From an uncultured Pseudomonadota bacterium (GTDB lineage: Bacteria; Vulcanimicrobiota; Vulcanimicrobiia; Eremiobacterales; Eremiobacteraceae), in assembly GCA_963736005.1 (NCBI GenBank), contig CAVTNB010000003.1, positions 96,001-160,000 on the forward strand: 64,000 bases of DNA. The letters are read 5' to 3'. The notes under the pieces are model-generated. The model was not told the DNA's origin, searched no databases, and saw nothing but the letters and a program-made list of their open reading frames with translations. Both the position numbers and the translations under genes were made by a program. This document shows, in pieces, positions 1 to 64,000 of the stretch; position 1 is the stretch's first letter, and every line of letters begins with the position of its first letter.

Positions 1-295
1 ATTTGTCGACGACGAGGATGCCTTGCGCGGCGAGTTTTGGTGCAAACGCGCGACTGGTTTCGGTATCTGCGGCAAAGAAAGCCACATCGACGCCCGCAAA
101 ACTTTTCGGCTCGCTTGAGTCCAACTTTTGGATTTCGATCTCCCGGCCTAAGGCAAAGACGCGCGTACCAGATGACCGTTGGCTCGCAAAGAGTCGCAGG
201 TCGGCGATTGGCAACCGGCGTTCGGCGAAGAGGCGGAGGAGCGTTTCTCCGACAAGCCCCGTAGCGCCGACCACGGCAACGGTCAGCGGCTTCAC
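1..295 (-). CDS. asd: Aspartate-semialdehyde dehydrogenase, 5' part (runs off window)
   Basis: Manual translation from GTG at 295: MKPLTVAVVGATGLVGETLLRLFAERRLPIADLRLFASQRSSG; overlaps dapB stop (GTGA). Confidence 0.9.
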   Translation of the reverse strand, partial: MKPLTVAVVGATGLVGETLLRLFAERRLPIADLRLFASQRSSGTRVFALGREIEIQKLDSSEPKSFAGVDVAFFAADTETSRAFAPKLAAQGILVVDK

Positions 296-1062
296 TCGGC
301 GAATTCCCCGAGACCTTCGACGAAGTGATCGAGGCGGGCTGCAGCGTGCGCCGCTTTGATCACGCCGGAGACAAACGCGGTTCGAGTGGATGTCGTGTGA
401 CGAATGACCAGCGTCTCGTCGTCGTTGGCAAAGATTACTTCTTGGCTGGCGATGACGCCGGGCATACGAATGCTATGAATGCCGACACCATCCACCTCGG
501 CTCCGCGAGCACCTTCAACTCGCACGGTCTCCGAAGGTTCGCAGCGCATGCGGCCCGCTTGAGATATGGTGCGTGCCGTTGCAATCGCGGTACCCGACGG
601 AGCATCTTTTTTTCCGGCATGATGGGTTTCAACAATGTCGGCGTGGGTGAAAAAGGGAGCTGCAATTCTTGCGAACTGCATCGTGAGTATGGCGCCAATC
701 GAGAAGTTCGGTGCGTACACTGCGCCAATCTTTAACCGACTACATGCCTCGCGTAGCTCTTCAACGTCGGCTACTGTATATCCAGATGTGCCGATGACCG
801 GCCGTATACCCAGCGAGAGCGCCTGCAGCGCGAGCGTCTTCGAGGCAGGGTACACCGTAAAATCAATCAAGACATCTGGTTTTTGCGTGGTAGCCAATTC
901 CGCGAAGTCGGAGTATTCACCAGTGTCGAGGTTTGAGTTCGTGCGCACGAGCCTGCCGACCACGTCCAAGCCGGGCGCGTGACGAAGCGCCGCGGCAACA
1001 ACGCTTCCGGTCTTACCACGAGCACCGGCGATAGCGACACGAACAGGCTTGTTTGCAGCCAT
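292..1062 (-). CDS. dapB: 4-hydroxy-tetrahydrodipicolinate reductase
   Basis: VAIAGARGKTG, LIDFT, VIGTSG, APNFSIG, ETHHAGKKDAPSGTA motifs; start placed at MAANKP. Confidence 0.95.
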   Translation of the reverse strand: MAANKPVRVAIAGARGKTGSVVAAALRHAPGLDVVGRLVRTNSNLDTGEYSDFAELATTQKPDVLIDFTVYPASKTLALQALSLGIRPVIGTSGYTVADVEELREACSRLKIGAVYAPNFSIGAILTMQFARIAAPFFTHADIVETHHAGKKDAPSGTAIATARTISQAGRMRCEPSETVRVEGARGAEVDGVGIHSIRMPGVIASQEVIFANDDETLVIRHTTSTRTAFVSGVIKAAHAAARLDHFVEGLGEFAE

Positions 1063-1127
1063 ATTCTGAAGCGTTCGATTGCGTTGTGGCGGCGGTCCTT
1101 TGTGGTGCGCTATGCGTCCGGTGCTAT

Positions 1128-1186
1128 GTAGCAGCGGACCTTTAGGTCCGCTCACCCGAAGAGCGCACCTGAAGGTGCGCTGCTAC
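1128..1186. repeat. Inverted REP doublet (family A)
   Basis: GTAGCAGCGGACCTTTAGGTCCGCT (+) facing AGCGCACCTGAAGGTGCGCTGCTAC (-); the second has a compensatory G/C swap in the stem. Confidence 0.9.
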
Positions 1187-1203
1187 ATTGCCTGCTGCAT
1201 GGT

Positions 1204-3363
1204 CTACGCTTCGAGTTTTTCGAGCTTGGCGTAGTTGAGCATGATGCTCTTGCGACCGGCGCTGTCAAATTGCACGGTCACGAAAGCATCGCCGCCTGCA
1301 CCTTGGACGTCGAGCACCGAACCGCGTCCGAACTTTTGATGCACGACAACGTCGCCGACGGCAAGATCGGCAACCGGCTCTGACGCACGCGCCGGAAGCG
1401 CCACATCGTCCCAACCTCCGCCCATCCCCACTGCGGGCACCGGAGGCGCGTTGAGGTATTCGAGTCCAGTCATTTCTCCGAGGAAGCGCGAAGGTGGGTG
1501 CATGTACGAGCTGCCGTAGGTCATGCGCCGACGAGCCAACGTCAAGTAAAGTTCGTCCTGAGCCCGGGTGATACCGACGTAGCACAGGCGGCGCTCTTCT
1601 TCAATCTCCGACGGATCCAAGAGCGCGCGGTTGTGCGGGAAGGTGCCTTCTTCGAGTCCACACAGGGTGACGACGGGGAACTCTAAGCCTTTTGCCATGT
1701 GCAACGTCATGAGCGTCACGGCAGATTTGGTTTCGTCCATTGCGTCGAGGTCGGAGACGAGCGAAATGGTTGAAAGAAATCCGAGCAAGTCAGGTCCCTC
1801 GCGCTCTTCGTAGTCGCGGGCAACCCCGATCAGTTCGCGCAGATTCTCGATACGGCTTTGCGCTTCAGGCGTGTCTTCGGCTTGCAGTTCTCTGACGTAG
1901 CCTGTTTCCTCCAAAATGCTGATGAGCAACGCGGCCGGTCCGCGTTCGTCGCCGACGCGAGCGAACGCATCGATGTCGCGCATGAAGGCGGCCACGTCTT
2001 TCGCTTTCTTGGGAGCCGCCGTTGAGACGATCGCTGGATCGACGAGCGCTTGAGCGAAGGTCTTGCCCTGGCGCGCACCTTCGTCAGCGATGGCGTTGAG
2101 CGTGGATTGGCCAATCCCGCGGCGCGGAGCGTTGATAATGCGACGCAGGCTGATGCCGTCATCACGATTGGCAATGAAGCGCAAGTAGGACAGCGCATCC
2201 TTGATCTCGGCGCGCGCGTAAAAGCCGACGCCCCCAACCACCCTATATGGCATCCCGATCGCAAGCATGGCTTCTTCAATGGAGCGTGACTGAGCATTTG
2301 TCCGATACAGCACCGCGTAGTCGTTGAAGCTTCTGCCGTCCTCGCGAATGCCAGTCTCAATCAGATCGACGATAAAACGCGCTTCATCACGATCGCTGTT
2401 GGCCGCGTACACGCGCGCCGGCTTGCCTCCTTCCCGAGAGGTCCACAATTTCTTGTGATGCCGCTGGGTGTTGTGACTGACGAGTGCATTTGCTGCCGCA
2501 AGGACGTGATTGGTCGAGCGATAGTTCCGCTCCAAACGAAAGGTCTTCGCACCGGGAAAGTCACGCTCGAAGCGAAGGATGATGCGGTGATCTGCACCGC
2601 GGAAACTATAAATCGATTGATCGTCGTCGCCAACCACGCAAATATTCTTCGATCCTAGCGAGAGCGCGCGCACCATCCGATATTGCGCCTGGTTGACGTC
2701 TTGATACTCGTCGACGAGGACGTACCGAAAGCGGTTTTGATATTGGAGGGCAAGGTCATCGTTGCGTTCCAGCAGCGCGAGCGTGCGCATGATGAGGTCG
2801 TCGAAGTCCAAGGCGTTGGCTCGAGCGAGGCGGCGTTCGTACTCCACGTACACCGACGCCACCGTCTTAGAAAGATGTCCGTCAGCCGTTTCCGAGAACG
2901 CAGCCGCGTCCTGGCATCGCTCCTTCGCCCGGCTTATTTGAGCCAAGATGCCGCCCGGCGGGAAGTGCCGTTCGTCGACGTTGAGATCGCGCAGGATCTC
3001 CCGGATGAGCGCGCGCTGGTCGGTTTCATCGTAGATGACGAAATTTGGGCCGACGCCAACCGCAATACCGTCGCGGCGCAAGATTCGCACGCCGATGGAG
3101 TGGAACGTCCCGACCCAGAGTCCATGCGCGGCCGGCCCAACCAATTGCGCGAGTCTGCTCTTGAGCTCTCCCGCAGCTTTGTTCGTGAAGGTGACCGCGA
3201 GGATCTTGTGCGCTGGCACTTTATGCTCTGCGAGCAGGTAGCCAACGCGGTGGGTGAGCACGCGAGTCTTTCCGCTTCCGGCGCCCGCAAAAATAAGAAC
3301 AGCGCCTTCCGTCTCAGAGGCGGCGGCGCGCTGCTCGTCATTAAGCGCTGCGAGAGCATCCAT
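1204..3363 (-). CDS. pcrA: ATP-dependent DNA helicase PcrA/UvrD
   Basis: AGAGSGKT, VTFTNKAA, VDEYQD, VGDDDQSIY, LERNYRS, KGLEFP, EERRLCYVGITRA, C-terminal Tudor-like domain. Confidence 0.95.
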   Translation of the reverse strand: MDALAALNDEQRAAASETEGAVLIFAGAGSGKTRVLTHRVGYLLAEHKVPAHKILAVTFTNKAAGELKSRLAQLVGPAAHGLWVGTFHSIGVRILRRDGIAVGVGPNFVIYDETDQRALIREILRDLNVDERHFPPGGILAQISRAKERCQDAAAFSETADGHLSKTVASVYVEYERRLARANALDFDDLIMRTLALLERNDDLALQYQNRFRYVLVDEYQDVNQAQYRMVRALSLGSKNICVVGDDDQSIYSFRGADHRIILRFERDFPGAKTFRLERNYRSTNHVLAAANALVSHNTQRHHKKLWTSREGGKPARVYAANSDRDEARFIVDLIETGIREDGRSFNDYAVLYRTNAQSRSIEEAMLAIGMPYRVVGGVGFYARAEIKDALSYLRFIANRDDGISLRRIINAPRRGIGQSTLNAIADEGARQGKTFAQALVDPAIVSTAAPKKAKDVAAFMRDIDAFARVGDERGPAALLISILEETGYVRELQAEDTPEAQSRIENLRELIGVARDYEEREGPDLLGFLSTISLVSDLDAMDETKSAVTLMTLHMAKGLEFPVVTLCGLEEGTFPHNRALLDPSEIEEERRLCYVGITRAQDELYLTLARRRMTYGSSYMHPPSRFLGEMTGLEYLNAPPVPAVGMGGGWDDVALPARASEPVADLAVGDVVVHQKFGRGSVLDVQGAGGDAFVTVQFDSAGRKSIMLNYAKLEKLEA

Positions 3364-3420
3364 CTCGTCTAAAGTTCGTGAGGTCGTTCTTGGAGTCCCG
3401 CGAATTCGCTCGCGGTATGA

Positions 3421-4395
3421 TTACGCGGCTTCTTTTAGGAGCGTCGGCAACGTCTCGATCTCAAGTCGCTCATCACCGCGCAACACTCCTATGATAAGCG
3501 AATCGCCGATGCGGTGTTGCCCCAGAACGACTTGGACGTCGTCGGGTGAAAAAACCGCGCGGTCCCCAACCTTGACGATCACGTCACCGGTCTGCAGTCC
3601 GGCTTTGCGGGCCGCTCCCTCGGGATCGATTTCCGTAACGAGCGCCGCGCCCTCTTGCTTGAGGCCGTATCGGGCGCCGAGATGCCGGGCCACCTTGGCC
3701 ATCTGCAAGATGACGCCAAGGTATGCTCGTCGGACGGTTCCAAAATTTATGAGTTGCGACGCAACCTGTTTTGCGGTGTTCGACGAAATCGCAAAACAAA
3801 TACCTTGCGAACCTTCAATGATCGCGGTGTTCACGCCGATGACATCCCCGCGAAAATCGACCAGCGGCCCGCCGGAGTTCCCGGGGTTGAGGGCTGCGTC
3901 CGTTTGAATGATGCCTTCGATGAGGCGACCACTTTGCGATCGCAGCGTGCGGCCAAGGGCGCTGACGACTCCAGCCGTCACCGTGGCCTGGAATCCGAGC
4001 GGGTTGCCGATGGCGATGACGAGTTGTCCAACTCGCAAGGCAGACGAGTCGGCGAGCGACGCGTGAGGCAGTCCCGACCCCGGTATGCGGAGCACGGCGA
4101 GATCGCTGTGAGGATCGTCGCCGGCAATGGTCGCGCGACTGACGGTGCCATCTGCGAAGCGCACTTCGATTCTCTCCGCCGAGTTGACGACATGACTGTT
4201 CGTGAGCACGAACCCGTCGGGCGCAATGACAAAACCGCTGCCCGAGCCGTGCAGCTCTGGAAGGCCGCGGCGCGCGAGTCGTTCTGGGGCTCGACGGGCC
4301 ATGCCAACACTAACCACCGCGGGACCTACGCGTTCGACCGCGTCGATGACGGCCTGCGAGTAGGCGTCAAGTGCTTGAGTCTCTTTGTTATCCAT
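3421..4395 (-). CDS. HtrA/DegP-like trypsin serine protease with PDZ domain
   Basis: GSGF, TNSHV, DLAVL, IQTDAALNPGNSGGPL, C-terminal PDZ. Confidence 0.92.
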   Translation of the reverse strand: MDNKETQALDAYSQAVIDAVERVGPAVVSVGMARRAPERLARRGLPELHGSGSGFVIAPDGFVLTNSHVVNSAERIEVRFADGTVSRATIAGDDPHSDLAVLRIPGSGLPHASLADSSALRVGQLVIAIGNPLGFQATVTAGVVSALGRTLRSQSGRLIEGIIQTDAALNPGNSGGPLVDFRGDVIGVNTAIIEGSQGICFAISSNTAKQVASQLINFGTVRRAYLGVILQMAKVARHLGARYGLKQEGAALVTEIDPEGAARKAGLQTGDVIVKVGDRAVFSPDDVQVVLGQHRIGDSLIIGVLRGDERLEIETLPTLLKEAA

Positions 4396-5557
4396 GATCT
4401 TCTACATTGAGTGCCTGGGCCAGAGCGGCGTGAGCGTGGAGATACGAGAGCGTGCTTTCAGCTCCCATGTTAATGTTGAAATCATTTCGGCTAAGTCCAT
4501 CTTTGCATCCGCCGCGCGCATCGACCATAACGAGCCGTTCCGAATTCAAGCCAAAAAACCACCCAAACGTTTCAAGGGCTCTGCTTTGATATTCCACGCG
4601 TCCTGTAAGCTTCGACGCTGCAAGCCACAAATCTACCATGGCGCACGCCTCGATGGGCTGCTGGTCGTGGGTGGCTCGCTCTTTTTCCCGCTCGTACCAT
4701 CCGGCATTGCCAATTGGAAGGAAGGTGTCTTGCGCCTGCGTGAGCCCGGCGAGGAAGGCAAGGCCACGCATGCCTATGTTTTCCAGTTTCGGGTCTGAGA
4801 GCGCCGCGGCGCCTCGCAGCGTTGCCTCCGGGAGCCGGGCATTGCCCCAGGTCAAGAGTGGTTCCCACCAATCCCACCCGGGCTGGGCATTGCTCTCGAA
4901 TTCCCCACGCAAAGAATTGCACAATAACTTCAAGACCACTTCGGCGTCGCGAGCCAGCGATTCCGGCAGATCTCCTTGCGGCGGCACGAGCGAAGCGGCT
5001 TCCGGGGCAATGGCCGCAGCAAGACCTAAGACCACATAGGCTTTGGGCCGCAGGTCTGTGAGATCTCCGACATGCTCGAGCGCCTCTCGCAGGAGCCTGA
5101 CAGAGCGCCTGCGCCATTCATCGATCGGCGCACAACGAGAAGCGACACCAACCGCCCACACGGTGCGGCCAAGACTTTCCGGCGAGCCCACCTCATCCGT
5201 AAAGGAACCATCTTCGGCCATCAGGTTATGAAACTGGCCGTCTGGCCTTCGACAGCGCTCGACGAAGTCCAAGCTCGCATCGCCAATGACCCGCGCGTCC
5301 TCCAGACGCGCATTAAGATGGAGGCTCAACACGGCCGCCAGAAAAGCCCGGGCATTGTCATCGAGGCAGTAGCCGTGCTCGAGATGTATTCGGTCACCCT
5401 GAGCAAATTGCACCATGCCGTGCTCGTGCATGAGCTTTCGAGCGTGTTGAAACGAGGGTGGCTTCCCAGCAACGCAGTCGACAAAGGGCTGGAGTGCGGC
5501 GGCAATACTGCTTGGCGCCGAGACGTTCGGGCTCAGATTCTGGGGAAGATTCTTCAA
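4388..5557 (-). CDS. Glycosyltransferase-associated hypothetical protein (six-hairpin glycosidase-like)
   Basis: GYCLDDNARA, DQQPIEA, NMGAESTLSY motifs resemble the domain often fused to GT4 enzymes; start uncertain. Confidence 0.65.
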   Translation of the reverse strand: MKNLPQNLSPNVSAPSSIAAALQPFVDCVAGKPPSFQHARKLMHEHGMVQFAQGDRIHLEHGYCLDDNARAFLAAVLSLHLNARLEDARVIGDASLDFVERCRRPDGQFHNLMAEDGSFTDEVGSPESLGRTVWAVGVASRCAPIDEWRRRSVRLLREALEHVGDLTDLRPKAYVVLGLAAAIAPEAASLVPPQGDLPESLARDAEVVLKLLCNSLRGEFESNAQPGWDWWEPLLTWGNARLPEATLRGAAALSDPKLENIGMRGLAFLAGLTQAQDTFLPIGNAGWYEREKERATHDQQPIEACAMVDLWLAASKLTGRVEYQSRALETFGWFFGLNSERLVMVDARGGCKDGLSRNDFNINMGAESTLSYLHAHAALAQALNVEDHG

Positions 5558-5567
5558 CAGGAGAACT

Positions 5568-6833
5568 CTACTTGGTGCCGCCGGTGCCTTCGCCCATAGA
5601 GGCGACAAGCGAGCTCGCGTGGCGCTGCAACGCATCGCTCCACACGGTCGAAGCAGCGCGTTCGGCCGCGCCGACTCGGCGGGCCACACGACCGGTTTGC
5701 AGCTTCAGTGCTTGCGCGAAGGTTTGCCCGGTTTGTCGCGCGACTCGCGACCAAGTCATGCCGCGACCAAATCGATACGCCGTCGTTTCAATGGACGCGC
5801 GCCGCTGTGGATCGCCCAAGACTGAGTTCACCGCTGCTGCGATGCTTTGCGAATTCTTAAACGGCACGGTGACGCCGCGTCCATCAGCGAGCAGCTCCTT
5901 CGCATAAATGGAAGCTGTGGCCACCACGGCGCGGCCGCAGGCAACGGCATACGATAGCGTGCCGCTGACGATTTGATTCGGGTCGAGCGAGGGTGATACG
6001 TAGACGTCGGTCGCTTGCAGATACTCGACGACTTCCTCGTCATTCATATAGTGATCGACGAACCGCACGCGGTTTTTTAAACCGAGCGCGCCAACGCGCT
6101 CCCACAAACTCTCGCGATAGCTCTCGCCTTCGCGCCTGCGAATTTCCGGATGTGTTTCGCCAAGCAACAGGTACATGACATCAGGAATCTGAGCGGCGAT
6201 TGCGGGCAAGGCGTCGATCACGTACTCGATGCCTTTGCCGCGGCTGAGCAGCCCAAACGTTGCAATGACGGTCCGATCCTCCAAGCCGAATGCTCGCTTG
6301 AAATGGTGGCTGCGTCGCAGCGGAACGTCCGGAACGCCGTGCAAGATGACATCGATCTTACGCGGATCGATGTTGTACCGGTCTTCCAAAATACGACGAC
6401 CGCTGTATGCCAAGACCACAACACGGTCGCTGCGGTTGCACAACTCTCGCGTGACGAAACGCATGCGAGCGTCTGGCTCAGGCAAGACCGTATGCAACGT
6501 CAAAATAACCGGCTTGCGAACCTGCGCAAGAAAATCGAGTACATAGTCGCCTTGGTCGCCGCCGAAGAGCCCATACTCATGCTGGATGTTGATAACATCA
6601 GCTTCGTGATCGTTCGCAAATCGTGCGGCGCGCACGTAAGACGCGCGGTCGTCGCGGTCGATTTCGCAGCGCACCATCTCGGGATATTGGTAAGCTTTGC
6701 CGCCATCGGTAATGGCGATGACATCGCTGGGTGCGCCAACGAGCAAGTCGTAGGCTCCTCGCGTATCCTCAGTGAAAGTTGCAATACCGCATTCACGAGG
6801 CGGATACGATCCAACGAAAAGAGCCCGCGGCAT
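5568..6833 (-). CDS. Glycosyltransferase family 4
   Basis: YPPRECGIATF, IQHEYGLFGG, FGLLSRGKG, SGTLSYAVACG. Confidence 0.88.
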   Translation of the reverse strand: MPRALFVGSYPPRECGIATFTEDTRGAYDLLVGAPSDVIAITDGGKAYQYPEMVRCEIDRDDRASYVRAARFANDHEADVINIQHEYGLFGGDQGDYVLDFLAQVRKPVILTLHTVLPEPDARMRFVTRELCNRSDRVVVLAYSGRRILEDRYNIDPRKIDVILHGVPDVPLRRSHHFKRAFGLEDRTVIATFGLLSRGKGIEYVIDALPAIAAQIPDVMYLLLGETHPEIRRREGESYRESLWERVGALGLKNRVRFVDHYMNDEEVVEYLQATDVYVSPSLDPNQIVSGTLSYAVACGRAVVATASIYAKELLADGRGVTVPFKNSQSIAAAVNSVLGDPQRRASIETTAYRFGRGMTWSRVARQTGQTFAQALKLQTGRVARRVGAAERAASTVWSDALQRHASSLVASMGEGTGGTK

Positions 6834-6957
6834 TCCTGCCTCGAGACTATTACCAAACAAAAGCGCGGAGCGTTTTGCTGCTTGCACTATATAAGCTCTG
6901 TCCTTGCGTGTTATTTATTCTAATGAAGGCGGACGCCAGAGCGTCCGACCTGTTCTT

Positions 6958-6966
6958 ATTATACCA
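6958..6966 (-). promoter_or_regulatory. Extended -10 promoter element for the GT4 operon
   Basis: TGGTATAAT on minus strand in the intergenic region. Confidence 0.5.
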
Positions 6967-7021
6967 CATCGCGACTGAGTCCAAACGGACAGTCGATGTT
7001 GTTTGTCCCTCTTAAGGACGC

Positions 7022-8071
7022 TTAAGGTTTGCTCGCTTCGACCCGTTCGTCGCGTCCCAGTACGGCACCAGGTTCAACCGTGGCGTTCGGTTCTACAACG
7101 ACTTCAAGCCCTAGGATCGCGTCCCGCACCGACGCTCCATGCCCGATGAAGCAATCTGCCCACAGAACGCTTGACGCAACGGTTGCACCGTGCGCGACTT
7201 TGCAGCCTTCGTAGAGCACAGCATACGGTCCGATGCGCGCACCAGGTTCGAGCGTCACGTTCGCGCCAAAATAGATTGGACCGGTTAGCGTGACGCCGGC
7301 AGGCGGCGCGGTCCCATCGGCGACCCAGATCTTGTTGGCCACCTCGGTGCCGATCGGGCGCTCGAAGGCACCGTCGAGGATGTCCCGGTGAGCTTGCACA
7401 TACGTCGCGGGGCGGCCGACGTCAATCCAGTAGTCAGACGTTGAAACTGCAAACACGCGGTGCGTTTGTTCGATCAGTTTGGGAAACGTTTCTCGTTCGA
7501 TCGATACCTTTTGCCCGGATGGGATCGCGTCGAGCGCCTCCGGCTCGAGCACGTAGGTCCCGGCATTGATATCGCGTGCGCTTGTTTCTCCTGGTCTTGG
7601 TTTCTCTACGAAGCGCAGCACGCGTCCTTCGCGATCGGTTTCGACGACCCCGAACTGGCTTGGATCATCGACGGCACGCGTGTGGATGGTGGCGATGGCT
7701 TTGTGTCGCTCGTGTGCCTCGCGGAGCGCAACCAAATCAACGCCCGTGAGGATGTCGCCGTTGCAGACAAAGATCGTTCCTGTGACTTTGTGGACGGCGT
7801 TCTTGATCGCGCCCGCCGTGCCGAGTGGCTCTTCTTCAAAGACGTAGTGCAGCTGCACTCCAAATTTGCTACCGTCACCGAAATATGACTCGATCGCCTC
7901 AGGCAGGTAACAGCATGACAAGATAACCTCATCGACGCCTGCTTTGCGCAGTCGTTCGATGATCCAGCCGATAAAAGGACGGCCCAAAAGAGGCGCCATT
8001 GGTTTGGGAACGGAGTAGGTCAACGGCCGCAGGCGCGTACCTTCGCCACCCACGAGAACTACAGCTTGCAT
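7022..8071 (-). CDS. NDP-sugar synthase / mannose-1-phosphate guanylyltransferase-like
   Basis: LVGGEGTRLRPLT, PKPM, EPLGTAGA, FVEKP, YWIDVG, left-handed beta-helix tail. Confidence 0.9.
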   Translation of the reverse strand: MQAVVLVGGEGTRLRPLTYSVPKPMAPLLGRPFIGWIIERLRKAGVDEVILSCCYLPEAIESYFGDGSKFGVQLHYVFEEEPLGTAGAIKNAVHKVTGTIFVCNGDILTGVDLVALREAHERHKAIATIHTRAVDDPSQFGVVETDREGRVLRFVEKPRPGETSARDINAGTYVLEPEALDAIPSGQKVSIERETFPKLIEQTHRVFAVSTSDYWIDVGRPATYVQAHRDILDGAFERPIGTEVANKIWVADGTAPPAGVTLTGPIYFGANVTLEPGARIGPYAVLYEGCKVAHGATVASSVLWADCFIGHGASVRDAILGLEVVVEPNATVEPGAVLGRDERVEASKP

Positions 8072-8179
8072 GCGTCGATTCGAGGTTTACTCTCGGGATG
8101 GTCAGGCTCCCCCTGCGCAGGGGAAACACGCGATGGCGCGCAAACGGAAAGCCGTCAGGTTCCTATCAGAGGATCATCG

Positions 8180-8488
8180 ATGGACGTTTCTGGTACCTTG
8201 ATCTACACGATCGCCCAACCGGTGCTCAACATTCTGTTTGGGTTTTTGTTTGGGTTTTTGCTCCAGGAAGTGCCCTTTCGCAGATTGTTTATGTTCTGGA
8301 TAGCACTAGTTGTTTTCGTCTCGGTGAGAGTCGTCGGCGACTGGCTGTTCCAACAACCTTCGGTCTTGCCCTGGGAGACCGTGCGACTCTATGTGTACGC
8401 CAGTTGTTTTTTCCTCGGAACCGCGGGAGCGCGTTGGCTTGTGGGCGTTTACAACGCTAACAAAATGCTCAAAGACAAAGATCTATAA
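8180..8488 (+). CDS. Hypothetical membrane protein
   Basis: 102-aa ORF with about three hydrophobic segments; AGAGG upstream. Confidence 0.5.
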   Translation: MDVSGTLIYTIAQPVLNILFGFLFGFLLQEVPFRRLFMFWIALVVFVSVRVVGDWLFQQPSVLPWETVRLYVYASCFFLGTAGARWLVGVYNANKMLKDKDL

Positions 8489-8889
8489 CAAACACAAATC
8501 AAGCTATGTGTTTTTCGGGCTTTTGTCTCAGCCCGAGTTTAACACTTGCCTGTTAGAATAGGCACAAGCGCGATACGCGCGGTTCTCCCGAGGAGATATA
8601 TCTCTCATGTACACAGTCCCAAAGATCGTAGCGTCGCTTGACCTAGGCACTGTAATGAGTGACGTGCTCGGTATCAGTGCCAGTTGCGCTAACAATCCCG
8701 AGTGCGGATAATCGACCCATCGTCCCAACCTGGGGTTGGTGAGGGGGTGTGAGCCAAGGCTCGCTCCCCTTTTGTTTGACAACTTCCAGAATGCGTGTAT
8801 ATAAATGAAGAGGCAGCTACCCCGATACGCTCGATGAAGCCCGCGTAACAATCGAGCAGTGGCCAATGAGTTCGGCGGCGGCTTGGCGG

Positions 8890-9247
8890 CTAAGGTTTGC
8901 GCTGGTGGATCACGAGTTGGTTTCCCTCGGAATCCTCGCCGATGGCCATGAAACACGTCGGGTTATCCATGGGATCGCCGATCGTGACGCCGCGGGAGCG
9001 AAGCTCGGCGACCGCCTCGCGCGCGTCCGCCACGGCGAACATGATTCCGTATCCGCGCTCCCAAGACCAGTTCGCCTCGGCGGGGTTCCACAGCTCGACC
9101 GTTGAGCCGTCGGGGAGTTCGAATTCGGCTCCGTTCTCGCCGAATCGTTGGCGCCAGCGGCAACTGCAGCACGTCGCGGTAGAACGCGATCGCGCGCGAG
9201 AGATCTTTAACCATATACGTGTGAGCGTCGATACCGGTGATGTTCAT
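8890..9247 (-). CDS. VOC/glyoxalase family protein with a +1 frameshift near 9150
   Basis: MNITGIDAHTYMVKDLSRAIAFYRDVL continues in another frame as FGENGAEFELPDG...IMFAVAD...DSEGNQLVIHQRKP*. Confidence 0.75.
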
Positions 9248-9608
9248 GCAGCGCGGATTCGACGACCGTTTTGCAAATCCGGCAGCTCAGCGCTAGCTGC
9301 TCCTCTACAAGCTCGTCGGTGAAGAAGCGCGAATGGTTGCAACGACAGCGCGCAATCGCGCGGTGAGCGTCCAAACGGAATCATCGGTGTTAGCTTAGCC
9401 AACATTCCCCATATGAATCTCCTTTTCGAGCCGCTTCAGACTGGAATTAGTCCCTAAACTTCGATAGGGCGTGGTTTTTCCAATAGCGGAAGTGCTCGCT
9501 CCGCCGGCTTCCGACATATACAGCCGGATTCGTAAACCCCTGCGCGACTCATTACCCAACGCGGCGTTTTCGCTATCAACTTCTCCCACTGTTTTGCGCC
9601 AGCGCGCG

Positions 9609-10310
9609 CTACTTCGTCAGCGTGTGGTTGGCGGCGTGAAGGAGAATGACGGAGGCCTGTTTCTGGATGGCGGTAATATCAAGCCGCGAGAGGTTATTTG
9701 CCTTCTCATTGTAGCTGGCAATCGCTTTGATCGCGGCCTGCACCTGGGGCTGCAAGGTCTGGAAGATCGTCGGACTGCTCCCCGCGAATTGAGTAAACTT
9801 TTGCAGCCCGGGTTTGGCCAACCCTTGGGCAGTTGCGAGGTTGTAACCCCAATCGAATTCCGAGGGAACGGTTTTGCCCACCAGTGCGGTTTTGTTCCCG
9901 AGCCAGAAAAAGAAGCAGGCCTTGGTATCCAGGTCCGTGCCCAGCCATTTGTCCAAAGCGCCCGAGTTTATCTCGGAATTGTTCCAAGCATCCTGTTGGG
10001 CTTGCGACCAGCCGGAATAATTCCGGAACAATGGCAGCCCGAGACTCGTTTTGACGAGGCTGTCGTAGCTGGCCAAAACCTGCGGCGTCGCACCGGCGTT
10101 GACGAACAATTGACGCCCCGAGGCAAACTCGGCCCTGATCCCGTCCGGCGAAAAGTTTTTCAGATTATTAATATTATTGGTGAATTCCATAAACTGGCCT
10201 GCGTTGAAATAATCAAACGGACGCGCCGTCTTTGTTTGCACCGCCCAAACTGGTAGAACCGACAGGACGAGCACGGCCAAGACCGCGATCGCAGGAGCGA
10301 AAAGACGCAT
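9609..10310 (-). CDS. Hypothetical secreted protein
   Basis: AAGGAGG RBS, signal peptide MRLFAPAIAVLAVLVLSVLPVWA, 233 aa. Confidence 0.75.
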   Translation of the reverse strand: MRLFAPAIAVLAVLVLSVLPVWAVQTKTARPFDYFNAGQFMEFTNNINNLKNFSPDGIRAEFASGRQLFVNAGATPQVLASYDSLVKTSLGLPLFRNYSGWSQAQQDAWNNSEINSGALDKWLGTDLDTKACFFFWLGNKTALVGKTVPSEFDWGYNLATAQGLAKPGLQKFTQFAGSSPTIFQTLQPQVQAAIKAIASYNEKANNLSRLDITAIQKQASVILLHAANHTLTK

Positions 10311-10719
10311 GAGAACCTCCTTGGGCATGGCTGCGTGAACAAAAAAAATGCGGAACGCTGTCATGTCGCGGCCCTTTGCGACACCGACGCTTCGAACAAG
10401 AACGTGCTGGGACAGGCCCGAGGTCCTTCGAGCCAAGTCTCCCCGGAGCCGGAGACCTGCGCCGCCCTTTCGCCGCGATGGCTCCGATTCGCTCTAGTCT
10501 CTTAGTCGCGAAAATCTCTCTTTGCTGTTGGGCGGAGCCGGTGATACAGTGGACCGTCAATTGCGTTGCAAGAACACCGAACCGATAAGCCACCATGGGA
10601 ATCTTTCTTGGGATAAGGCCGCGCTCGTTGGCGCTACCAATTCAACGGTTATGCATTTCCACAGCCGTGTACACCTTGGGAGCCTAGGAAGCCCGTGAGA
10701 AGGTCGCTAAATCACCGGC

Positions 10720-11154
10720 ATGTGGCGGCGAATTCCCGCTTTGGCGATCGTGGCGACGTTGGGTGTGCTCGCGGTAGCGGCGTGTTCTCGTGGTGGTGGT
10801 GACTACGGGCCGGCCTCGGACGTGCAAGTCCTCCGAACGATGTGGCAAGCGGAATCAACAACCGGGAAGATCGCGCAAGTCGTCGTGGTGGGGAATTACG
10901 GTGTCGTCGACGTAACCGACACCGAAGGGAACGTCAATTACGTCGAGCTTTTCGTGAAAGGCGCTTCCCAGGTGCCCGGAGCGTGGCAAAAAGACATCGG
11001 CCGGCTCTACTCGAGCAACATCTACGGTCCGATTGCCGCGTGCGCGTTCACCCAGCGTGGAGTTCCGCAAGACGTAGCGGACCAGATTGTTGCTAACGAC
11101 ACGCGCCTCTCGGCCGCGGCGCGGCAAAACCCGCAGGCCGGATGCGGCGGTTGA
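10720..11154 (+). CDS. Hypothetical lipoprotein
   Basis: Signal peptide with lipobox-like VAAC. Confidence 0.65.
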   Translation: MWRRIPALAIVATLGVLAVAACSRGGGDYGPASDVQVLRTMWQAESTTGKIAQVVVVGNYGVVDVTDTEGNVNYVELFVKGASQVPGAWQKDIGRLYSSNIYGPIAACAFTQRGVPQDVADQIVANDTRLSAAARQNPQAGCGG

Positions 11155-11401
11155 GTCTGCCGGATTAGCAACGTAACCGACGTCCCACGTCACGCCATGC
11201 TGCTCACAACGGCCGACATATATGCCTCTAGAAAACGTCTACCGCAAGAGCGGCTAAAGCACCGTCCTTTGCGTTCTCGTTCGTTCTGGCGGGTTTTTAG
11301 GCTAGGGCTAACTTTCTGGGATGTTCAGCGGTTTCCAGCGAATCTCGCACAGTGGCTCCAAGGCCGTCAAATAAAGCTCAAAAACCTTACTGCGTGAAGC
11401 G

Positions 11402-11474
11402 TAGCCCCAAGGGAATTCGAATCCCTGTCTCCGCCTTGAGAGGGCGGCGTCCTAGGCCTCTAGACGATGGGGCC
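11402..11474 (-). tRNA. tRNA-Glu(CTC)
   Basis: GGCCCCA...TGGGGCT acceptor stem; anticodon arm CCGCC-CTCTCAA-GGCGG; TTCGAAT T-loop. Confidence 0.93.
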
Positions 11475-12129
11475 AAGAAATGCTCCCGGGCAAGGTCTCG
11501 AACCTCGAGTCTCGCGGTTCAGAGCCGCGCGTGTTACCAGTTACACCACCCGGGACATCGCCGTTCATTCGCTGCTGACGGACTCTTTGCTTTCTGTTTC
11601 GTGTTCCAAAAGTCGGCGTTTGGCTGTGACAATTAGGGCACAGCATGCGCAAATTTTCCAGCCGATGATCATTCCGAATGCCGTTGCGATGATCCAGGTG
11701 GATTGAGAGAGGTCTATCTCTCCAGTTGGTAATACCGCACTCCTCGCATTCATTCTTTAAGAGCCCCTCCTCGAGCAGACGTCGCTTGACCGATAACCTG
11801 GATTTAGATTCCCTCAAGACTCGTTCGAGCGGCCAGCGAGGCACCCGAGGCGTGATATCGTGGCGTTTGACCGCTTTACGCCACGCTTCGGCAGAGAACC
11901 CAAATTCGACCCGACTTGCCCGGAAGGTGTGACCCGCTTCGTAGTATTTCCGGACTGCATTCCAGTCAACACTAATGACTCGACTTTTCGTCTCAAGGTG
12001 ACCGCACTGAATCGCTTTGTACCAGGCGGCGATGCTAAACCCAAAGTGAGCCATGCACGCATCCCGATTGTTCCCCGCATCGTGGTAGCGTTGAATTGCA
12101 GCCCAATCGTATAGTTTTCGTCCCATCAT
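11452..12129 (-). CDS. HNH endonuclease with duplicated N-terminal helical repeat; ORF overlaps tRNA genes
   Basis: CEEC...LDHRNG.RNDHRLENLRMLCPNCHSQT zinc-finger HNH; GGAG RBS before MMGRK. Confidence 0.85.
   Translation of the reverse strand: MMGRKLYDWAAIQRYHDAGNNRDACMAHFGFSIAAWYKAIQCGHLETKSRVISVDWNAVRKYYEAGHTFRASRVEFGFSAEAWRKAVKRHDITPRVPRWPLERVLRESKSRLSVKRRLLEEGLLKNECEECGITNWRDRPLSIHLDHRNGIRNDHRLENLRMLCPNCHSQTPTFGTRNRKQRVRQQRMNGDVPGGVTGNTRGSEPRDSRFETLPGSISWPHRLEA
11483..11555 (-). tRNA. tRNA-Gln(CTG)
   Basis: TCCCGGG...CCCGGGA acceptor stem; anticodon arm CGCGG-CTCTGAA-CCGCG; GGTTCGAGACC T-arm. Confidence 0.92.
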
Positions 12130-12242
12130 CAAACTCCGCACTTGTCGAGCTTTGCCCAAATTTCACACATCTGTTGAAAACGTCCATGGGCCACGCGGGT
12201 TGTCGTCGATGAACGCCGAAAATCGCCGCGATGACTTTGGAT

Positions 12243-13058
12243 ATGACGACTGTAGAGTTGCTCGTGCGTTCGGCCTTCGCCGATCGCGAACGGTTAGCGG
12301 ATCCGGACGTCGGAGCCGCCGTCGAGCAGGTTATTGAGTCGCTGGATAGTGGCAAGTTTCGGGTCGCTGAATTTGATGGCAACAGCTGGGTTGTCAACGA
12401 CTGGATGCAGCAAGCGATCTTGCTCTATTTTGCGCTGAGAGAAGCGAGCGCGATCGACGCCGGACCTTTGAGCTTTTGGGATAAGATTCCAATGAAGAAA
12501 TCGTGGCGGCACACGGGCGTGCGCGTCGTGCCGCCAGGAGTCGCTCGATACGGAAGCTACCTTGCTCCCGGCGTTATTTTGATGCCGGCATTCGTGAACA
12601 TCGGTGCGCGGGTGGGCGAAGGCACGATGATCGACACGTGGGCAACCGTCGGCAGTTGCGCCCAAGTAGGCGGCGGCGTTCACATTTCCGGAGGTGTCGG
12701 GATTGGCGGCGTGCTCGAGCCTCCGAGCTCGCGCCCAGTCATCATTGAGGATGGAGCATTCATCGGCTCGCGCTGCATTATTGTCGAAGGCGTCATGGTC
12801 GAGCGCGAGGCAGTGCTCGGCGCGGGCGTCGTGCTCACCGCGTCAACGCCGATCGTCGATGTCACCGGATCGAAGCCGGCGATGTCGCGGGGCAAGATAC
12901 CAAAGCGCGCGGTCGTCATTCCGGGAATGCAACCGAAACAATATCCCGCAGGAAATTATTCCACACCTTGCGCGCTGATCATCGGACAGCGTTCGGAATC
13001 AACCGATAGAAAAACATCGCTCAACGCTGTGCTGCGCGAACACGGGTTAGCGGTCTGA
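12243..13058 (+). CDS. dapD: Tetrahydrodipicolinate N-succinyltransferase
   Basis: WVVNDW, DKIP, RVVPPG.AR.G, FVNIGA, DTWATVGSCAQ, GGVLEP hexapeptide repeats. Confidence 0.93.
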   Translation: MTTVELLVRSAFADRERLADPDVGAAVEQVIESLDSGKFRVAEFDGNSWVVNDWMQQAILLYFALREASAIDAGPLSFWDKIPMKKSWRHTGVRVVPPGVARYGSYLAPGVILMPAFVNIGARVGEGTMIDTWATVGSCAQVGGGVHISGGVGIGGVLEPPSSRPVIIEDGAFIGSRCIIVEGVMVEREAVLGAGVVLTASTPIVDVTGSKPAMSRGKIPKRAVVIPGMQPKQYPAGNYSTPCALIIGQRSESTDRKTSLNAVLREHGLAV

Positions 13059-14206
13059 TGAATCCTTCGGGAAATCCACTGCTTGCGGCAATCAAACCAT
13101 CCGCGATCCGCGCCATGCACGAGCGTAAACGCGAGACGTCGATCGATCTTGGCATGGGTCAACCAACGCTTATGCCGGCTATCGAGCCTTTCGGCGAAGC
13201 GATGGATTGGGTTCGCGACAATGGCACTCCCTACGCGCCGAATTCTGGCTTGCCTGAGCTCCGCGAGGCAATCGCGCGGATCTACGGAGGTTATTACAAC
13301 CCCACGGCCGCGAATGTCTGCGCCGTCAATGGATCGCAAGAGGGCATCTACCTTGCAGTAAAGGCGTTGCTCGACCCACGCACGGATGAAGCCTTGCTGA
13401 CAGACCCCACATACCCGTCGTACGGTCGCTGCTGCGACCTGGAAGGGATCAAACTGCGGACGGTGCGACAAAATTCTCAGGATGGTTTCGCGCTGTCAGC
13501 CGACTCGCTGCTTGACGCGTTGGGGCCAGCAACGCGCATGATCATTCTTGGATCACCAGCGAATCCTACGGCGACCGTGATGGACGAACGCGAACTGCGC
13601 CGTCTCGCACGGGGGCTGCTCGAACGCAAAGGGCCACCTGTGTGGGTCGTTGTTGACGAGGTTTACAGAGAATTGACGTTCACCGCCAAGCCCTATGCGA
13701 GTCTTTTGGATCATTACCCGCACGCAATCGCGCTGGAGAGCCTATCGAAATCTTGCGCGCTGACCGGGATGCGCATAGGCTTTGTCATAGGTTCGGTGGA
13801 TGCGGTGAGCGCTATGGTGAGGGCGCATGCCTTGATGTTGATGTCGGTGAATGTTTTTGCACAACACGTGGCGCTTGCGATCGTGCGTGAACCACGACGG
13901 CTACGCGCACACTTTGACTGGTACTCGGGGCAGCGCCAACTGCTCATCGATACTGCGGCGCGCCTTCATTTGAAGATCCTCGAACCCCAAGGCTCCTTCT
14001 ACACGATGCTCGCGCTACCGGAACGATGGGCCAATTCCGAAGCGGCCGCCGATCATTTGCTCGAGCGCTATGATGTCGTGACGGTCCCCGGCAGCGTGTT
14101 CGGCGAAGCCAGCGAAGGGTATCTTCGCCTGACGTGGTCTGCGCAGCCCGCCGATGTTGTCAAGGGGTTAGAGCGCATCGCCGAATTCTGGACGAACGCA
14201 ACCTAA
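13058..14206 (+). CDS. PLP-dependent aminotransferase class I/II (DapC candidate)
   Basis: GLPELREAIA, SPANPT, DEVY, SLSKS.ALTGMRIG; overlaps the dapD stop. Confidence 0.85.
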   Translation: MNPSGNPLLAAIKPSAIRAMHERKRETSIDLGMGQPTLMPAIEPFGEAMDWVRDNGTPYAPNSGLPELREAIARIYGGYYNPTAANVCAVNGSQEGIYLAVKALLDPRTDEALLTDPTYPSYGRCCDLEGIKLRTVRQNSQDGFALSADSLLDALGPATRMIILGSPANPTATVMDERELRRLARGLLERKGPPVWVVVDEVYRELTFTAKPYASLLDHYPHAIALESLSKSCALTGMRIGFVIGSVDAVSAMVRAHALMLMSVNVFAQHVALAIVREPRRLRAHFDWYSGQRQLLIDTAARLHLKILEPQGSFYTMLALPERWANSEAAADHLLERYDVVTVPGSVFGEASEGYLRLTWSAQPADVVKGLERIAEFWTNAT

Positions 14207-14581
14207 GTGCTATCCGCCGTCATTGCGTGCCTCTGTCTCGTGGGGCTCTACATTTCTGCATTCATGCTGCGCAAGCAAGTTCGTGGCGAGCGCGGAGCAA
14301 TCAAGGAGCCAAGCGTTGTCTTCACTCCTCGGGCGAGAGCAATGGGGCCCCCGAACTCGCTGCTCGGGCTGTTCTTTTATCTTGCATTGCTCTTGATGGC
14401 GCCGTTCCTGTCAAACCCGATTGTATGGATGCTGGCAACGGTTGCTTCGACCCTTGCCGCCGCGCTCTCCGTGTATCTTGCCTACAGCCTGTTATTTGTC
14501 ACCCGCATGCGTTGCGCATACTGCTGGACTGGCCATGTCATCAACTGGTTGTTGCTTGGGCTATTAATTGTGCGACGCTAG
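14207..14581 (+). CDS. Vitamin K epoxide reductase (VKOR) family protein
   Basis: Four TM segments, G.PNSLLG, CAYC redox motif. Confidence 0.75.
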   Translation: MLSAVIACLCLVGLYISAFMLRKQVRGERGAIKEPSVVFTPRARAMGPPNSLLGLFFYLALLLMAPFLSNPIVWMLATVASTLAAALSVYLAYSLLFVTRMRCAYCWTGHVINWLLLGLLIVRR

Positions 14582-14584
14582 GCT

Positions 14585-14640
14585 TTAGTCGCGCGAATTC
14601 ATTCGCGCGTCCGTCGTCACGAATAAATTCGTGACACTAC
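14585..14640. repeat. Inverted REP doublet (family B) between convergent genes
   Basis: TTAGTCGCGCGAATTCATTCGCGCG and GTCACGAATAAATTCGTGACACTAC. Confidence 0.85.
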
Positions 14641-15497
14641 AGACGTTCTGCGCGGAACAGGCCGTCGATGATTGAGAACATTCGCGCGTCGCGGGTTTGC
14701 AGATCCTTGCGTGTCAAGGGAAGCCAACTTGAACGATCGTCGCTTACCTCAACGTACGCGCGCATGGACTCGGCAAAGTATTCATCAAGACCGCTGGCTG
14801 CATACTCGTTGATAAAACCATTTGCGGCCGCGTACGATGCGCGAATCTCGGCATTCTCAAATGAAAAGTACGAGCGGGGGCGGTTCGCCAGCAGAGCATC
14901 GAGCGCGTGCGCAAATTCATGAGCGGCGGCCATGCGCAACGCGCCGCTCCGCAAAAGAATCAATTTTTCTTCGAGGACGAAGAGGCCAGCCGGCGGCGCC
15001 TGCCATCGATCGATGTCGGGAACAAGCGCGGCAACGGCTGGCGAGCACTGGGTGAACGGCCGGCCGTTAGGCACGATCGTCATTCGAACGCCCGCGTTGA
15101 CGGCGAGCCTAAGCGCACGATCTCCAAAAGGCGCGAGTGCGGCTGTCAGCGTGGCCGGCGGTGCTCGCCCCAGCAGCGCGGAGACCAACACCCGAGTGGT
15201 GCTTGAGGCGGCGAGCCTGATTGAGCTCGGTACCGCGTTAAAAGGTTCGCTGACGACAACCCCGTCTGCCGTCTCGTACGCACATACTTGCAAACCTTGG
15301 AGACGGCGAAGCGCCCCGAGGACTCGCTCGAGCGCCAAACCAGAGGAGCCACGAGCCGCAAGCACTTCGCGCCGACGATGATAGCGAGCACTCAACACCG
15401 CCAACGCGCGTTTGGTTAATCCTTCCTCGCATGGCCGCAAGCGAGAGGTGTCGGGTGGAAGCGCCAAGCTTGCAAGCGTGATGCGCGGAGCAGGCAT
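14637..15497 (-). CDS. Zinc metallopeptidase, anthrax lethal factor-like domain
   Basis: HEFAHALD zincin motif followed by EYAAS..DEYFAES. Confidence 0.65.
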   Translation of the reverse strand: MPAPRITLASLALPPDTSRLRPCEEGLTKRALAVLSARYHRRREVLAARGSSGLALERVLGALRRLQGLQVCAYETADGVVVSEPFNAVPSSIRLAASSTTRVLVSALLGRAPPATLTAALAPFGDRALRLAVNAGVRMTIVPNGRPFTQCSPAVAALVPDIDRWQAPPAGLFVLEEKLILLRSGALRMAAAHEFAHALDALLANRPRSYFSFENAEIRASYAAANGFINEYAASGLDEYFAESMRAYVEVSDDRSSWLPLTRKDLQTRDARMFSIIDGLFRAERL

Positions 15498-15551
15498 CCG
15501 CGCAGCATGGTGGAGTTTCGCGTCCTAGATGTGACGAATGCTTGAATAAGT

Positions 15552-16490
15552 CTATTTGACCAGAGATCGGGCAGTAACAAACGTGATGCCGACGGCCTGC
15601 ATCTCGGGTATCGCTTCCTTGAGCGCTTGCGCGGTTGTGTCGAACGGATGCCCGATCGCGATGGCGGTCCCCCGCTTGAGAGCCACTCGCTGCAGTTGTG
15701 CGAACTGCCCTTCGATGTACTTAAGGTCTCTTGAGTCGTCCAAGAAGACGTCACGCTGGGCAGTGGGGATGCCGAGGGCGCGCGCCGTTGTCGCAGCGAC
15801 GGTCGTGTAGCTCGTCATCGAATCAATAAAGAAAAGATGATGCTTTTGGAAGACTTGGAGGACGTCGCGCATGACTCGCGGGTCGCTCGTCGCTTTGCTC
15901 CCCATGTGGTTATTTGCGCCCGGCACGTCAGGCACGGACGCGAGGTCTGCTTCAACCTGGGCCACGACCTCTGCATCCGACATCGCCGTCATGATGGCGC
16001 CTTGGCCGGGATGAGCCAATGGCGAATCAGCTTCCATCGGCAAATGCAGCATGACCGACTTGCCGGCCGCCACGGCATCTGCCTCGAGCTCTTTACCGTG
16101 AGGCGTCATCGGCAGTATTGAAATCGTGATGGGGATGGGCATTGCGAGAAACTGCTTGCAGCGATTCACGTTGTAGCCGCAGTCATCGATGATAATAGCA
16201 ACCCTCGGTCCCGTGCCCGATACTGGGCCAGAAACGGCCGGCGTTGGAGTTTGGACGATTGGGCTTGGAGGCGGCGCAAGAATGGACGTTGCACTCGCTT
16301 GTGGGATCGGAAGCTCGCGACTGCCGGTAAAATAGCCTTTGATGATTTGCCTGTTGATGGCAGCGATGGCAACGACGATCGCAAGGATCACGAGCACCAC
16401 CACGAGCAGTCCGACGCGGCCGCGCGCCCGGGCATTTGAGCGGCGGTTCCTCGCGCCGCGCCTTTGCTTTGGCATTGAACTCACGTTCAA
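15552..16490 (-). CDS. Divergent polysaccharide deacetylase family protein
   Basis: AIIIDDCG, MLHLPME, GANNHMGS, FFIDS, RDVFLD, AIAIGHP; N-terminal TM anchor. Confidence 0.9.
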   Translation of the reverse strand: MNVSSMPKQRRGARNRRSNARARGRVGLLVVVLVILAIVVAIAAINRQIIKGYFTGSRELPIPQASATSILAPPPSPIVQTPTPAVSGPVSGTGPRVAIIIDDCGYNVNRCKQFLAMPIPITISILPMTPHGKELEADAVAAGKSVMLHLPMEADSPLAHPGQGAIMTAMSDAEVVAQVEADLASVPDVPGANNHMGSKATSDPRVMRDVLQVFQKHHLFFIDSMTSYTTVAATTARALGIPTAQRDVFLDDSRDLKYIEGQFAQLQRVALKRGTAIAIGHPFDTTAQALKEAIPEMQAVGITFVTARSLVK

Positions 16491-16516
16491 TGCAGTCGCT
16501 CCAATTCATGCTGGGA

Positions 16517-16638
16517 AGCGGACCTAGTGGTCCGCTGCTACGTCGTAGAATCGGCGACGAGGGGGACGCGCGAATAAATTCGCGCGACTCCATTGGGTGT
16601 TCGGCTCGCGCGAATACATTCGCGCGACTCCATTGGGT
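16517..16638 (-). repeat. REP cluster: one family A and two degenerate family B copies
   Basis: AGCGGACCTAGTGGTCCGCTGCTAC; two copies of CGCGCGAATAnATTCGCGCGACTCCATTGGGT. Confidence 0.85.
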
Positions 16639-16657
16639 AAGAAAAATATTTGTGCGT

Positions 16658-17125
16658 TTAATGCGAAGGAGTCGTGGTCGGCGTCACGAGCGGTGGAATG
16701 GGAAGATCCTTCAACACGTGCACGACAACATCGAGCCGGCGCTGGGCAATCACATCACCGCCTGGTCCGAGGACGCGCACGGTGATATACTTCATGCCGC
16801 TGAGCGCAACGATTGCGCCGTTGATAGGGAACGTGAAATCTTTATCGACGACATAGCCAAGCGGCGATGAGGGAATGCTCTGGTCAATGGTTTCCGTCTG
16901 ACTCGCGAGTTCGCTGTCTGCGGCATTGTAGACGGCGAACTGGAGCGAACCAATCGGCACTTTCCCGAAGCCCCGGGCGACGGCGTGGGCATGAACGGTC
17001 GCCTGCGTGTCGAGCACCCCCACAACGAGTGGATTCGGGGTGAGATCTAACGACAGCGAGTGAGCGTTACAGCCGCTCAGCGCAAGCGCCAAGGAAGCTG
17101 CCAAGAGCAAGAAAGACCGGCGCAT
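16658..17125 (-). CDS. Hypothetical lipoprotein
   Basis: Lipobox LSGC after a hydrophobic signal. Confidence 0.7.
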   Translation of the reverse strand: MRRSFLLLAASLALALSGCNAHSLSLDLTPNPLVVGVLDTQATVHAHAVARGFGKVPIGSLQFAVYNAADSELASQTETIDQSIPSSPLGYVVDKDFTFPINGAIVALSGMKYITVRVLGPGGDVIAQRRLDVVVHVLKDLPIPPLVTPTTTPSH

Positions 17126-17151
17126 TGGGATTCCTTTGTGTTTCGTCAGCG

Positions 17152-18834
17152 TTAGGGCGTCGAACCGGACGAAGGCGTTCCGGTGACGGGCTGCGTCACG
17201 GGGGCTGGGACCACGTGAGGCGTTACCGTTATAACGAGATTGGTATTCTGTTTTGTTTCGGTTTGGTAACGGAAGAGCGCCCCCAAGATTGGGATGTCGC
17301 CGAGAATGGGGATCTTTTGCAGATTGTGGATGTCTTGCTCTTGGAGGAGCCCGCCGATGACAAGGGTTTGGCCCTCCATGAGATTGACTTTGGTTTGCGC
17401 TTGGCGCGTAGAAATCTGCGGATCGTTACTGCTGTCAAAGCCCGTGACGGACGACACTTGCGAGAAGACGTTCGCATCCACTCCCCCGCTACCCGTGATC
17501 CGGGGCAAGATCTGCAAGGTAACGCCAACGTTGATGTATTCAACCTGACTTGACACGGCGCCAACACCACCCACGCCAACCGGTGTGGTCACTCGAATGG
17601 GCAGTGAATCACCGGTTAAGATCGAGGCGCCCACCCCATCTTGCGTGAGGATCTTCGGCGAGGCAAGCACGCGCGCGTGGCCCGAGGTGACCAGTGCCCA
17701 AATATTTGATTGAATCGCAAGCGCTCCGGCGATCACCTGAGCGGGAAGACCGTTGAGGATTGCCGATTGCGCGTTGAAGATGCGCGTCAGCGGCTGAGTG
17801 GTGCTCTGATTATAATCCAAGCCGAGCGCTGTGGCGCCAGTTTCGTTGACTTCGATGACTTGCGTGTCGAGCAACACGCTTTGCACCGGCACGTCGAGCT
17901 GCGCGATCAACGCGAGCATGGGCGCGAGCTGATCGCGCGTTCCGGTCAGAATAACCGCGTTGAGGCGCCGATCGATCGCGATATTATCGGTCACGCGTTG
18001 CCCAAGCGGCTCTTCTTCTCCTGACACACCGGTGGTAGGATACTGCGAAAACGGCTGGATCGTTTGTCCCGTACCGAAATTTCCGGTTCCAAAATTGCCC
18101 GTGCCGAATCCAGGCTGTTGCTGCATGCCGAGCTGGGCAGGCTGGGGATTAAACGTGTTGCCGGGTGAGATGTTTGCGCTTCCCGAGAGAATACCGACGA
18201 CTTCAGAAAGATCTGCATAGTTCAAACGGATGATCTGCGTTGTGACCCCACCCGCAGAGCTGCTGGTATTGCTCGGACGTTGAAAGGCGGAACCTCCCGG
18301 TGCGGGCGTCGCGTACGAAAACGGCGGCACATCGACGATCAACAGGTTCCCTGGCGCGTTCGTCAGTTTCGGCACGACCGGTGCTTGCAAGGAAATTGCA
18401 ACCAACAACGCATTGTTTTGAATCGCGATATTGACAGCCTGGATGACGCCTAGATTCACTGGAATGATGGTCGGCACGGTGGGAGCGGCAACGGTTCCGC
18501 TAAACTGCAGCACGTAGTTTGCTGTTGCCCCACTCGAGACGATCCGCACGTTCGGTAGACTGGAGAATTGTAACAAGACTCGCACGTGGCCGTTGGGGAG
18601 CTGCTGCGATTGAATGTACTGAAGGACCGGAACAGCGGCGACGGTCATTGGCGCGCGGGTTGGAAGGAGGTTCCCCGCGGCGAGCGCCGCGTTGCGCGAC
18701 ACCAGAGCTGCAAGCACGCCGGCAACCAGCACGAGCACGATCCATCGCGCTCTAGCAACAAGAGACGGCGTCGCCCTCAATTGGAAGATCCAGGTTTCAC
18801 AAAACGGTCCCCATTGACTCTGCGCGTTAGTCAT
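17152..18834 (-). CDS. Secretin (GspD/PilQ-like outer-membrane channel)
   Basis: IIRLNYAD, IDRRLNAVIL.G, LIAQLDVP..SVL, VLASPKILT, VGVTL.ILPRI, TLVIGGLL, KIPILGDIPILGALF; start uncertain. Confidence 0.88.
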   Translation of the reverse strand: MTNAQSQWGPFCETWIFQLRATPSLVARARWIVLVLVAGVLAALVSRNAALAAGNLLPTRAPMTVAAVPVLQYIQSQQLPNGHVRVLLQFSSLPNVRIVSSGATANYVLQFSGTVAAPTVPTIIPVNLGVIQAVNIAIQNNALLVAISLQAPVVPKLTNAPGNLLIVDVPPFSYATPAPGGSAFQRPSNTSSSAGGVTTQIIRLNYADLSEVVGILSGSANISPGNTFNPQPAQLGMQQQPGFGTGNFGTGNFGTGQTIQPFSQYPTTGVSGEEEPLGQRVTDNIAIDRRLNAVILTGTRDQLAPMLALIAQLDVPVQSVLLDTQVIEVNETGATALGLDYNQSTTQPLTRIFNAQSAILNGLPAQVIAGALAIQSNIWALVTSGHARVLASPKILTQDGVGASILTGDSLPIRVTTPVGVGGVGAVSSQVEYINVGVTLQILPRITGSGGVDANVFSQVSSVTGFDSSNDPQISTRQAQTKVNLMEGQTLVIGGLLQEQDIHNLQKIPILGDIPILGALFRYQTETKQNTNLVITVTPHVVPAPVTQPVTGTPSSGSTP

Positions 18835-18855
18835 CGGCCGTTTCGCCTTCGCGCT

Positions 18856-20121
18856 TTACGCGGCCTGTTCGGGGCGGCTAAAGAGCCAGAGAAAGTTCAT
18901 CATCAGGAGGTTAGCAACCACGCTTGACCCGCCATATGAGATGAAGGGCAGCGTGATCCCAGTTAGTGGAAGCAGCCCAACGACCCCGCCGACAATGATC
19001 GCCACTTGGATGCCCAGGGTTGCGGCGAAGCCCACCGCCAGCAATGCTGTGAATTTGTCGCGAGCAAAGAAGGCGATGCGAAAACCGCGGACCACGAGAG
19101 CTCCATAGAGCGCTAGCACCGCGAGGCCACCGATCAAACCGAACTCCTCTGCAATCGCCCCGAATGGATAGTCCGTTGCAGCATCGGGAATAAATCCCGG
19201 ATGGCCTAAGTGATAGCCCGTACCAAGCAAGCCCCCTGCCGCGAGTGAAAAATACGCTTGTTCTGGCTGGTAACCGCGTCCCAGCGGATCGCTCCAGGGA
19301 TCGAGCCATATACCGATGCGCGCACCGACGTAAGGAAAGCTCTGCGCCAAGATCCACGCGGCAGCGATGAAAAGCAAGGCCGAGACAATAACCAAGTCCA
19401 ATCGTCTCGACGCGACGTAGAGCATGACCAAGAAAATGCCGAGAAAAAGACCCGCCATGCCGAAGTCGTGCTGCAACCCCAGACTCGTGATGGCGATCCC
19501 CCATACAAGGAAGAGCGGCCAAACCAAGCGCAGCGTCGGACCGATTTCGCTGGGCCGCAGAGCTGCGAGCGCGGCGCCATTTTTGGACAGATACGCCGCC
19601 ATAAAGAAGACCATAAACAGCTTAATGACCTCAACCGGCTGAGCGGTGAAGGGACCAATCCGAAACCACAGCCGCGCACCGTTGACTTCGGTGCCAAAAA
19701 AGATGAGCAGCACGAATAACGCGAGCGAAAGCATCACCCACACATAGGTGACGTTTTCCAGTTTGCGATATTGAAGAAAGAGTCTCTGGCCGAAAATGAC
19801 GATCGCCAAGCCAACGATCATCGAAATCACTTGGTGCGTACCCAAGTAGAGGTCCAGCCGCGCGATGGTGAGGATGCCGATGGCGCATAAAGCTGCCACG
19901 ATTGCAATCAGCGCTCTGTCGCATGAGGCAGCTTGCGGAATGCTGACGCTCCACGCCAAAAAGCATGCCGCCAGTACGGCGAGGAGCCACCACGGAAATG
20001 GGCCGTCGAGAGGCAGGAGGACAACAAAGATGGCGGAGATTGCGGCGAGGACGACAAGCAGCGCGACCGGAATCCGGCGCGCTTGGCGCGGCTGGTCTAG
20101 TGCTGCGCTTTCGACTGCCAA
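18856..20121 (-). CDS. FtsW/RodA/SpoVE family SEDS protein
   Basis: NGARLW, QPVE..K, DFG, WLDPW.DP.G.GYQ, TD, LPLTGITLPFISYGGSS. Confidence 0.92.
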   Translation of the reverse strand: MAVESAALDQPRQARRIPVALLVVLAAISAIFVVLLPLDGPFPWWLLAVLAACFLAWSVSIPQAASCDRALIAIVAALCAIGILTIARLDLYLGTHQVISMIVGLAIVIFGQRLFLQYRKLENVTYVWVMLSLALFVLLIFFGTEVNGARLWFRIGPFTAQPVEVIKLFMVFFMAAYLSKNGAALAALRPSEIGPTLRLVWPLFLVWGIAITSLGLQHDFGMAGLFLGIFLVMLYVASRRLDLVIVSALLFIAAAWILAQSFPYVGARIGIWLDPWSDPLGRGYQPEQAYFSLAAGGLLGTGYHLGHPGFIPDAATDYPFGAIAEEFGLIGGLAVLALYGALVVRGFRIAFFARDKFTALLAVGFAATLGIQVAIIVGGVVGLLPLTGITLPFISYGGSSVVANLLMMNFLWLFSRPEQAA

Positions 20122-21200
20122 GCCGACACGAGCGAAGTAGCGGCAGCGGGCGTAGCTACCGTGATGCCATCCTCAAGCTGAGCGCGTATTGCGCTCGGCA
20201 AGGATTGCGCGGTGACCCTGAACGTCGTTCTCGCGAGATGCAGGGGGACACCTAAAACGGTCGCCGGTAAGCCAGAGTAGAGCGTTACTTTCCCCGCAGG
20301 ATCGGAGCCCAAGTAGAACTTTGTATCGGCATTCCACATGAGCGAAACGCCAAGCAGTAAGGCGACCGTCACCGCGACAACCGCTGCTGCGAAGGACCGA
20401 CCTCGAGGACGAGCGTCCGTTTTGCTCTCGCTTGGAGCGCCATGTTCGGTCGCATTGCGGGCCAGCAGAACCGTCGCATTATCCACGCTGCCGGCAGCGC
20501 GCGAGAGCGTAAGAATTCTGTCGGTGACCCATTCGGCTGGGTGATCTTTCTGCTGGAGGGCGAGCTGCAGATCCGTGGCGGAGAGCGCACGATAGGCACC
20601 ATCGGTGCAAAAAAGAATCGCATCGTGAGCATGCAGCGTGTAATGAGTGACCTTTGGCTGCATCGACTGCGCCTCGATACCGAGTGCGCGCGTGAGCAGC
20701 GGCTGAACGGGACGATAGCGCGACCGCTGCGGCAATCCACTATTGCTCGTGACAAGCTCAGGGATGATCGATTCGTCAGTCGTGAGCTGCACGAGCTCGC
20801 CGCGCCGGAACAAGTAAGCGCGCGAATCCCCGATATGCGCGATAAACGCTTGGTTGCTCACGATCAGGACAGCAGTGCACGTCGATGCTGCGCCAACGTG
20901 ATCGTCATCGCCGCCACTGGAATGTAAGAGTCGGTCGTTGGCCTGTCCGAATGAAGCGATCAGGACGTCTCGGACATCCGCTCCAGTGAGACTGCGCGGC
21001 GGTATTGCCGCTTGAAGCTCTCGCCGAGTTCCCTCGCGGATGGCCTCAAGCGCGACCGATGCTGCCGATGCACCATGAAGGCGGCCGAATCCGTCCGCGA
21101 TCGCGAGCAGCGTGACATTACGGTGCAGTTGCTCTGCACACCAGGCATCTTCGTTTTGCCGACCAACCTGGCCGACGTCGGTTGTTACCGCGACCTCCAT
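20097..21200 (-). CDS. PP2C-family Ser/Thr protein phosphatase with C-terminal TM segment
   Basis: TDVG...NED, IADG, HIGDSRAY, LTRALG, CTDG, DNAT. Confidence 0.88.
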   Translation of the reverse strand: MEVAVTTDVGQVGRQNEDAWCAEQLHRNVTLLAIADGFGRLHGASAASVALEAIREGTRRELQAAIPPRSLTGADVRDVLIASFGQANDRLLHSSGGDDDHVGAASTCTAVLIVSNQAFIAHIGDSRAYLFRRGELVQLTTDESIIPELVTSNSGLPQRSRYRPVQPLLTRALGIEAQSMQPKVTHYTLHAHDAILFCTDGAYRALSATDLQLALQQKDHPAEWVTDRILTLSRAAGSVDNATVLLARNATEHGAPSESKTDARPRGRSFAAAVVAVTVALLLGVSLMWNADTKFYLGSDPAGKVTLYSGLPATVLGVPLHLARTTFRVTAQSLPSAIRAQLEDGITVATPAAATSLVSAWQSKAQH

Positions 21201-21224
21201 GCAAACCTCACAAGCGCTCGCGGT

Positions 21225-21641
21225 TTATTGTGCCTCGCCCAAAAACCAGATTATATTGGGCCCCACGGCTATCCTGTCACCGGGCTTGAGAACCGTTGGG
21301 CCCTCAATCGCTCTATCGTTGACCAAAGTCCCATTCGTCGAGTGGAGATCTTCGACGAGCGCGCGAGCGCCGTCCACGATCAAACGGGCGTGCTCTTTAC
21401 TCACGGTGACGTCATGGAAAACTATGTGACATTGCGGGCTGCGACCGAGCAGCGCTCCGTCATCGAAGCTTTGGACCTCGCTCTTCTCGCCGGGTCGAGA
21501 AATCTCGAACATGAAGTGGCGCGCGCCCTCTTTGGGCAAGGCGGGCGCAGTGCGCGTGGCGTCGGCGAGCGCCCACATCGCGAGCGCGATGGCGCCAGCC
21601 ACGAGCGCCAGCGATTCCCAGCGCACCGCTAAGACATCCAT
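21225..21641 (-). CDS. Membrane-anchored FHA domain protein
   Basis: LGRS, VSKEHA, DL.STNGT.VN. Confidence 0.9.
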   Translation of the reverse strand: MDVLAVRWESLALVAGAIALAMWALADATRTAPALPKEGARHFMFEISRPGEKSEVQSFDDGALLGRSPQCHIVFHDVTVSKEHARLIVDGARALVEDLHSTNGTLVNDRAIEGPTVLKPGDRIAVGPNIIWFLGEAQ

Positions 21642-21660
21642 GACGAAATTTTCATCCTAT

Positions 21661-21718
21661 GTAGCAGCGGACCTTTGTAGATCCGCTTCACGGCGCACGA
21701 ATAAATTGGTGCGATTAC
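21661..21718. repeat. Degenerate REP pair (A and B-like)
   Basis: GTAGCAGCGGACCTTTGTAGATCCGCT; GCACGAATAAATTGGTGCGATTAC. Confidence 0.6.
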
Positions 21719-23109
21719 CTTTTTCGGAGCAAGGCGTAGAAAAATCCATCGGCTCCCTCGATTCCAGGAATCGTCAAAATGGACTCCCGGATGCGAATGA
21801 ACGTTCCTTCAGGGGCGGTCAACGATAGAGGGACCGCCTGCCAGCTCGAATGCGTTCCCAGAAACTCCTTTATCACCGCTTCATCTTCTCGCGCGTCAGT
21901 CGAACACGTCACGTACAGCAAACGCCCACCCGGTTTGGCATGCGAAGCTGCTTGCGCGAGGATGGCAGCCTGGGTTCGGGCGAGCCGAGCCGGGTCGCTT
22001 GGATCTTTGGCCCAGCGCAAATCTGCGCGCCTGCCAATGGTGCCGATGCCGCTGCATGGTTCATCGACGAGGACCGCGTCAAAACCCAGGGGGTACCCAA
22101 CTTCATACTCTCTTGTTGCGTCTGCTCTTACCACCTCAACATTCTCCACGCCCAGACGCACCATATCTTGCTGCAAGAGCGCAAGCTTGGTTGCGTCGTC
22201 GTCGAGCGCGACAATCCTACCAGCGAGCGGACCTAAAGGTCCGCTGCTACATTTTTGTGCCAGGGCTCCCGTCTTTACGCCGCGGCCAGCGCAGACGTCC
22301 AGCACGCTTTCGCCCGATTGTGGATAGAGGAGCTGCGCGGCGAGTTGGCTCTCTTCACTCTGCATGGTGAGCCTGCCGCTGCCGATCATCCGTTGCAGCA
22401 CGCTCGCGCCGCTGGCGGGAATCGACGCAAGGATAAGGCACTCAGCTATTCCATAGCGGCTCTCGTGCACAACGATGCCAACCCGCCGCAGCGCGTCGCT
22501 CGTTTCACGAACATCCGCGATTTTGACGTTTACCCGGGCTGCACGCCTCGGCGTGCCGTTCATGCCTTGGGTCGCGCGCAATGCATCTACAAATCCAAAG
22601 CGCTCGATAAAGTGCTGGGCGATCCAATTGGGCAATGATGCGTAGTCGGCAAACGCATCAATCGGCCCGTCAGGCGTAGGTAGCGGAGGCGTTTCTCGTC
22701 TCGACGCAACTTTGCGCAGCACAGCGTTCGCGAGCGAAGCTGTCCCCGTATGGCCCAGCCGCCTCGCGAGCTTGACGCTTTCGTCGACCGCACTATGTGC
22801 GGGAATCTTATCTAAGAACAGCAGCTGGTACGCGCCCAAACGCAGCGTCCAGTGCAGCGCAGGCGTCAAGTTGGCCAGCGGCCGCTTCACGACTCGACTC
22901 AAGGACCAATCGAGACTGCGCTGCATCTTGAGCGGCCCGTACACGAGTTGCGTCAGCAAAGCACGGTCTCGCGCAGAGAGTTCGTTTTCGCGCAACGCTG
23001 CATCGAGCGCCGTCTGCCCGCCCCCTGCAAGCAAGACGCGCAGCGCTATCTCGCGTGGACTCCGTCCTTTATCCGTTTCTTTTCGTACGTTTTGCAAACT
23101 CGGCACCAC
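21715..23109 (-). CDS. rsmB: 16S rRNA m5C967 methyltransferase RsmB/Sun
   Basis: NusB-like N-terminus, IPAHSAVDESV, VLDVCAG.G.KT, D.PCSG.G, Y.TCS; contains an in-frame REP. Confidence 0.92.
   Translation of the reverse strand: MVPSLQNVRKETDKGRSPREIALRVLLAGGGQTALDAALRENELSARDRALLTQLVYGPLKMQRSLDWSLSRVVKRPLANLTPALHWTLRLGAYQLLFLDKIPAHSAVDESVKLARRLGHTGTASLANAVLRKVASRRETPPLPTPDGPIDAFADYASLPNWIAQHFIERFGFVDALRATQGMNGTPRRAARVNVKIADVRETSDALRRVGIVVHESRYGIAECLILASIPASGASVLQRMIGSGRLTMQSEESQLAAQLLYPQSGESVLDVCAGRGVKTGALAQKCSSGPLGPLAGRIVALDDDATKLALLQQDMVRLGVENVEVVRADATREYEVGYPLGFDAVLVDEPCSGIGTIGRRADLRWAKDPSDPARLARTQAAILAQAASHAKPGGRLLYVTCSTDAREDEAVIKEFLGTHSSWQAVPLSLTAPEGTFIRIRESILTIPGIEGADGFFYALLRKR
22226..22250 (-). 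repeat. Family A REP inside rsmB, in frame
   Basis: GTAGCAGCGGACCTTTAGGTCCGCT on the coding strand, encoding CSSGPLGPL. Confidence 0.92.
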
Positions 23110-24001
23110 TCATCATAGGTTTGCCTTCAGGAATGACGTTGGTCAAGCAGATGGCGCCCGACGAGGTTGCGATGACTGGACCGAGCTCATTCCAGTCTAC
23201 GACATCACCCGGCGCTGCGTTCTCGGGCCGCGATGACGCGTGCGCCACGACATTGGCTTCCAATACCTTGAGCCGTTTGCCCTCGAACGTCATCCAAGCG
23301 CCTGGTTTGGGGCTTACAGATCGGATTTGGTTCACGACAGCTCGCGCCGGCACGTCGAACCGCAGGCGCAAGTCTTCTTTTGTGATTGGTCGCGTATAGG
23401 TGGCTGCTTCCGCGCGCTGGGGCGTGCGCGGAAGATTGCCTTCGCTCAACCGCTGTGCGGCTTCGCCAAGCAGGTCGCCACCGATACGGGCAAGTTTGTC
23501 GTGGAGCGATCCATAATTGTCGTCCGAGTCAATCTGCACGCTTCTCGAAAGAGCGATGTCACCATCGTCTGTGCCTGCGCCCATCCAAAACACGGTTACA
23601 CCGGTTTGGTCTCGCCCATCCCGCAAGGCTGCCTGAATCGGCGTCGCCCCGCGATATTCTGGTAGAAGGCTTGGGTGAACGTTGAGCGCCCTCAAACCTT
23701 CGATTGCCAAAAGGTTCGTCGGTAAAATCTTTCCGTACGATGCGCAGGCAAGAAGCGTGGGCCGCAATGATGCGATCTGCGCAATAAACTCACCGTCGAG
23801 CCGCCTGGGGAGGAGGAGGACCGCGCTAGCCTCGCGCGTTGCTTTGGCAACCGGCGTTGGGGTCAGGGCGAGTCCGCGGCCCGCAGGTCTGTTCGGCTGC
23901 GAGACAACGGCCACCACCTCTTGCTCTGCGAGCATGCGCTGCAGCGACGGAAGTGAAAAATCGGAGCTCCCAAAAAAAACCGTCCTGAGGCGGCCCGCCA
24001 T
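23069..24001 (-). CDS. fmt: Methionyl-tRNA formyltransferase
   Basis: VFFGS.DFS, V.QP.RPAGRG, NVHPSLLP.YRGATPI. Confidence 0.95.
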   Translation of the reverse strand: MAGRLRTVFFGSSDFSLPSLQRMLAEQEVVAVVSQPNRPAGRGLALTPTPVAKATREASAVLLLPRRLDGEFIAQIASLRPTLLACASYGKILPTNLLAIEGLRALNVHPSLLPEYRGATPIQAALRDGRDQTGVTVFWMGAGTDDGDIALSRSVQIDSDDNYGSLHDKLARIGGDLLGEAAQRLSEGNLPRTPQRAEAATYTRPITKEDLRLRFDVPARAVVNQIRSVSPKPGAWMTFEGKRLKVLEANVVAHASSRPENAAPGDVVDWNELGPVIATSSGAICLTNVIPEGKPMMSGAEFAKRTKRNG

Positions 24002-24002
24002 C

Positions 24003-24536
24003 TCAGATGCTGACTTCTCTGGCGGCCTTTGCTGCTTCTGCGTCGCCGGCTTGCACGGCGACGGCGTCTCGAATGTTCGTTGCCTTGTCGATGATGAGGA
24101 TGCCGTCAAGGTGGTCGACTTCATGTTGGATGCAGCGTGCAAGCATGCCGCTCGCTTCCAAGCGGACCTTCTTGCCATGCCGGTCCAAAGCGGCGATCGC
24201 GCAGCTTGCGGCGCGCGTCACGTCGCCGATCTTTCCGGGAATCGAGAGACAGCCTTCGGGGGCGGTTTCTTCACCCTCGAAATTGGTCAGCATCGGATTC
24301 ACGAAAACGTACTGCTTGTGCTCTTCTTCCTCCCCGACGTCGACGACACAAAGCCGTTTGGAAACGCCTACCTGGGGCGCGGCCAAGCCGATGCCTGGTG
24401 CCGCGTACATCGTCTCGAGCATGTCATCGATGAGTTGCTGGGTGAGAGGCAGCCGCAACTCGAGCGCGGTCATCTTCTTGGCGACCTTGCGCAAGACCGG
24501 ATTTGGCTCGACCAGGATGCGTCGACGATATGCCAT
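24003..24536 (-). CDS. def: Peptide deformylase
   Basis: GIGLAAPQVG, EGCLSIP, QHEVDHLDG. Confidence 0.97.
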   Translation of the reverse strand: MAYRRRILVEPNPVLRKVAKKMTALELRLPLTQQLIDDMLETMYAAPGIGLAAPQVGVSKRLCVVDVGEEEEHKQYVFVNPMLTNFEGEETAPEGCLSIPGKIGDVTRAASCAIAALDRHGKKVRLEASGMLARCIQHEVDHLDGILIIDKATNIRDAVAVQAGDAEAAKAAREVSI

Positions 24537-24541
24537 GCGCG

Positions 24542-25954
<1,413 letters not shown>

Positions 25955-25997
25955 GGGCGCTTGAGGAATTCGCGCCGCGTTCGGGTGATTCCCTGGG

Positions 25998-26870
25998 CTA
26001 CTCGTTCATCGCGCCTGGATGTTCTTCGCTCGCCCAAACCTTTGCTGGGTCTGTTTCAAATGGCCAGACGTGCACCATCCAGTTGTAGATGACGGGGAAG
26101 AATTGTCCGCCGGCCGCTTCACATTGCGTCTGCGTCGTTATCGAACCTGCGAGCCCAAACTGTGGGTTTGGCTGCAGCATTTCTCGCTCCATGCCTTGCG
26201 GGGGCTTACAGAGGTTCACATGCAGGTGCCAGGTGGCCACACCGAGCGGCACCCGGCTGTCCAGTTGATCGAGAGTCGCCGCACGCGGCGCGGTGTACAT
26301 CGCCCCGACCAACTCGTAGCCGCCATCAACCTGCTTGTACATGAGCGAGGTCGGACGGGTGGGATCGAACGAGAATTGGTTCAGGAACGCGTTGCGCATG
26401 TTCGTGAAGTGGTAGATTGCTTGCTTGAACTCCGGATGGAATGGTATATAGCCCGCGGCTTCTGCGGCTTGGTAGTCTTTGTACGGTTCCATTGCTATTT
26501 TCAGAGCAGCGACGATTTGGTTTGCTTTTTCGCGATCTGCGGGGCTGGCCTGGCGCGCTGGCGTCATCTGCATGTGCCCGCCGTGCATGGGCATCGACAT
26601 TGAGTCCATCGATGTGTCGGCGGCTGGGGCGGTCGAGGCGGCGGCTGCGGGCGTTGCCTGCATGCCCGACATGTTCGTCATGGCCACGTCATTGCTAGCG
26701 CCATGGAGCAGCGGACCTTCAGGTCCGCTCTGCATTGCATGCGCCGAGATGCTGCAGTCGTCACCGCAGCCGATTTGGGCTGGAGCCGAATCGTGTGCAA
26801 CGGCGTAGCTTGTGATCGCAGCAGCGAGGGTCAGCGTGACGGCAATGATGGCGGCAGTTGGTAGCTTCAT
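25998..26870 (-). CDS. Hypothetical secreted protein with Met/His-rich linker
   Basis: Signal peptide; MDSMSMPMHGGHM; AEAAGY...DPTRPTSLMY...LVGAMY...WMVHVW; REP remnant at 26705-26729. Confidence 0.75.
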   Translation of the reverse strand: MKLPTAAIIAVTLTLAAAITSYAVAHDSAPAQIGCGDDCSISAHAMQSGPEGPLLHGASNDVAMTNMSGMQATPAAAASTAPAADTSMDSMSMPMHGGHMQMTPARQASPADREKANQIVAALKIAMEPYKDYQAAEAAGYIPFHPEFKQAIYHFTNMRNAFLNQFSFDPTRPTSLMYKQVDGGYELVGAMYTAPRAATLDQLDSRVPLGVATWHLHVNLCKPPQGMEREMLQPNPQFGLAGSITTQTQCEAAGGQFFPVIYNWMVHVWPFETDPAKVWASEEHPGAMNE

Positions 26871-27072
26871 ATATGTATCTCCACGCATAGTATGACGCAA
26901 GTCGAGCTTTTGTGCGCTGTGAAGCAGATAAACATTCGATGAGAACAGGGTGAGAGCGCAAAGCGCGTGAAGGTATGAGGGCTTCTGGGAAATGTCGTCG
27001 CGGCTCTTTAGAGCCGCTACGTATGGTCGCGACGCCCACGCGCGAGGAGCTTCGCGCGGACTACGTGGGAGG

Positions 27073-28218
27073 ATGTCTTTGAACGTTGTCATTCCGAAGG
27101 AGATAACGCCGGGCGAAAACCGCGTCGCCGCCACCCCCGATGTCGTTGGCCGCATGGTCAAAAGCGGCAACCAAGTGTTCGTTCAGCAGGGCGCTGGGCT
27201 CCCCGCTGCCTTCGGGGACGACCAGTACTCCAACGCCGGGGCGACCCTCGTCGACGGAGCACCTTCACTTTTCGCCAAAGCGGGTCTGGTCATCAAAGTG
27301 CAGCGGCCGCAGGATGAGGAGATCTCTCTTTTCCCAGCGGGCAGCGCGTTGATCGCATTCCTCCAGCCGCTTTTTTCTCCCGAACTTGCCGAGAAACTCG
27401 CACAGCAAAACGTTACCGCATTTTCCATGGAGTTGATTCCGCGCATCTCACGAGCGCAGAGCATGGACGCCCTGTCATCACAGGCAACCGTCAGTGGCTA
27501 CAAAGCCGTGCTCCTGGCAGCACAAACGCTTCCTAAGTTCTTCCCCATGCTTATGACCGCCGCAGGAACCATCCCGCCGGCGAAGGTGCTTGTGCTGGGC
27601 GCAGGGGTGGCCGGCTTGCAGGCCATCGCAACGGCGCGGCGCCTTGGAGCGGTCGTGACTGGCTTCGATGTGCGTGCTGCGGTGCGAGAACAGATCGAAA
27701 GCTTAGGAGCGACATTTTTGGGTTCAGCGCCGCACGAAGGCGCGGAGGGCGCGGGCGGCTACGCTAAGGAGCTTTCGCAAGATCAGCAGGCTCGCGATCA
27801 GGAGTTGATCGCTGCAACCGCTGCGGGAATGGACGTGTTGATTACGACCGCCCTCATCCCAGGCAAGCGCGCTCCCCTGCTCATCACCGAGGCAGCCGTG
27901 CGAGGAATGCGACCTGGTTCGGTCATCGTCGACCTCGCCGCGGAGCAGGGGGGCAACACGCAAGGTTGCGAGCCCGGCTCTACGGTTGTGCGCAACGGCG
28001 TGTCGATCATGGCGCCGCTCAACGTCCCAAGCAGCATGCCGCAACACGCGAGCTTCCTCTATGCGCGCAACGTCCTCGCGCTCTTCGATCACCTCGTACG
28101 CAGCGGTGAGCTCAAGGTGGACATGGAGGATGAGATTACCCGCGGTGTCACTGTGACGCGCGACGGCGCGATCGTCAACGAAGCGGTGAAATCGCGTCTT
28201 GCAGGAGCGAGGTCGTAA
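27073..28218 (+). CDS. pntAA: NAD(P) transhydrogenase subunit alpha part 1
   Basis: IPKE..PGENRVAATP, SRAQSMDALSSQA, GAGVAGLQAI, ITTALIPG. Confidence 0.95.
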   Translation: MSLNVVIPKEITPGENRVAATPDVVGRMVKSGNQVFVQQGAGLPAAFGDDQYSNAGATLVDGAPSLFAKAGLVIKVQRPQDEEISLFPAGSALIAFLQPLFSPELAEKLAQQNVTAFSMELIPRISRAQSMDALSSQATVSGYKAVLLAAQTLPKFFPMLMTAAGTIPPAKVLVLGAGVAGLQAIATARRLGAVVTGFDVRAAVREQIESLGATFLGSAPHEGAEGAGGYAKELSQDQQARDQELIAATAAGMDVLITTALIPGKRAPLLITEAAVRGMRPGSVIVDLAAEQGGNTQGCEPGSTVVRNGVSIMAPLNVPSSMPQHASFLYARNVLALFDHLVRSGELKVDMEDEITRGVTVTRDGAIVNEAVKSRLAGARS

Positions 28219-28511
28219 TGCAGCTGCTCTTTAGCGAACTTACCGTCTTCGTCTTGGCCATCTTTGTGGGCTTTGAGGTTATCTCGAAAGTCCCGTCCAT
28301 GTTACACACCCCCCTGATGTCTGCCACCAATGCCATTCACGGCATTGTCGTGGTCGGTGCGATGCTCGTCGCCGGCGCTGCAATTGGTGGCGCGGTTGGC
28401 CACGCGATCGGGCTTGCCGCAATGGTTCTCGCGACCATCAACGTCGTAGGTGGGTTTGCCGTCACCGAACGAATGCTCGAGATGTTCAAAGGGAAGCCGG
28501 GCTCGCGATGA
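28218..28511 (+). CDS. pntAB: NAD(P) transhydrogenase subunit alpha part 2
   Basis: LHTPLMSATNAIHG, NVVGGF.VT.RML.MF. Confidence 0.95.
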   Translation: MQLLFSELTVFVLAIFVGFEVISKVPSMLHTPLMSATNAIHGIVVVGAMLVAGAAIGGAVGHAIGLAAMVLATINVVGGFAVTERMLEMFKGKPGSR

Positions 28512-29908
28512 CGCTGACGCAGGTCATTCTCACCATCGCGTACCTCATTACTGCGATCCTCTTCATTCTGGGGCTCAAGTTCTTGAGCTCGCCGAAATCT
28601 GCTCGTCGCGGCAATATCCTGGCCATGGTTGGTATGCTCATCGCGGTCATTGCGACGGGATTTGATACGCACATTCTTTCCTGGACGGATATCGTCATAG
28701 GGGCAGTCATCGGCGCGCCAATCGGCTTCATTTCTGCTCGACTTGTTAGAATGACGGCGATGCCGCAAATGGTGGCGCTCTTCAATGGTGCCGGTGGCGG
28801 GGCTGCGGCGCTCGTCTCGAGTGGCGAATTTTTACGGCTGCTCAAGAGCGCATCGACGCCTACTTGGGATCTCGTGCTTCCCATCGTGCTCAGTAGCATC
28901 ATTGGTTCGATTAGCTTCTCGGGCAGCATTATCGCGTTTGCCAAGTTGCAAGAGCTCATGACGGGCCGGCCGATTACCTACGTTGGTCAGCAGGTCGTCA
29001 ATGGTGTGGTTTTGCTTGGCATCGTTGGGCTTGCCGGCTTCCTCTTGGCTGGCAACGTTGCTCCGGCGCCCTTCATTGGGCTCGTCGCGGCCGCGCTGCT
29101 GCTGGGAATTTTGAGCGTCCTGCCCATCGGTGGCGCCGACATGCCGGTGGTCATCTCGCTCCTTAACTCGTTCACGGGGCTCGCGGTTGCGATCACCGGG
29201 TTCGCGCTCAATAGCACCGTTCTCATCATTAGCGGTACCTTGGTTGGTGCATCGGGTACCTTCCTCACGATGGCCATGGCAACGGCGATGAATCGCTCGC
29301 TGGGAAACGTCCTTTTTGGGGCTTTCGGCGCGGTGAAGCAGGCCGCCGGAGCTGCGACAGGTACATCAGGTGGCGGCACGGTGCGGTCAGCCTCGGCAGA
29401 CGACGTGGCAACGCTGCTGGCATATTCGCGCAGCGTCATCATCGCGCCGGGGTACGGTATGGCGGTCGCGCAAGCGCAGCACGCCGTGCGTGAATTGGCT
29501 CAAAATCTGGAGAAGCGAGGGGTCGACGTCAAGTTTGCAATTCACCCCGTCGCCGGACGTATGCCGGGCCACATGAACGTCCTGCTCGCCGAAGCCAACG
29601 TTCCGTACGATCAGCTCAAAGAGATGGACGAGATCAATCCGCAGTTCGAGCATGCCGACGTGGCGCTTGTCATCGGCGCCAACGATGTCACCAATCCAGC
29701 GGCACGCAGCGTTGCGAATAGTCCGATCTACGGCATGCCGATTCTCGACGTCGACAAGGCCGCCAACGTCGTCGTACTCAAACGGAGCATGAACCCTGGC
29801 TTTGCGGGCATCGATAACCCGTTGTACGAGAACCCGAAGACGATGATGCTTTTTGGAGACGCAAAGGATTCAGTTTCGAAGCTCGCGTCGGGCGTGGCCG
29901 CCGCCTAG
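28508..29908 (+). CDS. pntB: NAD(P) transhydrogenase subunit beta
   Basis: MTAMPQMVA, IGGADMPVVISLLNS, PGYGMAVAQAQ, HPVAGRMPGHMN, GAND..NPAA. Confidence 0.96.
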   Translation: MTLTQVILTIAYLITAILFILGLKFLSSPKSARRGNILAMVGMLIAVIATGFDTHILSWTDIVIGAVIGAPIGFISARLVRMTAMPQMVALFNGAGGGAAALVSSGEFLRLLKSASTPTWDLVLPIVLSSIIGSISFSGSIIAFAKLQELMTGRPITYVGQQVVNGVVLLGIVGLAGFLLAGNVAPAPFIGLVAAALLLGILSVLPIGGADMPVVISLLNSFTGLAVAITGFALNSTVLIISGTLVGASGTFLTMAMATAMNRSLGNVLFGAFGAVKQAAGAATGTSGGGTVRSASADDVATLLAYSRSVIIAPGYGMAVAQAQHAVRELAQNLEKRGVDVKFAIHPVAGRMPGHMNVLLAEANVPYDQLKEMDEINPQFEHADVALVIGANDVTNPAARSVANSPIYGMPILDVDKAANVVVLKRSMNPGFAGIDNPLYENPKTMMLFGDAKDSVSKLASGVAAA

Positions 29909-30162
29909 ACCCACTCGATAGCACTGTAGGCACGAGCCGGCGGTCCACCCGCTGCATATCCGATTGTAATTGCACGACGTCGGACTTTATACCAATGATA
30001 TCGGATTTTATGACCTTGATGTCTGACTTTACAATCGCCACGTCAGGACTTCAAGACGGACACGTCAGACGTGAGACGTTCAAAGCTCGCCTCGGTTGCC
30101 TCTTTAAATCCAACCAAGAAGTCCCATACTTCAGCGAGCGTTGGCACGTATTCTCCGGTCAC
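29906..30162 (-). CDS. Small heptad-repeat coiled-coil protein, frameshifted near 30046
   Basis: MTGEYVPTLAEVWDFLVGFKEATEASFERLTSDVSVLKS/DVAIVKSDIKVIKSDIIGIKSDVVQLQSDMQRVDRRL; 3' end uncertain. Confidence 0.5.
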
Positions 30163-30225
30163 CCTTTTAAGATCACGCGACTTGCGCGGGAGGTCTAGGC
30201 TAACCTTGTGGAGTTTCGCTACGAA

Positions 30226-30307
30226 CGCGCGAATGAATTCGCGCGACTACATGGGCGAGCGCGAATGAATTCGCCACTACATGGGCGACTTGACAGTCGC
30301 CCGCTAC
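30226..30307 (-). repeat. Tandem mixed REP cluster (C, B, B) just after a stop codon
   Basis: GTAGCGGGCGACTGTCAAGTCGCCC-AT-GTAGTGGCGAATTCATTCGCGC...AT-GTAGTCGCGCGAATTCATTCGCGCG on minus strand. Confidence 0.88.
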
Positions 30308-30308
30308 A

Positions 30309-31410
30309 TTAGGACTTGGGCACTTCGCAGGATTCGAATGCGAAGTCGTAGATCCCGACTCCATACTGCTGCGGAAATAATTTGAGCTCGTGCTTGTTGA
30401 AATGTGCGTTATCCAAGACATCGTAGGCGCGTGGCGCATCGACATGTAACGTACGAAGCACCATTCGCGTCATAGCTTAGGTCCTTGCCTGCATCCTGAT
30501 GGGCAACGGGCTGACCATCTTGGGTCACGTTCACGCGCGCAGCCTTGCCGCTCTCCGGCTTCATTATGACCATGACTTGAATGGCCTGATAATCCATGCT
30601 CAGATAGCCATTATTTCCACCTGAGACCATTGCTTGACCGTCGGCTGACGTGTGCCAATAGCCTTGTAAATACAACTGCCCTGGTTGGTGGTTCGCATGG
30701 GAATCGTCGTAGTTCGTATCGCCCCCATTTGTGTCGTGAAATGCCGGCGCATTGGCGATTACTTGGCCGCGCCACGGGCCGACGAAGATCTCGGGCGTCA
30801 TTGGATAGCACACCGCTCCGGGCTTGGTATAGTTATCTTGCGGCAGCAACGCCATGAGAGCGGGCAGGTGCAGATTTGGGTTTCCCTCCTTGAGAAGCGA
30901 TTGTATCTTTGCTTCTGTATTTTGATAGTTGCCCTCCCCGTGCACAACGTCCACAAGCTGACCGTGCTGGTCAAAGAGGTATTCAGTTGGCCAGGCGTTG
31001 GTACCGTAGCGGTTCCACACGGCATTATTGGGATCGAGGACGACGGGCCAAGTGATACCAAGACGCTTCACCGCGTCGTTAACATTTTGGTTAACACCGG
31101 AGAAGCCAAATTCATTCGTGTGCACGCCGACGATGACAAATCCGTCGTTTTGATAGCGGCTATACCACTCCCGCAGATAGGGCAGCGTGCGCAGACAGTT
31201 AATGCACGTGTACTCCCAAAAATCCACGAGCACAACCTTACCACGCAGACTCTCAGGCGTCAGAGGCTGGCTATTAATCCAGCCAGTGTTGCCGTCAAAA
31301 CTCGACAGTGACGTCGTCTCTGACGCGCCGTAGCCGCTCCTCGTAAGCGTAGCACTGGCGATGATGACCGCAACAAGAACAAGGGTGATTCGTCTGTGAA
31401 AGTGTTGCAT
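30309..31410 (-). CDS. Exported thioredoxin/redoxin (DipZ C-terminal-like), +1 frameshift near 30444
   Basis: WINS.PLT..SLRGKVVLVDFWEYTCINC, IVGVHT.EF, AWPT.YL.D; tail VDAPRAYDVL...GIYDFAFESC in the shifted frame. Confidence 0.82.
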
Positions 31411-31512
31411 TTTCTGTGAGCCTATCTCGAGCGAGTGTCGAGGTCGAGCGCATTTTGACGACCCGGAGCACATTTCGACGGTTCGCTCTTGGTTCCCGGC
31501 TCGCATCACAAC

Positions 31513-31541
31513 AAAAAAGAGCTCCCGAATTTGGGAGCCCT
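31513..31541 (-). terminator. Rho-independent terminator
   Basis: AGGGCTCCC-AAATTC-GGGAGCTCT followed by a T run on minus strand. Confidence 0.75.
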
Positions 31542-31568
31542 CGATGGCGTCGCCGCGCGGTGGTGAAA

Positions 31569-31774
31569 CCAGAGGCTGAACTTCAATTGGAAGAACGCAC
31601 TTGAGGATCGGGTTCGGATTGGCGCCTCCATCGCGTTTGGTTAAACGGGATGAACGCGCGCCCGTTCCAGGCTTCTCGAGCGTGACGCTCGGCATCGGCT
31701 CGCCTACGTCCACGTTCCCTGAGCAAACACAACCAGCAACACTAAGAGAGCGATGCGGAGCGACTTTTGTTCAT
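31569..31774 (-). pseudogene. Collapsed mosaic remnant of a TBDR paralog
   Basis: Four collinear segments match the start, two internal parts and the end of 33410-37048 (manual alignment). Confidence 0.75.
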
Positions 31775-31988
31775 GACATGCTCCCTTTGGGGTCTGATGT
31801 GCCAGAGAAGCTGAAAACCGTGCGCGGCTCCTCTGACGCGTCCGCACGCTAAGCAGAATAAAACATGGCGTGGCCGATTGTCCGGGTCGTGAACGTTTGG
31901 ATTTATTCATGCACATTATGACGAACGGTTACATGGTTAAAAGAGGGCCTGATACGGGGGAGCCGCAAGAATCTTTCAACACGCAACA

Positions 31989-32366
31989 ATGAGAAAGTGT
32001 GCGATGGCGATCGACGGCGATTCATGGCTCCAATATGCGTCAGCTTCCAACTTTCCATCGCTGGAAGCAGGCGAGCTCACCTTGTATCCGGAGTCACACG
32101 AAGTTTTTATTGCACAAAGAAACGTGCGCTGTAACCGCACTCAGTTTCGTTTGCTTGCGAAGTTGCTCTCCGAGTTTTGTAAGACCGTGTCGTACGAACA
32201 AATGATGGAGACACAAGGTCGTCCGCTCAGCACGGGCGAGCACAATCTGCTCAAGGTTGAGATATGCAACTTGCGCCGCCTGCTGCGCAAGCATGGAGCC
32301 CTCTTGGAGATCCGCAACGTGTATGGGCAAGGGTATCAGGCCCGGCCCAGTCGATCCATAGACTGA
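31989..32366 (+). CDS. Stand-alone OmpR/PhoB-type winged-helix DNA-binding protein
   Basis: GELTL.P....V, TQFRLL, LKVEI.NLRR.L, IRNVYGQGY; no receiver domain. Confidence 0.75.
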   Translation: MRKCAMAIDGDSWLQYASASNFPSLEAGELTLYPESHEVFIAQRNVRCNRTQFRLLAKLLSEFCKTVSYEQMMETQGRPLSTGEHNLLKVEICNLRRLLRKHGALLEIRNVYGQGYQARPSRSID

Positions 32367-32487
32367 CTTTCGGAGCGCTTCCCTCCGTTTGTACTCGAAT
32401 TCAGCCGAAGGTGCGAGAAGAGCGAGTCGACGTCGTGATATTGTTCATATTACCGTCGGCGAGCCCCCATGGCTTGCCGACGGCGAG

Positions 32488-32547
32488 CGCGCGAATAAAT
32501 TCGCGCGACTACCTTCCCCGCGAGCGCGAATAAATTCGCGCGACTAC
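32488..32547 (-). repeat. Two direct family B REPs
   Basis: Two copies of GCGCGAATAAATTCGCGCGACTAC; one supplies the TAG of the adjacent ORF. Confidence 0.9.
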
Positions 32548-33251
32548 ATTGACTCGGCGTTGGCGCTAGGTTTCACGTTCGGATTGTGCTCTGCGAATGC
32601 ACCTAGGGGATTTGGCACAAGCCAAATCTCGATATCCCAGATCGCCGGGAATTCGAAAACAAATGCGACATCGTTGACGCTTTTTGCTTTCCCGAGCTTC
32701 ACGACATCTTCTTTGGTCGGATTCGAGAGCGATCCACCGATCTTCGCCATACCCTTTGGACCGACGCCACCAAATTGAATGCCTGAGGCGCTCTTCACTC
32801 CGAAGTGTGCGTGATGTTCGAACGTGAGCCAACGCGATGCCGACATGCCCCAAAGCACAGGCGTTGTTTTCGAATCTGCCGTCGGAATAGAAAAGTCGGC
32901 ACCAATCAACTTGCCGTTGACATCGTACCAGAGCTGGCTCGGGTGCTTGGGATCGCTTTTCCAGTAGCTAGTGTTGACCCAGCTAATCGCGCCGGTATTG
33001 TCCTCGTTTGTGTAGCGGAAGTAGCCGGCGGCTGCGGCTTGCGCGGTTGTTCCAAACCGGTTTTGAAGATCCACGGTGACCGAACTGATGAATTGCTGCT
33101 CGCTCGCCGTCGCGGGCGGAGCGGCAGTTGGAGCCGGGGCAGTGGTTGGCATTGTGGAGGCCGCTCGAGCGGGCCCGAGCGTGGCAGCGGCGCAGCACAA
33201 GAATAGAATGAGGACTGAAAGCTTTAATGTATTCATGCGCGCCGAGTTCAT
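32544..33251 (-). CDS. Hypothetical secreted protein
   Basis: Signal peptide; AAAAGY...DPKHPSQLWY...LIGADF...WL.PNP.GAF...NP. Confidence 0.75.
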   Translation of the reverse strand: MNSARMNTLKLSVLILFLCCAAATLGPARAASTMPTTAPAPTAAPPATASEQQFISSVTVDLQNRFGTTAQAAAAGYFRYTNEDNTGAISWVNTSYWKSDPKHPSQLWYDVNGKLIGADFSIPTADSKTTPVLWGMSASRWLTFEHHAHFGVKSASGIQFGGVGPKGMAKIGGSLSNPTKEDVVKLGKAKSVNDVAFVFEFPAIWDIEIWLVPNPLGAFAEHNPNVKPSANAESM

Positions 33252-33281
33252 CAGGCAGCGATGAAAAGTCCTTCTGTGTTG

Positions 33282-33343
33282 AGCGGACCTAAAGGTCCGC
33301 TGCTACAACGGCCATCAGGTCGCGAATAAATTCGCGACACTAC
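33282..33343 (-). repeat. REP pair (A and B)
   Basis: AGCGGACCTAAAGGTCCGCTGCTAC; GTCGCGAATAAATTCGCGACACTAC. Confidence 0.9.
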
Positions 33344-33352
33344 ATGGTCCAC

Positions 33353-33387
33353 AAAAAGAACGAGGCTCCCGGGATCCAGGAGCCTCG
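33353..33387 (-). terminator. Rho-independent terminator of the TBDR gene
   Basis: CGAGGCTCC...GGAGCCTCG followed by TTCTTTTT on minus strand. Confidence 0.85.
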
Positions 33388-33409
33388 ACGTTGGCGAGAA
33401 CCGCGACTA

Positions 33410-36400
33410 CTAGAGGCTGATCTTCACTTGGAAGACCGCTTGCAGCGGCGCGGCGATGGGGTTCTCCTGGTACGGGTACTGTATCTCGGGTTCGAATGTC
33501 GCACCCGGGTTGTAGATGTTGGCGCCGTACTTCACGGGCGCACTATAGCCAGGCAGCAGGTAGGCTCCGCATACGGCCTTAGTCGCAAGTCGCGTCCACG
33601 GCTCTGCAGTACCACCCGAACAGGAGTTGATGATGTTTGCCGCGCCGATCGTAAAAGTCATCCGCGGCGAAGCAATGTACGAGACTTGGGCGTGCATCAA
33701 GAACTGATTGGGAGCTCTGAACGCGCCCAGGCTGTCGAACTGTTTGGTGAACGGGTCTGGAATCGCTATTCCGAGTCCGTTAGCGGGATTCGTTGCACCG
33801 CAAGTCGTTGCATCGAATGGTGAGCCACCTGGTGCCCCGTACGGGTACCGCGGATCACCCGAGATAGGAGATGCAAGAGTTGCCGTGCACGCTGCCGGGT
33901 TAACTCCGTACCCGCTCAGAGGATCTCCGTAGTAGGTCCCCTCGAAGAACTGGAATTGCGGCGATATAGCCCATTTGTCGTGTTTGAAGTTAAGCACGAG
34001 CGAGGCTACGTTTGGCGTTTCGTAGGATGCCGAAGCAGCCTCGATTCCACCCGGAATCGTGCTGAACGGGATGTAGTTGGCACTTGGATCAAGCGTTGGT
34101 TGCGCCGGAGCATTCCAGTATGGATTTGCTACGTCACCAGCGGCGCAGACCGGGGCGCCAACGCCAGCGGTCGTGTAGCACGGGAACGCGTTGGCATTAC
34201 CAAACGAGCCGCAACGACTTGTCGTGCTGCTGTTTGGCGCCGCACCGTTGCATCCGCTGGTAAACGAGTTGTACTGTTGGATGGAGATGTTGATGGAATC
34301 GAGCACGGTACCACCGTTGCCCAGCTTACTGAAACTGATGTACGAGTGGTTGTAGGTGTAGGCAAGCAGCGCCGAGAGGCCGTTCTCGTTGAAGTTACCG
34401 AGGTTGAGTTGGAATTCAACGCCCTCTCCGGTCTGATTGCCAACATTCAGACCTGAAACGAAATTGGTCTTCTGATCTAGGAAGAAGTTTTGGATTTGGT
34501 TATGGGTCTTGCGATAGTAGGGCGTCAGCTTGAAGCTAGCTTCGGTTCCCGCGAAGTGATGCTCCCACGAAAGATCAAAGTTATCCGATGTGGGGGGATA
34601 GATCGCGTGCGTCGTGGTGTTGAAACCGTACGCGTAGAAGTTCTTGCCGTCATATGACGGTAGGTCTTGGTTCAGCAGGTTGTACTGTTCGAAGGCCGTG
34701 TTCGGAGCCTGGTCGTAACGCCCAGCGCTAAACCGGATCACGTTGTCTTGGTTCGCAGTGAACGTGGCTCCCAAGCGCGGCTGGAAGATATAGAACGTTT
34801 CCGAATCGTTCGGCAGGTTTGTCAACGTCGCCGGAACGCTTTGGATGCCGTTCACTAACGGACACGGTGAGTTTGCTGCAGTATCGTCTGCCACGTTATA
34901 GAACGGCTTGTTTCCACCGCCCGGCAGCGCGCAGTACGAGTTGTTCCACGCGGCAAACCAGAACGGTCGCGCCGCCGTGGCTGCGGTATTGGACAGTTGG
35001 TAGGAGAAGCGGTCTTCTCGCAGGCCCGCATCGATGAACAGTTGGCTCGTGGGCTTCCATTGATCTCGGATGCCAACGTTGGCGAAGTTGGGCTTGGCGT
35101 AGTTGCCGCCACCGATTTGTCCGTTTTCAGCCACAAACCATTCGCACGCTGGGCCGCCGCAGTTTGGCGCGGGCAGAGGAGCCCCCGCGAGTGCTTGCCC
35201 TAATGTAAAGGTCTGCGCAAATGCGGAGTGACAGCTAATCGCGGTCCCGGCCGGGGGTGCGCCTGCGGACCCGTTCGAGTAGCAGATGCCCGCTGTTGGA
35301 TTGGCCGAGCTGGTCGCATACGCGAAGTTGCTTAGTCCTTCGAGTTGGTTGATCATCGTGACATCGTTTGCACGATAGTCGATGCCAGCGATATCATTGA
35401 GATCGAAGGTTATGAGGTTCTTGTCATTGATCTGGTCTCCGTACGAAAGGGAACCGCCTTGCTGATTCTGTCGTACGTAGTAGTTGAGTGGGCAGTAGCC
35501 TACGAAATTTGTGTCCAGGGTAATTGGACACGTCTGCGGCCACTCCGAATAATCGGAGAACCCGTAAACTCGTAGGTACGCGGACGAACCGATGTTGTGC
35601 TGGTATTGCGCCTTGATGATCGAGTTGGGATTGGCCGTACCATCACGCTGGTTGAACGGGATGAACGCCGGACCGTTCGCAATGCTGTTTGGGTTGTACG
35701 CGAAATAGACTGGGTGGGTCATCGCTTGGTAGTTTGACGCTAGCGGAGCCCCGACGGCGCCGAGATATTGGATGCCCAAGCCGAAGTTACCAGCGAAGTA
35801 TTGATAGTTTTGGCTACCATTGAGCGCTGCAAAGGCTGGGTCGCTGAATCCCCAGTCGCTCGCAGAGCTGTAGTACTTGTTGTTCAGGTATGACACATCG
35901 TAGAGCAACTGAATATCATCTTTTCCGCTGTCATTACGGTGCGGCAACCCGAAGTGCAGGTTGACCAGGTTCTCCCGGTCATAGACGTTCGACACGTCCA
36001 CGGCGTCGATCGGCGGTGCCAAGGCTAGACCGCCCGGACCGATGCCCGACGCGTAGCAACTGCGGAAATTAAGATTCGTCGCATTTCCAGGGCAAGGGAG
36101 GTTCGCAAATGGCGTGCCAAACGTGCTCTGGTAGCTCGCGCCGTTGTTTTGGTCGATGTAACGGAAATCTTGAGCCGTATTGGTGCTCGCAATGTAGTAC
36201 GAGAAGTTCCGATCCGGAGTGGCTCCGCCAACTTCGATGCTCCCCGAGTTGTACAGCGTTGGCGCGCCGATACCCAGCGACAGGTTGGAGAACCCGGGAT
36301 ACGTTCCGGCCTTGATGACCTGATTGATGTACCCGGCCAATCCCTGGCCTTGAGAGTCGGTGGGAGCTGCGCCGGTGTAGACTTGCAGTTCCTGTTGACC

Positions 36401-37048
36401 GAGTGTTGATGCGGTCGTTGTCGGATAGTTATCGTACGAACGCAGTACAGGTACGCCGTCGAATTCGTAGCCTACCTGATCGTAGTCGCCACCGCGGATA
36501 TGGATGGTTTGAAACCAACCCATCTGACCAGGCGGGACCACGACGCCGGGCGTCGATGCGAGCGCCGAATACGCTTGGTTGAGGCTTCCGCCGCCGCCAA
36601 GATTTGCGACTTTCGCCTGTACCGTCGGGTTGATTGAATACACGTCTGAAGTCGTGCCAGGCTTCACAAGCTCGCCGACCGCACGCGTGGTAACTACACC
36701 AAGCGTTTTGACCGCTTGGGTCGTTATCGTGATCGTTCGTGTGTTATCGGCGAGGACGGTGATACCCGAACGGGTGATGGTCGTATAACCTTCCTTTGCG
36801 GCCGTGACCGTGTACGTGTCAGGGATAAGGGAAACGAACGCAAAGTGTCCAGCTGTGTCCGATTTCGTTGAATTCGCTTCGGATGGGGCTGTTACGCTGA
36901 CGGTTGCGTCAGCGACAGGCGCGCCGGTATCGACAAGGACATAACCGGTAAGCGCTCCAGTTGTGCTCGCTGCCAATGCCCATGTTCCTTGACAGACCAC
37001 AACTAGGGCCGCCAGTATGCCGGCGCGACCTAGGAGTTTTAGTAACAT
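33410..37048 (-). CDS. TonB-dependent receptor-like outer-membrane protein with N-terminal carboxypeptidase-regulatory-like domain
   Basis: Signal peptide, TTG.LTG.V...G.PVADA.V, plug-like IRGG....GYEFDGVP, FQPRLG, alternating C-terminal strand FQVKISL; 1212 aa. Confidence 0.85.
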   Translation of the reverse strand: MLLKLLGRAGILAALVVVCQGTWALAASTTGALTGYVLVDTGAPVADATVSVTAPSEANSTKSDTAGHFAFVSLIPDTYTVTAAKEGYTTITRSGITVLADNTRTITITTQAVKTLGVVTTRAVGELVKPGTTSDVYSINPTVQAKVANLGGGGSLNQAYSALASTPGVVVPPGQMGWFQTIHIRGGDYDQVGYEFDGVPVLRSYDNYPTTTASTLGQQELQVYTGAAPTDSQGQGLAGYINQVIKAGTYPGFSNLSLGIGAPTLYNSGSIEVGGATPDRNFSYYIASTNTAQDFRYIDQNNGASYQSTFGTPFANLPCPGNATNLNFRSCYASGIGPGGLALAPPIDAVDVSNVYDRENLVNLHFGLPHRNDSGKDDIQLLYDVSYLNNKYYSSASDWGFSDPAFAALNGSQNYQYFAGNFGLGIQYLGAVGAPLASNYQAMTHPVYFAYNPNSIANGPAFIPFNQRDGTANPNSIIKAQYQHNIGSSAYLRVYGFSDYSEWPQTCPITLDTNFVGYCPLNYYVRQNQQGGSLSYGDQINDKNLITFDLNDIAGIDYRANDVTMINQLEGLSNFAYATSSANPTAGICYSNGSAGAPPAGTAISCHSAFAQTFTLGQALAGAPLPAPNCGGPACEWFVAENGQIGGGNYAKPNFANVGIRDQWKPTSQLFIDAGLREDRFSYQLSNTAATAARPFWFAAWNNSYCALPGGGNKPFYNVADDTAANSPCPLVNGIQSVPATLTNLPNDSETFYIFQPRLGATFTANQDNVIRFSAGRYDQAPNTAFEQYNLLNQDLPSYDGKNFYAYGFNTTTHAIYPPTSDNFDLSWEHHFAGTEASFKLTPYYRKTHNQIQNFFLDQKTNFVSGLNVGNQTGEGVEFQLNLGNFNENGLSALLAYTYNHSYISFSKLGNGGTVLDSINISIQQYNSFTSGCNGAAPNSSTTSRCGSFGNANAFPCYTTAGVGAPVCAAGDVANPYWNAPAQPTLDPSANYIPFSTIPGGIEAASASYETPNVASLVLNFKHDKWAISPQFQFFEGTYYGDPLSGYGVNPAACTATLASPISGDPRYPYGAPGGSPFDATTCGATNPANGLGIAIPDPFTKQFDSLGAFRAPNQFLMHAQVSYIASPRMTFTIGAANIINSCSGGTAEPWTRLATKAVCGAYLLPGYSAPVKYGANIYNPGATFEPEIQYPYQENPIAAPLQAVFQVKISL

Positions 37049-37204
37049 TTCTGACCCTTTCTGAAGACAGTGGAACTTCGAATATGCCACGTCTAAAGTG
37101 CGAACACCCCAGGGCGCTCAAAGGCCCTGCGGTTTATCGCGGGTCATTAATTCTAAATTAACGCTACCATAATCCTCTGTCCCGCGAATCTTTTAAGGAC
37201 AGAT

Positions 37205-37732
37205 CTAGAGCGCTTCGACCGTGATTTCGCCGTTCGTGTAGATGCAGATCGTGGCCGCGATGGATAGGGCTTCTCGGGCGATTTCTTCAGCTTTGAGCTG
37301 CGTATGCCGTAGGAGAGCCGCGGCGGCAGCTTGGGCATATGGCCCTCCGCTGCCGATGGCCGCGACATTGTCATCGGGCTCCACCACGTCGCCCGTTCCC
37401 GACAGGACGAAGAGATGCTCTGAGTCCCCCACGATGAGGAGCGCTTCGAGCCGCCGCAGGTAGCGATCGGTGCGCCACTCCTTGGCAAGCTCCACTGCGG
37501 CCCGCGTGAGGTTGCCTCGGAACTCGGAAAGCTTGCTTTCGAACTTGTCGAGCAGCGTGATACCGTCGGCTGCCGATCCAGCAAATCCGGCGAGCACCTT
37601 GCCGTCGCCGATGCGGCGAACCTTGCGCGCTTTGTGCTTCATCACCGTCTTGTCAAACGTCACTTGGCCATCGCCGGCGATGGCAAGATGACCGTCGCGC
37701 AGCACTGCGCAAATAGTTGTCGAGTGCATCAT
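37205..37732 (-). CDS. hslV: ATP-dependent protease peptidase subunit HslV
   Basis: [45 protein letters not shown]. Confidence 0.97.
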
Positions 37733-39138
37733 GAGACAAGGTCCTTTGCGACATGGGCGACTTGACAGTCGCCCGCTACAAGGTCGCCCACAATCTTGTC
37801 GACTTCGCAGAGTGCCCGTTGCGCGAGTTGCCGGCGGCGCTCTCGCTTATCACGAACTTTCTTGGGCAGCGGTGCCATATAAGCGAAAGAAACACTTTGT
37901 GGCTGGAAGTCTGCGCTCGTGTCATCGCGCAAGTACGCTAGGAGGCTACCGAGCGCAGTCGTCGGCGGTGGCAAGAACATTTCACCTTGCCCACTGAGGC
38001 GACGGCATGCGTTGTGTGCGGCGAGCATGCCCGTGGCCGCGGCTTCGACATAGCCTTCGCACCCACTGATCTGGCCGGCGAGAAATACATTGTGCGCATT
38101 GCGCAGCGAGAGATCTGCGTTGAGAACACGAGGCGCATCCACAAACGTGTTGCGATGCATCACTCCTAGTCTGAGCCATTCGGCGTTTGCAAGACCTGGG
38201 AGTTTCCCGAAGGTGGACTTTTGGGCGGGCCATGTGAGGCGTGTTTGAAAGCCGACCATATTGTAGGCCGTGCCGGCTGCGTTTTCGCGGCGCAGTTGAA
38301 CGACGGCGTAGGGGCGTGAAGGGGCGATTTGCCAATCGCCCCCTACGGGTTCGGCGAGTTGCGGAGCGTGCAGACCAACGGGCTTTAAGGGGCCGAAGCG
38401 GAGCGTGTCGGCTCCGCGGCGCGCCATTTCTTCTACCGGTAAGCAACCCTCGAAATACGGCATGGTCTCTTGTGTGGGTTCGTCTACGACCCCATGTGGT
38501 TGTGCCTTCGGACTCGTCACGAGATCCTGGACTAATTGAAGATATTGCTGCTCGTCCAACGGGATGTTCAGATAGTCCTCGCCGCCCTTACCATAGCGCG
38601 ATGCAGCGAAGACGCAAGAGCGATCGATCGAGTCTGCGCTTACAATGGGAGACGCGGCATCGAAATAGTGCAGATGGGGTTTGCCACACAATTGCGCGAG
38701 CGCCGCGGCCAGCGCGGGCGAGGCGAGCGGCCCGCACGCAACGATAACAGGATCGGAAAACTCGAGTGCTTGCACTTCCTCCCGTCGTACTTCGATCAGC
38801 GGATGACCGAGCAAGCGCTCTTCAACATAACGAGAGAATCTCTCGCGATCGACCGCCAATGCTCCGCCTGCGGGAACGGCTGTCGCGCGCGCCGCCGTCA
38901 CGATGAGCGAACCAAGCCGAGCCATCTCTTCCTTGAGCAACCCAACCGCGTTTTCCAGCGAGGTGGAACGCAAGCTATTGCTGCACACGAGTTCGGCGAA
39001 ATTGGCGGTTCGGTGCGCACCCGTGCTGACGTGCGGGCGCATTTCGTATAAGGTCACCGGGGCGCCGAGTTGCGCCGCCTGCCATGCAGCTTCGCAGCCG
39101 GCAAGCCCGCCCCCGATGATTCGCAGCCGATCCATCAT
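37729..39138 (-). CDS. trmFO: Folate/FAD-dependent tRNA m5U54 methyltransferase TrmFO
   Basis: [58 protein letters not shown]. Confidence 0.95.
37755..37779 (-). repeat. Family C REP inside the trmFO 3' end
   Basis: GTAGCGGGCGACTGTCAAGTCGCCC, identical to 30283-30307; encodes VAGDCQVA. Confidence 0.9.
38322..38346 (-). repeat. Family C REP variant inside trmFO, in frame
   Basis: GTAGGGGGCGATTGGCAAATCGCCC, encoding VGGDWQIA. Confidence 0.8.
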
Positions 39139-41352
39139 GCGCTGCGTTTTTGGCTTTGCTCTTCTTCCCTTTCCGGGGAGATGATGATTCCGCTCGCCTG
39201 CCCGTTGGGTGAGGTCACGGCCTCGACAAAACCATGCTCGTGGCTCCCGTCGACCGGGCAAACGATCTTACCCTCCGCCCGCCCATGCTTGCGGACGAGG
39301 AAAGAACCGCAGATGGCGCAGGCCGAACCGACGATTGGCGTATCCCAGGCAACAAACGTACACTCCGGATACTTCTCGCAGCCATAAAACACGCGGCCAC
39401 GCTTGCTTCGGCGCTCCAAGATTCGGCCGCCGTCGCGCGGGCAGATAACGCCGGAATCTTTGATAATTGGTCGCGTGGTCTTGCACTCCGGGTATCCCGA
39501 GCAGGCAAGGAACTTGCCAAAACGACCCGTCTTGATCTTCATTGGGCGCCCGCAGGTTGGACACACCTCGTCGGTCTCGTCTTCTACGAGCTCGACTTTT
39601 GGGAACAACTCTTCGGCAAGCTTGAGATCTGCCGCGAAGGGTCCGTAAAACGTGCGCAGCAAGGACACCCAATCGTCGTGAGCCTCCTCGACACGATCCA
39701 AACGCCGCTCCATCTCAGACGTAAAGTTGGCGTCGACAATCTCCTTGAAATGCTTCTCCAACAAGTCAGTGACGACAAAGCCAATCTCTTGCGGCACAAA
39801 GCGGCGTTCCATCAAGCGCACGTAGCCGCGTCCTTGTATGGTCTCGACGATGGTCGCGTAGGTGCTGGGACGTCCGATCCCTTTTTCTTCAAGCGCCTTG
39901 ACCAAGCTGGCTTCGGTGAAGCGTGGTGGCGGTTGCGTCTCGTGCTGTTCTGGGGTCACCTTGCGGGGGTCGAGGGCTTGACCTTCCTCCACGGCCGGTA
40001 GTTGCTTGCGTCGCTCCTCTTCTTCCGACGTATCCTCATCGCGAGTTTCTTCATAGATTGCGGTGTAGCCGGCAAACTTGAGCACGCTGCCAGTAGCGCG
40101 GAAGGCGCAATCGCCGGCAGTGATGTCGATGGTGGTCTGGTCGTACACTGCCGGTGACATCTGGCTAGCTACGAATCGTTCCCAGATGAGCTTATAAACC
40201 TTGAGCTGCGCTGCGTCCAGATACTGCGCCATGCTTTCAGGGGTTCGATTGACGTCGGTGGGTCGAATCGCTTCGTGAGCATCCTGCGCTGTCTCTGACA
40301 CTTTGTACTGGCGACCGCCGTGGAATTCCGCGCCGAAACGACCAATGATGTAGTCGCGCGCCATGCTCTGCGCCGTTTCCGAAAGCCGCGTTGAGTCCGT
40401 GCGCATATAGGTGATGAGACCGACCGTTCCGTCACCCGTGTCGACCCCTTCGTAGAGTCCTTGCGCCAGTTGCATCGTCTTACGCACGCGCATCTTCAGT
40501 CTACGTGACGCCTCTTGCTGCAGCGTGCTCGTGGTAAACGGACTGCGTGGAAAATCACGCCGCTCGGAGCGCTTGATGCCGGTAATCGAAAAGTGGGTTG
40601 TCTTCAAACGCTCGGCGAGCGCGTGCGCATCGTCGCTGGTTGTGACGTACATGCTCTTTTGGCCGACGGCGGCAGCCACGTCGGCGGGAACATTTGATTT
40701 CTTGCCTGCGACCGACACGAGATCCGCCACGAATGTATGTAAAGCATCGTGGTGCCCGTGCGGCCACAACGGTCGCGGAGACGGTCCAGTACTCGTGTTT
40801 GCGGAAGGCGGCGATTTCGCGTTCGCGATCGACAATAAGTTTCACCGCGACCGACTGCACGCGTCCAGCTGAGAGCCCGCCTCGAACCTTGCGCCACAGC
40901 AGCGGTGAAATCTGATAGCCGACAAGCCGATCCAGGATTCGACGCGCCTGCTGCGCATTGACTCGATCGGCGTTGATTGGGCTTGGGTTTTTCAGTGCTT
41001 CTTGGGCGGCGTGTTTGGTTATTTCATGGAGCTCAATGCGCTTGGGTTCCTGGAGTTTGAGCAGCTCCGCGAGATGCCAGGCGATGGCTTCCCCTTCGCG
41101 GTCGGGATCGGTGGCAAGATAGACATGAGTCGCCTTTTTGGCTGCGCTGCGCAACTCTTTGATGACGTCGCCCTTGCCTTTGATGGTCACATAGGAGGGC
41201 GTGAAGTCATGCTCGATATCGACGCCGAGGCGGCTCTTGGGAAGATCGCGGACGTGTCCGACCGACGCGAGTACTTGATATCGGGAGCCGAGGAATTTTT
41301 TGAGGGTACGGGCTTTCGCCGGTGACTCCACTATGATGAGGGACTTTGACAA
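39135..41352 (-). CDS. topA: DNA topoisomerase I, apparent +1 frameshift near 40768
   Basis: [28 protein letters not shown] in one frame; [36 protein letters not shown] and zinc ribbons in the next. Confidence 0.93.
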
Positions 41353-41432
41353 ACTGGCCTTTCCGCATGAACCGCGTCGATTGAGCTCGACCGCTGCTCG
41401 GGACACCGTCCCCGATGGTTCAAACGTCCCCT

Positions 41433-41461
41433 ACTATACACTAGAGCGTCAAGGGTGTCAA
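41433..41461 (-). promoter_or_regulatory. Sigma70-type promoter of topA
   Basis: TTGACA-N17-TATAGT on minus strand. Confidence 0.7.
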
Positions 41462-41497
41462 AAGCGGGACATATTTTATAGGGATTTGCAGACCTAG

Positions 41498-41808
41498 ATG
41501 TAGCAGCGGACCTTTAGGTCCGCTCTGGCGCAACTTGTATGTAGCAGCGGACCTTTAGGTCCGCTCTGGCGCAACTTGTATGTAGCAGCGGATCTTTAGG
41601 TCCGCTCTGGCGCAACTTGTATGTAGCAGCGGACCTTTAGGTCCGCTCTGGCTGCGACTTGTATGTAGCAGCGGATCTTTAGGTCCGCTCTGGCGCAACT
41701 TGTATGTAGCAGCGGATCTTTAGGTCCGCTCTGGCGCAACTTGTATGTAGCAGCGGATCTTTAGGTCTGCTCTGGCGCAACTTGTATGTAGCAGCGGATA
41801 TTTAGGTC
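41498..41808 (+). repeat. Tandem array of family A REP, 41-bp unit, seven full copies plus one partial
   Basis: ATGTAGCAGCGGA(C/T)CTTTAGGTCCGCTCTGGCGCAACTTGT repeated with near-identical linkers. Confidence 0.95.
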
Positions 41809-41812
41809 TCCC

Positions 41813-42274
41813 TTAGCACCAAGGGTCCGGCGCGCCCGAAAATTGGTACTCTTGCGCTTCAGTCACCAAACCAGCTCGAACTGGATTCAATCTGATGTAG
41901 CGCGCAAAGTCGTGAGCATCTTCATAATCCCTCTTGATCCGCTCGTGGAAACCTCGCATCCATGAAACATCCGCGTGAGGTTTTGCATAGTGCCTGATTC
42001 CAGACTTAATCACTGCAACGAGCATGTCCAACCGAGTGCTGCCTAGGCGAAGCTTGAGCAGCAGGTGGATGTGATCAGGCATTATGCAATATGCATACAG
42101 GTAGTAGCGACCAGCCTGCCGATATCGCATGATCACGCCTTTCGCGATTTCGGCGATTTTCGGATCAGCGAAGGCCGGCGCGCGGTTTTTGGTACACATC
42201 GTTATGAAGTATGTGCGCTCCGCGCAATAGTCAAAGCCTTTCAGTCTTGGTGGCCGCATGGTAAAGCGATTCAT
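41813..42274 (-). mobile_element. REP-associated tyrosine transposase (RAYT/TnpA-REP, IS200-like Y1 HUH)
   Basis: RLKGFDY, TYFIT.CT..R, YCIMPDHIHLL (HUH), W.RGFHER, YIRLNPVRAGL (catalytic Tyr), flanked by inward-facing REPs. Confidence 0.9.
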
Positions 42275-42313
42275 GGTGTCGCAATATCACGCGCGGTCAT
42301 CGCAAAAACAATA

Positions 42314-42378
42314 AGCGGACCTGAAGGTCCGCTGCTACATTTTTGCGATTGTGAGCGGACCTAAAGGTCCGCTACTAC
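42314..42378 (-). repeat. Two family A REPs upstream of the RAYT
   Basis: AGCGGACCTGAAGGTCCGCTGCTAC and AGCGGACCTAAAGGTCCGCTACTAC. Confidence 0.92.
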
Positions 42379-43398
42379 ACTTGTGGTGGGGCGAATCTCG
42401 GGCTGGGCGCCCCCGAGTTCCTGAACCTTGTGGCAGGCGACTTGATGCCCGTTATAGCTGAGCAGCTCGGGCACTTCTGTGTAGCAACGGTCGAACGCGA
42501 TTGGACAGCGGGTATGAAAGCGACAACCGCTCGGCGGGTTGAGCGGCGAGGGAATGTCGCCTTGCAAAATGATGCGCTCGCGCCGGGCTTCGATCCTCGG
42601 ATCAGGGATGGGGATGGCGGAAAGTAGCGCTTGCGTGTACGGGTGCAACGGCCGCTCGTACAACTGGTCGCGGCTTGCGACTTCCATAATCTTGCCCACG
42701 TACATGACTGCGACGCGATCCGAAATGTGGCGCACCACCGATAGATCGTGCGCGATAAAAAGGTAGGTGAGATCGAGTTGCTCTTGCAGATCTTGCAGCA
42801 AGTTGACTACTTGCGCTTGGATGGAGACATCGAGCGCTGAGACTGGTTCATCCGCCACGATAAACTTCGGATTGACCGCAAGGGCCCTAGCAACACCAAT
42901 GCGCTGCCGCTGGCCACCCGAAAACTCGTGCGGATACCGATTCGCATGATACGGTGACAAGCCGACAGTGCGCAGCAACTCGTGCACCCGCGCGTCTACC
43001 GCTTTGCCGCGTGCCAGACGGTGAATGATGAGAGGTTCTGCGACGATGTCGCCCACCGTCATGCGCGGGTTCAGGCTTGCGTACGGGTCCTGAAAGATGA
43101 TCTGCATTTCTTTGCGCAGCGAGCGCATGACTTTTCGAGGCACGTGGGTGATGTCTTGGCCTTCAAAGATGACGTTGCCACTGGTCGGCTCGAGAAGCCG
43201 CAGCACGCAGCGCCCTAGGGTCGTCTTGCCGGAGCCGGATTCGCCCACGAGGCCGAGCGTCTCGCCGCGATCGATCCTAAAACTGACGCCGTCAACCGCT
43301 TTGACGTCCGCGACGTGACGGGAGAACACACCGTGCGTGACGGGGAAGTACTTGACGAGGTCGCGGACCTCGAGGATTTGTTCTTTCTGGTCAGCCAC
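42361..43398 (-). CDS. Oligopeptide/dipeptide ABC transporter ATP-binding protein (OppF/DppF-like)
   Basis: [50 protein letters not shown]. Confidence 0.93.
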
Positions 43399-44410
43399 TT
43401 TGCGCCGTCTTCTGCAGGCTCACGCTGCGCAGGTCAAGCGCTTTATCTTCCTTATATAAGACGCATCGGGCGATGTGTCCATCCCCGAAGTCGATCAAGG
43501 GTGGAGGCGTCGTTGCGCACTCCGGCAATGCGTAGCGGCAGCGAGCGGCAAACGAGCAGCCGGTCGGCAGGCGAAGCAGGTTCGGCGGTTGGCCGTTGAT
43601 GGGCACGAGTCGTCTTCGACCACCCTCGTCCAACCTCGGCAACGATTGCAACAAACCCAGAGTGTACGGGTGTTTGGGATCGCGGAAAATCTGATCGACC
43701 GTGCCATATTCCACCAGGTTGCCGGCATACATCACGAGCACTCGTTCGCACACTTCTGCAACCACACCCAAGTCGTGCGTGATCATAATGATGGCTGAGT
43801 TGAGACGCTTCTGCAAGTCACGCATCAAATCGAGAATTTGCGCTTGGATCGTCACGTCCAACGCAGTCGTCGGTTCGTCGGCAATGAGCAGTTGCGGATC
43901 GCACGCCAGGGCCATAGCAATCATCACGCGCTGGCGCATGCCGCCTGAGAACTGATGCGGATAGTTGTTAATGCGCTCTTCGGCCTCCGGGATGCGCACG
44001 ATCTCAAGCATTTCGAGTGAGCGTTGCATCGCATCTCGCTTGTTGCGATGTTGATGCAGCATGATCGTCTCGGCAATTTGATCGCCGACAGTGAGGACGG
44101 GATTGAGGCTGGTCATGGGGTCCTGAAAGATCATCGAAATTTTATTGCCGCGAATGTGACGCATTTGTGCTTCGCCGATGCGCAGCAAATCTTGACCATC
44201 GAATTCGATCGAACCAGCTTCGATGCGGCCCGGAGGCATGGCGATCAGCCGCATGATCGACAGCGCCGTGACGCTCTTGCCGGAGCCGGACTCTCCGACG
44301 ATGCCAAGCGTCTCGCCAGCGTTGAGCGCGAAGGAAAGGCCGTTAACGGCACGCACGATGCCATCTTCGGTCTTAAAGGTGACCTGGAGGTCCTTGACAC
44401 TAAGCAGCAT
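43391..44410 (-). CDS. Oligopeptide/dipeptide ABC transporter ATP-binding protein (OppD/DppD-like)
   Basis: [39 protein letters not shown]. Confidence 0.93.
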
Positions 44411-44477
44411 GGGTCTTTCTAAGGCACCCCGCTCTAGAAGTGTGCCGACATTCCGATTGTCGGGTGATTTTTCCTAG

Positions 44478-44825
44478 TCAGCGGGTCACCAAGAAATAGG
44501 TGATCGCCAGAAAGACAAACGCGACGGCGACCCCGCCCGTAAGGCGCGTCAGTTGTTGATCGAATCCGATGCGGCCACGGTAGGCGGACTCCGAGCGGCC
44601 TCCGATGCTTCCGGAAAGCCCCTCGTTCTTCGTTGTCTGCACGGACATGAGCACGATCATTGCGCTGGCCACAGCAATGAACAGCGCCTGGATGATAAAG
44701 AGCAGAACCGGATGTTGCGAGCCGGCTGAGACTGGATTGAACTGAAAACCCGTTGGGAGCGCAAGTGGTATCGGCGTTGGCGCGGCAGCCGCGGGTGTCG
44801 CTGCGAGCACAAAAAATGAGAGCAT
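44478..44825 (-). CDS. secG: Preprotein translocase subunit SecG
   Basis: TM, then VQTTKNEGLSGSIGG...L.RLT, then TM; adjacent to a carboxylesterase. Confidence 0.75.
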   Translation of the reverse strand: MLSFFVLAATPAAAAPTPIPLALPTGFQFNPVSAGSQHPVLLFIIQALFIAVASAMIVLMSVQTTKNEGLSGSIGGRSESAYRGRIGFDQQLTRLTGGVAVAFVFLAITYFLVTR

Positions 44826-44850
44826 GCCACTCGGCTTCGTGCGGACAAAG

Positions 44851-45630
44851 TTAGGCCCCTTTGGTTTGGCCCGCCGCACCTGTGACGTACGACGCCTCGC
44901 GCTCGCGCAAGAACCCGATGACGTCACCTGAGATCGTTCGTAGATACGGGGGCAGGGTCAGCAGATGGCGGCCGCCCGGATACACTCGGACGTGCTTTTC
45001 TTGGCTCGCGACGTGGGCAGCAATAAAGGCAGCATTTGCCGCTGGCACGGTTTGGTCGCCCCGGCTGTGAATCACGAGTAGCGGAGCCGTGACGCGCGGC
45101 AACTCATTGCGCACGATTGTCAGCACGTCTAAGAAAACGCCAAGCGATGAAAGTGGAGTTGTGGTGTAGCCTACAACCTCGCCTCGCCACGCGGCATAGT
45201 TGCTGATCACCCTTCGACGCGGCGCCCAGCGCATGGCGATGGGCACGGACAACGAGAGCAGCCTGCTCATGAACACGGGTGTCGAAATCGTCGCGAGGCC
45301 CGCCACCTCGTGGTGCGCGGCCAGATGCAGCCCAAGGGCGCCGCCCATCGAAAGACCGACGATGTACACGCGCGCGAAACGTTCTGCTGCATCAAGATAC
45401 GCCGCTTCGACCGTTGCGAAGAAATCCTTGGGCGTCACTCCCACGAGATCATCCGGCGACGTGCCATGACCAGCGAGCGCCGGCGCTATAACACCGAAAC
45501 CCGCGGCATGCAGATCCGCTCCAAGCTCGCGGATTTCAGAGCAGCTTCCTGAAAAGCCGTGCAGCAGCACCACGCCCGCGCTGCTGCCTTCAAATGAGAA
45601 CGGCTCGGCCCCCGGCATGTAATCGCGCAT
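44851..45630 (-). CDS. Alpha/beta hydrolase (carboxylesterase)
   Basis: LLHGFSG, GHGT, GLSMGG nucleophile elbow, D.TVP, H. Confidence 0.9.
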   Translation of the reverse strand: MRDYMPGAEPFSFEGSSAGVVLLHGFSGSCSEIRELGADLHAAGFGVIAPALAGHGTSPDDLVGVTPKDFFATVEAAYLDAAERFARVYIVGLSMGGALGLHLAAHHEVAGLATISTPVFMSRLLSLSVPIAMRWAPRRRVISNYAAWRGEVVGYTTTPLSSLGVFLDVLTIVRNELPRVTAPLLVIHSRGDQTVPAANAAFIAAHVASQEKHVRVYPGGRHLLTLPPYLRTISGDVIGFLREREASYVTGAAGQTKGA

Positions 45631-45652
45631 CGCGAGAGGTTCCTATTGTGTG

Positions 45653-45677
45653 AGCGGACCTAAAGGTCCGCTGCTAC
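45653..45677 (-). repeat. Family A REP
   Basis: AGCGGACCTAAAGGTCCGCTGCTAC. Confidence 0.9.
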
Positions 45678-45693
45678 ACGGTCTGGTGAGTCG

Positions 45694-45702
45694 TGTTATA
45701 AT
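45694..45702 (+). promoter_or_regulatory. Extended -10, probably a leaderless transcript
   Basis: TGTTATAAT located 7 nt before the ATG at 45710. Confidence 0.55.
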
Positions 45703-45709
45703 GAGGCGC

Positions 45710-46384
45710 ATGCGCGATTCGAAGGGGCCGCGGGCCGTGATCGACGCTCGTTCAGGTCTGGGTGAGAGCCACGACGTCATCGTCATTCGCGAGCATCGCG
45801 CAGTCGGAGAATTTGCCCGCAGCCTTTCGACCATTTTCAATCCGTTCATCTGCGCGACGGTGCTTTTTGTTATCGTTGCGCGCGCCTACTCCTCATCCAC
45901 TCTCCATTTCTGGGAACTGTCGTTTGCAGGATTGTTCTTCTTCACCATCGCGCCGATGCTCTGCGTGTTCTACCTCTATCTCTCGGGCAGGATTTCCGAT
46001 TTTGACATGTCCGATCGCTACGAACGCCACCGCGCGTTTATGGCGTTCGTCGTCGTCGACGCCATTGCAGCCCTTTTTCTCACGGCGGTGCACGCGCCGA
46101 CCGTGCTCATCGCCATCACGTGGGGCTACGTTGGCGCAACGCTCGCGATCATGTCGATCACGCGCTGGTGGAAGATCAGCACGCATGCTTTTGGGATCAC
46201 GGGTCCGTTCGCGGTCATGTTCTTGCTCTTTGGTTTGCAGGCGTTGCCATACGTCGCGATCGTACCGCTCGTTTGCTGGGCCCGCGTCTACATCCGCTCG
46301 CACACGGTCGCCCAGGTGCTCGCAGGCGCCGCGCTAGCGATCGTTTCAACTTTAGTGGTATTCCGGGTGTTTCACCTGATCTGA
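45710..46384 (+). CDS. PAP2-like membrane protein
   Basis: Multiple TM segments; WKISTHA and WARV..RSHT..QV..G motifs. Confidence 0.7.
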   Translation: MRDSKGPRAVIDARSGLGESHDVIVIREHRAVGEFARSLSTIFNPFICATVLFVIVARAYSSSTLHFWELSFAGLFFFTIAPMLCVFYLYLSGRISDFDMSDRYERHRAFMAFVVVDAIAALFLTAVHAPTVLIAITWGYVGATLAIMSITRWWKISTHAFGITGPFAVMFLLFGLQALPYVAIVPLVCWARVYIRSHTVAQVLAGAALAIVSTLVVFRVFHLI

Positions 46385-47170
46385 AAAGTCCGCGTGCCGG
46401 ACTTGCGCTGACGTAACGCCGGCAAGATCATGCGCCCGGCGGACGAACTGCTCCACGCTCCCCGAAACATCAAAACGGACGGTACCATCGCCGGGTGCGA
46501 AAGGCTCGAGCAACGGAATCGCCTCGCGCGCGCACTGCTCGGCCGGATCCACGATTTTGACGTCCGGCTCAAGCGCTCGCTCGAACCACCGACGCAGCAG
46601 CGGGAAGTGGGTGCAACCCAAAACGACCGTATCGCAGCTTTCCTTTTTAAAGGGCAGGCAGTATTCTTCGACCGCCCTACGAGCTTCGTCTCCGTCCCAC
46701 GCTCCCGCTTCGACGAGCGGCACGAGACGCGGCGCGCCAACGGAAGTCACTTGGGCCTTTGGAAGCACGCGTTGTATCTTGCGCTCGAAGACGCCGCTGT
46801 TGATCGTGCTGGCCGTCGCGATAACGCCGACGCGCCCGCTTGTGGTCGTCGCAACTGCGGCGCGCACGCCGCAGTCGACAATGGGAAGGGTCTCCAAGTT
46901 TTGTGGCTCGTACCCAAAGCGGTCGAATGCGGAGCAGCTCGTTCCGCAAGCGATGACGAGCAGCGTAGGATCGTCGTGCACCAAGTGCGCAATGATTTGC
47001 CGTGCGAAACCTGCCACTTCTTCGAGCGGGCGATCGCCATAGGGCACGCGTGCGGTGTCCGCTGCATAGATGATGTCTGCATCCGGCACGGCGCGACGTA
47101 GCGCGGTGAGGACGGTCAGCCCCCCAAGCCCCGAGTCAAACATCGCGATACGGCGTTTGGTATTCGTCAT
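46352..47170 (-). CDS. murI: Glutamate racemase
   Basis: FDSGLGGLTV, DTARVPYG, VIACGT, VLGCTHFP. Confidence 0.93.
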   Translation of the reverse strand: MTNTKRRIAMFDSGLGGLTVLTALRRAVPDADIIYAADTARVPYGDRPLEEVAGFARQIIAHLVHDDPTLLVIACGTSCSAFDRFGYEPQNLETLPIVDCGVRAAVATTTSGRVGVIATASTINSGVFERKIQRVLPKAQVTSVGAPRLVPLVEAGAWDGDEARRAVEEYCLPFKKESCDTVVLGCTHFPLLRRWFERALEPDVKIVDPAEQCAREAIPLLEPFAPGDGTVRFDVSGSVEQFVRRAHDLAGVTSAQVRHADFSDQVKHPEYH

Positions 47171-49197
47171 TTCGGTGGCGGGCCACCCGTAAAATCCTTC
47201 ACGCCCTGCGCAATGCCATCCGCGACGTGATCCAAAAATGATTGTTGAGAAAGCAACCGGGCATCGTGATCGTTGCTGAGGTACGCCGCCTCCACTAACA
47301 CCGCCGGCATGACCGTGTGATGAATGACGTAAAAGTTATTGCGAATGACTCCCGCATCGCCAGCGCCCGTATCCTTCACGACTTCGCCTTGCACCGCTTG
47401 CGCAAGCGAACGGGATCCATCCCGCCAGAAATATGTGGTGATCCCACTAGGATCGCTCGAAACCGATGCGTTGATGTGCACGCTGATGAAGAGGCGCGCA
47501 CCCGCGGCATTCGCGATGTCGCAGCGGGCTTGCAGCTCTTGCTTGTCGTTGCCGCCGGGATCGCCAACCTCGTAGTCGCCATCGCGAGTTAGCGTCACGT
47601 GCCAGCCGGCGCGCTCCAGGTCGGCTTTCAAACGCTTTGAAATGGAGAGCGTCAGATTTTTTTCGGTCAAACCCATGGATTCGTTGATCGCCCCTGGATC
47701 GTTGCCTCCATGTCCGGGATCGATCACGATAAGCTTGGGGTCCGCGGGCACGTAGGTTGAAAATGCCGCCGGTTGCGGCGTAGGTGGGGCAGAAATGAGG
47801 GCTCCGACGCCGCTGGACGGCGCATCAGCAGGTGGTGGGCTCGAACGAATATCGATGCCGAGCGCATTGGGCGTACCCTCGATAGCGCCAATGGCGACAT
47901 CGACAGGTTGTGTTGGATCGATTGCAATGCGCACGACGTGATCGGGCGTCAGTTCGTTCTGGCTAATCGTGACGGAACGGATGACCCCCAGCTTCACCAC
48001 GAGGTTTTCCGCCGGCCCAACGAGCTCGGCTTGTGAAACGTCGATCCAAAAGCGGTTGTCGGGGTCGGCCAAGCGGTGCCATTCGAAATTAACGGGCCCG
48101 GTGAGCGTCAGCGTGATGCGACTGACACCGGCCGCATCCGTCTGGGTCACATTCACGATCTTTTGCACTGGGGGCGCGCTCGGATTGGCTTGCGGTGATG
48201 CACCTGATGCAAGCGGGCTCGGGGAGCCCTGCGGCGTCACGAGGCTGCCGCTGTCCGTGACCTCCGGCGCAGGAACGGCGCTAGGCTCGGGTGCTGAAGC
48301 GGCAGGCTCGGGTATTGCTGTCGGCACCGGAGAGTTTTGCGGTGGCGCAGTCACCTGAGAGCTTGGCGTTGCGCTCAGTGAAACCGAAGGTGTGGCTGCA
48401 GTGACGGCGCCCAGCGCGAGATATTTATCCTCGCGTGCCAAAATCAGATCCATGGTGCAACTCGAGGTACGATGTGCGGCGAACTTGACGCCGTGGAGCG
48501 CATCAAGGGTTACAGCGGTAATAGGAAAGCCGGGCGGCCCTTGTTGTTCGATAAGGGCCGTCTTTGCTTCGCGTCCGCCAAGTTCGACTTTGTTGCCCGC
48601 AGCGTTCGAAAAGCCCGAAAAGGTGATCACGAGCATCGGCTTCTTCGGGTCACCTCCGTACGCAGCGCGCCACGTCAACGGAGCTGTGGCCTGAATCTCG
48701 AGAACCGTGCGACGCTGCCCGACACGTCGGGAAACCGAAACGATTTGCGGGGCGAACGCATAGCCGCCCTGAAAGCCGCGCTCGCTTAATCCGAGCGCTT
48801 GGCAAAGCGCGAGCAGCGGTATATAAAGATGGTCTCCGTCGTAGAACGGACCAAACGGAATGCCTAGTGACGTATCATCCACCGTCACTGCATTGCTGCC
48901 AACCGTGAACGTGACCAATTTGCCGTCTGCCCGAGTGAAGACGACAAATCTCGTGCCTGGTTGGTACTGGAGTCGTGCTCCGATGAGATCCAGCATGCTC
49001 TGCAAGCCACTGTCATCGGCGCGCACGACGAGTTGCCCCCTCGTGGTCGCAAGATTTTCGAAGCGCACGACGCGGCCAGCCACGTAGATGGAGCTGCGAT
49101 CTCCCGCAAGCGCGATCCCAACTGGTTGCGCGTTCGCTCCAGTTGCTGCCAAGAACGTTGCGATGAGAGCAAGCGCCAAGCACATCTGGCGCATCAT
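47167..49197 (-). CDS. N-acetylmuramoyl-L-alanine amidase (Amidase_3) with AMIN-like domains
   Basis: VIDPGHGG.DPGA, EK.LTL, LTRD, FISVH.NA, MPAVLVE..YLSN; signal peptide. Confidence 0.9.
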   Translation of the reverse strand: MMRQMCLALALIATFLAATGANAQPVGIALAGDRSSIYVAGRVVRFENLATTRGQLVVRADDSGLQSMLDLIGARLQYQPGTRFVVFTRADGKLVTFTVGSNAVTVDDTSLGIPFGPFYDGDHLYIPLLALCQALGLSERGFQGGYAFAPQIVSVSRRVGQRRTVLEIQATAPLTWRAAYGGDPKKPMLVITFSGFSNAAGNKVELGGREAKTALIEQQGPPGFPITAVTLDALHGVKFAAHRTSSCTMDLILAREDKYLALGAVTAATPSVSLSATPSSQVTAPPQNSPVPTAIPEPAASAPEPSAVPAPEVTDSGSLVTPQGSPSPLASGASPQANPSAPPVQKIVNVTQTDAAGVSRITLTLTGPVNFEWHRLADPDNRFWIDVSQAELVGPAENLVVKLGVIRSVTISQNELTPDHVVRIAIDPTQPVDVAIGAIEGTPNALGIDIRSSPPPADAPSSGVGALISAPPTPQPAAFSTYVPADPKLIVIDPGHGGNDPGAINESMGLTEKNLTLSISKRLKADLERAGWHVTLTRDGDYEVGDPGGNDKQELQARCDIANAAGARLFISVHINASVSSDPSGITTYFWRDGSRSLAQAVQGEVVKDTGAGDAGVIRNNFYVIHHTVMPAVLVEAAYLSNDHDARLLSQQSFLDHVADGIAQGVKDFTGGPPPK

Positions 49198-49685
49198 TGA
49201 ACGAACATCGCCCTCGTGAGTGGTTCATCGAGTTCGAATTGACCGCCGGGCAAGGCGGCAACGGTCTGGCCGCCCACGAGGACCTGCACGCGATTGATCC
49301 CGGGAAGAGCCGTCAAGGTATAGGTCAGAGACTTAAACATGCCCACTTCATCGCCACCCCCACGCTGAAAGAAACGTTCGACCGCGCCGGTGAGGTTCAC
49401 GACCGCAATCGTGCCTTGGATGCTTACCGTTGCGTACGTCCCGCGCGGAAATAGCACAACCGCGTCGCCGCCCTCGGGGGGGCCGGCAAAGAGCTGGTTC
49501 ACGGCGTACGACGCAAGCATCGTTCCAGACAGTTTTGGATCGACGGTAAAGGGAACGCGGACGAGATCGTTGCTGCCGGCTTTGCAGTAGTAGATCGTAA
49601 TCTCGTGAGGTGGGGGAAGGGTCGCGTGGCGGCTGCAGCCGGCGATGAGGAGTGCAACAAGGAGCGCGCTTGCGCGGACGCGGAT
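49194..49685 (-). CDS. GerMN domain lipoprotein (probable non-canonical ATC start)
   Basis: IRVRASALLVALLIAGC lipobox; LFAGP, AVVNL, SL.YTLT..PGI.RVQVLVGG. Confidence 0.75.
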   Translation of the reverse strand: MRVRASALLVALLIAGCSRHATLPPPHEITIYYCKAGSNDLVRVPFTVDPKLSGTMLASYAVNQLFAGPPEGGDAVVLFPRGTYATVSIQGTIAVVNLTGAVERFFQRGGGDEVGMFKSLTYTLTALPGINRVQVLVGGQTVAALPGGQFELDEPLTRAMFVQ

Positions 49686-49706
49686 GAGACCTTCCCCCTC
49701 TGATAA

Positions 49707-49730
49707 TTAGTCGCGCGAATTTATTCGCGC
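49707..49730 (+). repeat. Family B REP downstream of tmRNA
   Basis: TTAGTCGCGCGAATTTATTCGCGC. Confidence 0.75.
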
Positions 49731-49743
49731 TTCTTACGCGTGG

Positions 49744-50094
49744 TGGTGGAGGCGACCGGAGTTGAACCGGTGTCCGAAAAGTCTCCCACGAGAGCATCTA
49801 CAGGCTTATCTCGGGATTTTCACTCGCGACGCGTACTCCCCCGAGCGGGATTGCCGCGCCGCCAGCTTCGATTGATTTCCCGGAGGCATCGAAGCGCCTA
49901 CTCCCGGTATCCGTACTTTGTGACACTTGCGGGCCCGAGACGGCGCCGTTGCCCCGCAAGCGTGACGAGCCTAATTAGGCTGCCAGTGCGTATTCGCTAT
50001 TGGCGTTTATACGTTGTCCGATCGTTTTAGGAGGGCTCGGAACTCCGCCTGCTTCCCTCGCCAGAGCGCATCCCGTCGAAACCGTGACGCCCCC
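49744..50094 (-). ncRNA. ssrA: tmRNA, tag ANSEYALAA
   Basis: 5' GGGGGCGTCACGGTTTCGAC; 3' GGTTCAACTCCGGTCGCCTCCACCA; tag ORF GCC AAT AGC GAA TAC GCA CTG GCA GCC TAA. Confidence 0.95.
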
Positions 50095-50105
50095 GCGACC
50101 AACCT

Positions 50106-50134
50106 ATTCTACCTTATTCAGCGGGTCAATACAA
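50106..50134 (-). promoter_or_regulatory. Sigma70-type promoter of ssrA
   Basis: TTGTAT-N17-TAGAAT just upstream of the tmRNA 5' end. Confidence 0.55.
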
Positions 50135-50150
50135 GAACGCGCGTTCGAAT

Positions 50151-50795
50151 CTACGCCCCAGCGCTGGCGTGCCGGCGCCCGAGAAGGTGGTCGATCGCCA
50201 CAGCGATCATGCCGAGCACCAAAAACCCAGCCAAAATCATAGCTGCGTTCACAAACACCGTCGGATAGCCAAGCGCGTTTACGTCGGCAAAGAGATAGGG
50301 ATACTCACCCGTGCGCAATCCTCGGAGCACAGTCCAGCCGACGTATGCCAGCGGATAGATCAGCCACCAAAGTGGCGCAATCCATTTCAAAGTTCCTTTG
50401 GTCACGTACGAGAACCAGAAGAGAATGTAGAGGATTGGAACCGCGTCGTGCAAGGCGACATCGACGACAAGCTGCAGACCTGTTGGCTCCCAAAGCGCTC
50501 GCAGCAGCAGCGAATAGATCATCCCAACGACCGCAATGTACACGGCGGTCGCGGACGTCGTGCTCGGCCGCGTAAGGAACGTATCCTGTGTTCCTCGGGC
50601 CAGCAAGGCCGTTGTCACAATCGCGACCATCAGATTCGTGAGCACGGTGAAATAGCTCAAGGTCTTGACAATGCCGTGGACGGTTGACAATCCTTGGTTA
50701 AGAACAGCCTTCGTGGTCAAGAAGATCTGCAACGCCACCGCCAGCCAAGCCACGACCGTGAGGGCGATCAAAAGGAGGCGTTGCGGTTTCGACAT
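50151..50795 (-). CDS. Pr6Pr-family membrane protein
   Basis: SYFTVLTN, LH..VP, YPLAY, YPY.F motifs; about six TM segments. Confidence 0.75.
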   Translation of the reverse strand: MSKPQRLLLIALTVVAWLAVALQIFLTTKAVLNQGLSTVHGIVKTLSYFTVLTNLMVAIVTTALLARGTQDTFLTRPSTTSATAVYIAVVGMIYSLLLRALWEPTGLQLVVDVALHDAVPILYILFWFSYVTKGTLKWIAPLWWLIYPLAYVGWTVLRGLRTGEYPYLFADVNALGYPTVFVNAAMILAGFLVLGMIAVAIDHLLGRRHASAGA

Positions 50796-50829
50796 TCCTG
50801 GTCAAACCACTAAGGCCGGAAGAACGCAG

Positions 50830-51201
50830 CTACTTCGAAAAGCGCTTGTCCTCTTCGGACACGTCGCGAATGATTAAGCTCACGATCCACGAGATCACCG
50901 ACAGGACGATCGCGCCCCAGAAGGCCGCCCAATAACCTGGGATGTGCCAGCCTGGCAGCCACCTCAGCACGAAATAAAAGATGATCCCGTTGATGATGAG
51001 GGTGAACAGCCCGAGCGTGACAACCACGAGTGGGCAACTGAGGAGCAGGAGAATCGGCCGCACCACTGCGTTGGCGACGCCAAGAACGAGCGCGCCAATG
51101 AGCGTATCTGTAATGGTGTCGGCGTGGATGCCCATGAAGTTGAACTTGGAAATCAGGAAAAGCGCAATAGCATTCACGAGAAGTCTGATAACAAAATTCA
51201 T
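50830..51201 (-). CDS. Phage-holin-family (YvlD-like) membrane protein
   Basis: NAVVRPIL.LL..PL...TLGLF.LIING. Confidence 0.85.
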   Translation of the reverse strand: MNFVIRLLVNAIALFLISKFNFMGIHADTITDTLIGALVLGVANAVVRPILLLLSCPLVVVTLGLFTLIINGIIFYFVLRWLPGWHIPGYWAAFWGAIVLSVISWIVSLIIRDVSEEDKRFSK

Positions 51202-51265
51202 GGGCCTAGGGTGCGGCGAAAGCGGGAGGCAGACCTGCCCGAAGCGGACTAGAGGAGGTGCGGGG

Positions 51266-53134
51266 CTACATCATTTGGGTGAGAACTTCTTTGATCGCCC
51301 CCGCCAGCTTCGGGGTGATCCCAGGGACGCTGACGAGCTCCTCGACGCTCGCCCGGCGTACGCCGGAAGCTGAGCCGAACGCCCGTATCAGGGCCTTTCT
51401 CCGAGCGGGTCCGATGCCAGGAATGGCATCGAGGGCGGACGACACAAGGGCCTTGCCGCGCAACCCTCGGTGATAGGCGATTGCAAAACGGTGCGCTTCG
51501 TCTCGCACGTGCTGCACGAGATGCAGTGCAGGCGAGTTGCGCGGCAAAACGATCGGCAGGTCTTCGCCTGGCACGTACAACTCCTCGAACTGCTTCGCCA
51601 GGGCGGCGATTGGCAGCGCAACGAGATCGAGCGTCTCGAGCACTTCGAACGCCGCAGTGAGTTGACCCCGACCCCCGTCGACAATCAAGAGGCTGGGTCG
51701 TTTTGCAAACTTGCGCTCTCTGCCGGCAGACGCCGGCAAGGCGTCCGCGGTGAGGTAACGCAGACGGCGCTCCAGCATTTGCTTCATGTTCGCGAAATCG
51801 TCGTTGCGCTCGTCTCCTTGAATCTTAAAGCGCCGGTACTCGGCCTTTGCTGGCTTGCCGTCTTCAAAGACGACCATCGAACCCACCACATTTGTGCCCG
51901 AGACATGCGAGATGTCAAAGCACTCAATACGTTGCGGGAGAGCCGGCAACCCTAGACTCGCGGCCAATTCCTCGAGCGCCACATTGGTGCGCTCTTCGGC
52001 GACCTCGCGCTTGGCAAGATAATCGGCCAAGTGCTGCTCGGCGTTGCGCGCAACCTTGCGAAGGTACTCGGCCCGTTGGCCGCGCTCGGGAACCAAGATG
52101 CGAACGCGGGAGCCGCGCACGCTCGACAGCGCGCGCTCCAATGATTGCATCTCCGGGATGCGGGCCTCCAGCATCACTTCTTTGGGAATCGCTGGGGATG
52201 CAGCATAAAACTGCTCGACAAACGCAGCGAGTACCTCATCAGGCGAGCGCCCTTCGGTCCCCTCAACAAGAAAGTGCTCCTGACCCAAGAGCTTGCCGCC
52301 GCGCACAAAAAACACTTCCAAACACGAGACGCCCTGCCCGTGCGCCGCAGCGATAAGATCCATGTCGATCTGACTTTTCCAGACGACTTCTTGTCGCGCC
52401 ATGACTCGTTCGAGATCTTTGATGCGATCGCGCAAGCGCGCGGCGTGTTCGAAGGCCAGCTGCTCGGAAGCAAATTCCATTTCGCGCTTGAGCCGGTCAA
52501 CGAGCAACCGATGTCTACCTTCGAGGAACAGCATGACGTCGCGCACGGTGGCGTCGTATTCTTCTTTGGTCTGGAGGAAAGCACACGGCGCCAGGCAGCG
52601 CTTGATGTGGTATTGCAGGCACGGGCGGTGGTAATTGATGCCGATGTCCGTGAACTTGCAGGTGCGCAACGGAAAAGTTCGCCGAATAAGGTCGATCATG
52701 TCGCGCAAGCCGCCGGCGTTGCTGAATGGACCGAAGTATTTCCCGCCATCGCGGATGAGCTTGCGCGTAAAGATGACCCGAGGAAACGCTTCGCCGAGAG
52801 TTACCTTGAGATAGGGATACTTCTTGTCGTCCTTGAGTCGAACGTTGAACGGCGGCTTGTGCTGTTTGATGAGGTTGCATTCGAGCAGCAGCGCCTCGCT
52901 CTCGTTGCGGACGATGATCGTGCGGACTTCGGCGACGCGTTCCACCATTGCATCCAAGCGCGCGCTGTGCGCTCTGCCCGCCTGGAAATACGAGCGCACG
53001 CGCGAGCGCAGGTCAATTGCCTTGCCCACATAGAGCACTTTGCCGGCGGTGTCCACCATTTGATACACGCCGGGAACGGTCGGGAGACGGTCGAGTTGCT
53101 CTTGGAGAGGAGCGGGGAGAGCGGAAGAGGTCAC
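51266..53134 (-). CDS. uvrC: Excinuclease ABC subunit C
   Basis: LP..PGVYQM, YVGKA..LR.RV.SYF, EALLLE.NLIK, RIECFDISH, DGG.GQ, RDEAHRFAI, HhH. Confidence 0.96.
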   Translation of the reverse strand: MTSSALPAPLQEQLDRLPTVPGVYQMVDTAGKVLYVGKAIDLRSRVRSYFQAGRAHSARLDAMVERVAEVRTIIVRNESEALLLECNLIKQHKPPFNVRLKDDKKYPYLKVTLGEAFPRVIFTRKLIRDGGKYFGPFSNAGGLRDMIDLIRRTFPLRTCKFTDIGINYHRPCLQYHIKRCLAPCAFLQTKEEYDATVRDVMLFLEGRHRLLVDRLKREMEFASEQLAFEHAARLRDRIKDLERVMARQEVVWKSQIDMDLIAAAHGQGVSCLEVFFVRGGKLLGQEHFLVEGTEGRSPDEVLAAFVEQFYAASPAIPKEVMLEARIPEMQSLERALSSVRGSRVRILVPERGQRAEYLRKVARNAEQHLADYLAKREVAEERTNVALEELAASLGLPALPQRIECFDISHVSGTNVVGSMVVFEDGKPAKAEYRRFKIQGDERNDDFANMKQMLERRLRYLTADALPASAGRERKFAKRPSLLIVDGGRGQLTAAFEVLETLDLVALPIAALAKQFEELYVPGEDLPIVLPRNSPALHLVQHVRDEAHRFAIAYHRGLRGKALVSSALDAIPGIGPARRKALIRAFGSASGVRRASVEELVSVPGITPKLAGAIKEVLTQMM

Positions 53135-53171
53135 ACAGAGCTCTTTGGCTTCGCGAGGCCGCGCCGCCCGC

Positions 53172-53798
53172 TTACGGACGCGCCGCTTGACGCTCTGCCC
53201 GCAAGTGAATCCACAACCACGCGGCGATTGCGATGACCACGACGCCAAGGAGAATGAACGAGGCAGGCCGGGCGTAGATGCCTAGCCGCACCCAGTTCCT
53301 TCCAAGCGTATAGCCAATCTCGCTGAACAGCGTACACCAGATCGCGGAGCCTAAAAGGGTGTACAAAAGAAACGGAGCGACCGGCATGCGCGTCACGCCC
53401 GCGGGATAGGAGCCAAAGGCTCGGATGCCCGGGAGCAGCTTCGTCACAAGAACGGCGCGCGATCCGTAGCGGGCAAACCAGCGGTCGGCGCGCTCGAGTT
53501 CTCGCTCCCGAACGAAGAAGATTCGGCCGAAGCGGATGAGGAGCGGACGCCCGCCATAGTAGCCGATCAAATAGGCGATAATTGCACCCGAAAAATCGCC
53601 GGCCGTGCCCACGGCAATGACCGGGATGATTTCGAGCACATGCGACGATGCAAGATAGCCTGAGAACGACAGCATCAGTTCGCTTGGTAAAGGCACGCCG
53701 ATGGCTTGGCCGAGCATGCCCGCGTACAGCCCAACATACCCCAAGTGCGAGATGACCCTGATGATCCACCAGGTCAGTTCTAGCTCGAAATGGTGCAT
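53172..53798 (-). CDS. DedA family membrane protein
   Basis: PLPSE, GYYGGR, WF.RYG, LLPGIR, PAG..RM. Confidence 0.9.
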   Translation of the reverse strand: MHHFELELTWWIIRVISHLGYVGLYAGMLGQAIGVPLPSELMLSFSGYLASSHVLEIIPVIAVGTAGDFSGAIIAYLIGYYGGRPLLIRFGRIFFVRERELERADRWFARYGSRAVLVTKLLPGIRAFGSYPAGVTRMPVAPFLLYTLLGSAIWCTLFSEIGYTLGRNWVRLGIYARPASFILLGVVVIAIAAWLWIHLRAERQAARP

Positions 53799-53801
53799 GA
53801 G

Positions 53802-54200
53802 CTAACCCGGCCTCATGGCTGCGTTGGTCGTGAGCCGTCGCATCACGCGCGCAGCAACCCCGCCGCCATCAGAGAGAATCGCTTCGAGCAGATGCACGGG
53901 TTGCACGGATTCGGGAGCGCTTTGCGAGGCAAGCGCGCAAATGCGTTGGACGCGCGGGGTCACGATGACACCTTCCCATGGGTGATCTAACGCCCCATCC
54001 ATGGCTTCGCGCAAGGCGCGCTTTACCTGCCACGGTTCCACTCCAACGCTGGCAAAATACGCTGCGATGTCGGGTGGCGGTGCGATCGCCATGGCCAGGA
54101 GCAAGTGCTCGGTGCCAAGGTAGTACTGGCTTGCATTTCGGCATTCTTGTTCGGCCAGAGTGACGACCGCGCGAGCAGATGGTCCGAAGCGCGAGAACAT
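53802..54200 (-). CDS. Stand-alone Clp protease N-terminal domain protein
   Basis: MF.RF...AR.VV.LA..E, YLGTEHLLLA, HLL.AIL. Confidence 0.8.
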   Translation of the reverse strand: MFSRFGPSARAVVTLAEQECRNASQYYLGTEHLLLAMAIAPPPDIAAYFASVGVEPWQVKRALREAMDGALDHPWEGVIVTPRVQRICALASQSAPESVQPVHLLEAILSDGGGVAARVMRRLTTNAAMRPG

Positions 54201-54210
54201 TGCTACCAAC

Positions 54211-54681
54211 TCACCTCACGGCCTCAACGTTCTCGTTCAAACTGGAACCATCGGCGGTCAATGCGAAGGTGATCATCACCTGATCACCTGGCGCCTCGTT
54301 GCCACCCAGCGAGGCATAGAGCCGCATCGCCGGCTCATTTTGTCGCTCAGTAAGGACCCAGGCTTCCACACACCCGGTTGCTCGACCGGCCTCGAGGAGC
54401 GCCCGCAACACTGCCGTTCCGATCCCGCGCCCCTGATGAGTCGGTGCTACCCCAACCTCATTTATCCATAATTCTGGGCGCTTATCTGGATGCACGTAAT
54501 GAACTGCCGACGCAAAGCCAACCACCAAACTATTTTCAATTGCGACCACGAGATGATGCCGCGCATCCCCGAGAAATTCTTCAGTTAACTGCTGGTTAAG
54601 ATCGCAGTCAAAAACACCGGCCGCGACGTTGGCAAGCACAGCTTCATCCCCATGTCGCAGAAGCTTGATCTCTAATGCCAT
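54211..54681 (-). CDS. GNAT family acetyltransferase
   Basis: EVGVAP..QGRGIG, N..A..LY.SLG. Confidence 0.88.
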   Translation of the reverse strand: MALEIKLLRHGDEAVLANVAAGVFDCDLNQQLTEEFLGDARHHLVVAIENSLVVGFASAVHYVHPDKRPELWINEVGVAPTHQGRGIGTAVLRALLEAGRATGCVEAWVLTERQNEPAMRLYASLGGNEAPGDQVMITFALTADGSSLNENVEAVR

Positions 54682-54713
54682 GGTGTGTCGGCCTCACGCA
54701 GGGAAAACCAGTA

Positions 54714-54788
<75 letters not shown>

Positions 54789-54912
54789 CACCTGACCGCT
54801 CCTTGGCTTCTGCCGCATTTTGACGCCTTCCTTGAAGCATTGCCAGAACCGGGAATCACAAACCGGCGCCCCGAAGCCGAATGTCGCTTTTCCATCACTG
54901 GAGTTACACCGA

Positions 54913-55575
54913 ATGCGATTTCTTATTGTCGGATGCGGCCGCGTTGGCTCGACGCTGGCCAAACGCCTCGCGCGTGACGGTCATGACGTCACCGTCGTGG
55001 ACGAAAACTCCAATGCGTTTCGTCGCGTCGGTCGTGACTTTCCCGGCAAGCTCGTGTTGGGTACGGGTATCGACGTGGACGTGCTGCGGCGCGCGGGTGC
55101 GGAGTCTGCCGATGGCTTTGCCGCGGTCACGCAGGGCGACAATCGCAACATCATGGCCGCCCTTATTGCGCAGCAACACTTCAAGATTCCCCGGGTGGTC
55201 GCCCGAATCTACGATCCTGAGCGCTCTTCCATGTATCGGGATTTCGGGATCTCGACCGTGTGCCCGACGACCGTTGGTGCGCGACTGATGTCGGGAGCGC
55301 TGCTCGAAGCCCAGTTCTCGTCGCTGCTTTTCGATCAGGCCGACTCCGAAATTGTCGAGGAGACGGTGACAGCGGAGAAGGCCGCACGCACCGTGCAGGA
55401 CCTCACCGTGCCCGAGAAGAGCCAGATCGCCCTCATTGTGCGCAGCAATCACAGCGTGATCCCGACGCCGGCGACGAAGCTCGAAAAGGGCGACAGAGTG
55501 GTCGCTATTGTGAAATCCGAATTTGTTGGCGAGTTCCGCAAGATCTTTGCCGGCACGCTCGCGAAAGCTGTATAG
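54913..55575 (+). CDS. TrkA-family (RCK) potassium uptake regulatory protein
   Basis: IVGCGRVG, T.GDNRN, VARIYDP, TrkA_C domain. Confidence 0.9.
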   Translation: MRFLIVGCGRVGSTLAKRLARDGHDVTVVDENSNAFRRVGRDFPGKLVLGTGIDVDVLRRAGAESADGFAAVTQGDNRNIMAALIAQQHFKIPRVVARIYDPERSSMYRDFGISTVCPTTVGARLMSGALLEAQFSSLLFDQADSEIVEETVTAEKAARTVQDLTVPEKSQIALIVRSNHSVIPTPATKLEKGDRVVAIVKSEFVGEFRKIFAGTLAKAV

Positions 55576-55578
55576 TTC

Positions 55579-56244
55579 ATGTTTATCGTTGTAGTCGGCG
55601 GCGGCAAGCTTGGCACCTATGTTGCGAAAGCGCTCCTCGAAGAGAAACACGAGGTCGTTGTCATCGAGAAGGATGAAAAGAAGGCCGCTCGGCTGTGCCA
55701 GTTTCTGAGCTGTGAGATTGCCAGAGTCGGCGACGGCTGCGATCCAGGCGTGCTCGAGGAGGCCGGCGTGGCCCGAGCAGACGTGGTAATTGCGGATACG
55801 GGCGACGACGAGGACAATCTCGTGATCTGCCTCGTGACCAAGAAAAAATTCACCCGCCCGCGTACCATCGCACGCGTCAACAATCCCAAAAACAAACAGA
55901 TCTTCGAGGAGCTCGGCATCGACTCGGTCGTGAGCGGCACGGAGATCGTTTTGAGCATCGTGCAGCAGGAGGTCAACGTCAAGGACGTCTCCCCGCTCAT
56001 GACGTTTCGCGGTGGGAATCTCGAGCTCGTCAGACTGTCGGTCCCCGCGTCATCCCCGGCGAATCAAAAACGTCTCTCCGATCTGCGGTTGCCCAAGCAC
56101 TGCGTGATCGTGGCCCTAGAGCGAGAAGGCGATGTGATCGTGCCTGATGGGGAAACCCTCGTGCGGGCCGGCGACGCAATGTTGATCGTCATGCAACCGG
56201 GCGCAACCAAAGAATTGCGCAACGAACTTGTCGGCGCAGTGTAA
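55579..56244 (+). CDS. TrkA-family (RCK) potassium uptake regulatory protein
   Basis: VVGGGKLG, TGDDEDNL, ARVNNPKN, TrkA_C domain. Confidence 0.9.
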   Translation: MFIVVVGGGKLGTYVAKALLEEKHEVVVIEKDEKKAARLCQFLSCEIARVGDGCDPGVLEEAGVARADVVIADTGDDEDNLVICLVTKKKFTRPRTIARVNNPKNKQIFEELGIDSVVSGTEIVLSIVQQEVNVKDVSPLMTFRGGNLELVRLSVPASSPANQKRLSDLRLPKHCVIVALEREGDVIVPDGETLVRAGDAMLIVMQPGATKELRNELVGAV

Positions 56245-56252
56245 CGGGCGAT

Positions 56253-56456
56253 TAACGCGCGAATACATTCGCGCGACTACATGGGATTCTTGAAGCGAGC
56301 CAAAATGTAGTGTCGCGAATTCATTCGCGACCAAGAATAACGCGCGAATAAATTCGCGCAACTACATGGGATTCTTGAAGCGAGCCAAAATGTAGTGTCG
56401 CGAATTCATTCGCGACCAAAAATAACGCGCGAATAAATTCGCGCAACTACATGGGC
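56253..56456. repeat. BIME-like array of five alternating family B REPs, 85-bp unit
   Basis: TAACGCGCGAATAnATTCGCGCnACTACATGGGATTCTTGAAGCGAGCCAAAATGTAGTGTCGCGAATTCATTCGCGACCAA repeated about 2.4 times. Confidence 0.92.
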
Positions 56457-56460
56457 GACT

Positions 56461-57741
56461 TTAGCCGAAGCCGCGGGTGAAATTGCCGACCTTCACCGTT
56501 GGAAATTCGCTCTTCAACCAACGTAACCACGCGCGCATGCCGAGCGGCGCGGTTGAAGGCCGGCCCACCGACGCGAAGTACAAAGCCGGGTCGACGTTGA
56601 GCGTTCGCGTCTGGACCATGTTGATCGGAATCTCGATCAGGAGTTGGGCGAATGCGCTCATCTCGACTGGATCGTCTGTCACGCCCGGATGGGTGAGGAG
56701 ATTCAATGAAATGTTGATGCCTCGGGACGCGGCCACCCTTAAACTCTCGACGACCTGCTCGAAGCTATACCCCTTGGGCCGGTAGTAGGCTGCATACGTC
56801 TGCGGCCGAACCGAATTCACGCTGACCCGAATTGATTGGAGACCTGCGTCGATCAGCCGAGCAAGTGCTTTTGGCATGCTCGCGTTCGTGTTGCAGTGAA
56901 TGACGCCGGCCGATGTCACCGAGCGAATGCGCCCTATGGCTTGTTCGATCCAAGGAGCGGCTAGCAGCGGCTCGCCCTCGCAACCTTGGCCGAACGAAAC
57001 CAGCCCGTCCGGCACGCTACGAAGATGCGCGGTCGCAACCTCGCAAATTTCCTCGACGGTTGGGCGAGTGCGCACGCGTTCCTGGGCGCTGCGGATCTGC
57101 GCGTCGGGCTCCTGTTCGGAGATGCATCCAAGACAGCGTGCGTTGCACGCGGGTGACACTGGAAGCGCCGCTTCACCCATCCGCAGGAAGACATTTTGTG
57201 CGGTAAAGCAGCCGTATTCGGTCGCGCAGCGAGCAAGTTGCGCAACGAGCGCGTTGTTTGGGAACTCTAGCGAGCGCAACGCGATGCCTTCCCGCACAGC
57301 CTCTGCAGCATGGGCCTGGGGCGACCAGCTTTCGAGCTCATCGGTGCGCACAGCTGCAACACGAAACCCGCCATCACTCCAAGCGACTGCCGTATAACCA
57401 TATAGGGGAAGTCGCGGTGCGTTCTTGCGCTCGACATACGCGGGGAGGAGCACGCGCGTGTAGCCGAGGGGAAGGGCTGCCGCAACCGCCGTTATCTCTT
57501 CATCAGCGTGGTGGCTTATGACCGCCGCCGCAGCATCGCTGTACCCGAAGACCTGCCTCCCCGGCAGCGTCAGCAGCAGCGCTCCTTCGGGGAGGGGGAT
57601 GAAATCATCTGGGTCAGCCGGACCGATGAAACCGTTGTCTGCAGCGGCAGCGACCTGCGGCAGATCGAGCACAGAACCGTCGGCTCGAGCAAACACTGCC
57701 TTGAGTGTTGCCGAGGTAACCCGCGATGTCTTCACCGCCAT
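56461..57741 (-). CDS. Radical SAM protein
   Basis: CNARCLGC (CxxxCxxC), SFGQGCEGEPL, NTNA. Confidence 0.88.
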   Translation of the reverse strand: MAVKTSRVTSATLKAVFARADGSVLDLPQVAAAADNGFIGPADPDDFIPLPEGALLLTLPGRQVFGYSDAAAAVISHHADEEITAVAAALPLGYTRVLLPAYVERKNAPRLPLYGYTAVAWSDGGFRVAAVRTDELESWSPQAHAAEAVREGIALRSLEFPNNALVAQLARCATEYGCFTAQNVFLRMGEAALPVSPACNARCLGCISEQEPDAQIRSAQERVRTRPTVEEICEVATAHLRSVPDGLVSFGQGCEGEPLLAAPWIEQAIGRIRSVTSAGVIHCNTNASMPKALARLIDAGLQSIRVSVNSVRPQTYAAYYRPKGYSFEQVVESLRVAASRGINISLNLLTHPGVTDDPVEMSAFAQLLIEIPINMVQTRTLNVDPALYFASVGRPSTAPLGMRAWLRWLKSEFPTVKVGNFTRGFG

Positions 57742-57745
57742 CGCT

Positions 57746-58633
57746 CTAGGGGATAGCCTGCAACAAGGCAGTGGGCACGTCCACCGTGGTGCGATAAACG
57801 AGGTGGGCATCGCCCGTCAAGTACGCCGGATGACCGGCTCCCGCCCATTCCACAAGAACCTTGCCTCCGCGGGAATGAACGACGACGGGAGACTCCGCGC
57901 GACCGGAATGCATCGCGGCTGCGGCGGCAGCGCATGCGCCGGTCCCGCACGCCCACGTCTCACCAACCCCGCGCTCGCGCACGCGCATGTGGATGCCGTC
58001 GGCCATGACCGTAGCAAATTCGACATTGGTTGCATCGACGTTGGCGCTGACGTTGGCAGCTGCGGCCAAGGCTTCAAGGTCGATTGCTGCCGGATCACCG
58101 GCGCCAAAGACGACCGTATGCGGATTTCCCATGGACACAGAATACGCTTCGTACCGCTCGCCCGAGAATGAGAACGTCCGCCCTTGCGCGACCGCGCGCG
58201 AATGAATTCGCGCGTCTACATTTTTGTCTTCGCTCGAATGTGTTTTAGGGATTTCTGGCACACCCATCGCGGCTCGAACGCCAGGTTGCCCTTGCCATGT
58301 TGCAATGTTCGTGCGCATCACACCCGACGCGGTTTCAATGTCGAACTGAGTCTTCGCGGGATTCTCCTCGTGAAGGTACCTCGTCACGCAGCGAATGCCG
58401 TTGCCGCACATCTCCGCTTCGCTCCCATCAGCGTTGAAGGTTCTCATCGAGGCAGCACAGCCCGGCGCGGTTGGCTCGCCGATGACAAGCAAGCCATCGG
58501 CGCCCAGAGAAAACCGGCGGTGGCAAAGCTCCCTGGCGATCGCCGCGTAGGGCCTCTCCGCTACGCCGCGAGCATCGAGGAGAACGAAGTCGTTCCCCGT
58601 CCCATGGCACTTGGTGACGGCGATGAGCGGCAT
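57746..58633 (-). CDS. dapF: Diaminopimelate epimerase
   Basis: K.HGTGNDF, GADG, NADGSEAEMCGNG.RC, SMGNPH, ERGVGET.ACGTGA. Confidence 0.95.
   Translation of the reverse strand: MPLIAVTKCHGTGNDFVLLDARGVAERPYAAIARELCHRRFSLGADGLLVIGEPTAPGCAASMRTFNADGSEAEMCGNGIRCVTRYLHEENPAKTQFDIETASGVMRTNIATWQGQPGVRAAMGVPEIPKTHSSEDKNVDARIHSRAVAQGRTFSFSGERYEAYSVSMGNPHTVVFGAGDPAAIDLEALAAAANVSANVDATNVEFATVMADGIHMRVRERGVGETWACGTGACAAAAAAMHSGRAESPVVVHSRGGKVLVEWAGAGHPAYLTGDAHLVYRTTVDVPTALLQAIP
58195..58219 (-). repeat. Family B REP inside dapF, in frame
   Basis: GTAGACGCGCGAATTCATTCGCGCG, encoding VDARIHSR. Confidence 0.88.
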
Positions 58634-58647
58634 GAGCCGACGTGAGG

Positions 58648-58965
58648 CTACGGTGCTACGGAAGTTCGAACGACGCCGTCCGTTGCAGCGACTTCGTGAC
58701 CATCAGCGGCAACTGCCGCGTTGGGGCGCACAGCCCCGATCTCCGCTCCCGAGAACTGCACCGGCGTTTGCGGCGAAACGGTCGAGACCGCATGCTTATA
58801 GACAAGGTGCGGTTTGTTATCGTATTCGAGGATTATCGTGAAATTATCGAAACCGCGGACGTGTCCGCGCAGCTGGAAACCATTGCGCAAATAGATCGTT
58901 ACCGGCGCGTTTTCGCGCTTGATCGCTTGCAAATATGCGTCTTGCAAGGGCAGATTATTTTTCAC
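58648..58965 (-). CDS. hfq: RNA chaperone Hfq
   Basis: LQD.YL, V.IYL.NGFQLRG, FDNF, LVYKHAVSTV.P; downstream of miaA. Confidence 0.95.
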   Translation of the reverse strand: MKNNLPLQDAYLQAIKRENAPVTIYLRNGFQLRGHVRGFDNFTIILEYDNKPHLVYKHAVSTVSPQTPVQFSGAEIGAVRPNAAVAADGHEVAATDGVVRTSVAP

Positions 58966-59041
58966 GCCATCTTCTCCATTATCTCTCTTGCGGTGGCATG
59001 GAATGCAACAACCACCGCTGCTTTTGGCGGTCGCCACTCTT

Positions 59042-59971
59042 TCACGCCGGCACCAATCTTTCCCTTGCCAGCGCAACGATGCTGGCCGTCGCGCGTTCCT
59101 CGTCCAATGCATCGATAATGGGTACGTCGCGCATGTGGCGGAACCAGGTTTCCTGACGCTTCGAGTACTGCTCGGTGCGCGCAATGGTCCGACGTATCGC
59201 TTCCTGTTCCGTCGCACATCCATCCCACAGTGCGAGGGCTTCCGCGTAGCCTAAACCGGACAAAGCCGGCGCACCAGGTGCACCAGCTCGCACGGTCCGC
59301 GCTTCTTGCATAAGGCCGGCACGAAACATTTCATGCACGCGCAGTGCGATGCGCCGCCGCAGCTCTTCGCGTGGCAGGCTCATGCGAACAACCACGAAGC
59401 GGATATCGCTGCAAGCGTCGCGCTCCAAACGATCCGGCAAGACCTCACTCATGGCACGCTCCAGCCCTCTCAAGATTCTGTACGAATCGCTCGGTCGAGC
59501 GCCGGCTGCGATGGAAGGCGCTTTCACACGCAGCCACTCCCATAAGAACTTGGGAGGGTGGACGCTGCCTTCAAGCCGTAGCCGCGCGCGCAATGCCTCG
59601 TCTGGCGGTGGGCGATCCAGAGGCATTCTTCCGGTGAGTGCCTCGACATAGAATCCCGTGCCCCCAACGATGATGGCGAGCTTCCCGCGCTTGCAAATGT
59701 CGCGCGTGATGCGGGCGGCGTCCGCGGCGAAGCGTGCGGCGCTGTAGCGTTGCGATGGATCCAAGAAGCCGTAGAGATGGTGCGGCACGCGTTCGAGGCT
59801 ATCGTGCGTCGGCATGCCGGTGCCGATGCTCATGCCGCGATACACTTGCCGGGAGTCGGCGTTTACGATTTCGCCGCCGAACAACTCCGCCACTCGTAAT
59901 GCGATCGCGGACTTCCCTGATGCCGTAGAGCCACAGATGACAAGTGCGCGCGAGTCTTCGCGCCCGCTCAC
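59042..59971 (-). CDS. miaA: tRNA dimethylallyltransferase
   Basis: GSTASGKS, NADSRQVYRGM.IGT, PHHL, VGGTGFY, KRQ.TWF. Confidence 0.95.
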   Translation of the reverse strand: MSGREDSRALVICGSTASGKSAIALRVAELFGGEIVNADSRQVYRGMSIGTGMPTHDSLERVPHHLYGFLDPSQRYSAARFAADAARITRDICKRGKLAIIVGGTGFYVEALTGRMPLDRPPPDEALRARLRLEGSVHPPKFLWEWLRVKAPSIAAGARPSDSYRILRGLERAMSEVLPDRLERDACSDIRFVVVRMSLPREELRRRIALRVHEMFRAGLMQEARTVRAGAPGAPALSGLGYAEALALWDGCATEQEAIRRTIARTEQYSKRQETWFRHMRDVPIIDALDEERATASIVALARERLVPA

Positions 59972-61786
59972 GTCCGCTTGAAAGCTCGGGCGAGCGCTTC
60001 CGCATTGAAGCGCAGCGTCGTCGGCCTCCCATGCGGGCAGGTCTGCGGATCACGGCAGACCCGCAAGCGTTCGTACAGCGTCAACTGCTCCGCAACGCTG
60101 AGCGGTTCGTGCGCTCTGACGACCGAGTGACAAGCAACCGTTGCAAGGAGCTTGTGTCGACGCCGGCTTGCAGCGCTGTTGCCGCCGGAGCGGACCTGAA
60201 GGTCCGCTGCTACATTGTCCGCTGCTACCATTTTCCGCTGCTGCATTTTCCGCTGCTACATTTTCCGCTGCTGCATTTTCCGCTGCTACATTATCTGCTC
60301 CATTTGCCAGATCGTCGAGCACGCCAGCGAGATCGAAGCGGCGTTCACCGTAACCCGATGGCAATGCGCTCAAGCGGTACGCATCATCGCCAAACGGCTC
60401 GACCACGACACCCATGGCGATGAGATCGTCTTGGGAAGTTTCAAGCGTTGCGATCTGATCCGGCGTGAGCGAAACGATGCGCGGCAGGAGCAACGGCGCG
60501 GATGCTTCCATCACGCCGGCCCGTGCTTCAAGCGCCTCGAAGGCGATGCGTTCGTGAGCAGCGTGCTGGTCGATGATGAGCAGCTCGTGCCGGTCGCTGA
60601 TCACGATAAAGGTTTGATCGATTTGCCCAAGAGCCCGAGGCCCTCCGTCGAGGTTTTTCGATGGGTCCTCAGCTGAGCCGTCGAGGAGGGAAATTGCAGC
60701 TGCCTCCCCTGCGCCAGCATTACCGGGCGAAAATGGACTCGACGCGGACAGCGGACCGGTGGGTGCGGGCGCTTGGGAAGCGGACCCCGCTCGCAGCGCC
60801 TCATCGACCGCGCTGCGCACGACGTCGAAAACCGCGGCCGCACTCACGAAGCGCACTTCGATTTTGGTCGGATGAACATTGACATCAACGTCGCCGGGCG
60901 CAAGCGAGAGCATAAGGACCCCGTAGGGATAGCGTCCAGTCATCAATTTGTTCGCATAGGCTGCCGACCACGCGGTGCTCAAGGCAGGACTGCGGACCAA
61001 TCGGCCGTTGACAAAAATAACTTGGCCGTGCCGATTCGGACGATCCACTCCGATGCGCGACGTGAAGCCACCAATACCTATCATCATGTTTGGGGATGTG
61101 CTGACGTTCGTGAGCGATCCGCGACTGCCGCGACCGAAGACCATCTCCAAGCGGTCAACAGGAGCGCCAACTGCGGGCAACGACCAGACGTCCCGCCCTT
61201 CATGCCGCAGAGAAAAAGCAACCTTGGGCCAGCCAAGCGCAATGCGCGAGAGAAAGGCGCTGATGCGGGCGAACTCGCCCTTGTCGCTTCCAAGAAAATC
61301 CCGGCGAACGGGTGTGGCCGCAAAGAGATCGCGCACGACAACTTTGGTGCCAGGCGAAGCCGCCACGGGCTGAATGCTGCCGGCAACGCCGTTGCGAACG
61401 GCGACCCGAGCGCCAAAATTCTGCCCCGAGGCCCGTGAGATGATTTCAAGGTTGCCAGCAGCTGCGGCAATGCTCGCGAGCCCCTCACCGCGAAACCCAA
61501 GGGTTCGAATCGAAAACAAATCTGTTGCGCTCGACAGCTTGCTCGTGCCATGCCGATGCAAGGCAAGCGGCAGGTCTTCGGAAATGATGCCCCGCCCGTC
61601 ATCTTGCACGATAATTTCCGTGCGACCACCACCGCGCAGCTCGACGGCGACCCAAGATGCGCCAGCGTCAAGGCTGTTCTCGATGAGTTCTTTGACCACC
61701 GACACGGGCCGCTCGATGACTTCTCCGGCGGCAATCTGGGAAATGGTGGCTTCGTCGAGTAAACGGATGCGCTCCAACGTTTGCAC
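59968..61786 (-). CDS. mutL: DNA mismatch repair protein MutL, REP-derived insert and apparent +1 frameshift near 60229
   Basis: IAAGEVIERP.SVVKELIENSLDAGA, GFRGEGL, DVNVHPTK.EVRF, DQHAAHER; ACH and CPHGRP motifs in the shifted frame. Confidence 0.92.
60189..60292 (-). repeat. Family A REP plus five 15-bp half-REP tandem repeats inside mutL
   Basis: (AATG[T/C]AGCAGCGGA[A/C]) repeats followed by GTAGCAGCGGACCTTCAGGTCCGCT. Confidence 0.9.
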
Positions 61787-61888
61787 GCGTGCAAATTCGT
61801 GGAACGTTAGGGTGTTCCCGCGAACAAGTTTGCAGAACCACAGGCGAGCCCGCGATCTCGCGCCTCGAGATTGTAATTCCAGCGGCTC

Positions 61889-62006
61889 ACATATTCAGCT
61901 GGGTTACATCGGCGCCACCGAGGAGGCCGCTGAGGCCGTCGCGCTGCTCGTGTCGGATCGCGGGAAGTTCATAGCCGGCGTGATTTACCGTGTCGAGGTG
62001 GAATGA
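61889..62006 (+). pseudogene. Fragment resembling the C-terminus of a short-chain dehydrogenase
   Basis: HIQLGYIGATEEAAEAVALLVSDRGKFIAGVIYRVEVE resembles the SDR tail IPLGR.G.PEEVA.AV.FL.SD.A.YITG. Confidence 0.45.
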
Positions 62007-62100
62007 CGGGCGCCTGACGAATGTGCAGAAAGCTCGCATCATCGAATTTGCCCGCCGCGCGTACAAGCCGCGACTTGATGCGTTACGAAGAGGTACGGAC

Positions 62101-62490
62101 GTGAAAGTACAACTTGGCGCGGTCTGGCATTTCAGCCTTGCCGTCAGAGACCCGGAGAAGAGCGCGCAGTTTTGGACCAAGAACTTCGATCTGCATGAAA
62201 TGTTCCGGTCCGATGAGGCCATCGCGCTGACGAACGACGCAATTATCATCGGGTTCTTCAAAGGCACACCACATCCGGACACGATTGACCACATGTCGTT
62301 TTACCTCGACAGCATGCGCGCGCTACACGAAGCGCTCGAGATGCTGAAGAAAAACGGCGTAGAACTGGAAGATCCCGGCAACGAGATCGGCCCCACAGGG
62401 CCGGGCTCGCCGCATATGGGCCTGTGGTTTCACGATCCGGACGGGTATCGCTGGGAGCTCTCGGTTCGGAACGGTGCCCGCGAGCGCTAA
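62101..62490 (+). CDS. VOC/glyoxalase family protein
   Basis: HFSLAVRD.EKS..FW, IDHMSF, WFHDPDG.RWEL; GAGG RBS before GTG. Confidence 0.85.
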   Translation: MKVQLGAVWHFSLAVRDPEKSAQFWTKNFDLHEMFRSDEAIALTNDAIIIGFFKGTPHPDTIDHMSFYLDSMRALHEALEMLKKNGVELEDPGNEIGPTGPGSPHMGLWFHDPDGYRWELSVRNGARER

Positions 62491-62597
62491 CCGCGCAGCG
62501 CTAACGAGGCGATATGTCACTAAAATGATACCTGCTCACAATTCCTCCTTATGCTAAACGCCACCTCGGGTCAGGGAGGCCGCAGAGTAGGTCGCCG

Positions 62598-62825
62598 TTG
62601 CCGCGTACTCCAATACAACGTATCAGCAAAGACGTATACACCTTTAGTTTAAGCGGGGCGAAGCCGAGCGAAGAGTTTCCAGAAAACTTACGTGAGGCGT
62701 TTGTGATCATCGTTCAAATGTTAAGAACGCTGACTGACGAAACAAACGAGCCCGCAGCCGCATTGACGCCAAAGCTTGTCGTGTCGCTTGGAGATTGTGC
62801 CTATTGTGATGTCTGCGGATTGTAA
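62598..62825 (+). CDS. Small hypothetical protein with C-terminal CxxCxxC
   Basis: 75-aa ORF ending CAYCDVCGL; no family recognised. Confidence 0.35.
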   Translation: MPRTPIQRISKDVYTFSLSGAKPSEEFPENLREAFVIIVQMLRTLTDETNEPAAALTPKLVVSLGDCAYCDVCGL

Positions 62826-62868
62826 TCGCTTGTCGCGGTAAAGCGCTGGTTGAGTTAAATTCGCGGGA

Positions 62869-64000
62869 CTAGATTGGCGGGGTGAACACGCGCATCGAGT
62901 TGCGCCCGTTTTGCTTCGCTTGGTAGAGCGCAACGTCTGCGGCTTTGATGAGGGCCTGCTTCGTCGTCACATCCTGTGGATAACTGGCCACGCCAATGGA
63001 AACGGTCGTGTTGACCGTAACTTTGTCAAAAACGAAATCCATTTCCTCGATGGTCTTGCGGATACGCCCAGCAACGACCGCCGCCTCAGACTTGATCGTG
63101 CCAGGCATCACCACGACAAGCTCGTCACCGCCATACCGGCAGCAAACATCGTCACGGCGAGCTTGCTCCCGCAGCAGCGCGCCGAATCGCCGCAGCACTT
63201 CATCCCCCGCCGGATGGCCGTACGTGTCGTTGATGCCCTTGAAATTATCCAGATCGATAATGAGCAGGGAAAGGGAGTTGCGGCCGGCCTGAGCTTTGCG
63301 GAACTCGACTTCCAGGCGCTCGTGATAGGCTCGACTGGTAAGGAGTCCGGTGAGCAAATCGGTATCGGCCATGGCTCTGGTGCGGCTGTGCAACAAGGCG
63401 TTGCGCACGCCGACTGAGGCCAGCGAAATGAGACGGCTAACGAGACCCAATTGCTCCGCGGTGTATGCATTAGGATACGTGGCGATGAGCTGAACGCACC
63501 CAACGGTTTGACCGTCCCCGATGATTGGCACGACCAGACTGCCTCGCGAGCCCTTGTGCAGATCGCCATCGGGTTGCCGCGCGTCTTTGTGGAGGTCGGC
63601 GACAAGCGCCGCTCGCTGCTTAGCAGCCGCGTACCCGACCACGCCCGTGCCAAACGCAAGCTTCATGCCGCGATACGCCGCGGCATCGCTACCCGCGATT
63701 TCCGCCGCAACCAGCATCTCTTCTTCCGCCATCTCATCGTATTGCACGACATAGATGACGCACGTATCCCAAGGAACGACGCGGCGGAACTGACCGAGCA
63801 GGTTGAGCAGCTGCACGAGCACGTCCGAGAGTGAAAGTTGGGCGCCTAATTCCGATCCGGCATTGAGGACTTGATCGATGGCGCGCACCTGGCGTTCTGC
63901 GCGCCGCCGCCCGTACAAAGCGTAGAGGATGGTTAGGTAGGGCGCGAAGGTGAGCGTGACGATCTCAAGCGCAGCGGGCTGCGCGGCACTCGGCGCAAAA
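62869..64000 (-). CDS. GAF-GGDEF diguanylate cyclase (5' end outside window)
   Basis: GAF domain; TD.LTGL, DLDNFK.IND.YGH..GD, RYGGDEL, TVSIGVA, AD.ALY.AK..GRN. Confidence 0.92.
   Translation of the reverse strand, partial: FAPSAAQPAALEIVTLTFAPYLTILYALYGRRRAERQVRAIDQVLNAGSELGAQLSLSDVLVQLLNLLGQFRRVVPWDTCVIYVVQYDEMAEEEMLVAAEIAGSDAAAYRGMKLAFGTGVVGYAAAKQRAALVADLHKDARQPDGDLHKGSRGSLVVPIIGDGQTVGCVQLIATYPNAYTAEQLGLVSRLISLASVGVRNALLHSRTRAMADTDLLTGLLTSRAYHERLEVEFRKAQAGRNSLSLLIIDLDNFKGINDTYGHPAGDEVLRRFGALLREQARRDDVCCRYGGDELVVVMPGTIKSEAAVVAGRIRKTIEEMDFVFDKVTVNTTVSIGVASYPQDVTTKQALIKAADVALYQAKQNGRNSMRVFTPPI

Follow-up and report, generated by a model that had tools for sequence, protein, structure and literature searches.

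GTAG-type REP hairpins in coding loops of conserved enzymes of an Eremiobacteraceae genome, and the turnover of those loops among close relatives

Short hairpins of the GTAG REP type, most copies of which lie between genes, also occur in frame inside conserved enzyme genes of an uncultured member of the Eremiobacteraceae, and in near-identical strains and a sister species the same loops are found filled, empty or swapped. Several of the loops change both REP family and reading frame, mostly to the family whose RAYT (REP-associated tyrosine transposase) the lineage has kept. The window on which the analysis centres is a 64,000-nucleotide stretch of assembly GCA_963736005.1, a genome of 2.84 Mb referred to below as G000. 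The coding copies are probably a tolerated by-product of ordinary GTAG REPs spread by host RAYTs, held in loops that are frame-filtered and re-edited. The repeated re-editing of the same loops was overlooked in the original prediction, which had been made from the letters of the window.

REP families and their RAYTs

G000 carries 431 perfect matches to GTAG-N-stem8-loop4-stem8, in three families (A, B and C); no other tetramer heads more than 16 hairpins of this geometry, and the GTAG hairpins are thus not due to chance. A relaxed search yields 677 copies, 493 of them intergenic, 111 over a stop codon, 3 over a start codon and 70 inside called ORFs, so that high copy number and mostly extragenic placement agree with the GTAG type. 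So does structure: GTAG stands 5' of a short palindrome at five of the six coding sites of the window (the other reads GGAG), and all six 25-mers fold as hairpins with stems of 8-9 bp, within the 5-13 bp of the type, and 4-nt loops (z -2.6 to -5.5). By family the copy numbers are A113/B137/C150 in G000 and A19/B49/C239 in the sister species G002. T precedes GTAG in 78-92% of copies, and the base two before is mostly A (C in only 3-25%), so that a cut site between C and T is not evident; a clean target or cut signature of this kind was sought at the bases before GTAG and not found. In nested junctions, a new REP lies directly behind a truncated 5' half; they involve 34 of the 677 REPs (5%) as against 0.5% of random positions, and some read CCT immediately followed by GTAG. 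No clear leading- or lagging-strand pattern of REPs emerged, since GC skew is near zero.

Three RAYTs were found in G000, one gene per family. Each is flanked on both sides by its own REP family in inverted orientation (3/3 loci) and has the catalytic motifs DH[IL]H and YI..NP (HUH, YxxxNP). The four RAYT proteins that were scored reach 99-105 bits against the NF047646 cut-off of 80 and fall far below the IS200 cut-off. The elements of the window are therefore GTAG REPs with cognate RAYTs, and the RAYT-linked system that had been proposed is borne out. The family A locus lies within the window:

41500..41771, plus strand: seven tandem family A REPs, downstream of RAYT-A
41813..42274, minus strand: RAYT for family A (HUH + YxxxNP; NF047646 104.8 bits, cut-off 80)
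42314..42378, minus strand: two family A REPs upstream of RAYT-A, inverted relative to the downstream array

This locus has the same neighbours in G000 and the relatives G001 and G003, and RAYT-A is missing from it in G002. The only RAYT found in G002 is that of family C; the assembly is 83% complete, so a further RAYT elsewhere could be unassembled. The RAYT tree omitted 7 of 27 RAYT-like loci, at which the motif search gave no ORF.

Six coding hairpins in the window

The six 25-mers that the original prediction had placed inside genes are all present, with the predicted peptides in the host frame, and all three families take part as claimed: A in rsmB, mutL and the gene for a secreted protein, B in dapF, and C twice in trmFO.

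21715..23109, minus strand: rsmB, 16S rRNA m5C967 methyltransferase, single copy (TIGR00563 above cut-off)
22226..22250, minus strand: family A REP, sense, in rsmB, read as CSSGPLGPL where a turn links the helix that follows the SAM-binding motif to the strand after it
25998..26870, minus strand: gene for a hypothetical secreted protein of 290 aa that has no family in Pfam or NCBIfam
26705..26729, plus strand: family A REP headed by GGAG, in antisense orientation within the secreted protein gene (SGPEGPLL)
37729..39138, minus strand: trmFO, tRNA m5U54 methyltransferase, single copy
37755..37779, minus strand: sense-oriented family C REP, read as VAGDCQVA in the C-terminal tail of TrmFO, with 7 codons between it and the stop; tail overwritten, +4 aa
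38322..38346, minus strand: sense-oriented family C REP, read as VGGDWQIA in an internal loop of TrmFO that has 19 residues here and 8 in most homologs
57746..58633, minus strand: dapF, diaminopimelate epimerase, single copy
58195..58219, minus strand: family B REP, sense, in dapF (VDARIHSR), part of a 36-nt unit at 58194-58229
59968..61786, minus strand: mutL, single copy; the called ORF ends at 60050 because of a frameshift
60189..60213, minus strand: sense-oriented family A REP of the TTCA loop type, in the linker of the MutL C-terminal domain (VAADLQVR, intact frame)
60219..60292, minus strand: five tandem 15-nt truncated REP 5' halves in mutL (NVAAE-like units)

The account needs some adjustment. 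Five of the six are GTAG hairpins, the copy at 26705 being the one headed by GGAG. Every site does avoid a TAG stop, which is no extra evidence because it is required of any copy within an open gene. RsmB, TrmFO, DapF and MutL, assigned by NCBIfam above cut-off, are conserved enzymes as described, but the trmFO copy at 37755 lies in a C-terminal tail outside the conserved domain.

The rsmB REP adds a net 8 aa to a segment that has 12 residues in the clade. At this place the sister species combines half of an A copy with a C REP read in a different frame; in two orthologs 84-85% identical the site is empty. Surface loops had been expected, and both modelled loops are low-confidence coil in well-predicted folds (RsmB residues 271-280, pLDDT 61 against a protein mean of 95; TrmFO residues 251-270, pLDDT 47-62). 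The internal TrmFO loop has 8 residues in 83 of 121 proteins (two of which gave no pattern match), and lengths of 3-20 occur almost only among the closest ~36 matches. For RsmB the corresponding counts include 6 of 120 without a match and 3 mis-parsed, and for HemW 4 of 122 without. In G003 a perfect hairpin lies in the TrmFO loop, and no other member of that hairpin's family was found in the genome. The scrambled G002 loop is taken as an artefact because protein P0003 is intact. The TrmFO tail holds other REPs in relatives, either VGGDWKIAP and then an A REP whose own sequence provides the stop, or VAADLQVR. A metagenome scan that used the TrmFO alignment as query gave 80 loci, mostly distant, and none (0/80) had an in-gene REP of these families.

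The G002 ortholog of the secreted protein lacks exactly 30 nt in frame, and two cluster members retain the REP. The 36-nt dapF unit leaves a remnant in G002 and is duplicated in a close strain: DapF P0124 has the 12-aa unit twice, and the 36-nt repeat also appears in an independent run (X1). The mutL frameshift consists of one extra base in the unit at 60219-60232 of the repeat array and is probably an assembly error. VAADLQVR had been read from a frame-corrected gene, and other assemblies do encode intact MutL: four near-identical proteins have this peptide in frame, with 1, 1, 1 and 3 NVAAE-like units. X1 contigs over the array stop at 60214 and restart at 60264, and runs X2-X4 give small pieces only. 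G001 has its own A variant at the same mutL site.

Placement and turnover in coding sequence

Thirty-seven of the 431 perfect copies lie wholly within called CDSs, whereas 20 shuffles of synonymous codons gave 0-2 apiece, so the prediction of intragenic REPs stands far above codon-shuffled controls. Genes are nevertheless strongly depleted: 21 of the 431 strict copies (~5%) lie deep inside called genes, where ~292 would be expected at random, a ~14-fold depletion (30/677 in the relaxed set). The gene calls come from our own hexamer model, and many N-terminal in-gene cases may be leaders. Of the deep-internal copies, 23/30 are sense-oriented (p=0.005). REPs lying between co-oriented genes lean the same way (212 vs 74); the bias is thus not specific to coding copies, and a codon-level cause is ruled out. 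The strict pattern fits a smaller share of intragenic copies than of others (36/70 vs 394/604, p=0.026), and broken stems are equally frequent (22/70 vs 173/604, p=0.68). All five in-gene family A copies read in sense frame 0 have the stop-avoiding TTCA loop, which 36 of 185 A copies have overall. In the single-copy ValRS, SMC, DapF, RsmB and TrmFO the insert lies between conserved parts. Among the coding sites seen, NuoG and Mfd have inverted REP pairs; the remainder are single or head-to-tail. Genes of DNA replication, repair and segregation account for 9 of the 39 REP-bearing genes examined and for 2 of 40 genes drawn at random with weighting by length (p=0.025), and a broad nucleic-acid class for 15/39 and 7/40 (p=0.047); samples are small, and the categories were assigned after Pfam matches were known.

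Fifteen sites have REP-free orthologs, all without the peptide; 9 are net insertions and 6 are overwrites of a linker at almost equal length. The clean insertions that had been anticipated therefore hold for part of the sites. The idea that a ~9-aa loop is added each time fails on these overwrites and on other sites where arrays reach +32 aa. At several sites (DapF, GltX, PDH E2, NuoG) the linker is naturally variable in REP-free homologs, and four coding sites are empty in G002. REP-like peptides of distant homologs were left uncounted (GSGRPCVDRP in P0009, CGGREFHSR in P0012 and CSSASLLAR in P0141).

Between G000 and G002, whose DNA identity is ~88-93%, G002 sequence covers 39 of the 70 REPs within genes, and 27 of 36 covered REP loops differ in length. 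(The 36 include a second Lhr match, C1:1024322, with 4 mismatches and no length change, which is probably not a REP.) As background, CDS free of REPs has 11 indel clusters over 42.4 kb, or ~4% per site-sized window. Of the 27 differences, 23 are multiples of 3 (p=4e-8), or 21 of 25 once two TrmFO cases are set aside, namely the scrambled loop of G002 and the tail, where the difference continues beyond the stop. Both assemblies contain indel errors (frameshifted leuS and mutL in G000, nuoG in G002), so some single differences are artefacts.

Swaps towards family C in G002 were found in HemW, RsmB, NuoG and an AddA/UvrD-like helicase, and the same A/B-to-C replacement occurs at intergenic sites. 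At the level of strains, HemW P0132 (94.5% identical) and NuoG P0134 (96.7% identical) each have a C peptide in place of the A peptide; P0132 and G002 have the same flanks around their HemW C alleles, which may go back to a single event that recombination has spread. MutL in G001 and the TrmFO tail in G003 hold own-lineage A variants, the stems of which match REPs beside those lineages' RAYTs. ValRS has a family B REP in G000 and G002 and a family C REP, with unrelated flanks, in G001. The Mfd swap is to family B in G002, where the B RAYT is missing. Nested junctions in RsmB and a LuxC-like gene retain part of the older REP. Some shared copies have broken stems (ThiL, Lhr, LeuRS, biotin carboxylase), and those of DnaE2 and SMC are unchanged between G000 and G002.

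It is proposed that three host RAYT nucleases spread the REPs, and that the few percent that fell in coding DNA survived where frame was kept and a surface loop, linker or tail was struck. A loop holding a REP would remain a hotspot, at which RAYTs would cut single-stranded DNA near the hairpin and join new copies, with slippage expanding or removing REP units. Such a loop could be repeatedly inserted into, overwritten by the family with the remaining RAYT, duplicated or emptied, and selection would retain only the in-frame outcomes. RAYT chemistry presumably makes the swaps, and the direction assigned to most of them is likewise presumptive; the published RAYT chemistry, and the model that has an excised unit integrate through recombination with a REP-bearing target (PMC8266576, PMC3333891), are counted in support. 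The REP peptides are most likely translated and near-neutral passengers. The unchanged DnaE2 and SMC copies and the apparent over-representation of repair genes are not what neutrality would lead one to expect.

Recurrence at one site could also arise from independent de novo insertions at the few tolerant positions, with replication slippage at hairpins and without re-targeting by RAYTs. This is a possible account, if a doubtful one: it accommodates the variable linkers, the tandem 15- and 36-nt expansions and the unrelated flanks of the ValRS REPs, but not the older REP parts kept at nested junctions within genes and genome-wide, the A/B-to-C pattern between genes, or the restriction of unusual TrmFO loop lengths to the closest matches. 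That abundant repeats were mis-joined into genes during assembly is hardly credible and already largely refuted. Indel errors do exist, but the same inserts recur in proteins assembled separately on other contigs (P0121, P0123, P0126, P0128, P0129, P0131, P0136, P0137), X1 contigs run from unique flanking sequence into the REPs of both dapF and mutL, and the length differences are mostly multiples of 3.

Two further readings assign the coding copies a function. The host may keep RAYTs and REPs partly for rewriting core-enzyme loops, tuning activity, interactions or mutation rate, as the bias towards repair and nucleic-acid genes and the peptides identical in G000 and G002 would allow; the same bias and genes are reported in PMC3733652, which speculates on mutators. 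This is improbable. Unrelated peptides in different frames replace one another, empty alleles persist in close relatives, copies are depleted in genes, and the gene-class counts are subject to the limits given above; long, multi-domain, weakly expressed repair proteins also have more tolerant linkers. It is equally improbable that the system is a host-retained, site-directed loop diversifier, in which core-enzyme loops, chiefly of DNA-repair and RNA-modifying enzymes, are standing cassettes with functionally different alleles; there is as little likelihood that RAYTs rewrite such loops among a few peptides (26 residues in the example) or an empty state. Selection for the hairpin instead of the peptide, whether the hairpin acts through mRNA structure (on pausing, decay or co-translational folding) or serves as a site on the DNA, is very unlikely. 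The sense orientation of deep-internal copies, the hairpin that persists when another family moves in and the perfect G003 TrmFO hairpin are consistent with it, but the orientation bias is equal between genes, shared copies decay, four sites are empty in G002 and in-gene stems are no better preserved than others. The original suggestion of protein innovation or an mRNA-hairpin role thus finds no sign of benefit, the peptides being swapped, lost or decaying, and tolerated, RAYT-spread REPs are preferred.

Together, the filled, empty and swapped alleles of near-identical strains reveal a non-coding mobile hairpin that continually remodels loops of essential enzymes. Coding sites log REP movement more precisely than intergenic DNA, owing to the frame filter and conserved flanks, and are natural substrates for learning how RAYTs insert and replace REPs in vivo. 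REP loops also flag insertion-tolerant positions in TrmFO, RsmB, DapF, MutL, ValRS, SMC and others, and REP loops and arrays produce false pseudogene and fusion calls. The repair-gene bias is a second, controlled hint after the 2013 observation.

Relation to known systems

No publication was found on REP family swaps in coding loops between strains, nor any joining Eremiobacter and REP terms, in a search whose coverage excluded subscription journals. The original prediction held coding insertion of palindromes to be known mainly from Rickettsia palindromic elements, which is outdated, as intragenic GTAG REPs have been published (PMC3733652). The Rickettsia elements, as summarised in PMC3184786 and PMC3733652, are likewise palindromic selfish DNA in frame within conserved enzymes, but they measure ~105-146 nt, whereas those described here are 25 nt, headed by GTAG and accompanied by a cognate RAYT in the same genome.

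REPtrons are described from E. coli (group 2) and from Stenotrophomonas and Marinomonas (group 3; PMC8266576, PMC3333891, PMC6006769). They resemble the present loci in having ~150-aa HUH/Tyr enzymes between inverted REP arrays, and the short perfect stems are like those of subclass 2.5. The motifs of that subclass (DH[LF]H, WQ, YI[VI]ANP, ~151 aa) are matched loosely: RAYT-A has DHIH, WM and YIRLNP, a partial match, and its length and short REPs fit. Unlike subclass 2.4, no REP lies within the RAYT core.

The closest precedents are two. The tables of PMC3733652 list intragenic GTAG REPs, 70 rows for Opitutus terrae alone, read within known proteins as peptides of 7-10 aa, single or as dimers. 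Genomes there have several families with their own RAYTs, TAG often acts as a stop, and repair and RNA enzymes are favoured (dnaE2, truB, tRNA synthetases, 2-oxoacid dehydrogenase E2). One same-site case is given: two Xanthomonas recB genes hold unlike REPs at roughly corresponding positions. Those lists are mainly of single genomes, whereas here states were traced over 36 loops and near-identical strains, in Eremiobacterota. In the REPIN replacement described for Pseudomonas chlororaphis, where same-position replacement tracks the predominant RAYT (bioRxiv 10.1101/2024.10.14.618302), and in the 'orthoswitch' (PMC3686654), a repeat at a conserved position likewise changes over time to match the RAYT of the genome. 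Those accounts concern extragenic spaces and REP doublets, whereas those described here are single REPs in coding loops, where peptide and frame are altered. Each behaviour has thus been published separately; the combination of intragenic REPs with same-site replacement inside core enzymes was not found in the literature searched.

REP hairpins, their transposases and their place relative to genes

The six hairpins of the window were found at their predicted positions, and the peptides claimed for them were recovered on translation; the hosts are RsmB, TrmFO (an internal loop and the C-terminal tail), DapF and MutL, assigned by NCBIfam, and a secreted protein of 290 aa to which no family was assigned. 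The feature is real and belongs to the GTAG family of REPs and REP-associated tyrosine transposases (RAYTs). The genome of the studied contig, G000 (2.84 Mb, 6 contigs, 84% complete), holds 431 perfect copies of GTAG-N-stem8-loop4-stem8, as against 16 for the next tetramer, and a relaxed set with at most 4 mismatches to the family consensus comprises 677 REPs (A 185, B 254, C 238). Judged by its named homologs, the genome probably belongs to Candidatus Eremiobacterota. Each of its three Y1_Tnp genes is flanked by its own REP family in inverted orientation, and all three proteins score above the RAYT cut-off NF047646 and contain the HUH and YxxxNP motifs. One lies in the window:

41813-42274: RAYT-A; same neighbours in the congeners G001 and G003, missing from this locus in the sister species G002

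The only RAYT found in G002 (assembly 83% complete) is of type C. Exact-pattern copies of A/B/C number 113/137/150 in G000, 19/49/239 in G002, 28/0/11 in G001 and 16/2/51 in G003. Among 28 genomes of other genera there are none, save 2 A-like copies in G036, and several of these genomes have RAYTs and REP families of their own. The separate RAYTs of other genera of the family (segments L164, L166, L171, L172, L174, L176, L181, L184) go with different REPs, headed by GTAG or GGAG, which share the geometry of 8-bp stem and 4-nt loop. At the RAYT-B locus of G002 (L281:3994-6036; G002:C5 ~1,186,990-1,189,040), ~2 kb of other DNA lies between B REPs; its 441-aa ORF, which by inspection resembles an FAD-dependent monooxygenase, looks like cargo in place of the RAYT inside a REPtron. 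For RAYT-C (L001:1423-1956) and RAYT-B (L002:1309-1899), the frame from stop to stop takes in the upstream REPs, and translation of those REP codons hinges on the start codon used.

With genes called by a self-trained model (2691 genes, 87% coding), 493 of the 677 REPs are intergenic and 70 fall within ORFs; a further 111 lie across a stop codon and 3 across a start codon. In 83 of the 111 stop-overlapping copies the TAG stop is supplied by the REP's own GTAG head in sense orientation. Deep-internal copies, at least 30 codons from both gene ends and flanked on each side by coding signal, number 30 of the 70, 21 of them strict (perfect); random placement predicts ~292 of the 431 strict copies, so that REPs are ~14-fold depleted in genes. 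The copies in genes nevertheless exceed chance as originally predicted, with 37 strict copies in called CDSs versus 0-2 across 20 synonymous shuffles. A frame filter operates on them: the five family A copies that lie within genes in sense frame 0 all carry the minority TTCA loop, which avoids the stop. The sense bias of deep-internal copies (23 sense, 7 antisense) is general, being seen also between co-oriented genes (212 and 74). Broken stems are equally common in in-gene and other REPs, which weighs neither way on hairpin selection.

Outside the window, 34 host proteins, picked by coding score and position and blind to function, were identified by Pfam. They include ValRS, LeuRS, GluRS, DnaE2, ImuB, SMC, Lhr, Mfd, an AddA/UvrD-like helicase, RecO, DprA, TruB, NuoG, HemW, SucA and PDH E2. 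Replication, repair and segregation genes make up 9/39 hosts versus 2/40 length-weighted random genes (p=0.025), in small samples with analyst-assigned categories.

Insertion and overwriting of loops

The original prediction of clean insertions held in part: alignment to REP-free orthologs gives a net gain at nine sites, but not at six, the TrmFO tail, HemW, ValRS, SMC, DnaE2 and LeuRS, which are near length-neutral overwrites; the GluRS site is ambiguous between the two.

Net insertion (residues) relative to REP-free orthologs
TrmFO internal loop: +11 (19 residues versus 8 in 83/121 proteins; 11-residue gap versus PDB 3g5q)
RsmB: +8
DapF: +12 to +14
MutL: ~+12
Lhr: +14
Biotin carboxylase: +6
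NuoG: +10
Amine oxidase: +32
Secreted protein: +10

Three genomes marked as unpublished (G008, G011, G013) enter only as REP-free rows, and no conclusion rests on them. The expected placement in loops agrees with AlphaFold models, in which TrmFO 251-270 (pLDDT 47-62, model mean 82) and RsmB 271-280 (pLDDT 61, model mean 95) are low-confidence coil. The DapF segment varies in length among solved homologs too.

Turnover of coding REPs

Coding REPs turn over between G000 and G002, which share ~88-93% DNA identity over the window. The comparison covers 39 of the 70 REPs that lie in genes, representing 36 loops, and length differs in 27 of these; the background, taken over 42.4 kb of CDS free of REPs, is 11 indel clusters (~4% per site-sized window). 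The difference is a multiple of 3 in 23 of the 27 (p=4e-8), the others being an N-terminal case, DprA, the ribH-mtnA junction and mutL. The REP peptides are probably translated, judging from these multiples of 3 and from single-copy host genes that are conserved to either side of the insert. Four sites are empty in G002 (Gfo oxidoreductase, amine oxidase, TruB, secreted protein). Families are swapped in HemW, RsmB, NuoG and the AddA/UvrD-like gene, all towards C, as well as in Mfd (A versus B) and the TrmFO tail; a peptidase S9 loop keeps family C in a changed frame, and some coding copies are identical in both species. The A/B versus C pattern is repeated at intergenic sites of the window.

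Swaps also occur within 90% clusters, where HemW P0132 (94.5%) and NuoG P0134 (96.7%) have VGGDWKIAP and G000 an A peptide. A 12-aa unit is doubled in DapF P0124, an independent sequencing run (X1) shows the 36-nt dapF repeat, and NVAAE-like units number 5 in G000 mutL and 1, 1, 1 and 3 in intact MutLs. The TrmFO loop, 3-20 residues in the closest matches and nearly always 8 farther out, reads VGGDWQIAP in G000, VAGDCQVAH in the homolog P0002, VGGDCQIAP in G001 and CSGATSVAP in G003, the last from another REP family and frame and single-copy in its genome. That REP (L342, G003:C98:2951-2975), whose family yielded no second copy in the genus, resembles REPs beside a RAYT of another genus (G018, L176) and is possibly a fossil of a lost family, preserved in coding DNA. 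G001 MutL and the G003 TrmFO tail carry a lineage-own A variant with the stem found beside that lineage's RAYT. Distant TrmFO and HemW homologs (P0009, P0014, P0012, P0141; 66-76% identity) have loop peptides at the same positions that other GTAG hairpins could encode.

Assembly error accounts for part of the record. Indel errors affect leuS and mutL in G000 and nuoG and the TrmFO loop in G002, the last recognised because homolog P0003 is intact. A frame change near codon 790 of leuS (L116, G000:C2:50290-53100), topA apparently split into two ORFs (window 39135-41406), and rpoB and rpoC called as partial ORFs (L302, L322) are signs of such errors in G000. The ribH gene and an IF-2B-family, mtnA-like gene form a single 459-aa ORF through a family B REP at C3:84426 (L112, G000:C3:83522-84901), and in G002 are separated by a stop and second REP (+61 nt); this is either a REP-caused fusion or an assembly indel. 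The HemW C alleles may represent a single event moved by recombination. Two further window regions stand apart: 8499-11396 (~2.9 kb) lacks a counterpart in syntenic G002, and 33410-37048 (minus strand) is a 1212-aa ORF matching no NCBIfam family at E 1e-5.

Mechanism and known systems

TnpA-REP cleaves single-stranded DNA at C|T, on the 5' or the 3' side of a REP, and joins strands (PMC8266576), and integration has been modelled as recombination with a target already holding a REP (PMC3333891). A resident REP would thereby turn its loop into a substrate, new copies landing in or beside it. Nested junctions, in which a truncated 5' half is followed by a new REP, fit such landing; they occur in RsmB of G002 and a LuxC-like gene of G000, and at 34/677 REPs versus 0.5% of random positions. 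Against this stands the weak C|T signature at G000 REPs. Slippage could account for the 15- and 36-nt arrays. The REP loop peptides are most likely neutral, a reading against which the coding copies unchanged between species and the repair-gene share of hosts count; that RAYT/REP turnover serves as an adaptive diversifier of loops seems improbable.

Coding insertion of palindromes, originally thought to be known mainly from Rickettsia elements, has in fact been catalogued for intragenic GTAG REPs in PMC3733652, with 70 rows for O. terrae, a loop/linker explanation and a repair-gene bias. PMC6006769 restates intragenic REPs and reports that subclass 2.4 RAYT genes contain REPs, and partial replacement after orthoswitch was proposed in PMC3686654; PMC3184786, PMC2817692, PMC3116915 and bioRxiv 10.1101/2021.07.10.451892 were also consulted. 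The literature searched yielded neither strain-level family swaps in coding loops nor REPs in Eremiobacterota. What is new here is the combination of known intragenic insertion and known same-site replacement on core-enzyme loops over short timescales. PMC3733652 provides one same-site case, Xanthomonas recB, and its Additional file 3 may hold further same-gene cases, whereas G000 and its relatives display filled, empty and swapped states over 36 loops. A parallel is that of REPINs at a conserved position, which shift to match the predominant RAYT (bioRxiv 10.1101/2024.10.14.618302); there, as in the clade of G000, the repeat changes at the same site.
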